Source: Malacoraja senta
Lineage: Eukaryota
Direction of reading: 5' to 3'
DNA length: 60,000 bases
NCBI GenBank assembly: GCA_038087875.1
Contig: CM075989.1
Span: 15,440,001-15,500,000 of the forward strand
Shown: in pieces, positions 1-60,000 of the stretch
Numbering within the stretch: the stretch's first letter is position 1
Layout: each line of letters begins with the position of its first letter
Position numbers and translations under genes: made by a program
Notes under the pieces: model-generated
What the model saw: only the letters and a program-made list of their open reading frames with translations
Databases searched by the model: none
Told to the model about the DNA's origin: nothing

Positions 1-1076
1 AAACCCACTGGCTGTGCGACTTTCTGGTACAGTGCTTCTAGACATCATTTATTACCCAGAGAATGTTTGTTGAGTGAGTTCTCCGCTGTTTGAACGTGCT
101 GCCTGAAGACTCGCACATTATAGTAAAACATTAGGCAGGCATGTGAGAGGCATGTAGTGATGTTGTCACTGTTTCTACCCGGTGGGTTCCTTATTTCTGC
201 TTCACAGAACACGCAATTTTAATGCAGTATCTTGAGAACTGGATTGAACCAGTTCTGCGCTTAACTAATTTATGCGGTGACCTCTTGAACTCCAGAAGCT
301 GCACTGAACATAATGATCCCAGGTGTTTGCTGACTCTAATCTGAGTATTATGCAAATATTATTACAGAGGTGAAGAGACTACCACTATGCTGTCAAACAG
401 CAGTGACATGCAAGCTCCATACTTGAGGCATTTGAAGTAGATAATGGTGCAAAGAATTGAGAACAAATTAGTGTTGAATTAGAAAGTAGAGAGTGCTGAT
501 AAATGGAGGCCTCCTCTGTAAACAGTTGCACCAGGGTTTGTTCCTAGCGTTCTCTGTTTACACATCATATATGACAGAGCGCAGTACAGTAACATGTTTA
601 AACAAATCGTTAATGACATCAAATGATAGTGCTTGGAAACTGGCGGAAGAAAGTCTAATAATGGGAAAAGGAACAGCTATAAACAAAAGAGCAAAGTAAT
701 ACTTAATGGATTTTAATGTGGAAAAGTGCCCTGTTATTCAATTTGGAGCAGGACACACGATTGTAAACCTAATGAGCATGGGCCATTTAAAATAAATTGT
801 TGGGTTAAGGCAAAAATGGTCAGGGAAGGGTGGCACATCGGCATTGAAACAAAAAAAAGTAAAATTGACCATGATTTTAAAACAAAGTCAAATCATGGTG
901 GAGTGAATGGTAGCTAATGTAACCCCACTTTTTAAGAAAACAGGGAATTATAGACCAGTTAGCCTGACATCGGAAGATGTTTAAGTTGATTATTAAAGAT
1001 GTAATAGCAGTGACAAGCAGTGACAGGATCAGTCAGTCAGCAAGGATTTATGAAGGGAAAATCATGCTTGACTAAT

Positions 1077-1226
1077 AGACAATAGACAATAGGTGCAGGA
1101 GTAGGCCATTCGGCCTATCGAGCCAGCACCGCCATTCAATGTGATCATGGCTGATCATCCACAATCAGTACCCCGTTCCTGCCTTCTCCCCATATCCCTT
1201 GACTCTGCTATCTTTAAGAGCTCTGT
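1077..1226 (-). mobile_element. Short antisense CR1 3'-end insertion inside the CR1
   Basis: Reverse complement of the CR1 3'UTR with an (agacaat)n tail. Flanked by ctaat at 1072-76 and 1227-31; removal restores CLTNLLEFF. Confidence 0.85.
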
Positions 1227-1507
1227 CTAATCTTCTGGAGTTTTTTGAAGAGGAAACAAGTACAATGGATGATCGGGGAGGGGCAATGGGTGTGGTATAT
1301 CTGGATTTTCAAAAAGCCTTTGACAAGGTCCCGCATAAGAGATTAGTGAGCACATGGTATTGGGGGTAGGGTATTGACATGGATAGAGAACTGGTTGGCT
1401 GACAGGAAGCAAAGAGTAGGATTTAACGGGTCCATTTCAGAATGGCAGGCAGTGACTAGTGGGGTGCCGCAAGGCTCTGTGCTGGGACCCCAGTTATTTA
1501 CCATATA

Positions 1508-3130
1508 CAATGCTCTCCATAATGTTTGGGACAGACCCATCATTTATTTATTTGCCTCTGTACTCCACAATTTGAGATTTGTAATAGAAAAAATCACATG
1601 TGGTTAAAGTGCACATTGTCAGTTTTTATTAAAGGCTATTTTATACATTTTGGTTTCACCATGTGGAAATTACAGCTGTGTTTATACATAGTCCCCCCCA
1701 TTTCAGGACACTTGCCCCCTTAATGCTGGTACAATACAGTTCTCAGCACCTAGTCTTTACTCCAGTCTTTCCATCACCTGTGGAAATGTTTATTGCTGTT
1801 TATCAACATGAGGACCAAAGTTGTGTCAATGAAACTCAAAGAAGCCATTATGCGACTGAGAAACAAGAATAGAACTGCTAGAGACATCAGCCAAATCTTA
1901 CGCTTACCAAAATCAACTGTTTGTAGCATCATTAAGAGGAAAGAGCACTGGTGAGCTTCCTAATCACAAAGGGACTGGCAGGCCAAGGAAGACTTCCACA
2001 GCTGATGACAGAAGAACTCTAATCTAATAAAGAAAAATCCCCAAACACCCGTCTGACAGATCAGAAACACTCTTTAGGAGTCAGGTGTGGATTTCACAAT
2101 GACCACTGTCCGCAGAAGACTTCATGAACAAAAATATAGAGGCTACACTGTAAGATGCAAACCACTGGTTAGCTGCAAAAATAGGATGGCCAGGTTACAG
2201 TTTGCCAAGAAGTACTTAAAAGAGCAACCACAGTTTTGGAAAAAAGGTCTTGTGGACAGATGAGACAAAGATTAACTTATATCAGAGTGATGGCAAGAGC
2301 AAAGTATGGAGGAGGGAAGGAACTACCCAAGATTCAAAGCATACCACCTCATCTGTGAAACATGGTGGTGGGGAAGTTATGGCCTGGGCATGTATGGCTA
2401 CTGAAGGTACTGGCTCACTTATCTTCATTGATGATACAACTGCTGATGGTAGTAGCATGATGAATTCTGAAGTGGATAGACACATCCTATCTGCACGTTC
2501 AAACAAATGCCTCAAAACTCATTGGCCGGCGGTTCATTCTACAGCAAGACAATGATCCCAAACATACTGCTAAAGCAACAAGGAGTTTTGCAAAGCTAAA
2601 AATTGATCAATTCTTGAGTGGCCAAGTCAATCGCCTGATCTGAACCCAATTCAGCATGCCTTTTATATGCTGAAGAGAAAACTGAAGGGGACTAGCCCCC
2701 AAAACAAGCATAAGCTAAAGATGACTGCAATACAGGCCTGGCAGAGCATCACCAGAGAAGTGGGGTCCCAGCACAGAGCCTTGCGGCACCCAGCAACTGC
2801 TTATGTCCATGAATTGCAGACCTCAAGCAGTCATTGCATGCAAAAGATATGCAACAAAATATTAAACATGACTACTTTCATTTCCATGACATTGCTGTGT
2901 CCCAAACATTATGGTGGCCTGAAATGGAGGGGGGGGGGGGGTCTATGTATAAACACTGCTGTAATTTCTACATGGTGAAACCAAAATGTATAAAAATGGC
3001 CTTTATTAAAATCTGACAATGTGCACTTTAACCACATGTGATTTTTTTCTATTACAAATCTCAAATTGTGGAGTACAGAGGCAAATAAATAAATGATGGG
3101 TCTTTGTCCCAAACATTATGGAGGGCACTG
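1508..3130 (+). mobile_element. Decayed Tc1-family DNA transposon (IR/DR type)
   Basis: About 200-bp TIRs (caatgctctccataatgtttgggac... / ...gtcccaaacattatggagggcactg); TA TSD at 1506-07 and 3131-32. Broken transposase with WTDETKINL, SSVKHGGG, QQDNDPKH and WPSQSPDLNP. Removal restores the CR1 motif FTIYINDLD. Confidence 0.95.
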
Positions 3131-3966
3131 TATATCAACGATTTAGACAAAATAATTTAATGTGACATCTCCAAGTCTGCGGATGGCACAAAGCTGTATG
3201 GCAGTGTGAGCTGTGAGAAGGATGCTATGAGGCTGCAGGGTGTATTGGATAGGTCGGGTGAGTGGGCAGATGCATGGCAGATGCAGTATAATGTGGATAA
3301 ATGTGAGGTTATCCACTTTGGTGGCAAGAACAAGAAGACAAATTATTATCTGAATGGTATCAGATTAGGAAAAGGGAAGGTGCAATGCGACCTGGGTGTC
3401 CTTGTACATCAGTCACTGATAGTAAGCATGCAGGTACAGCAGACAGTGAAAAAAGCAAATGGCATGTTGGCCTTCATGGCGAGGGGATTTGAGTATAGGA
3501 GCAAAGAGGTCCTACTGCAGTTGTACAGGGCCCTGGTGAGACCACACCTGGAGTATTGTGTGCAGTTTTGGTCTCCTAATTTGAGAAAGGACATGCTTGC
3601 TATTGAGGGAGTGCAGTGTAGGTTCACCAGGATACTTCCTAGGATGGTGGGACTGACACATGATGGATCGCTTTGGGCTTCTATTCACTGGAATTTAGAA
3701 GGATGAGAGGGTATCTTATAGAAACATACAGCATTCTTAAGCAATTGGACAGGCTAGATGCAGGAAAAATGTTCTCGATGTCGGGGGAGTCCTGAACCAG
3801 GGGTCGTAGTTTAAGAATAAGGGGTAGGCCATTTAGTACTGAGATTGAGTCACCCAAAGAGTTGTGAATCTGTGGAATTCTCTGCCACAGAAGGCAGTGG
3901 AAGCCAATTCACTGGATGTTTTCAAGAGAGAGTTAGATATAGCTCTTCTGGCTAATGGAATCAAGG

Positions 3967-4087
3967 CAGTCTGACGAAGGGTCACCCATTCCTTCTCTGC
4001 AGAGATGGTGCTTGTCCCGCTGAGTTACTCCACCATTTTGTGTCTACCTTCGATTTAAACCAGCATCTGCAGTTCTTTCCTACACAC
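3967..4087 (+). mobile_element. Penelope-derived mini-element with internally deleted hammerhead core
   Basis: Similar to the 3' terminal repeat of the Penelope at 40325-40460; 10-bp TSD ggaatcaagg at 3957-66 and 4088-97. Confidence 0.85.
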
Positions 4088-4589
4088 GGAATCAAGGGAT
4101 ATGGGGGGGAAAGCAGGAATGGGGTACTGATTTTGGATGATCAGCCATGATCATATTGAATGGCAGTGCTGGCTTGAAGGGCCGAATGGCTTACTCCTGC
4201 GCTTATTTTCTATGTTTTTACAACAGATATTTGCCCTTTGGGGTCGCCACAGCCACAGAGGATGGAGGGCTGGTAGTTTGCAAGGGTGAGTACAATTTGG
4301 ACTGTTTCATGACTACCACCAGGGACCCAGTGTGGACAAGTGCATGGAATTGTGATATTAGGCAAAACTCAGGTACATTAATAGAACGAATACCAATGCA
4401 AATTGTAAGAGTCTGTAACTGAAGCGCCTCAGTGATAAGGTTCTCCTGGAAAAGGTAATTCTGTTAACATTTCTGTGCCGCTTGCTCGAATTGATTTTAA
4501 AGCAAACCACGATGGACTAAAATTTTAAATAGAATAGAACTGTCTTCTGCATGCCTTCTATAGTTAAATCAGATCTGAATCCACACTTC

Positions 4590-4925
4590 CCAAGTCACCA
4601 TGGATCCCATTCATCTTAATCTTCTGGATCAGCCTACATTGAGGGACTTGATCAAGTGCTTAATCAAAATCCAAGTTAACAATATTCCACTGCCTGTCCT
4701 CATGAATCACCATCATCACCTCCTCAAAAAAAATCAATCTATTTAGTGAAACAGGACATGCTGCAGACAGAGATATGTCGACTGTCCTTAATTATCCCAT
4801 TCTCTTCCAAATGTGAATAAGTCCTATCCCAAAGAATCCTCTCCAATAGCTTCCCTACCACAGACCTGAGGTTCGCCGACCTATAATTTCCATCATTAGC
4901 TCTACTTCCCTTCTGAAACAAAAGC
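4590..4925 (-). mobile_element. CR1 RT fragment
   Basis: Minus ORF LFQKGSR...NYRSANLRSVVGKLLERIL followed by a degenerate LDFDKxLDQVP. Confidence 0.8.
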
Positions 4926-5684
4926 AAATGAGAATCAAAGCATTGTCATGCCTGAATGTATTGGGAATAATCAACCATTGGTTGCTGTCTGATTAAGAAT
5001 AAGTGCTTAATATATAAAATTAGCTTAACCCAGTCAGGTTTGCTATAGCAACAGGAATGTTCTGCAAAAAAACAAACAGCTGGAAGAGCTCAGTGGGTCA
5101 GGCAGCATCTACTGGGGGGAAATGAACAGCTGGAATATTCTTCTATTTGTCCTAAGGATGTGGATAATTTGGCAAGCGCACAGTTCCAAAGGTGCTCGAG
5201 ATCCCCATAGACCTGTTGCAGTGTTGGTGCCATGACAATAGTGGTGTTATGTGAGAAATCCTTCTCGGCAGTAGAGAATTTTAACAATTAATTACCCTCC
5301 GCAAGAGAAATGTCCACATGTATCAGTTTTAAATGATCAACCCCTTATCTTGAAACTTTGTCTCTAGTTCCTTTCTCAGGTTAGTGTGAAGGTGGAGCCG
5401 AAGGCTGAGCTATGGTTAATAAATAGGAATCTGGTGTAGATGCCTTTGTTATCCAGTTGTTCCAGGGAGATAGTGCCTGCCATGGACCTGTAGTGGATGT
5501 ATTCGAGGAGGAGTGTAACATATGTGTCATAGGTATTGTGGCCTCTGCATATTAAATGTTCTTTTAATGTTGTCATCAATCTAAGGATTGCTTCATGTGA
5601 CTAATTGTTGGTTAATGTGGCAAACATTTTCAGGGACAGGAAGCTTGAGAAAAGCTGTTGGAAAGAAAACAAATATAAATGCAC

Positions 5685-6150
5685 ATAGTTTTGGTTCCAT
5701 TACCTAAGAAAGGATATACAGTAGCAACAATGGGGGCAGTCCAAAAGAGATTTGTCAGGCAAATTGAGTAGATTGTCCTCTCAAGAGCCTTAAATAGGTT
5801 AGGTGTGTTTTATTTGGAGATTAGAAGAATGAGGGGTGATCTGAATGAACATGATAAGATCCTATGGAGACATGACAAAGCAGATGTTGGGATGTTTCAA
5901 GAAGGAGAGTCTCAAATGATGGGACATAGTTTCAAGATGAAGTTTGGTTATTTCAAACTGAGGTACATATGAACTTTTTACACATAGAGGGTGTGTATCT
6001 CTATAATTCTCTCCCAGGGAGGATTGTGAAGGCTGGGATCATGAGAAGAAAATAAAAGTGTGGGTAGTACATACATGTTTGAAAGATTGGAGGATTGAGT
6101 GCTATGGAGATCTGGCACAGAGTGGAGCTGAGGCCAGCCTGATTTTATTG
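5685..6150 (+). mobile_element. Old CR1 3' fragment
   Basis: Degenerate similarity to the other CR1 3' ends in the window (agaagaatgaggggtgatct, acatagagggtgtg). Confidence 0.6.
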
Positions 6151-8154
6151 AATGTTCTTGTGTATGGATGGCTCCTGTCTATCTCACGAATGAAGTATGT
6201 TTGTAAATGATCGACTTTACACAGTATTTTGAAGCCCATCCGCTCTAGAACTCTCCTTGGCTCCTGACGTGGACTTTACATCCCCTATGCCTGAATCTTC
6301 TGAACCCCAGATTCCTATCTCCCAACAATCTCACTGGTGATCAGAGATTCTCAACTCGCCAACCTCTTCATTGACCCCTCACCATGCCCAAGTGCCCATC
6401 ATAAGTCCCACGAGTACTAATCACCAACAGCAAATCCTCTCCTCAACCTCCACTTCTGATCGCTGACTGAATCCTCTCCACCTTCACCTTGCCCATAGTA
6501 CCTTAAGTCCAGCTCCAGCACCATATTTATCCATTTCTTTTGTGTGGCAGGTGCAGGTGGACAATGGGAAGACTATTCTTTAGTAAGCTATGTTTCATAA
6601 CGCTACTTTATTGGGCCTCAGGCACTGTTAAATTTGAACAACACCCCAACAACCAAAATGTTTTACTCGCATGCTTCCATCAGCACCAATGAATTTCAAA
6701 GTCTTTGTTAAGGAACATTAAATTAAGAAATCAGCAGTACTTCTCAGTTAATGCACCGAATGCTTTTCTCTGCCTCTCTTTACTATCTCCTTGAAGGTAC
6801 TGGAGCGCAGTTTTACCAACCTCAGAATATTCTCCTGGTGAACGTTAGGAAGCAATTTCATCATCACAGCTTTCATGTAGCATGTCAGAGAGGAGATAGG
6901 GAAGGGTGGGTTGGACAGAAGGAATAAAGAATTTATGTTCCCTTTATATTGTTTGCTCTTTGGTCAGACTTGGCCAATTATAATAGCCAACTGCTACCAG
7001 CTGGGTTCAGGTAACTCAGCGCAAATCAAGGATCAAACTGGAGAACATTTGAATTATGGCTCAGAAAAACATTATTGAGTGTGTGCACCTGCTGAGGTTC
7101 TTGGAAATTTTCCTTTTGTAGAAGACCTGGAGAGAGAAATAAAAATAATAAATAGATGACTAGACATGTTATTTTCAGCACAGAGGATGAACATTCAACT
7201 CAACAATATGCAGGTGTTTACGTTAGAGGGAGTTGAAAGAAGGCTTAAAAATCTTGTCTTGAACACGTTTAACTTCAACCTACAGCTTGTTTTTTTGTAG
7301 GCCTTATTTTATTGGAAACATTTATTAAGTGTGTTATTCATACATCAGAGTAGGTGTTGAACGTACAACTAACTATCAACGGCAGACGAACTTCTACCGC
7401 AAGGGAATTCCACAATATAATTTGGCTAAACTCATGATAGTTACACAAGCCCTGTAAAATGACTTGCTGTGAAGGTTTGGAGGAGATGGAGGAATTTTGA
7501 GCCTCCACAGGAAGATACAGTAAGGATGGAACCACTGCCTGAAGAGAAGGCAAAGGATGCTGTTAAGACACTTCCTATCATGAGTCTTTTCTTGAATGAT
7601 TCTGGCACTGTCTTCCTCATTCCCTCCACGTATTGCGTTGCCTTTCTTTGTTGCAGTTGTACATCATCTGCCATATGCATCTGAATTCAGACTGGAGAAC
7701 ATGAGCACATACCCTCAAATATTTGTATGTTGAGACTCTTTCCATGAGACTGAGAAATCAATGCCAATGAGATGCACAAATAGATGAAAGTGAACAAAGC
7801 ATCAAAAGTTAAAAAAAATAAAGCTAAAATTCTAATAATTCTGGGACACAGTAGGTGTGCTAATTATGGAAGAATAAACAGAAATTTGTGTGGTTATACT
7901 ATATAACTAATCTTCACAAGCTTTTTATGTGCTTCAAGTCACACATATCAGAAAAATCGCTGGGAAGTATAATACGTTTAGTTTTGAGCAGGGGCTAAAT
8001 ACTTGTTTTTGTGGCTTTTGTTTTATTGGAAACATTTATTAAGGGAACGCATTTTGTGTCCCCCTGAGTTATTTCAGCATTTTGTGTCTATCTTCGGTTT
8101 AAACCAGCATCTGCAGTTCCTTCCTACACATTTCCTATTCATTCATCAGAGTAG

Positions 8155-8380
8155 GTAGGTTATTATTGTCACATGTGGGTACAGTGAGGAGCTTTGTTTT
8201 GCATGCTATCCAAAGACAGTGTAAAGTGCAGATGGAGTCAGGATGTCTGGTCTGTGTGATGGACTGGGCTACATCTGCAACTCTCTGTAATTTCTTGTTA
8301 TCCCGGGCAGAGCTGTTCCCAAACCAAGCTGTTATGCAACCTGACAGCATGCTTTCTATGGCACATCTGTAGAAGTTGAG
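8155..8380 (-). mobile_element. Rex1/Babar-like LINE 3' fragment
   Basis: MLSGCITAWFGNSSARDNKKLQRVADVAQSIT; 3' end catgtgacaataa. Confidence 0.75.
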
Positions 8381-8832
8381 GTATTGACTTTTATGGTTGT
8401 TTAGGAACTGTGGTGAAGCACGGTTAGGACAGAAGTGCCAAGTGCATCTTCACCCTAGAATTGAGCACAGCTGGGAAGTAACAGGATAAACTGCTGGAAT
8501 AGAGGACGAGATAGAGAAGACGAGAAGCTCCCAAAAGAAAGTTTATGCACCACAGATTATCAGGAACCGTTCTCATACCTTATCTACAGAATGGACAACT
8601 GCTTTAGATGCTTTGTCAATTTGTCCTGGACCAACCATATTAAAACCTCGTCCAAGAAAGCACACCAACGTTTCTACTGCTCAGAAGACTATGAATGTTT
8701 GGCATGTCTTCATCGACCCCAACCAAATTCTACAGATGCACTGTGGAAAGCATCCTAGCAGGATGCATCACAGCTGGGTTTGGCATCTGCTCTGCCCAGG
8801 ACTTTGAGAAATTTCAGAGAGTTGTGGATATA

Positions 8833-10448
8833 CAGTGGCTTGCAAAAGTTTTCATATCCCTTGAACGTTTCCACCTTTTGTCACGTTACAACCACAAACG
8901 TAAATGTATTTTATTGGGATTTTATGTGATAGACCAACACAAAGTGGTGCATAATTGTGAAGTGGAAGGAAAATGATACATGGTTTTCAAATTTTTTTAC
9001 AAATAAAAAACTGAAAAGTGTGGCGTGCAAAAGTATTCAGCCCCCCTGAGTCAATACTTTGTAGCACCACCTTTCGCTGCAATTACAGCTGCAAGTCTTT
9101 TGGGGTATGTCTCTACCAGCTTTGCACATCTAGAGACTGAAATTTTTGCCCATTCTTCTTTGCAAAATAGCTCAAGCTCAGTCAGATTGGATGGAGAGCG
9201 TCTGTGAACAGCAATTTTCAAGTCTTGCCAGAGATTCTCAATTGGATTTAGGTCTGGACTTTGACTGGGCCATTCTAACACATGAATATGCTTTGATCTA
9301 AACCATTCCATTGTAGCTCTGGCTGTATGTTTAGGGCCGTTGTCCTGCTGGAAGGTGAACCTCCGCCCCAGTCTCAAGTCTTTTGCAGACTCTAACAGGT
9401 TTTCTTCCAAGATTGCCCTGTATTTGGCTCCATCCATCTTCCCATCAACTCTGACCAGCTTCCCTGTCCCTGCTGAAGAAAAGCATCCCCACAGCATGAT
9501 GCTGCCACCACCATGTTTCACAGTGGGGATGGTGTGTTCAGGGTGATGTGCAGTGTTAGGTTTCCGCCACACATAACGTTTTGCATTTAGGCCAAAAACT
9601 TCAATTTTGGTCTCATCTGACCAGAGCACCTTCCTCCACATGTTTGCTGTGTCCCCCACATGGCTTATGGCAAACTGCAAACGGGACTTCTTATGGCTTT
9701 TTTTCAACAATGGCTTTCTTCTTGCCACTCTTCCATAAAGGCCCGATTTGTGGAGTGCACGACTAATAGTTGTCCTGTGGACAGATTCTCCCACCTGAGC
9801 TGTGGATCTCTGCAGCTCCTCCAGAGTTACCATGGGCCTCTTGGCTGCTTCTCTGATCAATGCTCTCCTTGCCCGGCCTGTCAGTTTAGGTGGACGGCCA
9901 TGTCTTGGTAGGTTTGCAGTTGTGCCATACTCTTTCCATTTTCGGATGATGGATTGAACAGTGCTCCGTGAGATGTTCAAAGCTTGGGATATTTTTTTAT
10001 AACCTAACCCTGCTTTAAACTTCTCCACAACTTTATCCCTGACCTGTCTGGTGTGTTCCTTGGGCTTCATGATGCTCTTTGTTCACTAATGTTCTCTAAC
10101 AAACCTCTGAGGCCTTCACAGAACAGCTGTATTTATACTGAGATTAGATTACACACAAGTGGACTCTATTTACTAATTAGGTGACTTCTGAAGACAATTG
10201 GTTGCACTGGATTTTATTTAGGGGTATCAGAGTAAAGGGGGCTGAATACTTTTGCACGCGACACTTTTCAGTTTTTTATTTGTAAAAAATTTGAAAACCA
10301 TGTATCATTTTCCTTCCACTTCACAATTATGCGCCACTTTGTGTTGGTCTATCACATTAAATCCCAATAAAATACATTTACATTTGTGGTTGTAACGTGA
10401 CAAAATGTGGAAAAGTTCAAGGGGTATGAATACTTTTGCAAGCCACTG
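8833..10448 (-). mobile_element. Full-length Tc1 transposon, Passport-like, with IR/DR ends
   Basis: About 215-bp TIRs beginning CAGTGGCTTGCAAAAGT, roughly 9 differences by eye. Inner direct repeat tgcaaaagtattca near 9026. TA TSD at 8831-32 and 10449-50. Confidence 0.97.
9051..10070 (-). CDS. Intact Tc1 transposase, 339 aa, DD34E
   Basis: Uninterrupted ORF with paired-like HTH, GRPPK, RVARRKP, WSDETK, FQQDNG and SPDLNPIE; 34 residues counted between the second D and E. Confidence 0.97.
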   Translation of the reverse strand: MKPKEHTRQVRDKVVEKFKAGLGYKKISQALNISRSTVQSIIRKWKEYGTTANLPRHGRPPKLTGRARRALIREAAKRPMVTLEELQRSTAQVGESVHRTTISRALHKSGLYGRVARRKPLLKKSHKKSRLQFAISHVGDTANMWRKVLWSDETKIEVFGLNAKRYVWRKPNTAHHPEHTIPTVKHGGGSIMLWGCFSSAGTGKLVRVDGKMDGAKYRAILEENLLESAKDLRLGRRFTFQQDNGPKHTARATMEWFRSKHIHVLEWPSQSPDLNPIENLWQDLKIAVHRRSPSNLTELELFCKEEWAKISVSRCAKLVETYPKRLAAVIAAKGGATKY

Positions 10449-10704
10449 TAGACCAGCCCATCACACAGACCAGCTGACTCTTACATTTCAAGCTGCCTCA
10501 GGAAAGCAGCCAGCATAATCCAGAACCCTTTCTACCCTGATCATTCCATCTCCACCCCTCTCCCATCAGCTAGAAGATAGAAAGCTTAAAAGCACATACC
10601 ACCAGATTCAGGAACAGCTTCTTACCTACTGTTATCAGACTATCGAACGGTCCTCCCTTAAGTTATGGTGTAGACTTGACTTATGACCTAACTCACTTGA
10701 ATTT

Positions 10705-10802
10705 GAGTCTGAAGAAGGGTTTCGGCCCGAAACGTTACCTATTTCCTTCGCTCCATAGATGCTGCTGCACCCGCTGAGTTTCTCCAGCATTTTTGTGTAC
10801 CT
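10705..10802 (+). mobile_element. Penelope-derived hammerhead mini-element
   Basis: CTGAAGA-A-GGGTTTCGGCCC-GAAAC-GTT starting 10709; TSD ttgaattt at 10697-704 and 10803-10. Confidence 0.88.
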
Positions 10803-11079
10803 TTGAATTTTTTCTCTGTAGTTGTAATACTATAATGCTGTAACACTATATATTCTGAACTGAGTTGTAACACTCTTCTCTGCACTACCTGTATGTGGCT
10901 TGATTGTACTCAAGTACAGAATGATTTGTCTGGATAGCGCACAAACTAATCTTTTCAATGTATTTCAGTACATGTGATAATCAGACACCAATACCAATGC
11001 CTTCTCCTCAATAAAGGGATGGTAACGATCAATGCCAAATGTTGCAGCCACAACAGCTAACCCTGGACAGGACAAAATC

Positions 11080-11176
11080 GAGTCTGAAGAAGGGTTTCGG
11101 CCCGAAACATTGCCTATTTCCTTCGCTCCATAGATGCTGCTGCACCCGCTGAGTTTCTCCAGCATTTTTGGGTACC
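11080..11176 (+). mobile_element. Penelope-derived hammerhead mini-element
   Basis: Near-identical to 10705-10802; 12-bp TSD caggacaaaatc at 11068-79 and 11177-88. Confidence 0.9.
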
Positions 11177-12704
11177 CAGGACAAAATCATGTTAATTGTG
11201 ACTATTAATGTAACCATGGCTCTTGAATTCTGTGTTTCTCTCTCCCTCCAGGTGGCTGCTGGTGACAGAAGCAACTTCATGCAGTTTGCAGCATTTGGGT
11301 AATTGAGGAATGTCCCTGAGGCGTTCTGTACAGAGAGAGACAGCTTTATTTCATTCCCTCTTGCCAGTAATAAACAGATGGAGAAACCTCAAGGGTGAGC
11401 ACAGACTTAGTGCAGGGTGTCACTGACACTATGCACATTGCCTTACATTTTGTTCATGCAAGCGATCACAGGCGCAGATTATCCTTGCAACAGTCTCGGT
11501 TCCTGCAGCATGTAAGAGTGCTCTGTTAGGTTTATATTTACCTCACTGCAGCAAGTTCAAGGCTGGCTATTGGGAACAAGAGTTATCCCCTGACGATGTG
11601 ATTCAGATCTCCATTCTAAGACCGCATTCATGTGCTTGGCAGCTGTCCAGTAAAAGCCACCATGCTCGAAGAACAACATAGACTGTACAATAAGCAGCTA
11701 CAAGCTATATTTCTGAAGGAACTTTGACTGACACAGTTGGGCAGTTGTATGGGTTCGTGCTGGTCATCTGTAACCTCTTCAATCTGTTCATTCTGAGGAT
11801 CATCCCTTATTGCAGCAGCTCAGTTGAGGAGTGGAGGGGTGGGTGGAGGAAGATTAAACTGAGGAAGACAGAATGCAATGGGAAATGAGGGAACAGGAAC
11901 ATAAGGGAAGGTACAAGGTAGAAAGCTCAATTTGCCCGGATCATACAGACGCAAAACAATGCTGATGTCAGTAACCTCAAGTGCAATCTGGCATTCACCA
12001 ACATTCATGTTTCTCTCCCTTCCCAACACATTGCCCTCCCTTCAATAATGCAAAATCAATTACCATCTTCCTGATCAATTGGAAAGATGTTGGTGGGTGC
12101 CGTGATACCTCAGGTGATGGATACATGACATTAGTCTCTTTCTTTAGTGAAAGGATATCAACAAATTGGAAATAGTGCAGACAAGGTTTATTCAGTGATA
12201 CAAAAAATAGGAGATGTTAGAAACACCCTGCAAGTCAGGCAGCATGTATGGAAAGAGAAATAGAATGGGCGACTTGAGGAAATTTGAAGTTGAGGTTATG
12301 GTCCAATCACCAAAATGTTATTGAATTGTAGAGCATGCTCCTCCCGCTCCTAATTTGCATATTATCTAGGGTGATCCCTGGCCAAGATCCCATTACTGCA
12401 GCCTCTTTTGCTGCAGCACACTCACATGTGTGGATGCTTGTTCCATTGCATGGAGAGTTGCACGGATGAGCTGAAAGACATTATCTCACCTTCCTTCAAT
12501 GAAGGGCTTCGACACCTATGCTTAATTCCATGTGGTGCCGGACTCTTGCCTGTTCCTGCAGGACAGACTTTCCAGTAAATTAAGCATTCCATCAACTTTT
12601 CCTGTTGTCTGATCCACTGAAGTGGGCTGCTGAGTTCCCTGCAGCAGAGCTGGAGTGCGATTTCACTCTCTTTAAGATGAAAGGGGAAAGTTAAGATGAG
12701 AGCA

Positions 12705-13150
12705 GAAAGATTCTCTGCCACAGAAGGCAGTGGAGGCCAATTCACTGGATGTTTTCAAGAGAGAGTAAGATATAGCTCTTAGGGCTAACGGAATCAAGGG
12801 ATATGGGGAGAAAGCAGGAACAGGGTACTAATTTTGGATGATCAGCCATGATCATATTGAATGGCGGTGCTGGCTCGAAGGGCCGAATGGTCTACTCCTG
12901 CATCCATTTTCTATGCAATAGAAATCTGAGGGGCAACTTTTTCACACAGAGGGTGGTGGGTATATGGAACGAGCTGCTAGAAAAGGTGGTTGAGGCAGCT
13001 GCTGTAACAACATTTAAAAGACATTTGAACAGATTCATTATAGGATAGATGTATATTGGTAAATCTGGGCAGGGGAGAATCGTGTGGGTGTCGCCATCTT
13101 AGTTGGCTTAGGCAAGTTAGGCCAAATGGCCTGTTTCCGTGCTCTATGAC
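12705..13150 (+). mobile_element. Two adjacent CR1 3' ends of different subfamilies
   Basis: 12705-12915 closely matches 3878-4215. 12920-13150 reads LRGNFFTQRVVGIWNEL and ends gtgctctatgactct. Confidence 0.85.
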
Positions 13151-13214
13151 TCTTTGACCATATGTAACCTCTGCAATCCTTATTATCAACCCCCACCTAG
13201 TCCCTAAGCACTTG

Positions 13215-13345
13215 AGATAGTGCCTCCATATACTGGTTCAATCCTGACCTCAGGCACTGTCTGTGTAGAGTTTGTACGTTTTTTCTTGTGACTGTGTGGA
13301 TTTCTTCTGCGTGCTCTGGTTTCCTTGCATATTCGAAAAAATGTA
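13215..13345 (+). mobile_element. V-SINE (HE1-like) fragment
   Basis: B-box-like ggttcaatcc followed by V-domain-like gtgtagagtttgtacgtt...gtggatttc...gtgctctggtttcct. Confidence 0.7.
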
Positions 13346-15301
13346 AATGTAAAGGCCTATCTATGTATAAAGGAAACGTTATGGCTTTACAACATATTCG
13401 GTACATTCTTTTTATCAGGTAGCTTTGAAACAAAAAGGATGTAAATACAATAAGACATTCAAATCCAAAGGAGAAGGAGCCAGGAGGACATGTTAAAAAT
13501 GCCGGCGCTTTGTGGTTTAGGAGAAAGTGGTTATAGTTAAGATTTAAAATGTTAAATGGCATTTCTAAGCCAAGGATATTATTTCAATTTATTCAGAATT
13601 TATACAGGAACAAGTGAATTTGGATAAAATGAAATACCAGGAAGAATTCTCTTACTCAAAATGATACTAAAGCACATTTGGTTCCAAATCTATGGGGAAA
13701 GTTTCAATTGGCTGAATTGGCTAATGACCATAGTGTTTTGGCAATAACAGATTTTTCATTCTACTTTTAAGCTCTTGGTTACAGCACATAAAACAAACGT
13801 AATGCATTTCACACAGCAGGCATCTCCAAAGATATTTAAGTTGTCTTTTAACGTAATACCTTACATAATACTTCCAAAAATACTTACTGCAGAAATGAAG
13901 CACTTCCAGAACCCAAGAAGTGTGAAAACACTAATACAAAGAGGATTTTTATATTCATGCAAAGAAACCCTGCTACAACTTGTAAGTGAAATTTATATTA
14001 TTCCTCTATTCTTTGTAAAATTCTCATTGAACTTCAGAGACGTAAGCTGCTTTTTTCTGTGCGTTGGTTTACAATCCACAAAATATTGCAAAATTAATGT
14101 CATGCATAGCTGCCTTGACACTAACTAGCTCCTCTTCAAATATGCAGTATAGTAATCAATAGATAACTACTGTAAAGCAAGCAATCTCTTTATTCAGTAG
14201 ACTCATTTGGTGAATGACATGCTTGTGTATTACACTAAGTTACATTAAGTTATTCTCACCTTGCAAATAATAAACAGTCAAACCTGTACTTACTAATTTA
14301 CCACTTGCTGTTCCTGGCAATGCCAGTTTAGCCATAAATTTTTTACAATGTTAATTAAGGGTCCATTTGCAAATGGAAATCGTTACCTGCCTATTTTCTA
14401 AGAACTAGTGGGTTTATGCGGAATGCACAAAAAAGTTATGCATAGAATAGCTGGATCAGAAAATCATTCCTAAGTAAATAGTAATCTACACTGCAGTCGA
14501 CAGTGGCATTTGGGACAAATCCTTCGGCATCTGGAATAGAGCTTTCATGGCCGAAGATCAGTGAGAGCGTCTCTTATGAATGGTCACATTATTCTTCGGA
14601 GGCATTAGGCTCGGATCACAGCCTAAAGTTCTGTTGTTAGACAGATCAGTGAACATGTTAATAGAGTAACCAGGAGCAATGGCATGTCCCTGGTGAAAAT
14701 GAATCATCTGTCTCCCAAGGTAAAGCACATCCAGCTCATCCCTGCTCAAGTAACTTTTGGTTTGCTGAAAGTGTGCAGAACCAGGCAGGCACAACACAAT
14801 TGCATGTGGGTGACTTTTTGTTAGGTCATTATGTTGTAGACCAGAAGGATGCCTAAGATTACCAAGCTGTTAGTGAAATTCAGAAGAGAGCCTACACATT
14901 TAGACTTTTCATGAGAGAAATCGTGTAGAAAATGTACTGATTTAACGTCACACTTTTAAAACGAATAAGCCCCCGAGTGAAGAGAATATGGCAAATCAGA
15001 CTAAATTAATTTTGTCTATTTTATAGTGTCTGTGTACTTAACTGTGTTGAGAATGAATATACAATTCCTTAGAATAATATACATGGTATCTGGTCCAGAC
15101 TGGAAGGATCAGTCTTCTTGTCTGTTATATTTCCTCAACTAATTCCTCATTGTTTACATCACTTTCCTCTTTGGCTTGGCCACATGCTTCATTATTCCTA
15201 CTCCAACATTGCAACAGTGACTAACACCAGAAGTATTTGATTAGCCATAAAAACACATTAGAAGTGTCTTGAAATGGATGTGAATGGTGTTGCATTAAAG
15301 T

Positions 15302-15393
15302 CTGAAGAAGAGTCTCGACCCGAAACGCCGCCTGTTCCTTCTCTCCATAGATGCTGCCTCACCCGCTGAGTTTCTCCAGCATTTTTGTCTACC
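15302..15393 (+). mobile_element. Penelope-derived hammerhead mini-element
   Basis: CTGAAGAAGAGTCTCGACCCGAAAC; 12-bp TSD ttgcattaaagt at 15290-301 and 15394-405. Confidence 0.88.
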
Positions 15394-15481
15394 TTGCATT
15401 AAAGTAAATTTCTCTTTTCATGATAAGGCCTCTTTGCAGAGCAGTATTTGATGTCTTATAGTGAAATCCACTTCGACTTCA

Positions 15482-15542
15482 CCTTTGAGGCCCTATGAAA
15501 TGGTTTGTATATCCTTTGAGGCCCTATGAAATGGTTTGTATA
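15482..15542. repeat. Perfect 30-nt tandem duplication (period 31)
   Basis: cctttgaggccctatgaaatggtttgtata at 15482-511 and 15513-42. Confidence 0.95.
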
Positions 15543-15792
15543 ACAAAAGTTTAAAACAAAAGGACCCAAAGTGCTGTAGTTCTTCAGCAGGACAGACAGC
15601 ATATCTAGAGAACATGGATAAGTGTCGTTTTGGGTCGAGACCCTTCTTCCCTTATGTACTTTTGTGTATTAACCAACATCTGCAGTTCTTTGTTTCTAAT
15701 TCGAAGAACAGAACAGCAGCCTAGCTGAGATCGAGAGCCACTCTTTAGCATGTATTTAGAATATGGATTTAGCATGTATTTAAACTATATTT

Positions 15793-16868
15793 TTAGACCC
15801 TTTAGAAGAAGCAATGAATATTAAGGCAGATTCAGAAAAACTAATATCATATTTTTATAATAGTATATTAAATAGAGAATTACCCTCAACAGAGGCACTA
15901 AGAGAAGATTGGGAACATGAACTAATGATAAAGATCCCGAAAGATAGATGGGAAAAGTATCTGATGAATACACATAATTGTTCCATTAATGCAAGACATA
16001 ATTTAATTCAATTTAAATTATTACATAGACTATATTATTCAAAAACGAGGTTGAATAAATTTTACCCAAATGTCTCTCCCAGATGCGATAAATGTTTGTT
16101 TCAAAATGCCAATATAACACATTCATTTGTAGGATGTACAAAGTTGAATACATTTTGGAGCGATATATTTGATATATTTACAAAGCTCTTCAAGTCAAGA
16201 ATAGAACCTAATATGGAATGGATTATATTTGGAATAATATTAGAAGATATCAATTTAAACAAAGACCAAAACGTATTCTTTAATTATGGGTTAATAATTG
16301 GAAAGAAATTGATACTTAAATTTTGGAAAAATACAGCTATACCAACTATTAAAATGTGGATTAGGAATATGACGGACATAGCACACCTTGAAGAAATGAG
16401 ACTCCGCCTAATAGATAAATATGACCAATTCTTAAGGAGTTGGTCACCTTTCATTGACTTTTTGGAATCATGTGATGCAGCAGTACCGTAAAGATTACTG
16501 ATTTCAGGTCAGGTCGTGGATAGATTTACATCTCCAAACAAAGATTTGAAAATTTCTTTTTTAAGGGTCTTTTTCTACTATTTCTACTTTCTATTTTTTC
16601 TTTTCTTATATACACACTTCACGTTTTTCTATTTTCTACTATTTATTTTTCCTCTTTCTTTTCTCTATTTTTTTTTTCTTTCTTTGTTTTTATTTTTTAC
16701 CTCCTTTTCAAAAACATAAAACTAGAGGTTGTACATAGAATGCATTACGTTATGACATAGTTGGCACCTAAAATTAGGTGCCACTGTATTGTTTTGTATT
16801 GTATTAACTTCTAATAAAATAAACAAAAAACAAAAAAACAAAAACAAAAAAAACAAAAAAAACAAAAA
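15793..16868 (+). mobile_element. 5'-truncated L1-clade LINE: ORF2 C-terminus, 3'UTR and A-rich tail
   Basis: Open 225-aa ORF 15814-16491 with LIQFKLLHRLYYS and zinc knuckle CDKC...HSFVGC. T-rich 3'UTR, AATAAA near 16813, (A6C)n tail. Confidence 0.92.
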
Positions 16869-16913
16869 TGTGTGTGTTCCTATTAATCCAATGAACAGAA
16901 CAATTAAACATTT

Positions 16914-18118
16914 TTTTGTTTTATTCAAGTAATAAATATATACAATACAGGAACCATGCAAAAAAATCATCCAACATTCTCGGAGGCTATACAAACATTC
17001 AATTCTGTTTACACAAATTTATCCCCCACCCTTGCCACTCATGTGGCCCACTGGCGTGTAATCCCTTCCCTTATTTTTGAGGGGTGTCTCCACCACACCC
17101 TGCCCCCCCTTATCCAGCAGCGGAAGGATCTTAGACTGTGGTCCTCCCACACCGAGCCTTGGCGTTGGCTGCACCGAGCTTCAGTGCGTCCCTCAGCACG
17201 TACTCCTGCAGTCTGCAGCGGGCCAGTCGGCAACATTCCCGGACAGATATCTTGCTCCGCTAGGTGTTCAACAAAGCTCGGGCAGACCAAGGAGCGTCTT
17301 TCACCAAGTTGATGGCCTTCCAGCAGCATTCGATGTCAGTCTCTGAATGCGTCCCTGGGAACAGTCCATAAATCACAGAGTCCTCTGTGACAGAGCTGTT
17401 CGGAATAAATCGTGACAGGGACCCTTGCAAAAGTCTCCAGACTCGCTTTGCAAATCCACACTCTGCAAAGACGTGGGCAACCGTCTCCTCTCCATAGCAG
17501 CCGTCCCGAGGGCAGTGTGCGCTGGTAGTGAGGTTCCGACGGTGCAGGAAGGATCTGACGGGGAGGGCTCCCCTCACTGCCAGCCAAGCCAGGTCTTGGT
17601 ACTTGTTGGTGAGTTCTGGCGATGAGGCATTTCGCCAGACAAGCTGTGCAGTCTGCTCTGGGAACCATGCCACAGGATCCATGGAGTCATTTCCCTGCAG
17701 TGCCTGCAGGATGTTCCATGCTGACCACTGCCCGATGGACTTGTGGTCAAAGGTGTTGGTCCGGAAGAACCTTTCCACGAGCGACAGATGGTGCAGCAAT
17801 GTCCAGCTGACTGGCACATTTTGTGGCGTCCGTGCCAGGCCCATCCTTCGGAACACCGGGGACAGGTAGAACCTCAGCAGGTAGTGACACTTGGTGCCCA
17901 CGTGGCTTGGCTCTACACTCCATCTGATGCAGCCACACACGAAGGTGGTCATCAGGATGAGAGCATTGTTGGGCACGCTTTTACCTCCGTTGTCTGCCGA
18001 CGTGCATTGTGGCCTATCGCACCCGATCCATCCTCGACCCCCAGATGAACTGGAAGACGGCACGGGTGATCCCTGTGGCAAAGGAGGGAGGCACAGGCCA
18101 CACTTCGCCAAGTACAGC
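16914..18118 (-). mobile_element. 5'-truncated Tx1-like (L1 clade) LINE
   Basis: Frameshifted ORF2: LLYLA..VWP...FQFIWG...GGKSVP, AWLAVRGALP, CPRDGC.GEETVAHVFAEC. T-run 3' end; possible TSD aacattt at 16907-13 and 18119-25. Confidence 0.9.
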
Positions 18119-19134
18119 AACATTTGGGTTTTGTAATTAATATGACAAAGGAAGAGTATCCAAAATAATCTTCAGTCACTGACAGAGCATTTGACATGTT
18201 CTGTGCCAACAGCACAATCAGCATTATATTTACAATCTTGCTCAGAGACCATAAATAAATCTTTATTTTCTGCATAAGAGATTTATGCTCTCAGAATTCT
18301 TGCTTGCACGATTTTTCCACCCTGAATTTCCTATCCGTAGATTCCTGATTTTGCACCAATCTTTTCTGAAAGTGTTTACTTGTAAAACGAACCTCATGAT
18401 CACATTGACATTTTGATTGGGTTTAGAAAATATTGACAATGTAAAAAATATTTTGCCTTGTGCTTGCTGTATGTGTTTGGTATTATTACTGCAGTGGTCC
18501 ATCTGCCTTCATGGAAATGGATGCCTTCGATGTAATCATACTTGGAGTAATCCTTTTCAGCCACCAAGTAAAACGGTGGAAGAAAGCTTTCATTATTGAT
18601 GAGTTTTAATAGTTAAATAAGTGGTACTGAGGACATCTCAGGATACCCATTGGTCTGTGGCAGAATTTTTATTACAAAAATGTATAAAGAACATCCTGGA
18701 AAGAACTACACTGATATATTTTAAACAACAGTAAAATCTTTGTGGTGGATGTTGGATGATCACTTAAACAGCTTTAACTTACGAGGTCATAGACAACAAA
18801 CTGAAATTGGGAGTAATCTAAATACTTCCATTTTGACAGATATGTAACATAGCCTGAATGGTTCCTTCCAAACCAGATGTTTTAATGATTCTATGAATGT
18901 GCTAAAAATGTGACTGAAACACATGTAAGTGATATTTCCGATCTGCATCTGGATTTATATCCACTTCAGCTGTGCAGTACCTCAGCATCCAAAATGCACT
19001 CAATAAATGGTTTGGAATGGTCCAACATCCCATTCTGGTGCCTTTGAATACTTTAAATGATAGTTGTTGTTGTTGAGCTGGTACTGGTGAATTGTAGATG
19101 ATCAGCAAAGCCACCAGCAGTTTTGCTTTAACTC

Positions 19135-19870
19135 ATTAGAGCGGTACAGCAAAGAAACCGGCTTTTTGGCCCACCTCGCCCATGCAAACCAATTTCTCTA
19201 CCTGAGGTAATCCCATTTGCCTGTGTTTGACACCTATGCCTCTAAACCATACCTGCCCTTGTACCTCTCCAAAAGTCTTTCAAACCTGGTAATTGTTCCT
19301 TTCTCCACCACTTCCTCTGACAGCACATTCCACATACTTACCATCCTCTCTGTGAAAAAATTGCTCCTCTAATCCTCTAAATCAGGGGTGGGGATCCTGC
19401 GGCCTTCTAGGCCATTAAGTGCGGCCTTTTGAATGAATCCAAATTTTGTAGAACAAATCCTTTCATTTTTATTAATATGTTTTTGTTCGTCTTTTATTAT
19501 TTTTATTTTAATCTTAAAATGAACGTATTTAAAATACCCAAGAGTAAAAGAAGATTCAACGAAATAATCCTCCCCGACTGACGGCCACAATTAAAACATT
19601 AGTAAGTCATGAGGGCTATTTTAACAAAATAATGTACATTTTGAAGTATATCTGATTGAAGTTTCTTGGATGCGGCCTTATTAGATTACAGCTAACTTGA
19701 TGCGGCATTCCAGCATGAAAAGGTTCTCCACCCCTGCTCTAAATCTTTCCCCCATTAACCCATGCCCTTTATTTTTAGACTTCTCTATCCTGAGAAAATT
19801 CGGTGATAATTTGTGTTATCTATCTCCCTCCTGATGTTATGTATCTCTGCAAGGTTCTTAGATCCATGAA
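19135..19870 (-). mobile_element. Old CR1 3' fragment hosting the hAT MITE
   Basis: Reverse complement resembles CR1 3' ends (caattttttcacagagaggatggtaagtatgtggaat). Confidence 0.65.
19383..19736. mobile_element. hAT (Charlie-type) MITE
   Basis: Termini CAGGGGTGG...CCACCCCTG; perfect 8-bp TSD ctctaaat at 19375-82 and 19737-44. Confidence 0.93.
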
Positions 19871-20209
19871 TGAAAATCCCCCACCCAATCCAGTCTCATT
19901 CCTATTCACCATTTACATCCGCTTAAGATGTGACTGGACTGCACATATCCAGTCTTCTGGTTGTGACTCAATCATTACCATCGTCCATCAAGCTCCAACT
20001 ATACCAGTAAACATTGATGCAAATCACCTGGCTCGCACAGAGCCAATCTCTGTTTGGAATATTTAAACGATGCGAGTATGCAGAAAAATTGACGGTTGGT
20101 TGCGATTTCTATGTTAGATGTTCTATGCGCACACTATATCATTTCAAAGTTATTAGCTGAACGGAAATACTTTTTTTAAAGCAGCCTTCCGAGCATCTCA
20201 AACTGCTGG

Positions 20210-20333
20210 AGGGTCGCGACCCAAAACATCACCCATCCTTTTTCTTCAGAGGTGCTGCCTGACCCGCCGAGTTACTCCAGCACTTTGTGTCTGTCTTCGG
20301 TATAAACCAGCATCTGCAGTTCCTTTCCGCACA
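20210..20333 (+). mobile_element. Penelope terminal-repeat fragment
   Basis: gggtcgcgacccaaaacatcacc...aaccagcatctgcagttcc; same family as the other mini-elements. Confidence 0.8.
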
Positions 20334-20334
20334 T

Positions 20335-20700
20335 CTTAAAGCGCTTTACATTTGAAGTGTGGCCACTATTTTAATGAATGAACCCTGACAGTCAACTTGC
20401 GCACAGAGAAATCTCAAAATAGCGACTAAAAATGTTGACGGAGGGGAATATTTTGGAAATGTTGGTCAAGTTTGTATATTGTCTTGTACTCCAGTGGCAA
20501 CCCTCCTGATCTTTGAAACAGTGACATAGGATGTTTGCGCCCAGCTGAGAAAACAAACAGGGCACGTAGTGTAACAACTTGTCTGGGAAACAACAGTTCC
20601 AACAGCGCTCTTTCAGTGAAGGGCCGACCGAGAACTTTGTGAAAGTCTCTGGGGTAGGATTTAAACCCACAACCTTATGAGTCAGTGGCAAAACTGCAAC
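20335..20700 (-). mobile_element. Ancient DeuSINE (SacSINE1-like) remnant
   Basis: Reverse complement begins tgactcataaggttgtgggtttaaatcctaccccagagact and ends in a gtaaagcgcttt tail. Family assigned from memory. Confidence 0.55.
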
Positions 20701-23700
20701 CGGTTGGGAAGTGGCTGCAACGACCGAGTTCCTCATGGCTGCGCTTGGGACCAATGACCGCCGGCGCTTCAAATTCACATCAGTATCAAAACTTGAAAGA
20801 TACTTGTTTGGTTTCATTTTTCTTGTATTCGTCAACACACAGAACACGGGTCCTTCCATCGGTGAGCACACTCGGTGAATGCTAATCCCAGAATCAGCTC
20901 AGAGCTGTGGTCCTACAGCGTAGTGCAGGTCCCTTTGGGGAATGCAGATACTGTACCGGGTGCTGCTGTCGACAAACTTGGAAGCGCTGTCCGGGTTGTT
21001 TCCGCGTTTGTATTCAAGCGGAAAATATTTTAAAATACTTTTTTTTAAAGTTCAAGAGACCGTAAAAGCTCAATGGAAATCAACGGAAGTTAAGACTCTT
21101 TGGAGGATTGCTGAAGAATTCGGCTTTGATTCCAAAAGATTCAGCGCCTGGCAGCAAAGCCAAAAACAATGCGAGACTGGGCTGATTTAACACGTTCCAC
21201 TTTCTCGCTGCCAACAGGTGACGCTAATTGCATCATTTCAAATCTGTGGCAATTGAACAGAAGAAAACCTGATAACGATTCTGAAGTACCCGTCTTGCAC
21301 AGATATGAGCAAGTTTTATTGAATTTCTAAGGGAGTTAACCTGGACAAATGCTCCAATCTGCAGCCACCTTGTAAAGGTAATAAAACGAAGCACAGATCT
21401 CGTACTTTGCAATGAAATCATATGTGGTACAAAATCATTCCAGCTTTCTACAATAACCTTCGCATCTCTCCGCTGGGATAAACACCGACTAATTATTTGA
21501 GTTGTTTAGTTAGAAGAGAAACATCTGAGGTATATGGTTTTCAAATAGACTTCTGTATTAGAAATATATATTAAATCATCCGAAAATCACAGTTTCACTT
21601 TATCAGCCATTTTCAGTGTGGAATTTTGCACGGGAATCCCTGCAGATCACTCCTTTCTCCTCGCCCTCTCTGAGCCGGGAGCACCTTTGTTCGGCTGTCA
21701 ATACAGTGACACTAGATGCTGCTGCTGGCAGGAATCGTCTTACTGGCAGAACTTTACAAAGTCTTCCTCTTCATGCTGCACCAATTAGCCTGAATACCGA
21801 GGTACGTGCTCTCCTTTTCATTTGCAATGTTCCTGTTTGTGAAGGCGTTTGTGTTTTTATTATGTAAACACAGCGGATGTCAGACATCAACTTTAAACAG
21901 CCCGGTCCGTGCGTGTAATGTACTGCTGTCATTCTATGTTATCATTCTAATGCAATATCCGAACTCCACGGAAACAGTCCGAACGTGATTTTCTTTTAAA
22001 CTAACGTCAGCAAAATGTATATGCTCAAACCATAATTGAACCACGGTGCAGCGTGAAAAAAGCTACAATTTGTTATCGTTTTACATCTGCTGATGTCACC
22101 ATTATATTCAATAACAAATGAAACATGTCGATAATTCCTGTTTACCTCGTGATCTTGCCGTCTTTAAAATACACCAGCGTGGAACAATTTCCAATCCGCT
22201 AATTAAATCTGGGTGTAACTGGACTGTCCTGGTATGTGGCCTTTCTGGTGTTAAACAATTGCGGCAAACGAGTAGAATTTCAACGCGGATTCCCGTTTCA
22301 TTAATTAGACCAACAGAGCCTCTAAAAGCAACTGTAAATGAACACTCAGTCTACCAACCTTGTAAACATGAGGATTGCTTCACCGGGTTGTCAGTATCGC
22401 TGATATCATATTCGGATACACGGAGTAAGATTGACTGCATATTGTGTCAGCGTAAACTGTGGGAGATACTTCCTCTGAAAGCTGAAATTACGTCCCAGGC
22501 AATGTAATGCAAAGGCCATGATCAATTCGCGAAACATTGCCACCAAGACGCGTCAACACACTTAGACTCTCATCGCTTTAATATGGAAGTACGTGCTTTA
22601 TATTTGGGGTTTTATTGATAACAGATAGATAAGTAAATTAGATGTTGAATAAATACCAGGAAATTAAAATTCTTCGTTGCGTGCGCAGAAATAATTTCAG
22701 ATGTGAGTTTGTGGGAGTCATTATCGAAGTGCATATTTCTTGACAAACTTGTTGGGATAATAAAATCTGATTAGCAACAGAATAAACTTGAAGGTTCAAT
22801 TCTTAGGTTGTTTTCTTTTTAAATGAATGAAACACCCGTGGGTGAATAAATGACAGAAAATGAAAACCTATACTTGGCAGCAGACAATCTCGGTATGACT
22901 TCTGTGACTTGAGAGAATAATATCATTTCTGGCGACATATCCGAAGCTCCAATTTGTCCATCTGCATTTTAAAGGAACATTACAAAGTTTCCCAGAAACA
23001 TTACTTAAACAGGTTCATAGAGACGAATGGACTGCCCTTTAACGCTATCTTTGGTGGGTTCTCTTTTTCTGATGATTATAATAAACATTTCTCGGCCGCC
23101 TTAGAGCAAATTATATAGCAGAGTGGTTTACGATTTTCCTGTCGTTTAAAGACCGTTGTTCAGATTGAAGTAGAAATCAAACATTAATATGGATTGAATG
23201 CAAACACGTTATTGATATACTTTCATCTCCTCTACACAATATTTAAAGATTGTCTGAATGGGACCAGACCCGAAACGTTGTCTACTTATTCCCTCCATGG
23301 ATGCTGCCCGATCTGCTGAATTCCTCCAACACTGTGTTTTACTCAAGATTCCAGCATCTACAAGTTTCTTGTGCCTCCAATCTAGAAATTGTCTACTGGC
23401 AAGAATTGCAAACTGCCAGATTAATGTAGATATTTACTGTCATATTTAAGTACTTTTCAATTAGTTATAGTTTAAACTAGTTAGAAGATAATCAAAATTG
23501 AACAGTACTTATCAAATTTATTTGCACACTGATATTCCCTATCATATAAAGCATTTTCATACATGAAAAAAAGCACCTCCCACGACTTTCGGGTATCTCA
23601 AAGGCTTCACGGCCAATGAAGCAAATTATCAGATTATTTTCTTGAGAGATGTGATGTGATATTTTAGATTAACGAGCTACGTTGTGCCATGTAATTGACA

Positions 23701-23883
23701 ATAATTATACGGAGTTACAGCTGCAATTGATCCTCATCCTGACAGTATTCACAATTCGGCAGTCCCGTGTCTTTCGTCTGTAAACTGAGACCACAGCAAA
23801 CTATGCAGTGCCGTTCAGTTTACCGGAAGGCCATTCCTGTTGAAACGGACATTATCTCTCACCAATAGAACACCTTAAAATAG

Positions 23884-24048
23884 GCAACGTTTCGGGCCGA
23901 AACCCTTCTTCAGACTGTCTGAAGAGGGTTTCGGCCCGAAACGTTGCCTATTTCCTTCGCTCCATAGATGCTGCCTCTCCAGCATCTATGGAGTTACTCC
24001 AGCATTTTTGTCTACCTTCGATTTTCCAGCATCTGCAGTTCCTTCTTA
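23884..24048. mobile_element. Penelope mini-element with 5' inversion (head-to-head hammerhead cores)
   Basis: Near-perfect palindrome 23878-23953 centred on 23916; 15-bp TSD aacaccttaaaatag at 23869-83 and 24049-63. Confidence 0.92.
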
Positions 24049-25779
24049 AACACCTTAAAATAGTTGCATTTAGCATTTCAGTGGATGAAATGTCGGGATA
24101 TTAAAGTTGCTGGGTAAACTTAACCGATAAAGAGTCGGAGCTAGAAACGGAGGGAATTAATGTGCATGGGAACTGTTATTTTTTAAATGTTCATGATAGT
24201 TTGTTTTTATTTATATTACTTTGCCTTTTAGTGTGAAAGAATTCCCCACGAACAGCTATGGGGCTATGGCTTCTTTCAACAGATGAGGGGCGGAGCGGGT
24301 GGCTTGTTAACCCTGTCTTGCCGCTGGAACCGCGTGCTTTGTGTCCAAGGTTCCCAGCGGCGGTGACCTGGGGATGCGGCGCTGGCGTCTGAGAGCTCGG
24401 AGCTGCAGCAGCCGCTACTCTGCCTCCACCCCGAACCGATTTTGTGGGATGAAAGAACAGGGGATCTTGGGAAAGGCTGGATGGTGCCCGAACTTCCGTT
24501 TTTTTTGTTTGCCAGCAGGATTTCAATACAAATTTAGTGTATCTGAACCCAGTTGAGAGCAACGCGCAAAGACCAATGTAATCCTCTTCAGTGGGTCAAC
24601 TAAATGGTGCGGGTTCGACAAATGTCACATGTTGCTTTCTGTGTTAGATTTGATGGCCCTCCATAAATCTTTCTAACTTCAGTTCGATTGATCGCCTCCC
24701 CTTCCGCTACCTTTCAATCGCGTGGGGATTGCCGAGTCCAGCGGCGAACAAACAGACAATTAAAAAGAAACTGTAGAAGCAAACGATTAAAACTGAGCAT
24801 AAAACCGCGAAAATCATGATTGAACGCAGGTTTGTGTCAAGAAAACTGGCGCCAGTTTTTTCTTTTGGGTTTATATTCATTTAATCTCTTTTCCAGTATT
24901 TGTGTGATTATTGTTAGGCCAAATCAGATTTAGATATCCCACATTCTTAATTACAATTACATTCATATCGCCATAATGTTTGAATGTCCCATTCAATTGA
25001 AAGTAAGATGTGTTGCGGCTGACACAAGAGACTGCAGATGCTGGAATCTTGAGTGAAAAGCATACTGTTGGATATCTTGTTGAGTTCGAACATATGTAAA
25101 TGACAAAAATAAACATTAATTCCAACTAAGTATGAATAATTCAACGCGTTATTTATTGTTAATATGATAAAGCGATTTCCATTCTAACGGCATTAATTAA
25201 TTCCAAAGATTGTTTCGTTTGTCCAGATATAGCTTTGATCTTCCAATGTCTATGACAATGAAATAGTTTCACACAAGCCACGATTCCAGACAATGCACAA
25301 TTAAAATTATTCCAAGTTTAAAAACTGTGTAGCCTATCTTTATCAACATGAACAGTTGCATGGTTTAAGTAACATTATTACCACGGCCATCTATTTGTTG
25401 ATATGGTTCTGTTCTCTTCCACTGATGCCAGTTATTTCGAAGCCATATATATTCAGTAAACATTGCCTCCAGGATGAATATATGTGTGTGTGTGTATATA
25501 TATTGGCCTCCGTACTACAGGAAGATAACATCTGACTGGCCATGCGTGTAATTCGACCCCATCAACTAATCTGCCGTCAATCAAATACAGGGGAAAACAT
25601 ACCGCTGCCTACCGCGCAAACAAAGGATCCTTCGCACTCATTAGCATTCTTTTTTTTTTGTAATCTCAACATCCACCAAGATGCAAGTGCAAGCATTAGA
25701 TTGCACACTGCATATTCAGTCTCCTGCAGCGAAGGGCTTCCAAGGCAGGCAAGGAAGGTACACGATTCCTCTTTGCTTT

Positions 25780-26390
25780 GCACAAGCAGCAGCTCGGAGG
25801 GATACAGCGTCTTCACACGGCGTGGTGACGCGGCTCAGCCCTCTGACTCCCCCCCCCCCCCCCAAAAAAAAAAAAGTCCGCTTGAAGGATCGGCGGCTGC
25901 GGAGGGCGAGGGCTGAGGGGGCGTCACGCGCCCACTCCCTCCCGCCCAAAGATACCCGCCCGCCCAGCCCAGCCCAGCCCTGCTAGTGGAGGCCGGCACG
26001 GTGGCCGATCGTGGGGTGGGGGAGTCGAAGCCCTCACCCGAGAGCGGTGCCGCTGGAGGTTGGATGTTTGACGGAGTGGGGAGGAGAGGAGAGGAGAGGA
26101 GAGGGGAGGAGGGGGACGGATAAAGTTGAGGCGGCAGGGAGGCGAGTTTTTGTTGTTCGAAGGCAGGGGCAGCCTGGGCCTCGGGAGGGCAAGAGTGGGG
26201 TAACTGGGAGGCCGGGCCGGGCCGGGGCCGGGAGGAGGAGAGGCACCGTCGGCTGGAAACGTCGCCCGGTGCCCGGTGCCCTCTCCGGAGAGCGGGACGG
26301 CCGCTTAAACCCTCAGAAAGAGGGAGAGCATCTGTGAAGGAGTTGGTCCCCTTTACCCCCGCCGAGCAAACACTGCTGGAGGCTGCTCTA
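25780..26390 (+). promoter_or_regulatory. TCF12: CpG island: probable TCF12 promoter and non-coding exon 1
   Basis: Strongly GC- and CpG-rich block 0.4-1 kb upstream of the first coding exon. Contains CCCGCC boxes, a CGTCA half-site near 25923, and (GGAGA)n and (GGCCG)n runs. Candidate donors are GTAACT at 26200 and GTAAAG at 26506; the TSS cannot be fixed. Confidence 0.75.
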
Positions 26391-26777
26391 CACAAAACTT
26401 AATACTGGTGATTTACCCTCTTAAAAACACTTACATGGGGTTTGCCAGTCGAGGTTAACTAGTCTTTGTCATGTGGAATGTTAGCAGATTGCCCTGTCAT
26501 TTCTGGTAAAGTAACTTATACTTTTGTGGTTGAGAAGGGACGCACTTTATGCGGTAGGAGTCTGATGCAGACTTTTACTTGTACAGGAAGTTCCCTCGAG
26601 TCTTATTTGTTAGAGAGTTGGAATCGTGGATTTAAAATCTTTCTTCATTCTTCTGCTCCTCGCCTCCCTGCAAACTTTTAGAGCATTTGTTGGCTTAAAA
26701 AAAAAAATACAACTGAATGCATTGTTTTTAAGTAATGTGGGGTTCCTGTGTTTTGTTCATAGGTTTAGTGAGAATAA

Positions 26778-26978
<201 letters not shown>

Positions 26979-27396
26979 TAGACTTCAAGTCCAGTAGTTT
27001 TGCAGGGATACGTTTAATTTTTGGGTTAGCACTGAATTATTTTAGAATGTTTTCTCCTTGCCTAAAGTTGTGTGTCGATGCTTTGACTAGCTCCAGCTTT
27101 CACCTGATCAGTATTGTTAGATTGGTGGAAATGGCAAATACATTTTTATTTAAATCGCCCAGTACTATGTTTTTATTCGAAGTCGCTCATCAGTTTTGCA
27201 ATTTCTGGTCCTGATGATCTGTAAAGGCAATCCTTGCAATATATTGTAATTGGTATTAATTTAAAAAAATGTAATTACATCACAGTCCTTGTTTCAATCG
27301 CAAATGCAGATTTTGTGTATTGCATTATCTTTTTAAATGGGTTTAGATGTATTAAACCATAAGAGTAAACATATTAATCTCAATGTCTTTTTTTAG

Positions 27397-27469
27397 ATGT
27401 TTTCTCCTCCTGTTAATAGTGGAAAAAATGGACCAACTACACTTGCAAGCAGTCAGTTTGGTGGCTCGG
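27397..27469 (+). CDS. TCF12: TCF12 coding exon 2 (73 nt)
   Basis: Acceptor tctttttttttAG and donor Ggtaaga at 27470. Translates to MFSPPVNSGKNGPTTLASSQFGGS plus 1 nt, in frame with the previous exon. Confidence 0.96.
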
Positions 27470-29044
27470 GTAAGATTTAAATACCGTCTATAATAAGTAT
27501 TTTGAAATGGTTTTATTAAGAGACATCTATTTTTCTAATTGTCATGGATGTATCAGTCTTTGGAGGTTTGTTAGTGCTGACATGTTCTGAATGCTGGTAC
27601 TTTAAATGTCTTTTTTTCCAAGTCTTCATCTTAAGCACAGTGAAGATGAGTGCGGAGATGTTAAGCCTCTTGGGGGTTAATCATAAATCTTTGGAGGTTT
27701 TAAGGATTAGTGCAGAGATAAGTGATATGGTCTGCTATTTAACGGTTTCAGGAAGCATGGATTGAAAATAAAATACTGTTCAGTTTGTGAAATTAAAACT
27801 GAAAAGTTTTTTGAAATGGGTATTACATTTTCATATGTAGGATTAAGCTGAATTTGTTCTGTCAAAAATTGAATTATCCCATATACTAATGGTTATTAAT
27901 TATGTGTACGTTTTGTAATAATGTTTCCTTGGGTAATGTCAGAGAGGCCGGAGAGTAGACTTGTATTTCACAATATAACACTAAAAAAGAATTGCAAATA
28001 GGACCAAAAGCTCTCTATCTATGTTGAGCTTCCCCCCCCCCCCCAGATTTTTGGTTATCTTGTCGTTTTTCACTGAGAGATGTGTGACAAGTTGTCAGAG
28101 GTTTATATGGTCGGGTCAATAAAGATGATGCTTTTAAGCATACTTTTAAGTGTAAAATGGGAAAATGAAACAGTTTTGGATAAGTAATTTTTCTACATGG
28201 TTTGCTCTCTTTAAATATGTTAAACTATATTTTCGATGGAATATGCATCTTTGTCGGCAGTTTTTTGCTTTTTTGAATGTTCGATAATTTTATTGGTATT
28301 GGAGAATTTTAATTTTTGACTTTGTATATATCTTTTTGTTTCTGACTGCGCATTTTGATTCAAGTTTGAAACGTTATACTGTATTGTCTCATGGCACCAT
28401 TTGGATACTTGCACAACCGTTGATAATCAGTGAAGGGAATTGTTGACTGTAATTTTTATTTGAAGGAAATAATTTGCCCTCTTTTCCATAGATTTGATTA
28501 ATGTTTCTTAAATTTTAAGGAAAAAAAATAAATCTATGGTAATATTCCATTTATTTAATTGAATTAAATATTGAGTATCAAGGAGAAAATAGTGATTTTC
28601 AATAAACTAGTTACATATGTGAATGTAAAACAGCAATTTAATTAGTCATTTAAATGTATGGATTTTTGCTTTATTCACATGTCATCTAAATGTAATCATA
28701 CATTTCTGTTCTGGGGCTGCTGGTTTAAAGTTAATGAATTTTTGGTTGATTTTACAAAATTGTCTTATAAATGATGATTTTACAAAGTTTCTTGAGTCTT
28801 GTGCAGGTTATTAATCTTTCATATATTGTTCTTAATAATCAGGGCACGTAGAAAACCAGGGCATGTTGACATGTCTCACTGAATGAAGATTAAGAGTAAA
28901 AAGATGTTTATTTGTAAACATTTGAAATGCACAGTCTCACTTGCACACCTTGACGTCGTTTTCTTTGACCAGTTATTGCTCAACAAACTTGGATGCCATT
29001 TATTTGCTTCAATATTCTGTTTTTAAGTCCTCATGCCAATATCA

Positions 29045-29350
29045 TTGTTGGCTGTGTATCATTGGTAAATTCTTGTGAGGCAGCAGGTTGTGGGTTCGGG
29101 ACTTATTTTGGAGACTGGCAAACAAATCCAAATTGACAGAATAGAATGCTGGAAACAAATAGCAGTCAGGCGACATTTGAAATGTTAACTGTTTCTATTT
29201 CCTCAGATGTGCTAAGATCTGCTGAATCTTTGTAGCGTTTTCTATTTATTTCAAATTTTCAGCATGTACAATTTTTAGAGGGACACATTGGTGTAGTACC
29301 ATCAGAGTGCTGCACTGTTGGAGTTGATCTCTTTTGGATGAGATTTAAGT
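29045..29350 (+). mobile_element. DeuSINE-like remnant interrupted by a decayed Penelope repeat
   Basis: ggttgtgggttc...ggagact head and gtgctgcactgttggag...ggatgagat core; middle part resembles the Penelope repeat. Confidence 0.5.
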
Positions 29351-29661
29351 TCTCCAACTATACAATTATACATTGCTCAGATTATATAAATATTTTCCAT
29401 GGATTCCATCTCATTGGTATAGTTGTGACTTGTAAAAAAACAACCGAGAAATGGTATGTTTTGTGTATTGGTGTTGGAGAAAGGGTGTCTCCGTACTTCA
29501 CATCAAGTGTATTAGGCATTTGAGTCAATCCCCCCCCCCCCCCCAATTTTTTATTCCCTCCAATTCCCTCTCAATTTAGTGATGGCTACAAGAATGTAAA
29601 ACATTGATGCCTGTAAATTGTTGAGCTTTCTGTCATGGAATTGGATTTTTTGTAAATGTAA

Positions 29662-29991
29662 TGGGCCTGTCCCACTTGGCGATTAAAAAACATTTTTTTT
29701 AGGCAAATGCTGGAGATCGTCATTGTCGTAGCAGGTCGCTGAAAAACCGGCGCCAACCTACGTCATCCTGGCGACAACCTACGACAGCACTTACGTCAAG
29801 CTACGCTCATTGGCATCAAACTCACTGTCGGCGAACATTTTTCAACTTGTGGAAAATTTTGCGGCGACCAAAAAGACGTTATGACTTTTTGCGCGACTGA
29901 GGAGACTACTCCCGGTGACCACCGGCGAACATGCGCCGACAAGCTAGTCGCCTGTAGTGGCCTAAAAAATCGCCTAAGTGGGACAGGCTTA
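29662..29991. mobile_element. PIF/Harbinger-type MITE
   Basis: TIR gggcctgtcccacttggcgatt / aatcgcctaagtgggacaggct; TAA TSD at 29659-61 and 29992-94. Confidence 0.88.
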
Positions 29992-30722
29992 TAACAGTTT
30001 TCAATTGTACACAAATCAGGAGGTTTGAAAGTGTGAATAACGGAATCGAAAAGGTTTGAGGGCAGGTTCTCAGTCACAGCCTTTTATTGGCTGATATATT
30101 TGCATTTTGCGTATTTACTGGTGCACGGTTGCGTCTAATTCCATAAGTATTTAACAACATTTGTGAGTAAAATAGTTTATTAAAAATCTTAACAAGATTA
30201 AATTTAGTGCATATGGTAGCAAAAGATTGCATGATCATTGTTCACAGTTTGCAATTTAAGAGTGAAAGATATTTTGTCGATTCATTGTAAAATAAAATTA
30301 GTTACTTTTGATGACTGCAGTTAACAGTATACCTTGCTAAGCATCTTTAGCTTTGAACTTTGAAGTTTTTTGTATAACATTTTAATTAATTTTTTTTTAA
30401 TCGTTTGCGGTGATGGGAAGCTTGGGTGTTTTTTGGGTGAGAAAGCTGAGGGTAGATCGCTGAAGATGCTTTCAAATTATAGTGCACCAAATCAAAACAT
30501 ACTATTTCTTATGGTACGAGTAAGTGGATGTCCAGATTGCATAGTTTGGAATTGACTGGCAAAATAATCCAGTGATAACAAGAACATCCTCATCAGACAC
30601 CCTATTTATTGATTATAGCTCTGCCTTCAGCAAAATTTGAACTAAATTCCTGGACTTAGGCCTCAGCATCTGCTTCTGTAACTGAATCCTTGACTTTCTC
30701 ACCTGTAGGCCGCAATCAGTAA

Positions 30723-30959
30723 AGGGCCTGTCCCACTTTCACGACCTAATTCACGACCTCTGCCGAGTTTGCCCTTGACTCATACTCGCAGCATGGTCGT
30801 CACGAGGTCATAGGAGGTCATAGGTAGGTCGTAGCAAGTCGTGATGCTAGTCGTAGGTACTTGTGGCATCAAGTAGGTCGGGGCGTTTTTCTAGCCTGAT
30901 GAAAAATCTCCACGAGTAAAAAAGGTTGTGAATTAGGTCGTGAACGTGGGACAGGCCCT
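30723..30959. mobile_element. PIF/Harbinger-type MITE
   Basis: About 36-bp TIR agggcctgtcccactttcacgacctaattcac; TAA TSD at 30720-22 and 30960-62. Confidence 0.92.
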
Positions 30960-31109
30960 TAAGGTTGTGCTGCAAAGCATCCTCTACGATAATTCTCAAC
31001 ACCTGTGCCCCGCAAGCTAGGTCCTCAGCCCTTTACTGTATTCCATGTGCATTCACAAATGTGTGGCCAAATTCTGCTTCAAATAGCCCTTTCCCCTTCC
31101 CCAGTGACT

Positions 31110-31497
31110 CCATCTACACATCAAGTTGCCTATGGAAAGCAACCAGCGTAATCAAGGACCACTTACACCCTTGTCACTCCTCCCTCCCCCTTATGTTAGG
31201 CAGGCGATGCAAAAGACTGAAAGCAACGTACCAGATCCAAGAACAGCTTCTGCTCCTGCTATTGTCAGAATTTTGAACAGACCGCTCATGCTAAGGATGA
31301 ATTCCTAATCAACCTCGTTGTGGCCCTTGCATTTATATTATCTGTACTTTCTTTGTGGCTTTAACATTATATTTATCTTTTAGTATTATCTGTTGTACTG
31401 TGTATGGTATGATCACACTTGTGTTTGATCCGCCTGGATAGCACATACAATGCAAAACTTTGTTTTATCTCGGTATGTGTGACAATAATAAACCAAT
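31110..31497 (+). mobile_element. Rex/Babar-like LINE 3' fragment
   Basis: CLWKATSVIKDHLHPCHS...LGRRCKRL; 3' end tatgtgtgacaataataaacc. Confidence 0.7.
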
Positions 31498-32967
31498 AAG
31501 GATTCTAGATATTTGTGGTACCATAAATCTTGAGGTGCCATTAATTATCTTAAAGTTGGGAAAGAGCATGATGCATAAATGCTCACAGGAATGCATTTTA
31601 TATGGTGTTTAGTTTTAAACTAGGTTGTGCAACATATTTTTGCAAATACGGTTTTGTTCCCTAAAGCCAGAAAATGTATTTCCAGTCATTGCTTGCAAAG
31701 GGAACTGAAGACTATGGAGCATTCCGAATTTAGTATTTGGTGCATTTTAGATGTTTACGGATCTGCAATGGCATTCCTCATAGCAGTTTAGGTCAGAATT
31801 TCAATCATAGCCATTGACCAGAATGTTGTTTATTTTGGCAATGGGTTACAGGATTCTGGATTAGGTCGCTTAATATTTTCAGTAGGAAGACATACTTAAC
31901 GGCATTGTAGATTTTGACAATGTTGTTGTCAATGATAACAGACTTGAACAGTTAATATTTACCCTTGAAGACTTGTTACTTTTGATAGATTTGATGTAGT
32001 TGAAGCAATAGAGGTAGTTAATGGTAAAATGAATAGTGGCATTCTTTCACGCAATGTGGTTTTTATTTACTCCTCTGTAAGCTTAAAATTCCAATATTGA
32101 GGTACATAAAGCACATTTAGTTGAGAGAAAGGGTGAAAGAGTTTTTCTTTGCTGGATATATTATTTTCCAATATTGTCCATTGATTTTAACAGTTAACTG
32201 GCACCTATAGAATGATACTTTATGCTTTATTGTCATATTATACTATAGGCGCTTTGTATCCCTATTTATCATTTCTGTGTGCCTGATGTTTGTACACCAC
32301 GGAGTGACTGCAGCCTTGTTGCTTCCAATGAAAGTACTAAGATTGTAACAAAGGAAACCTCGGAATGATTTTTAAATTCCTACTTCCTCATCTCCACACC
32401 AATTGTAATCTGTATGGTTTGATGCCTGAACAAATCTTTCATTGGGAATGGAGTGGAAGGAAATCCTGGTAGTTACATATTCTTGGCATGTTTTAAATTT
32501 GATAGAGTGGAGTTGGTTTATGGTAATATACTTTATTCTCTATCGATCAGAAGAAAGATGTTTAATACAAATCCAAGAAGAATTCCATTAGTTCTGAACT
32601 TTATCTTCAGTTCATTTTGATACTGAGTTGCATGATTTCATAAAGTGAATGGAACAGTTTGCATCTGTAATTTTCACCTTCATTTTCACATTTTCATTTG
32701 TTCAGGACATCCTTTTCTTCAGAGATGCTGTCTGACCTGCTGAGTTACCCTAGCTTTTTGTGCCTTTGTCATTTTCAGAAATTGGTAATTGGGCAAACCA
32801 AGTTCAAGAGAGGGAGAACTGTTTTCTTTATACTAGGATTGGTAAGCAGTACACCACCATTGCCTTTTCCTGACTGTGGAAAGGAGTAATTTGAACATCA
32901 ACCTAACACAAAACGATGGTTTACTGGGCAGCTCTGCTTCCTAGTCGTGGACTACTTATTGTAGGTA

Positions 32968-33279
32968 CAGGTCCACCACCGATTTTCCCAGCAAACTTGG
33001 TTCCAGAGCCTTTCTGGATTATCCATTTTATCGTACCATCAGAGATCATGGCCTTTGGGAGGGGTCCAACAGTCCCGGAATGGTCCTGCAAGGGGCCATG
33101 ATACCGGCCTGCAAAGTTGGCCTCTGAAGTTGGCGATGGGAATAGATCTGCTGGCTCCGACCGAGCCAGGCACTGCTTTTTTTTGGGGGGGGTGACAAAG
33201 TATGTTCTTGTAATTTTGTTCGGATTAAAGGAGGTGCCGGACCACCAGTTGCCAGAAAATTGTAAGTGGGCAAAACCTG
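32968..33279. mobile_element. Possible decayed Tc1/mariner (Tigger-like) MITE
   Basis: Begins TA|caggtccaccaccgattttcc; the right end carries a degenerate inverted copy, but no right TA is retained. Confidence 0.4.
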
Positions 33280-36200
33280 GAAACACTGGGGTGATTTTCC
33301 CCTATGTTACATCTGCAAAAGCCTTTAAATCCACTGTAGAATAAGCAGTCTAATGTCAATAGTCTTCTCCCATGCCAGTGTTCATAGCATTTAAGCTTGA
33401 ATTGCATTAACTTGGTTTCAATGGGTAGGTATTTATTTAGTGCAAGACTACTGAAAGCCACCTCCCCTTTTGAGCTTATCATGGCAAGCAGTTATCAAGT
33501 TGATAGAATACATTATTCAGGGTTGCTCTTGGTTACAGGTAATGTCCCTTATTGACTCCTGCCAAGCACTGGAAATCGAGAAATATTATTGTTCTGTAAC
33601 CATGCTTTGTAAAAGTGCCATGAATTGGGCAATTGCAAATGGAGAAAGAACAGAATTGAACAAATGCAGGGATCTGTGCCTTGGTTCAAAGTGGGTTCAA
33701 TATTCTTAAATTTGCTATTTTGTAAGTTGCTTTTAGTAGAACTTTCCATTTAAATGCTTTTTTTTGTTTAGTAACCTCATGGAGTTGCCTATTGGGCTTT
33801 TGCATCACCTTTAAGATGTCCAATGCGTGTTATTTAATTAGAAGTTGTTTATTTTTGGGTGACCAGCTGACCTTTTTAACAAGTGTCCTTAATTCTTTGG
33901 AAGATATAATTGAAAATTGCTGTCTCTTTGAATGACTGGCTGGTTTTGAAATGTTTGAGTTTGGGCATCATTCGTGTGTCATAGATCATTTCAATCATTC
34001 TCACTGAGGAGCATGTTTCCATAGCAATTGTGATCTATTGAAAGGAAGTGATGCCTTGGGAAGCTGCAGAATCGTTTACGTTACTCTATGTGGAAAGATT
34101 TGTCTGATTGCATATAAAAGATTAATTTAATGTTGGAAATAGGCATTCAACTTTAAATATGGTTTAATGTCTGCCTTAAATGGTGTGTCTGTTCCTTCTT
34201 GCAAATGTTTCCCCATATTTAAAAAAAATATTACTTGCAGATTAGTTTATAATGAGTGGAAAGGTTGTTGATTAACGACAGCTATAGCAAATTTATACAA
34301 CTCTCAATACTACTTGGTAGTGCAAACTCGATCACCTTTAAGGGAAGGGGCACAAATATACATTGAGCAGAACTCTCAGTAGCTAAAGTGAGTTTTTAAT
34401 ATGATCATGGTTGACCTGATCATAACATAATTTTTGTCTAGTCATGGTAATCTTACACACCCTTGTTTGCAAGTATCTCCGCTTTAACAATATTCAAAGA
34501 CTAGCCCCTGCAATTTGCTCAACTCTTATGAAGAAATGTAATCTCTTTTAAATGGAAGTCCTCATTTTTAAACCAATCCCCTGGTTTTAGATTCTCCCGA
34601 GAAGGAAATGTCCTCCCCACATGTACATGACCTTCTTGTTTTGGTCATTCGCTGTTGCTCTTCAAAACTAGCAGAAACAAAACTTAGCCTATCCAAGCTT
34701 TACTCATTAGACAACTCGCCCACTCCAGGTACTAGTATGGTAAGCTTTCTCTGAAGTCCTTCCAGCTCATTATGTTTTTCCCTCAATGAGACCAATGATG
34801 TACACAGTACTCCAGACGTAGTTTCCAAGATGTAAGGCAAGCCCTCTTACTTATTTATTGCACATGGAATTGAATACATGAGAACATTGTGGCTTTTCTA
34901 ATTACTTGCTGGGCCTTCATATTGACACTTTTCAATTTGTTGACTTAAAAAAAGATCTTCTGCAATCTCTTGCCATTGAGATAATACTGCTGCTTTTCTT
35001 GTCGAGGCGGACAGTTTCATATTTTCCCACGTTATACCCGATTTACCTGATCTTTGCTCCTCACTTGATTTGTGAGCACAGGGATAAGTGTCCCCTGCAG
35101 CAGTATAAGATTTACTTGGTTCTAAATTTGGCTTTGCTAATGCATTTGCACTTTGTACTAAGGAAAGATGCTACTTTAGTGGTTTTATTACATGAAAAAA
35201 GAAGCTGAGTCTACAGCATAAGGAAAATTGCCAGTTGACATTTTGGGTCTGAAAGGCAAGTTTGGTAAATTCATGCTGTTTTCAAGTCAGCTTTATGAAT
35301 TCTAAGTTTTGAGTAAATAATATGCCAATATTTGTGCAAGAGGCAGCTAAATCAGTGTTCTTGGAGAACACAATTTTAGCAAAATTAATTTGACATTTTT
35401 AATAGTTATTCTGATTAATTTTCTATTTTAAATTTTAATGTTTTGGCACTAACATAAATGGAATTTATTGATTCTCTAGCTGCACCACTAAATATTAGTG
35501 GCTTACAATCATAAATATGCAATATTTCTGCAATGAAGCATTATTTTCGACTATTGGGTAAAATTATAAATGTCAACTGGCTTTTAAAAGTTCATTCAGA
35601 TATTCATTCAGAAATAGACTCTCTCGAAATTCTTCTTAAGATCCTCCCACCATGATTACTATGATGGATCCTTTCCTCCCCCACCCCAAATAGCAAGAAG
35701 CAGAAGATACATTTATCCTTAAGGCAATGGTAAGTCGATCCCATAAATCTTTCAATAGCTTTGAAACTCGGACAAAATGCAAGGAAATGGCTTTAAAAAA
35801 AAAAGACCAGCTGTGCAATTCAAGTTTGCTATAACTTCTGTATTTCACTTCTTTTACCCGCCCCATCACCCCCCCCCCCCTCCCCCCGGGGTGAAATGTT
35901 TGGGCCAATTTTTCAATGTTATGGAGTTTTCTCCACAATCATAATTTTTGGTAATTCAGGTTTGAAGGCCATTGGTATTCTGATCCGTTTGCAGTTAATG
36001 TAATTGTTATTTTGATGGAATAGATATCTGCACATCAGATTTATTTTATTTTACCACCTTTTTTGTCTATTATCCCTGTTTATATCTCATAGCTCGTGTG
36101 AACTTGCTGATTAGTTCCTTTGTTAATTGTTGATTTGGTACAACAGCCTCATCACCAATTACTACAATTTATACATCTGTGATTGAATCTTAAACATTAA

Positions 36201-38789
36201 TAACTACTCGGTCTGAAAACGACTCGCACAGCTAAATATCGGTCACAGAACTCAAGTCTTTGGCAATTTCATCTGGGTTTCCAATAATGCCAATTTGCTG
36301 AAACAACGTGACAAAATTGGTGAGAAAGAAACTTGCCTGGAAGACTTGCTAATGTGCTTTTAAATAAAAATCTAGTTGCATCTAATTTTGTAACTTGTAT
36401 CTCTATGTTCTTGGCATACTCGGATCTGTTTTTACCTGATCTTTCTAATATATATTTCCACATTGATTACTTCTGTGAATTGGAAGGGTCCGATTTATTC
36501 CGATTAGCTTTTAGTATGTGGAATTCAGATCACAGCCCATTTCGTTAGATTAATGGCTCCTTCAATTTTGTTATCGTAGAATTGTATATAGAAGGATTGA
36601 CGCTATAAATGATTTTATTTTTGGCTTGGTGAAGAATTCAAGAGGCTAAATTAAATGTTAACCTGAAGCCATAGCATAATCTGGTCTGTTGAAGCTCTCA
36701 TTGGCTTCCTGTGATAATTGATTCTCCAAAGTCTTAAATATCTCCGTGGGTTTCTAAACAAGACTTTAAAAGTATGCCAGTTTACTAGTTATGCTCACAT
36801 CTATTCGGTATATGGGTCTGAGAATTATTTTCCTTGTCTTTATGAATACAGTTCTATTCTCATCTAATTTGACATCAAGAGTAACCAGCTAACAGTTTTA
36901 TTTTGTTTTGCCATGTTAACTGTACAACTTTTAGGATGTGCATGTTTTAGGCATGTGCATTTTTTTTGGTTCTGAATTTGACAGTATGCCCTTAATTAGA
37001 ATTGACAGTGTCACAGCTGAATTCAGTGATGGGGGTTGTCATTACATTCATGAAAATGTAATTATCTAAGCTAGTAATGTAGTAATAGATTGTAACATTC
37101 TCATTTTTCAGGATCTCTAACTAGTATCTTCAGTTTATTTGTTTTGTGGAATCTGACCCTCCATGGGATAATTGAAGTAAATGGAGGAAATGGGTTTCAC
37201 GAAAATGCTGAATGAGAACATGAAGATCATTAAGTAAGGTTAGTTGAAGTAAGTTTTGTGGAAAGCTCAAGTAACGCACAAACAAAGGCAAGTTGTATAG
37301 GATGGGTTCTGTCTATAGATTTCTGTGTAATTTCACTGTCTTGAATGACCTGCACATCAGTTGTAATGGACATAGTTAGATTGTTCTCTCGTGGGCATTT
37401 GAGCAAATGTACAATCCTTTTGTGGCAAGAAAAGGAAGACAAATAGATCAGAAATTTGATCTCTTGTCTGATTTGGTTGATATTAGTTGATGTTTGGGCT
37501 GTTGCAATTTCTCAATGCCCCCAAGTGATGAAGAGCAGAAAAATGGGAGCTAGTTTCCAGCTGCTTGAGAAGTATCAATGAGTTGGATGACTTCAGGATT
37601 CTGCAGAGTGCTGAGTGTGATCTCTGATTTGCACAGGAGAGCATTTTAAGGAAGAGTCTGCATTTCGATCTTTCTACTCGCTGAGTAAAGTCCTCTACTT
37701 AAAATTTGAGTGTATATTCATCCATCCAGTTATTTTTTACTAAAATTACATTGTAGACTCGTTTGTGGTTAGTATTTTTTAACTTTTAAGATACAAACAC
37801 TTGGACCAATATTTCATGCTTAAAGTTTGATTTCAACACTGAGATACATCCATCAACTAGGTTAAAACAACTGCTGATGCTAGGGGGAAATAAAGCTTTT
37901 GTCCCAACTTTCAAGTTGGAGTCTCTCGGGGATAATTGTTGCATTCACCATGATCCTTGTATAAGCTTGAGGACTTGGAATGCTACTTAATGCCAAGAAA
38001 TAACTGTCATTAGATATTGGACAGATTCATTCTTCAAACATTGAGTAAACATTGAGTAAAATTGCAATTTAACTTAGTATAAATTTCCAGCCACTGCCTT
38101 GAATCCCAATCTTCTGTCAGTGAAGGTCTTCTGTTACAAATGCATACATATCACCCATATATGTTAAATGCAGTAAATCCTTTCATGTATTTATATTTAA
38201 ATGTATTTGTTAAAATATTTCACTTTTTTGGTTGGAACGCATAGGTGTTCCACTACCACTGAATCCCAAAATCGTTTGTGGTCTCTCTTAACAAGGCTTT
38301 TAAGCTATCGGTTCTTTTGCTAATGAGATTATTCAACATGATGAATTTGATCCTCTGGGTGATCCCTGGGGGAGAAATTTAATTTTAAAGTGTGAAATTA
38401 TTCAGCGAATTGGCAAAAGTTCAACCTTTTCCACATCTATGTGTTTTGTTTTAAAAGTAGGTTGCTGCCTCTACCTTTGTCCACATGGTTCGGGGTGGTA
38501 AATATTAATCTCATGCAAAAGAAAGTCTTGGTGCTCTGCAAACCTTGCCTGCAAACTAATCTCCTGGAGTCAATGGGGAGAATATTTAGTTTTTGGTGTT
38601 CAGTTGAGAATTGTTGACTGGGAATGCAGATTTTGTGGTTGAGTTTCAATGCCAGAATAACAAGAGCGTTTGCTTTTTTGGCATTTAAAGCTTTGTTTCC
38701 TTGTGAAATATTTTCCAAATGCACCCATTTTTAAGGCAAATAAATTCAAGAATTGAATGACTATGGTGGTGATTGAGGCATTAAATGCA

Positions 38790-40460
38790 ACTCGCATGTG
38801 TCTCCCCGGTACCCCGCAGCTCCGACCTTGTTCTCCCTAGTCGCAACAGAGACGGAGTCCCTCTAGTCCTTGCGTTTCACCCCTTCAGCTGTCGCATACA
38901 ACAGATAATCATTCCAACGGATACCACCACTAGTCACATCCAACGGATACCACCACTAGTCACATGTTCCCATCTCAACCGTGCAGGTACAGCAGGCAGT
39001 GAAGAAAGCTAATGGAATGTTGGCCTCCATAACAAGAGGATTTCAGTATAGGAGTAAAGAAGTTCTTCTGCAGTTGTATAGGGCTCTGGTGAGACCACAT
39101 CTGGAGTATTGTGTCCAGGTTTGGTCTCCGAATTTGAGGAAGGACTTCCTTGTGATTGAGGCAGTGCAGCGTAGGTTCATGAGATTGATCCCTGGGATGG
39201 CGGGATTGTCATATGAGGAAAGATTGAAAGGACTAGGCTTGTATTCACTGGAGTTTAGAAGGATGAGGGGGGATCTTATAGAAACATATAAAATTATAAA
39301 AGGACTGGACAAGCTAGATGCAGGAAATTTTTCCCAATGTTGGGCAAGTCCAGAACCAGGGGCCACAGTCTTAGAATAAAGGGGAAGCCATTTAAGACTG
39401 AGGTGAGAAAAATCTTTTTCACCCGGAGAGTTGTGAATTTGTGGAATTCCCTGCCACAGAGGGCAGTGGAGGCCAAGTCACTGGATGGATTTAAGAGAGA
39501 GTTAGATAGAGCTCTAGGGGCTAGTGGAATCAAGGGATATGGGGAGAAGGCAGGCATGGGTTATTGATTGGGGACGATCAGTCATGATCGCAATGAATGG
39601 CGGTGCTCGATCGAAGGGCCGAATGGCCTCCTGCACCTATTTTCTATGTTTCTAACCAACTTTCCACCTTCCGCAGAGACCGTTCCTTCCGCAACTCCCT
39701 GGTTAACTCATCCCTTCCCACCCAAACAACCCCGTCCCCAGGTACCTTCCCCTGCAACCGCAGGAAATGCAACAGCTGTCCCTATACCACCTCCCTCGAC
39801 TCTGTCCAGGGACCCAGACAGTCCTTTCAGGTTAGGCAGAGGTTCACTTGCACCTCCTTCAACTTCATCTACTGTATCCTTTGTTCAAGATGTGCACTCG
39901 TACATCGGCGAGACCAAACGTAGACTGGGTGATTGTTTCGCTGCCTGGACCTACCTGATCTCCTGGTTGCTAAACACTTTAATTCTCCTTCCCATTCCCA
40001 CACTGATCTTTCTGTCCTAGGTCTCCTCCATTGTCAGATTAATGCTAAACGCAAATTGGAGGAACAGCATCTCATATTTCGCTTAGGCAGCTTACAGCCC
40101 ACTGGTATGAATATTGAATTCTCCAACTTCAAGTAACCCCAGCATTCCCTCTCTCTCTCTATCCCTCCCCCACCCAAGTCGCACCGCTTCTTGTTTTCAC
40201 CCAACAAACAGCTAACAATGGCCTGTTTCCTTTATCATTGTTACTTTTTTGCATATATTTAATTCATAGTTCTACATCTCTCTACATCATCATCTATATC
40301 TCCCGTTTCCCTTCCCATGACATTCAGTCGGAAGGAGAGTCTTGACCCGAAACGTCACCATTCCTTCTCTCCAGAGATGCTGCATGTCCCGCTGAGGTAC
40401 TCCAGCTTTTTGTGTCTATCTTCGGTTTAAACCAGCATCTGCAGTTCCTTCTTACACATA
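38790..40460 (+). mobile_element. Penelope-like element 3' part (GIY-YIG endonuclease region plus terminal repeat)
   Basis: VPLVLAFHP, GTFPCNRRKCNSCP, FTCTSFNFIYCILCSRC, YIGETKRRL, VAKHFN...LEEQHLIFRLGSLQPTGMN; degenerate hammerhead core at 40329. Tandem duplication with period 26 at 38914-38965. Confidence 0.92.
38981..39653 (+). mobile_element. Young CR1 3' fragment nested in the Penelope
   Basis: QVQQAVKKANGML...LYRALVRPHLEYC with one frameshift; tttctatgtttct tail; aacc flanks at 38977-80 and 39654-57. Confidence 0.93.
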
Positions 40461-43005
40461 AAACTACAATTGTTATTGTGTTATCACAATTTTTCAGGAT
40501 TTTAGTGGAAAATGACTTTGTAGCATTAACAAATGAAATAGAAAGTTGCATGTGAATTTGCAGTTTTGTAGTTGATTCATTTTTATACCAGATAATGCTG
40601 GATTTTATTCACCAGGAAGGGAATTTTTTTTCCTAGAACATTCCACAGCTTTTCACTCAGCGTAATTTTTAATTTTTCCAATTTAAAAAAAAAAGCATTT
40701 AGGATTATTTTACTTTTGGAGTATCCTGGGTGGAATAGTATAATTATGTCCCCCTCTCATATATGTTCAGTGTAGATAGTCAACCTGTTCTTCATTAATT
40801 CTTCTCCTGCCCAACCTGCACATTTAGTTTTTTTGGCAGGCTATGCGCTCATCCACAATCTAAAACCTTTCCCAGTCATGTTGCTAAGATAGAGGCTTGA
40901 ACTAAAAAGTTGGGTGCTAGTGGAGATTAGAGTTGAAGTTTCACACTGGTAGTCCATATCAAAGAATCTGGCTGGTGAACTTGTAGCCCAATTAGTTTTA
41001 TCCAGTCATGCTCTTATTTCCTTGATGGCTCACTCTACCATGTTCAAGGATGGAACCAAATCTCTTCTTATCTTGGGAATTCTGGACACCACCCCAACCA
41101 AGCAAGCACTGTAAAGTATTATGAATTGTTTTTGGGCATGGTGAGTTTCCTGCAGAGTAGGTATGCCGGCTGTGCTCCCCTAGATTAACAATCGAGTAGG
41201 CTGTTCGTGTGGACAAACAAGGGGCAGAATATTCTGCGGGCATGCAGAGTGCATTGGAGAGTTTGACATTTCAGCAGAGGTTTTGCTGGATGGATGAAAA
41301 TACTTTGGGAGTTGGCCTTATGCAAGTGCCCAAGGCAATTTCCTATCCTCTGCAAAGAAAAACTTGTAATTGTTGGCAGTATTGGCGGTTCCACTAACAG
41401 GCATTTGGGCAATCTGCTCTTTTGTCCCTCTGTTTCCTCCTGCTTTATTGAAAGCTGAGCCTAAATTCAGCTGTGCCAAGGTGTTACCAATATGTTCCAA
41501 CTAGTTGTGTTTTGTTAAATGGGATAATAAGGGGCTGTTTCTCAAATAGTTTTAAGATGTCAATGTTTTGAGCAATAGAAGCAGACCATTTGGCACTAAT
41601 GATTGTCTGCTTGAGCCTTGTAATATCTTTCCTCCATTAAATCTATATATTGTATTTCTCTGTTCCCTTTTTCATTGCACTTGTTTATCTTCCCTATATG
41701 TTGCTAGTGTTTGCTTCAGCTGCATGTCATGTATGGTGTACTAATCGGTCTTTGCTTGTAGATTTTTTGATTATTTTTTGATTATTCAGGACTTGGTAAA
41801 TGAAATTGTGCTATATTCTGAATTTCAAATTAAATAACTTCCTTAAATAATACTGAGATTTAAATTGGTGGGGGAAGCATGTGAAGTTGAGCCTTGTGCG
41901 AGGATGCATAATGTAAACGATGTATCAAAACTATTTTGATTTTGAATGATAGTTATGACGTCAACCACTTTTAAGTCGAGAAGCATCTTCCATAAAATTA
42001 TATAAATAAAAATATGCTCTTGGGGAGTGTGTATTAAGTATAGACTCTGGCAGTTCTGTGATTGCGTGTATCTGACTCGGGTATTGTGCATTTACAAAAT
42101 ATGCAATTTTTCTCATGGGCCTGTAATATAGCCTAGTACATTAGAATGCAAATTGAGTGCATGCAAATCAGTGCAGTATTTTTGTAGGATTAGCAATTGC
42201 TTCCGGCTTAGTTATTGTGATGTTTCGTGATTCACGAAATGTATTATGAGAAAAAAAAAATCTTGAAGTGAAGGCTAGACTTCACTTGCTTATTCACTCT
42301 AAGATTATATTAAATGATGATTAGCTGAATATCTCTGGATTCTGTCAAAAACAAGTAGAAGGCAATGCAGAAAAAATACAGCATGGTGTAAATCAACAAA
42401 TCACTTTGCCTGATGTGCACTGCATGCAAATAAGATCAGCATTGTTTATTAATAAACACCGGAACATTTCCTGCTTTAAAGATGACGAATTTGGTGTTTG
42501 TGGTGCAAAGCTTTTAATTCAAACTGACAATTGTCGAAAATACATTTGTTTATTTAACTCGCTGAACCAAGTGATGATTTAGCACACTACATTGCCAAAG
42601 CTGAACGTTGTTTTAAACTCATTGATAGGATTTAGCAATGGTTGAATCTAGTTTAAGATAAGACAAGATGAGCCATCATATTGAACTGTTGTAGTCAGCA
42701 TGGTGAGAATGCTCCTACAGTGCTATGGGGTAAAGAAGTCACGTCATTTGTTCACAATTGGGTAGTTTTCTTATATAAATCACTAATAACACTAAATAAC
42801 TGGGTTTAGGCCTTCCCCAGGTAATGAATAGGTTTTGTTTTTAAATGTCCATGAATCTACTTTTGTCCGTAAATTGGAAAATACATAATCACTCTACAGT
42901 ACCATACCTCCACAACATTTGTAATGAAAGACACTAGAAGCACAAGATTGATCAGAACAATTCCTAAAAGTTTAGAGACGAGAAACTGGTTTTGCCATTT
43001 GTAAG

Positions 43006-43368
43006 AATAATAATAATAATAATGGATTGGATTTATATAGCGCCTTTCTAATACTCAACGCGCTTTACATCGCATTATTCATTCACTCCTCAGTCACACT
43101 CGGTGGTGGTAAGCTACTTCTGTAGCCACAGCTGCCCTGGGGCAGACTGACGGAAGCGTGGCTGCTAATCTGCGCCTACGGCCCCTCCGACCACCACCAA
43201 TCACTCACACACATTCACACACATTCACACACACATTCACACGCAGGCAAATGTGGGTGAAGTGTCTTGCCCAAGGACACAACGACAGCATGCACTCCAA
43301 GCGGGATTCGAACCGGTTACCTTCCGGTTGCCAGCCGAACACTTAGCCCATTGCGCCATCTGTCGTCC
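43006..43368 (-). mobile_element. Full-length tRNA-derived SINE with L2-type tail
   Basis: Minus strand: A box TGGCGCAATGG, B box GGTTCGAATCC, body gtgtccttgggcaagacactt, tail tgtaaagcgc...gcgctatataaat...(ATT)n. Confidence 0.9.
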
Positions 43369-44059
43369 TTGAATCTACTTTTGAATGAATATATGTACTT
43401 TGAACTTTTGAAGATTTAGAGGCAAATGCGTTCAGGTGGGCACCATGGAAGAATTGGGCCGAAGGGTCTGTTTTATTGCTGTTTAACTGATTCTCAGGGA
43501 GCTTGTTCATATGCACAGTGACAAAAGGAAGGTGTTTGTAATCCAATAGTAATTGTGTTCTTTGTCTTGTTGCATAAAGATAGCTACAGTTATGGAATAT
43601 TTGAGATTTACATTGATATCCTTTCCAGTGTGCTCTGTAAGATTGTGGGTACATAACTAAAGCTCTTAAGTTTTGATACTTTAGTGGCAAGAACTTTGGC
43701 CCCCAAAGCCATTTATTTTTTATCTGGAAACAAATGTTTTAACCTAGGAAAAAAAAGACAAAGTGCTGGAGTAACTCAGTGGGTCAGACAGCATCTCTGG
43801 ATAGCATTGGTAGGTGATGTTTTGGGTTGGGACCCTTCTTCGGACTGATTGTGGTTGGGGTAAGGAAGCTGATAGAGAGGTGGGGCAAGGACAAAGCCTG
43901 GCAAGTGAAAGGTTGATAGGTGAATGCAGGTGAAGGGGGGGGGGGGGTGGGGAAGGGGGAGTTGATTGGCAGGTGGTTGGACAAAGGCCAGAGATGAAAA
44001 CATGAAGCCAGAGGAAGGAATTTGGTGGGAGGGGACAAATACTGGGAGAAGGTGGTGGG

Positions 44060-44260
44060 TAGACGCAAAATGCTGGAGTAACTCAGCAGGACAGGCAGCA
44101 TCTATGGATAGAAGGAATGGGTGACGGTTCAGTCTGAAGAAGGGTCTTGACCCAAAACGTCAACCATTCCTTCTCTCCAGAGATGCTACCGGCATCCAGC
44201 ATTACTCCAGTTACTCCAGCATTTTGTGTCTACCTTCGAATCTGCAGTTCTTTCCTATAC
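44060..44260. mobile_element. Penelope mini-element, head-to-head inverted pair
   Basis: Minus copy 44060-44126 followed by a plus copy with CTGAAGA at 44134; 14-bp TSD gagaaggtggtggg at 44046-59 and 44261-74. Confidence 0.88.
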
Positions 44261-44348
44261 GAGAAGGTGGTGGGGTTTGGTTAGTTACCTAAAATTGGAG
44301 AATTCAATACCCATACTGTTGGGTTGTAACCTACTCACTCGGAATTAT

Positions 44349-44671
44349 TACTTACCTACCTACTTACTTACTGCCTATTGTGCCTCCTGGCATGTAGGGC
44401 AGCAACGAAGGTCCTCCACTTAGTGTTGATTCCTACAGTTGCTGTTTCCGTAACATATTTGTTTTTACGAGACAGGGTTGTTGGCCCTGTGCTCAACCTC
44501 CAACCTGGAGGACCAGTGGATCGCTCTTCGTCTCACCTCTACCCTCCGACCTGTCCAGCATGGGAGACCCTAACTGGAGACGAATCTCCTGCTGGCATAG
44601 CTCTGAGCTATTGGTCACTGAGACACATAAGCTCCCTGACCACGACAAGGTTGCAATCCAACGGGGAGAAG
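44349..44671 (-). mobile_element. Bipartite non-autonomous RTE element (5' end fused to 3' end)
   Basis: Minus-strand 5' end ccttgtcgtggtcagggagctt is RTE/Bov-A-like; 3' end gttgctgccctacatgcc...(TAAG/TAGG)n. TSD cggaattat at 44340-48 and 44672-80. Confidence 0.75.
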
Positions 44672-46129
44672 CGGAATTATGAAGGTATTCATATCTCCAG
44701 TTTGGGTGTGGCCACGCTCTGGCAATAGAGGTGGCCCAGGACAGAAAGGTCATTATGGGAGAGGGATGAGGAGCTAAAATGGTTAACAATCGGGAGATCC
44801 AGTAGACCTTGGTGGATCAAGTGTGTGTTCAGCAAAACAATTGCCTTTTCTACGCTTCGTCATGCCAACATAAAGGAAGCCATATCTAGAGCACCGGATG
44901 CAGTAGATGAGGATAGAGGAGGTGCACATGAATGTCGATAGCTTCTTCCAGTGCTAATGGTCCTCACAAGCCAAGACTATCTGAGTTGATGAGCCTTCTG
45001 TGCTGTCTCTGTCTACCATCTGTTCTTTGGTGTTTGAGTTTTCTACTGAGCATCTGGCTTCAGTTACTTGTATTGCTGTTGCTTTTCCTTTTGGGGATCA
45101 GTGGGACTTTTCAATCCAGGAACACGTTGCAGCTAATTAACTGCTTGATCTGCTGGCTATTCTCATCAAACCTGGCCTGGTTCTTGCTCAACGTGCCAAT
45201 TATTGCTGACTTCATTGGCTGTGGACACCATGTGGCTCTCATAGGTGAGAATTGACAGGTTGTCTATGAGGTGTGGTCTGAAAAGAGAGTTTTGTGGGGT
45301 CTTTTGAATGCTTTGACATTGAATATGTAACAATACTTCTGCTGATGCTAATGTTTTGTTGCTGCTGATGTTTTGCTGCCAGGTTGATCGGGTTAATAGA
45401 GCAGATTGAGCAATGTTCAGTTCAGCAGTTCACCTTTAGTGGAGTGGGCTATGTAGACATCTTTGCGATCACTTGGATGATATAATCAAACAGGGTGATA
45501 TTGCTTGGAGCAGGTGTGTTGCCAAGATGCTTTGTGCTTATTATTCTGATGAAGTTGGATGTTTTAATAACAAAGCATTTTTCAAGAGTAGGTCTCTCTT
45601 TTATTCCTTGCCTATCATACCATTACCAGAGGATTGTCTCATCCTGATCTAATGTTGAAATTGCTCTTAACTGTCAATATTGTGCCTTCCTTTAACATGC
45701 ACATCAGGATTTTTAAAGTTGGAGTAGATGCCCTTTGAGATACTGGATATTTTGATGCTTTTGACTGAAGTCTAGTATTTTGTCAACGTTACAATCATAC
45801 TGTCTAAGAAGATGTATCTGATATGTTACATCCATAAATTGTGGAAAATCCAAAATGGGACGGCTTGTTTAGAGATTAGTTGGATGTTGGATTCTGACCC
45901 TTATTGTTGATTATTGTTGAACCCAAGTTGATTTCTTGCATTGGATGACTTCTATCTCAAGGGAATTGGGAGAATATTTCAGATGGTCTTGTAATCCTCA
46001 CAATTTGGAGTGGGGTGGAGGTTGTTGCTGAGAAAACATGGTTGATTGCAAAAATCTTCATGGTGGGAATCTGAATAAAAATTAAATCCATCCTGACTGT
46101 TAGTGACATAACCTGTTAGAAACTCTCAG

Positions 46130-47171
46130 TAGCAATGTTACAAAATTTTGAGATTTAAAAAATAAAGTCTGCAATTTATCCCATCAGATAAAGCATAAAA
46201 AGAAGTTTAATTTGACACTTAATTCACTTTCATATCTTCAGTATTAAAAAAGTTATGGCCATTATCATACTCAGAAATTAGCATCTAGTTCCCTATTGCT
46301 TTTCCATTGACTTAACACAAAAGCTGTGATCGAGGACAGTTAAAAGCCCATAACTTTCTTAAAAATTATGGTAACTGAAAGAAATTTTCAGGTATTATAG
46401 ATTGAAGCATTCTGAAACAAATATGAAACAATCTTACTTCGAAGACATGAAAGTAAAGCATATAATTAGTTAGTTACCTAATTGTAGCTAATTACAAAAT
46501 TCAATTACTAGATCTAAACATCTAGCAATTTCTTAAGAATAGATTAACATTTTTAAATAGCCTAAGTGTCCAAATAACATTCACACAATAATTCACAATA
46601 TAACATAATTTTTAAATCTAATTTTCATGAATTTACAGGCCAAATGGAAGGAATTGAATGTTTAATACCTGTAAATTAATGGGGATTTAATTCATCTTGT
46701 CAGTGAGGATTACTGGAACGCGATCTTTTGGAACGTTGATTTGCGGTGAATTTAACCCCGTATTGGCATGAAAAATACTGCCGTTCATTCGGGGAATAAA
46801 ATCACCGTGTCGCATGACAAAATGTGAATTAAAGGCTTCTTAAGAAGCACTTTTATACATTTAAAGAAAGCACTTTCGTTTACCTGTCCATTGTGTGAAA
46901 TCCGTCCCCGTTATCGGCGTTGACGCTTCAGGAGCTGCTTTTAAAATGACTGTAGCGCTGACATTGACGATTTAATAAAAATAAAAAATTCACAAAACGC
47001 CGGTAGGAACGATTTTGTCAGCTAAGGTTTGTACTCCAACAAAATATTTCCAGGACAAGGGAGGAGAAACCGCGTTTTAACCCCGCCCCCCCCCTTAAAG
47101 GCGCCAAAATCGCGCACACGGCCAGTGGCAGAATTACAGCGCGACTGAAGGTAAGTTTTGTAACATACCTA
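46130..47171. mobile_element. Non-autonomous TIR DNA transposon, about 1.04 kb, superfamily unresolved
   Basis: Termini TAGCAATGTTACAAAA / TTTTGTAACATACCTA; direct repeat ctctcag at 46123-29 and 47172-78; no ORF. Confidence 0.8.
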
Positions 47172-48970
47172 CTCTCAGCGGGCCAGGAAGCATCTGTGGA
47201 CAGAAACTGCCAGTATTGCAGTCTGTCTTTTTACAGATGCTGCCTGATCTGCTGAATACTGGCAGTTCTGCTCGAAAGTGTTTCACTGCAGATATAAAAC
47301 AATTGTATCACACTCGTGGTCATTGAAGTTGACAGGCAATTGCTTCTAATGACATTTGTGCAATGAAACTCGAACAATGCAGCCATTATTATTTTAACTA
47401 GAAAAACAGACGTAGCTCTTAAAAGTACCTTTTTATTGAAAATCCTGCAGTAAAAATAACAATGTTAATCTGAAACTCTAGTCCCTAACCCCCCCCCCCC
47501 CCTCCGCGCCTTCCTATGGACACAATTGTTTTTATATGCAATATTTTGTAAGAGAGCAACTATCTAGTTATAGAAGATCTACCTGTTTGAAGCTTCCAGC
47601 AACATGTGGGTTTCGTGTTACCATTGTGATGAGTGACATGAGTTTCAAGTGGACATGCGAGTCCATTATCTGGCTGTAACTTGTTAATATTGCATTGCTT
47701 ATGGGTTCTGAAGATTGCTTATCAACCAACATTAACTTCTCAGCACAGATTTTGACTATCCAAAGATTTTATGTTTGCCTTAATATCCTGAAGGCAAACT
47801 TAAAGCAAACCTCTTGGATGCAGTCATAATTATAGCTTTTGCCCACAAGTCTACATTTTGTGCTTTTGTCCTGATGCATTTTGACATTTGAGTGAGTGAT
47901 TTATTGCTGGTTATATAAAATAATTGAGTCATAAAAGAAGAAACAATAAAGAATTGTCACTAAAATGATTGCTCAAAGCTCCTGGAATTCACTCTTGATT
48001 TATTTATATCTGCTTAATGATTAATTTGGCATTGTTGCAATTTTCCTGTAATTCAACAACCTATTGTTATAGATTTGCTTCCTTGCATTCCTTGGTCAAG
48101 AGCGTTGGCTTGAATCAGAGGCAGAAAATGATCTAAGACTCAAAGTTCTGCGTTCAATGTTGTACTCTGAGCCTTGTACATGCACATTAAAATTTACACC
48201 GATCCCTTACCAGGAAAATAAATTAACTATTTATTAATTGATTGCAACATCTTGAAGATTTAAATTGGGTGCGCTCCGGTTCTCTGTCATGACCTATGGT
48301 CTGATTGAATGTAAAAAAATTGGAGTGAAATTGTAGACTGGGCAGAAATTAGAAAAGGAACTGAAATATTTCGGTAATAACTAATTTTCTAAAGCCTCTG
48401 TTTCTGGGGCGAAAGAAATCGGTTGAAGAACAGATACCTTCCATGCTTTATGAGAAACATTTCTTTCTGTGCCCAGTCATTCCATAGTGAGGGCGAGAGA
48501 GTGAGCAGGATGACATTTGGCATTGATAGTGTGAAGGTCAGGGTACCTTCCCCTTGTACCTGGTTGTGCCACCATTTGATCCATCCAGCCCTATGAGGGG
48601 CTAACATCTGATATCTTAGCAGACACTTCAGCATTTATCTCAGTCTCCAGTTGCTTATCTGGATTGGCATGTGTGCTAATTTCTTCTCTACTCTTTACAT
48701 GCACTCGCATGTGAACGCGCATGCATACACACACACACGCAGTTTGACACTGGTCATCCTGATTACCTTGCAGCTGGTGTTGCGACATTCTCTCCATGTT
48801 GAACAATGCTGGGATGCACTGTTCTGCCAGCTTGCACAACAGTGAGAACTAATGGTATTTTCTCTCCACTTCCTATTCCTTCCAAGAGAATTATTACTCA
48901 TAGATTGCTTTGCTTAATGTATTTAGGTCAAACCTTGAAGTGAACTGTATATGAACAGCAAATGTAACCA

Positions 48971-49609
48971 TCCTTATAACTATAAAACTCTGATCTTGGA
49001 TATGTGTGTGTGTGTGTGTATTTGTGTACTTATTTGTTCGGAGCGATCACATCTTCTCGAAAAAACGACGCTCTAACGGTAATTTTTTTACATATTCCGG
49101 TAGAGATTTATCCTGTGAAGTCAAAAATCGCCTTATCTGAAACATTCATGCATCGTTTCATGAGTTATTAATCAAAATGTTCAAAAATCTGAAGAGACTT
49201 GGAAAAAAATAACTGATTTTTCCCTGTGATGTTACAGCTGTGACATCACAATGGGATTGTAGCCCTGCTCGCAACATTGTTGCTATCCAAGTACACTGAG
49301 TCCTGCTAGCCCTAGCAGGTGCAAATGCATTTGTTTTAATGTCACAGTACACTGAGTTCTGCTAGCTAGCAAGTGCAAATGCATTTTTTAAAAGTTTAAA
49401 AATTAGGGAGGGTGCATAAGGTGAAATGAGCAGCCCCTGCGCAGTTGTCGGCTATGGGTGAGTGGTAGAATATTGCGTTGGCGAGCGGGTTGCGTTGGGG
49501 GACCAGGCCACCCGTGGGGGCTATGGGTGAGTGGTGGAATATTGCGTTGGGGAATGGGTTGCGTTGGGGGTCCAGGCCTCCCGTGTGACAGGGACCCCAC
49601 TTGGTCAAG
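48971..49609 (+). mobile_element. Probable non-autonomous Helitron
   Basis: Starts A|TC...actataaaa and ends ggtCAAG|T (CTRR variant) after a remnant GC hairpin. No TSD; internal tandem duplications. Confidence 0.6.
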
Positions 49610-49814
49610 TAATATTATAAAATTCCAAGTTAAATATTAGCTGAGTTTCATTCAATTGGGTTTTCATATCTTGAATGGAAATGCTGTTTAATAATTGTTC
49701 TGCTGTCTGTTAACTGATGAGTAGCTATCCTTAACTGTACATAATTGGCCATGAGAAATTGAAATAGAATCTGCATTGGGGATCAACTTCAAAGCCAAAC
49801 ATGTTCTTAATTGA

Positions 49815-49911
49815 AGGTAGACACAAAATGCTGGAGTAACTCAGCGGGACAGGCAGCATCTCTGGAGAGAAGGAATCGGTGACGTTTCGGGTCGAGACCC
49901 TTCTTCAGACT
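49815..49911 (-). mobile_element. Penelope-derived hammerhead mini-element with the best-preserved core
   Basis: Minus strand CTGAAGA-A-GGGTCTCGACCC-GAAAC-GTC (49908 to 49881); TSD tgttcttaattga at 49802-14 and 49916-28. Confidence 0.9.
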
Positions 49912-50709
49912 TAATTGTTCTTAATTGACTTGCCTTTTGGAATCGCAAACTAAAACTCCTTCATGTTGGATTCAGCATTTAGAAACATCAATGGCGACTG
50001 AATCCAGAGTGAATGCAATCATGGTTGAATATTAAAATGTTGAATATTTCTACATAAGACAGATTTAAACGCTAAAGTGCATTTCTTTAAGGATAGAATT
50101 TTTGATGAAGCAAAATTACATTTTTATTGATGGAAGTTTGCACATCTCAAATTGCATTTCATGAAATAAAATGGATTGTTCACATGATAAAGGTAGAAAT
50201 GATGTAATAACAACATTACCATTTGATCAAACAATTTCAATGGAGTTAGGCAATTTGCCATTTCAACATTGCATCTTCATGGAAGTTGGGAACATTTGAT
50301 TTGAAAATGTTTTCATGTTATTTGGTGCAAGATAGAATCTATACTTATGAGTATCATTATGGGTGAAATGAAGTTAGAAACTTGGGCACTGGCTTGGCAG
50401 AAGCACAAGTACACCTGTTATTACTACATCGGAAATCTAGTTTTTATTGGTTAAAATCTATCATTGGATCAGCTGGCAAGCTTGCACCTTATTTTAACAT
50501 TGCTTTGAAAATAAATGTTTTGATCCATTGTTTTTCATCTTGAACTTAATTGTTAATGATTAGTTGTTTGGATATGGTATGAAAGACCTACAATTGTTAA
50601 AACTTGGAATTAAAACCAAATGATTTCTTCATCATCCTAATGTTTGTATATTTACAGGTTTTAAAAACTCGAAGAGTAAACATAAATATAGAAGGAAAGA
50701 TATTGTGAA

Positions 50710-50748
50710 ATATATATATTTACAGTGTGTGTGTGTATATATATATAC

Positions 50749-50791
<43 letters not shown>
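50710..50791. repeat. Compound (TA)n/(TG)n microsatellite
   Basis: About 20 TA units at 50752-91, preceded by shorter TA and TG runs. Confidence 0.95.
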
Positions 50792-50794
<3 letters not shown>

Positions 50795-52529
50795 GCACTG
50801 TAAATTATCTTCTCCTTGACCAATTGTTTGCATTCATGCTCAGCATGCATGCACACAATGAACTATTGTATCCCAGATGATGGAATTTGTGGTGAAAAAT
50901 CTTATTGCCATTGAAGTTAACATTTAAGAGGTTGCTAATACATAGCCAAATATCACAGTGGAATATCCAAATTTCACTTTTTCACAATGTGATTGGAAGG
51001 GAAAAAAAATCCCGTTCAAGTATGGAGCTCCTGTTTTGTGCAGACTTAGTTTTATTTGTTCAGTGGCATTGTATAATTAAATCATTTGAACATCCAGAGG
51101 TGTGATACATTTGCTGATGGACATGAAAGTAGTTCTGAAGAGGACATAAAACTGCAGGGGAGGATGTAGTTTAAGATAATGTGCAGAGATTAAGTAGAAA
51201 ATGTGAAAGTTCATTGGTCTCATGGACAATATTAAAAATGTATATTATCTAAATAATGATTGGTTCAAGAGTAGAGATGTGCAAAAGTTTCAATCCATGT
51301 CTAGTCTACAAGCTACATGTGTTGTATTTACTGTACATTATAATTGTTTGTGTTTTGGTCTATTTTAGACCAATTTCTTAATGAAAAAACATTGTAGTAT
51401 ATTAATATTGGTCATGGTAATTGGTTGGAGAAGTGAAATGTTAATGCTGCTGATCCACTAATTATTGGAAGTGTATATGCAGTTGGTAGAAACAAATCAA
51501 AAATAAACTGGTAGTTGGGTCTAGAAATCTGATGGAATTTTCACTGAAAGGTGTGGAAGACAAGATACAGTCAAGTTGTGGAAAGCTCTATTCTGTAGAT
51601 CTATAAAACGGTCTTTACAAAAGAAGATTAAAGCATGTTAAAATTGCAGAAACAGTTGTATAATTTTTTTCCAGGGTCAAATATTGTTTTTCACTAAAGA
51701 CCAGTTTTAGTTTGCATTATACCCGTTTAAAGTTGATTGTTAAGAGATATTGTACTGGACTATTACTTGTATCAATGTGCAAAAAAATCAGAGTGCTGGT
51801 ATCTTGTGAAAGTATCGGATCCAGAAAGTCATCTCATTCGCCATTTCCCTCCACAAATGCTGCCTGAGCTGCTGAATTCCTCCAGCACTTTTTTCCCCCT
51901 CAGCATCTACAGTCTCTTGTGTCTCCACTGTGATCTATCAAGGACTTTCAGTTCTGAAATCTTGATTTGAATCTAATCCAAATGGATATGTTTTCTTTAC
52001 CAGCTTGAGCATCTTCATTATACAAGTCGGGGCAGTATCAAAAATATTTCCAAGTACAAACATGCCTATAATTTTATACCAATTGGCACCTCATTTGGTG
52101 GTTCAGGGTGGAAAATAATTTGTGAAGCAAATGTATTTTTTGAGGATAGGTCCAAGATGTTTGGTTAAAAAGAACTGAGGCAACCTGTTGCTTTTGAAGA
52201 ATCTTAAAATAATTGGCACTGGTCTAAAATGGAAAATTTGTCTCATTTCCTTGCGCTCGTATCCTATCACAGTGAGCACCTTCAGTTAAAGAGTGGAAAT
52301 GAAATTACATTTTTGTCGATCAACAATACATAGTTCTAAGAATTTCCTAAGAACTAATTTGGCAGGATGCTATTGGGTTTGTCGATATTTAGATAATGTT
52401 TGAGGAATTTATTATTATGTTAAATTTACCTCAAGTTTTCAAGAAAGTAATTTAAGAAACACAAATGATGCAAACGCCTTTTTTGAGCGCTATCTTCAGT
52501 CTAAGTAACGCTGTATTTTCTTTTGATAG

Positions 52530-52603
52530 TAATGGAAGAAAGAACAGGTACTAATTCTTGGGGATCAGCTGACCAGCCAAGCCCAACGTATGAATCCTCC
52601 AGG
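52530..52603 (+). CDS. TCF12: TCF12 coding exon 3 (74 nt)
   Basis: Acceptor ttttcttttgatAG and donor AGGgtaagt at 52604. Phase-1 start completes Val, then MEERTGTNSWGSADQPSPTYESSR, matching recalled TCF12 [24 protein letters not shown]. Confidence 0.93.
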
Positions 52604-54149
52604 GTAAGTCTGCTTCAATGCTAGCATTTCTTATAACATGCAATTCAGTGTTAGTAGCAAATAAAATAGATTCACTGTATCTATTAAATGACTTGTAATT
52701 TGAGTATCTACTTTTAATTTCCTACTACTTATGTCAAATTCCAGAGAGATGAAACAATCAACTTTGTTTAAAAGCCGAGAATTAATAGAGCTTATTTAGT
52801 TTCTGATGTTATATCTCATTGTTTTTGCCAGAAGCATTTTTTTTAAGGAATGTGAAAACAGCCCTTTGCCCCTCTCTCAGAACAGTTGCAATCACGACCG
52901 GCATTACTCTCACCAGTACAGCTCTTCTGCTTTGTACTGTATGGAATTTTCACTTTTGAGCCTTGTTTTCCTATTTGATTTATTTGTCATGGATAGATGA
53001 AAATGGAAGAGCTAATGAGGAGGAATGTAAAATTGGATGGGAACATTTAACACTTCTACCTTTGTTTATGTGTAGACAGGAAGGTTTTCATAAATTGTTT
53101 CAAATTGTAAATTGGTATAAATCCACTATGCAAAAGTTGTTGCCTTTATCAATCATAAGTTTCATGAGAGAGGAAGAAATGACATATGCTTCAGATTGGA
53201 ACAATGAGGGTTGACCTCATGGCATCAAAGATTCTTATCAAGATTGACATGATGGATGTTAAGAGGATGTTTCCTTGTTTTGCAGAGACTGGGATATAGT
53301 TTTAGGGTAAGGTATTGGCTGTTTGGGTCTAAGATGAAGAGAAATTCCTTGACTCCCTGAAAATATTCGTTCTACCTCCAGAGGGCTGTAAATGCTCTGA
53401 GTATGTTCAAGGCTGATAATCTTTTGAACTTGAGGCCTATTTGAGAAATTGCATCAAAAGTGGGTGTAATCTTGTGGATTGTTAGTCCATGTGGCAAAAC
53501 TAAAGGTTACCCTTGTGAGAAGGAGTGAATCTTTACATTTGTCATCAGGAGTTGAACCAAAATGGTGAACGTATCATATGTAAACAATGCAACCGCTTAA
53601 ATGTGCAATGACTAGGTGAGTTTTTGGTGCTCCAACCCAGATTTCCAACCAAAATTTGGGGAAGGTGGATCCGTGGCATGACTTGCTGAAAAAGGTAGAG
53701 TCGTAGTGCAGTTTGAAATGGGGCTGCTACCAGAAAGTTTTTGTTCAGATTGTATTTGAGGCAAAGATTGAACCAGTCTGTCCAATGACTACCACTAGTT
53801 TAGATTTATTTGGATTTAATTGTTTCTGGGCAGGAAACATCTCTTGACGACATGTAACTGAAAAAGCTGGATTTTGTCTAAAACTAAGTGTAAAAAAAAA
53901 AGAGATTTGAACCTGATTTAATATCGAATAAATAATTTAATAAAGGATAATTGGGCATCTCTTTTATCGCCGATATTTACTCTGTGATCCTCATTGAAAT
54001 TGAATATTGCAATCCTGAGCGAGGTCTAAACCGACACAATATTCAATTGACTGTTTCCCTCAATGCAATCCTTGAGAAGCCAAGAAAAGTACTCTAGCCC
54101 TTACAGTTGGACTCCAATGATGGTGAATTGCCAGATATAACTCTCACTG

Positions 54150-54836
54150 GGTGGCGCCACCAGCAGTGGCTGCCTCGCCAACAGTCTGTCTGTCCTCTCT
54201 TCTTCTTGTTATTTTTAGCATGTGTTAAAAAGTATGTTTAGTGTTCCTTGGTTCGTTTTATGTGGGGGGTGGGGAAACTTTTTTTCAATCTCTTACCTCG
54301 GCGGGGACGTGATTCTTTTTCCTGTATCATATCTCCATCCCCACTGCGGCCTAACATCGTGGAGTTGGTGGCCTTTCCTGGAGACGACGGGCGCTCTATG
54401 CCGCGGGAGTCTGGGGGACTTTAACATCGTGGAGCATGCGATCCCTTTGCCGGGGATCGAAGCTCCAACCGCGGGGCCTGTGGACATCGTGAAGCTTGCG
54501 GTCTCTGGTAAGAAGAGGTTGATTCGGGAGAGAGTTTCAATTGCCCCGGCGCAGGAATTTCGATCGCCCCGACGGGGGCTTTGACCGTCGGCTGCGGAGG
54601 TTTTGATCGCCCCGACTGCAGATGGTTTGACTGCCCTGACCGCAGGAGAACAAAGAGGAAGAAGATTGAACTTTATTGCCTTCCATCACAGTGAAGAATA
54701 TGGAATCCACTATGATGGATGTTTATGTTAACCTTTATGTGGTTGTGTGTCAGTTGCTTTTCACTTAGTATGGCAACTCAGATTTCACTGTACCTTAATT
54801 GGTATATGTGACAATAAACTGACCTTGAAACCTTGA
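54150..54836 (+). mobile_element. Non-autonomous LINE-derived element (GC-rich 5' part, Rex/Babar-like 3' tail)
   Basis: Starts gggtggcgcc; shares gccttccatcacagtga...gtggatgtt with 57549-58385; ends tatgtgacaataaa...ccttgaaaccttga. Confidence 0.65.
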
Positions 54837-57504
54837 GTCCCAAATGTTTATGCTGCACAGCACACTCGCATGGAAATCCAGGATTGGAGTTATGAGACAG
54901 ACAGCAAAAGTTAGGATCATGTTTCTGCAACCTTAGTGTGACTACTTTGTGCAATTGAAGTAGTTTTTTTCTCACTGTAGAATTTTGATGTAAAGTGTAG
55001 CATTATTAAATTTGATACAACCTGCGTTTGTAGTTTGGTAAGTCGTCCCTGGCACGAAGTGATTTTTTTTTTGAAGTTCATTAATTCTCTAGATAAATAT
55101 TCCAGCGTCTTCATAAATATTCCAGCGTCTTGTCAAACATAAAATACATTAATAACAGGTGCTTAACATTTTAAAAGGTAGCATGGGAACATTGCATTTT
55201 TATGTGTACAACCGATTGCATCTGTACAGTGTCCTTTAATCAGTAAAGCTTGTACACCTCATCTTGTGGAGTAGGCAAATAACTGAACAGCAGAAGAAGC
55301 TGTGACATGCATCCATAAGCAGGCAGTGATTTGACTTATTTAGCCAGCAGTCACGAGCCCTTTGGTTGAACTGATGGCACGTAGCACAGATCGTGTAGCC
55401 TGTTTTTGCCCTATTAATGCTGTCTTGAAAGTTTGCCTTCAGCCTAGGGAATGATGAATGTTCAGTGACTGCTGATCTAATAGTCTCAGAGGATTCGAGG
55501 TTTTAGGCTGCAGAAGTTGTCTTGAACCCTATTTTTGTGAGTCTTGTGCTGCCCTGTGGTCTTGTAATTCTGTATATTTTTACTTTGTTGCCCTTGATCT
55601 TCATGTTCATTCGGTTGTCATCCTGGCTTTGAGTCAACAACAAAGATATGAAAAGAATTGCTGAAGAGGTTCAGTATTCTCCTGTAAATGTACTGTTAAC
55701 CTTCCCAGGAAGGTAGCTTATTTTTCTTAAAGCAGATGTGGGTCATAATTACAGGAATTAAAATTGATTGATATGCTTTGGTAAGTTTGTAATTCAGACA
55801 TCCTAGTTTTATTTCAAATGCATGGGTATTTTAAGTAACAGTATTTTTCAGTTTTAACCATTTCTGCTTGCTAGAAAATAAGATGATCTTATTACAGCTG
55901 CTATTTAATATTAGGAAGCCTCTTTTGGCATTGCACACGGGCATGGAATGCAGTTTAGAGAAGCCACTGCATTCCCAATATGACGGGTTCATTTATAGCT
56001 GTACAGATCCTCCCAGTTCCTAAGAGCAGTTTGTCGCCCATTGAGTTTGCAAGTTGGAAAAGCGGCTGCCTGGCAATATACTTAAATAAAAAATATTGGT
56101 CAACCAAGGCAGTGTGTAGTTAAGCAAGGGCATTTAACTTTACCGTTCAGATACTGCTCAGAATAATGTTCCCACACAGCAGAAGATGTCTGCAGCTCCA
56201 CCGCAGCCGGCAAATCCATCCTACTGGTCTCCCAGTAAACTGAGGAAGATCCATATTGTAAAGTTAATTCATCAACACACTAGGTGGATGATGCTACCAC
56301 AGTGTTAGATGACTACAAATTATTTGTTTCTTTTTCATCTGCACACTGCCCTTTTAGAAATAATATTCAAACATAGTGTCAGTGTCTACTGATATACACC
56401 TGGCTGTTCACTATTTGTATGCTGTCTCAAAATTGGCAGATTTTGTTCTGTATCTAGAACTGTTTGAACAGAAATCTCTTAGTGAGACAGTGAAGTTACT
56501 GTCTTTGGTCCCAGCTAGAAATTATTTTCTTGTCAACTGACTGACTAAAGTTGAACCTTGGTGTCATTTGATCCCATGATGACTTAAAATTGCGTACTCG
56601 TTCAAAAGCTCTGATCATCTGCTTCCACTCTGGTGATGTGATCTAATTATCTCCTCCATCCTCCCCCCACCCCCACAAGCCCATTTCAACTCCTTGTTCA
56701 TACTTACAAAGTTTGCTTTTTCTGTCTGCTCACTATCAGATTTTCATTTTCAAGTTGCACTTGGACATCTATAAAAATTTACTTAATTAGATACTGGAAA
56801 GTCTGCCTTTTCCTATCATTTATTTGTTTTGTGCAGGGGCGATAGTAACCTGTTCTGTAGACACTGCCAATTAATACTACATTCTAGTTTATTGAAAGTT
56901 GAATGCACTTCATTTCATAAGATAGACAAAACACTCTCTCTTTACTAATAAAATGGGTCTTTATTTTCAGTATTTATTTCTGAGCAGAAAAGACTGCACC
57001 TATAGGGGAAAAACAAAAATGGTTCTGATGAAGAGCAAGTTGTCTAATATTTGCCTATAGTCTGCTCAAAGTGGTTAAATATCAAGTCGTGATTTTTTTT
57101 TTTTTTATAAATCCCCCCAGGAAAATTATTAAATCTTTTTTAAAAAGATTGGAGTGGCTATTTGCTCATGACAACAATCTTTTGCCTGATCAGATATTGT
57201 TGGCACAGGCTTATAATCCACAGTGGCCTTTGTACCAGCTGCATGCCCAGGCTTCTAGATTTGGATATGGATGGCCTGAAGAGTTCCAGAAATTGGTGGT
57301 TGGAAGTACTAAGAACTTGAAAAAGAGAAATCCTGAACTAAAATTCCCCTGTCAGTTGTCAAAATTGTTGAGACTTAAAAAAAATAATTCTGAATGTTTA
57401 AAAACGATTAATATTATGATATTTTAATAAAATCCAAGGTAAAACCATGCAAGTATAAAGCACATTTTTACTAACACCCTTCAAACCGTACTGAAATCAA
57501 TGGA

Positions 57505-58533
57505 TAGGAAGGAACTGCAGATGCTAGTTTACACCGAAGATAGACACACTTAGACTTAGACTTAGATACCTTTATTGTCATTCAGACCTTTCGGTCTGAA
57601 CGAAATTTCGTTGCCTGCAGTCATACATATAATAAATAACAAAACACACAATAAACACAAATTAACATCCACCACAGTGAGTTCACCAGGCACCTCCTCA
57701 CTGTGATGGAGGCAAAAGTCTTAAAGTCTCTGTCTCTTCCCTCTTTGTTCTCCCTCTGCGCTGAGGCGATCCAGGCTTCTGACGTTGTGATCCCGCCGGG
57801 TGATGGTAAGTCAGTCCCGCGGCTGAATCCGTGCTCCGTCCGCGACGGGCCGGTTGAAACTCCGCGGCCCGGGGTGGCCGAAGCTGCCGCCCTCCAGTCC
57901 AGCGGACGCAGCTGTAGTTGCGGGAGCCCCAGAAAAAACAGGTTACCCACCTGTGACCTGCGAGCTCCCGACGATGTCGTCCACCGGGCCCGCGGCCGAG
58001 CCTCCGGACTCAGGTCGCCACCAGCGTCCTCGGTCGCCACCGCCGGAACGCCACCGCAGCCCCGAAGCCGGCCAGCTGGTAAGCCCTGGCTCTGCCTCCG
58101 GAGCCTCGAGGTCGGTCGGTCGCAGTTGGAGTTGGAGGCCGGCAGCTCCGCCATTTTGGCCTCAGCGCAGACGGAGGCAGAGAAGGGGGATACGACAAGA
58201 AAAAGTCGCATTTCCCCAAAGGAAGAGACAAAAATCATGTTTCACCCCCCCCACCCCACCCCACATGTACACAACCCAATAAACTAAAATTTAACTAAAA
58301 CAGGACAAAAGAAAACAAAAACAAAAAGTAAAAACAGACGGACTGCAGGCGAGCCGCAGCTGTGCAACAGCGCCGCCACTTCCGCACACAATGCTGGAGT
58401 AACTCAGCGAGACAGGCAACATCTCTAGATAGAAGGATTTGGTCAGAAGAAGGGTCTCGACCCAAAACATCACCCATTCCTTCTATGCAGAGATGGTGCC
58501 TGTCTCGCTGAATTACTCCAGTCCATCTTCGCG
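57505..58533. mobile_element. Penelope head-to-head mini-element split by a later insertion
   Basis: Minus copy 57505-57548 plus 58391-58437, then a plus copy from about 58441; 12-bp TSD gaaatcaatgga at 57493-504 and 58534-45. Confidence 0.85.
57549..58385 (-). mobile_element. Non-autonomous LINE-derived element, CpG-rich and apparently young
   Basis: Minus-strand 5' end GGAAGTGGCGGCGC; 3' end gacaataaa plus (CTAAGT)n tail; acaca flanks at 57544-48 and 58386-90. Confidence 0.75.
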
Positions 58534-59454
58534 GAAATCAATGGAACTATGTTTCTAGGAGTTGAGAGCTGAATTTCTACGTGTAAATGCTGAATTGTCT
58601 GGCTGGGGTCCTCCTTGGGGAGTCCAGCACCAACATTTTGGGTGTCAAAAAGACGACTGAGTTTGCCATTTCATGTGACTTCTGTATCCATGACCTAACT
58701 GATTACAAAGGAGCATTGTAGGGCTGCATAAAATTGTTTTCAGGTATTCAAGTTTCTTAAACTGTTTCTTAAAATTTGAAAAAAAATCAATATAATTGTT
58801 TTTCTACTTCTGTTGAGAATTATTTGCATTTTCAATCTTTGTGCTCACAGTATCCGTAATAGGAGCTATAGAAAATGAGCTTTTCGAGTGCACCCCATTC
58901 TAATAATTATAATGGGATGTGCAAACAATAAATTTGTCTTTTCCTCTATCTATGAGCTGTTACTGTGGAAAACTGAGAAGGCAGACTAATTGGAAAAATA
59001 ATCCAGACTCGTGTAGGATTCCTATTTTTGCCTAATTTCTCATTTTTGAACAAGTAACAGCATGGTGAGCTCCTTATGTTTATTTCAGTTCTCATCACTA
59101 TCCAGCTGTTTGAGCAGATGCTTCCATCTCAACTCTCTGGTAGTAAGGCCAATGTTCAGCATCAGCAATTATTGCCAGCTTAGCTGGATAGTTTGAAATC
59201 CATGTTTTCTGCCGCATAGCCTAGTGTGAACCTAAAAGTGATCCATTGTCTTCACAGCTCTGAGTTAACACACGGCCAAATCCCAATTGCCTTTTTTCTC
59301 AGGTTTTTCCGACTTTGGAATGCTGAAATGCCCCTGTGCATTGTAGTGATTTCTTTTAAGAAATTGTTGATCTGAAATGTTTGCTTTGGGAAGATTGAGG
59401 AAAGAGCAGGAAATCCATTTGATCTGTACTTGGCAAGATAGCTTTGGCACTTGG

Positions 59455-59610
59455 AGTCAGAGAGCTGTACATCACCAAACGGGCCATTTGGCCCACCTTG
59501 ACCATGCTGATCAAGATGGTATTCTAGGCTAGTGCAATTTGCGTTCAAAACCCTCCTATCTGTAAATCTGTCCAAATGTCTTTTGAAACTTGTATTTGCT
59601 CTCACTTGCA
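59455..59610 (-). mobile_element. CR1 3' fragment
   Basis: Minus SFKRHLDRFTDRR and gggccaaatggcc, like 13010-13150. Confidence 0.65.
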
Positions 59611-59967
59611 TTCAGAATGATACCAGATGTATTGAAATCTGAGTTAGTAGTCAAGTATATTCACAATTTGTATTTCCTTTGTGAAATCTTAGCAACATTT
59701 TGTAATAGGTGATTAAGGGACATGAGTTAGTATGGTTTAATTGTATGCACCCAAATATTCTAAGAACATTTTATTTTAACTAACCAAAGGATATTTTAAG
59801 ATGCTCTTGGCTGTTTTCTCATGGTTGTTTATAGAAATAGTACACAAGGTTGTATATATGACCTCACTGATCATAACTCTAAGCATATAATAAAAATTGC
59901 TGTTTTAATGCTTTTTTCCATTAGGTGGAGGATTAGTGTAACTATATAAACACTTCTTTTTCTCTAG

Positions 59968-60000
59968 GCCTTTGCAGACAGTCCTCATTACAGTGAACAG
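59968..60000 (+). CDS. TCF12: TCF12 coding exon 4 (cut off by window end)
   Basis: Acceptor cttctttttctctAG at 59966-67; phase 0; AFADSPHYSEQ matches recalled TCF12 GFTDSPHYSDH. Confidence 0.9.

Follow-up and report, generated by a model that had tools for sequence, protein, structure and literature searches.

In the 60,000-nt (60-kb) stretch of skate DNA analyzed here (the window), we found that short mini copies consist of the last 97 or ~133 bases of a Penelope-like element (PLE), and that most of the young ones begin at one and the same place, an A in AGTCTGAAGA situated 30 nt upstream of the predicted cleavage site of a hammerhead motif. This A is numbered +1 throughout (window position 40326 in the long copy). 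The reading that we favor, at a probability of about 45%, is that the mini copies may be run-off cDNA copies of PLE RNA with a capped start at +1. A repeat with two sharp ends would then record the start and the stop of PLE reverse transcription in vivo, and the mini copies would bear on PLE transposition, pseudo-LTR regeneration, intron keeping and hammerhead use. Solo PLE hammerheads are known already, while the fixed 5' boundary was not found in our literature search and is new to that extent; Lunse, Weinberg and Breaker (2016), on dimeric PLE hammerheads, may cover the variant, and Repbase or Dfam may already list the short consensus sequences.

Mini copies and their parent element

A profile built from seven copies gave 24 matches at E<=0.012 in the 60 kb, or about one per 2.5 kb; five shuffled windows gave two matches, with a best E of 0.35. 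All eight insertions named in a preliminary description of this DNA, i.e. five single copies and three inverted pairs, were recovered in place (Table 1), and each has its own target duplication within the claimed 8-15 bp: 10, 8, 12, 12 and 13 bp at the single copies 3967, 10705, 11080, 15302 and 49911(-), and 15, 14 and 12 bp at the pairs 23884, 44060 and 57505, respectively. Out of 5000 random site pairs, 121 matched over at least 8 bp and seven over at least 10. Six further sites (20200, 8049, 23252, the long copy and two old pairs) have no clear duplication, merely 4-7 bp. The PLE end at 40326-40460 also matches in the profile search, which bears out the claim that the Penelope ends in the mini-copy sequence and hence the PLE origin of the latter. 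Subfamilies sharing the 5' boundary are merely 82-87% alike.

Table 1. Mini copies, PLE remnants and related features in the window.
Feature	Position	Strand	Target duplication	Remarks
Long-tail mini copy, start -1	3967..4087	+	3957-3966 / 4088-4097	15 nt deleted across stem II/GAAA
Short mini copy, subfamily B (UUCG loop)	10705..10802	+	10697-10704 / 10803-10810	extra G before +1, core intact
Short mini copy, subfamily B	11080..11176	+	11068-11079 / 11177-11188	extra G before +1; 96% identity to 10705
Short mini copy, core decayed	15299..15395	+	15290-15301 / 15394-15405	start +1..+4, overlapping duplication
Short mini copy, subfamily A	49815..49911	-	49802-49814 / 49916-49928	core intact; 5' junction with 4-nt filler
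Head-to-head pair, subfamily B	23879..24053	.	23869-23883 / 24049-24063	minus arm +1..+38; plus arm +2 to tail end; 77-nt hairpin
Head-to-head pair inside older PLE	44060..44260	.	44046-44059 / 44261-44274	minus arm start +24..+26; plus arm -2..+1
Head-to-head pair	57505..58533	.	57493-57504 / 58534-58545	minus arm from +32..+34 (cleavage site) to tail; plus arm +2..+80
Unrelated insert splitting minus arm of 57505 pair	~57549-58384			
5'-truncated broken PLE ORF	38795..40136	+		linker, CX4CxxC finger, GIY-YIG-type endonuclease; 5' limit approximate
Stop codon of broken PLE ORF	40134-40136			
Other repeat interrupting PLE ORF	~38977-39650			
Pseudo-LTR/3' UTR, pyrimidine-rich	40137..40325	+		upstream of boundary; TATA at -31 (40295); CAG at end
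Hammerhead region of long copy, +1..+34	40326..40359	+		core mutated; predicted cut after +31
Optional ~35-nt PLE tail	40423..40458	+		between the two 3' ends
Older long PLE copy, other subfamily	43736..44932	-		endonuclease remnant, own pseudo-LTR
Boundary in older long PLE copy	+1 = 43846			CAG at same place
Young copy with tail, truncated at ~+60	8049..8131	+		off the boundary
Older long-tail copy	20200..20335	+		start +1 or ~+11
Old copy, distant subfamily (69% to A)	23251..23380	+		start ~+2
Old head-to-head pair	15563..15700	.		minus arm start ~+6; plus arm = tail region alone

Pattern scans for more copies returned 0, and 7 seed-only chance matches, in viral contigs, and 0 and 0 in prokaryote genomes; one metagenome locus was rejected as a different, canonical-looking hammerhead with the core alone in common. 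The endonuclease query kept 0 of 47 candidates in viral contigs, and a word-index protein search gave no match.

The closest named protein relatives of the parent element come from little skate (70%), whale shark and Atlantic stingray. RVT_1 together with a C-terminal GIY-YIG domain was found in five of the six full-length relatives scanned; the broken C-terminal ORF part in the window has no Pfam match of its own, and holds a finger, CNRRKCNSC, followed by IYCILCSRC and H..H. The parent is Penelope-like (RT and GIY-YIG in one ORF), the RT being seen in the relatives and the C-terminal part in the window. It has a CX2-5CxxC finger ahead of a C-terminal, CCHH-bearing GIY-YIG, which assigns it to Neptune/Nematis jointly. 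In the available text of PMC8557442 and PMC3846280, these PLEs are like the parent of the mini copies in protein architecture, tail, head-to-head inversions and variable target duplications, but their truncation is described as variable, whereas young skate copies mostly have one common 5' boundary and the mini copies are without any ORF or upstream pseudo-LTR sequence.

The mini copies end at either +97/98 or +129..134, ~35 nt apart, and loose contig ends occur behind 40422/40423 in three of four runs and behind 40458/40459 in all four. These two 3' ends correspond to the known optional 30-40 bp PLE tail, which in vitro is the stretch between two internal RT start sites and needs no ribozyme cleavage (PMC11167929, available text). 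In other PLEs, RT start sites lie ~110-150 nt past the hammerhead. Head-to-head inverted partners with 5' truncation are, in the available text of PMC8557442, a described form of PLE insertion; this form and the tail behind the two lengths had both been overlooked in the preliminary description.

The hammerhead motif

A minimal-hammerhead descriptor matches four places (10709+, 23919+, 23913- and 49908-), against a mean of 0.005 matches over 200 shuffled windows, in keeping with the minimal type I hammerhead with an ACGU palindrome proposed earlier. By its letters, the motif follows the PLE minimal type I pattern, i.e. CUGANGAH, G10.1-C11.1 in helix II, GAAA, a palindromic 15.1-16.1 and NUH. 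The remaining cores are decayed, as had been noted for some copies, often at CpG, and helix I is indeed 2 bp, as in D. virilis. One reading frame of subfamily A stays open across the hammerhead and the tail, without an ATG. The extra A after A9, raised earlier as a caveat, belongs to the published consensus CUGANGAH (PMC4209133, available part). In stem II, none of the 6 pairs changes on both sides across 13 copies, the changes being one-sided, from U-A to U-G alone, and the covariance-model check, run with Rfam, gave no hammerhead family at E<=10. An Rfam match to mir-722, at 44 bits against a gathering value of 81, was judged a hairpin look-alike.

The PLE hammerheads of Cervera and De la Pena (2014, PMC4209133) likewise have CUGANGAH, G10.1-C11.1 and a loopless palindromic helix III, and thousands of solo ones are called probable truncated PLEs in the available part of that paper. 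The searchable part of its supplement, with one file outside the search, holds no shark or skate entry, and no analysis of solo-copy boundaries like the present one for the skate was found in the available part.

The fixed 5' boundary

Among the young short copies, nine of 12 5' ends fall within -3..+4, a 7-nt span (P ~3e-7 against uniform ends over +1..+97, independence assumed), and the remaining three lie at +24..26, +32..34 and +60; older copies, 6/9 of which match only from +18..+41, were excluded from the count. Breakpoints in the window are thus not evenly spread, and the earlier claim of a fixed boundary that self-cleavage does not explain stands. Contig depth summed over +25..+120 amounts to ~9-16x that of the best upstream pseudo-LTR bins (X1, X2), a ratio that is too high because the reference diverges around +1 and some subfamilies have different pseudo-LTRs, contig depth being no copy number; a dip at 40302-40349 comes partly from the reference's own substitutions.

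The context of the boundary is initiator-like, +1 being the A of a C/A step with YYANWY in all intact copies (exact TCAGTY has a frequency of 0.0007 per base). The TATA of the long copy is a weak match, TATATCTC (0.005 per base), and is absent from the same position in the older long copy. In two of the five single copies, the duplication is separated from +1 by an extra G, a feature that in LINE-1/SVA is known to point to copying of the cap (PMC4859970); being 96% identical and 375 bp apart, these two copies may be of one source.

Under the run-off reading, the mini copies would be short products of the PLE's own target-primed reverse transcription. The template would be uncleaved PLE RNA, probably a Pol II product of the pseudo-LTR promoter, with its capped 5' end at +1. 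RT would start at the tail copy nearest the RNA 5' end and come off the cap after 97-133 nt, and two cDNAs primed on opposite strands could be joined by 1-3 nt microhomology into head-to-head pairs. Retroviral minus-strand strong-stop DNA is also a short cDNA, one that spans the RNA from an internal priming site up to its cap; the likeness is a works-like analogy only, the mini copies being without tRNA primer or LTR, and their product, unlike strong-stop DNA, would integrate directly. Elsewhere among PLEs, both strands are nicked by the GIY-YIG nuclease, and the start of RT is internal to the RNA (PMC11167929). Anole Poseidon PAc (Frangieh et al. 2024, the same source) has two RT start sites bounding the tail, and both its strands are cut and extended with hammerhead cleavage unnecessary, but it is of another clade, and the available text reports no short insertions that result from run-off and have a fixed 5' end.

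The boundary could instead be a truncation hotspot, with RT on a long PLE RNA proceeding from the 3' tail and often halted near +1 by structure or protein at the hammerhead, in which case the mini copies would be an ordinary, abundant PLE fragment. We regard this as unlikely. A hairpin does fold from the first 51 nt; in subfamily A its base is at +3, whereas in B it is at the extra G. Internal duplications and an inversion at self-complementary segments in 23917 and 44131 show that RT slips in this region. The hairpin is, however, as stable as shuffles (z 0.18 and -0.05), shows no two-sided covariation at +3:+51 in nine copies, and is weak as cDNA (-2.6 to -6.7 kcal/mol, the basal helix being unformed in A). 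A structure would be expected to stall RT on its 3' side, which would predict ends near +24..+50, not +1. That 5' truncation is usual among PLE copies (PMC8557442, available text) speaks for a hotspot.

The AG at the boundary is preceded by a 77% pyrimidine tract and resembles a splice acceptor. It seems highly doubtful that a pseudo-LTR intron has its acceptor at +1/+2, the copies coming from RNA spliced to a very short, AG-terminated first exon or from a splicing intermediate that halts RT near the branch point, even though both long copies have a pyrimidine tract followed by CAG, the D. virilis Penelope intron ends at helix I (with the start site ~120 nt upstream), and a YAG ends 0-9 nt before CUGA in 23 of 56 published PLE hammerheads (by eye, among related species that are not independent). 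Splicing would remove the AG that the mini copies keep, which is a point for an RNA start, and upstream exon sequence is not common to the copies. Furthermore, a branch at TGAC (-6) predicts -5 ends, none of which was seen, and there is no intron-like joint among the 15 listed of ~496 joints.

Possible self-propagation and other possible origins

The preliminary description had proposed a SINE- or retrozyme-like family with a fixed 5' boundary; the boundary held, the separate family was not supported, one reason being that the boundary is common to subfamilies merely 82-87% alike and to both 3' ends. A self-propagating SINE-like family, in which a few masters starting at +1 would owe their transcription to an internal Pol II promoter or to flanking sequence and be mobilized again by PLE proteins, is in our view distinctly unlikely. 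It would fit the numbers, since short forms far outnumber long ones (2/14 young ends in the window) and subfamily B has no long copy there; an internal promoter is present in D. virilis Penelope, and non-autonomous PLEs exist (MRC1). The copies are no SINE for want of Pol III boxes, the best A box in the first 97 nt having three mismatches and the best B box two, no tRNA was found on any copy, and Rfam gives no match to tRNA, 5S or 7SL. Moreover, A mini copies are 91% identical to the end of the long copy, and each of the two 3' ends is seen in A as well as in B. The anole PLE requires RNA to ORF +172, past its main start site at 111-118 (PMC11167929, available text), and by this analogy the downstream RNA that the enzyme needs would be missing from new short copies. 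The mini copies are probably dead on arrival, which makes them a by-product class rather than a self-propagating family.

Animal non-LTR retrozymes (PMC7229834; bioRxiv 10.64898/2026.07.22.740005), present in the single chondrichthyan sampled with a mean of 363 bp, are likewise non-coding, derived from PLE pLTRs and dispersed as monomers with a type I hammerhead. They are defined by hammerhead-bearing tandem units and circular RNAs, whereas the skate has 97-133 bp monomers or inverted pairs with a 2-bp helix I. A retrozyme route, with the unit arising from dimeric hammerhead cleavage and a circular RNA, is very improbable: the window has no head-to-tail tandem among its 24 matches and the boundary is wrong, cleavage predicting +32 starts. 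The dimer fold (helices II and III alone) is estimated at 9-14 kcal/mol above the best fold. The arm at 58443 does begin exactly at +32, the first base past the cut, but that junction also shows 2-nt microhomology. Rare head-to-tail joints, leading from the tail end back into the hammerhead region, are present in public contigs (12, 13 and 3 contigs of X1, X2 and X15, respectively).

Solo formation, i.e. loss of the interior by recombination between +1..tail direct repeats bounding full-length copies, would leave the boundary as an RNA start and account for a single unit with a duplication, and solo pLTRs have been reported from PLEs of rotifers (PMC3846280). We give it hardly any credence, as repeats of 97-133 bp are short for recombination, and the head-to-head pairs, with both arms short and fillers at the junctions, suggest that synthesis took place at insertion.

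Quite doubtful, too, is a wider version of the capped-start reading, in which the hammerhead would be both the 5' end of PLE mRNA and an internal Pol II promoter, and the integrated capped-leader cDNAs would in part be retranscribed and recopied as a ribozyme-headed Pol II mini-retroelement that cartilaginous fishes would carry at very high copy number; in that case the edge of the pseudo-LTR, too, would be fixed by the run-off step. Inverted pairs, lastly, bring long hairpins and mobile AG and initiator-like sites into host introns.

Short insertions and their parent element

All eight insertions reported in the preliminary description as independent (single copies at 3967, 10705, 11080, 15302 and 49911(-), head-to-head pairs at 23884, 44060 and 57505) were found with their own target duplications, of 8, 10, 12, 12, 12, 13, 14 and 15 bp. 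By chance, a match reached 8 in 121 out of 5000 random site pairs and 10 in 7 out of 5000, while six further sites given the same test yielded only 4-7 bp. A profile built from seven copies gave 24 matches in the window, as compared to two weak matches in five shuffled windows. The window stretch was present in public sequencing runs in 20 out of 21 rows, from 13 studies and several organisms.

The mini copies were also said to share the end of a GIY-YIG Penelope-like element (PLE), which was confirmed for the element at ~38795-40460 (see table). Among named relatives, predicted proteins from little skate (70% over 71 aa), whale shark and Atlantic stingray come closest to it. Of six full-length relatives scanned, five combine RT with a C-terminal GIY-YIG domain. 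Together with the finger and GIY-YIG-type endonuclease, this makes a cartilaginous fish the most likely host and a Neptune/Nematis-type PLE the most likely parent, following the definition in PMC8557442 (excerpt). That the mini copies originate from, and were mobilised by, PLEs is nearly certain.

Positions are numbered from the A of AGTCTGAAGA (+1, window 40326 in the long copy), with the predicted hammerhead cut after +31. The copies stop at either +97/98 or +129 to +134, and loose ends of public contigs accumulate behind 40422/40423 (listed for three of four runs) and 40458/40459 (all four). PLEs are known to carry an optional 30-40 bp tail (PMC8557442, excerpt), and the stretch between the two 3' ends is this tail, which in the anole element is located between two internal RT start sites (PMC11167929, excerpt).

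The 5' boundary

The 24 matches were sorted into 12 young short ends, two long copies, one half of a split arm, and nine older copies, excluded from the count of 5' ends as theirs could not be fixed. Nine of the young ends lie within -3 to +4, and the remaining three at +24 to +26, +32 to +34 and ~+60. The fixed boundary proposed earlier is supported: tested against ends spread evenly over +1 to +97, the clustering has P ~3e-7 after scan correction, or ~3e-4 when cut to 6/9 for non-independence. Three of the excluded copies start near the boundary, and six match from +18 to +41 only. This offset could stem from decay or mark a second class close to the cut. Contig depth summed over +25 to +120 was ~9-16x that of the best upstream bins of the pyrimidine-rich pseudo-LTR in two runs (X1, X2). 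This ratio is a hint and gives no copy number, since divergence of the reference and the presence of subfamilies whose pseudo-LTRs differ both inflate it. We consider it highly probable that the boundary is real genome-wide.

Both long copies have a pyrimidine tract followed by TC-AGTC at the boundary, and YCAG is retained there in the letters read from public contigs. We take this motif to be initiator-like, with A at +1. A TATA is situated exactly at -31 in the younger long copy; none was found at the corresponding place in the older one. In two of the five single copies, a G belonging to neither lies between duplication and +1, such an extra G being a mark of cap copying in LINE-1 and SVA (PMC4859970, excerpt). 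In D. virilis, the promoter lies within the pseudo-LTR, with the start at 371 and an intron at 416-491 (PMC2377424, excerpt) whose end adjoins helix I (PMC4209133, excerpt). Judged by its letters, the boundary doubles as an acceptor-like CAG. Among the 56 hammerheads in the part of the PMC4209133 supplement inspected by eye, from related and hence not independent species, YAG occurs <=9 nt before CUGA in 23, and UCAGUY in five. A splice-linked boundary is nevertheless improbable: the window copies still contain AG and have no upstream exon in common, and this speaks for a start site.

Hammerhead motif and proposed mechanism

A minimal-hammerhead descriptor matched four places in the window (0.005 expected), and on sequence grounds the predicted ribozyme of the copies belongs to the minimal PLE hammerheads. 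The model search suggested earlier returned no matching hammerhead model in Rfam. As to the stem II covariation set beforehand as a check, an alignment of 13 copies has only U-A to U-G changes in the 4-bp helix II and the 2-bp helix I, with no two-sided change in either. A ribozyme or retrozyme route, to which one arm beginning at +32 and rare tandem joints in public contigs could point, is very improbable, given a dimer fold unfavourable by 9-14 kcal/mol. A truncation hotspot setting the boundary is unlikely, yet the strongest of the alternatives; the best fold does have a hairpin from +3, but its stability is not beyond that of shuffles and covariation is absent. A metagenomic contig (L001, 1-45), otherwise unrelated, holds a type I hammerhead with a nearly identical helix II, a 4 bp helix I and a palindromic helix III loop.

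It was observed directly that the copies match the PLE end, carry duplications, have either of two 3' ends, cluster at their 5' ends, and form head-to-head pairs whose arms are joined by 1-3 nt microhomology. That both strands are nicked and that RT starts internally is borrowed from other PLEs. The anole enzyme cuts and extends both strands, hammerhead cleavage being unnecessary (PMC11167929, excerpt). In our main reading (probability about 0.45), the template would be an uncleaved PLE RNA capped at +1, on which RT would begin at the tail site nearest the RNA 5' end and copy until run-off, two such cDNAs giving rise to an inverted pair. Solo formation by recombination has very little probability. 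As the anole enzyme requires downstream RNA, to ORF +172 (PMC11167929, excerpt), which the mini copies would be without, they are probably dead; self-propagating master copies are a rather unlikely source, slightly less so than splicing. Both copies at 23960-23995 and 44180-44215 show short internal duplications or inversion at complementary GATGCTG/CAGCAT segments, which suggests template slips while copying.

In how they work, the mini copies resemble a PLE insertion product. The SINE- or retrozyme-like family first envisaged is not supported: neither a tRNA head nor Pol III boxes were found, and the 24 window matches include no tandem units (retrozyme definitions from PMC7229834 and bioRxiv 10.64898/2026.07.22.740005, excerpts; the latter samples a chondrichthyan). 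Publications already describe minimal hammerheads dispersed as solo motifs, as well as non-coding elements derived from PLEs. In the literature and supplements searched, neither a 5' boundary fixed at helix I nor this mini-copy family in sharks and skates turned up. The mini copies are real and abundant and mostly accounted for by known PLE biology, beyond which one sharp, testable detail is left.

Other features of the window

Repeats and elements identified in the window
Feature	Position	Strand	Details
Broken, 5'-truncated PLE	~38795-40460		CX4CxxC finger and GIY-YIG-type endonuclease; ends in the copies' sequence
Older long PLE copy	43736-44932	-	Another subfamily
Tc1/Sleeping Beauty-like DNA transposon	8831-10450		Inverted arms of 179 nt, 93%; looks young
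Open transposase frame, 343 aa	9051-10082	-	HTH and DDE domains; inside the 8831-10450 transposon
Probably another DNA transposon	1533-3103		61-nt perfect inverted arms and inner 77-nt arms
Probable tRNA-derived SINE	43292-43366	-	tRNA-Ala-like head adjoining short simple repeats
Repeat within PLE-derived sequence	44335-44680		Starts with short simple repeat
Repeat within PLE-derived sequence	57549-58384		Starts with short simple repeat
Open frame, LINE remnant	15784-16488	+	zf-RVT match
Open frame, LINE remnant	17263-18171	-	zf-RVT match

The two unrelated repeats and the mini pair at 44060 are nested insertions in PLE copies. The head-to-head pair at 23879-23955 folds into a near-perfect hairpin of 77 nt (z -14) that may give rise to small RNAs, with a sub-threshold score of 44 vs 81 bits against the fish mir-722 precursor model.
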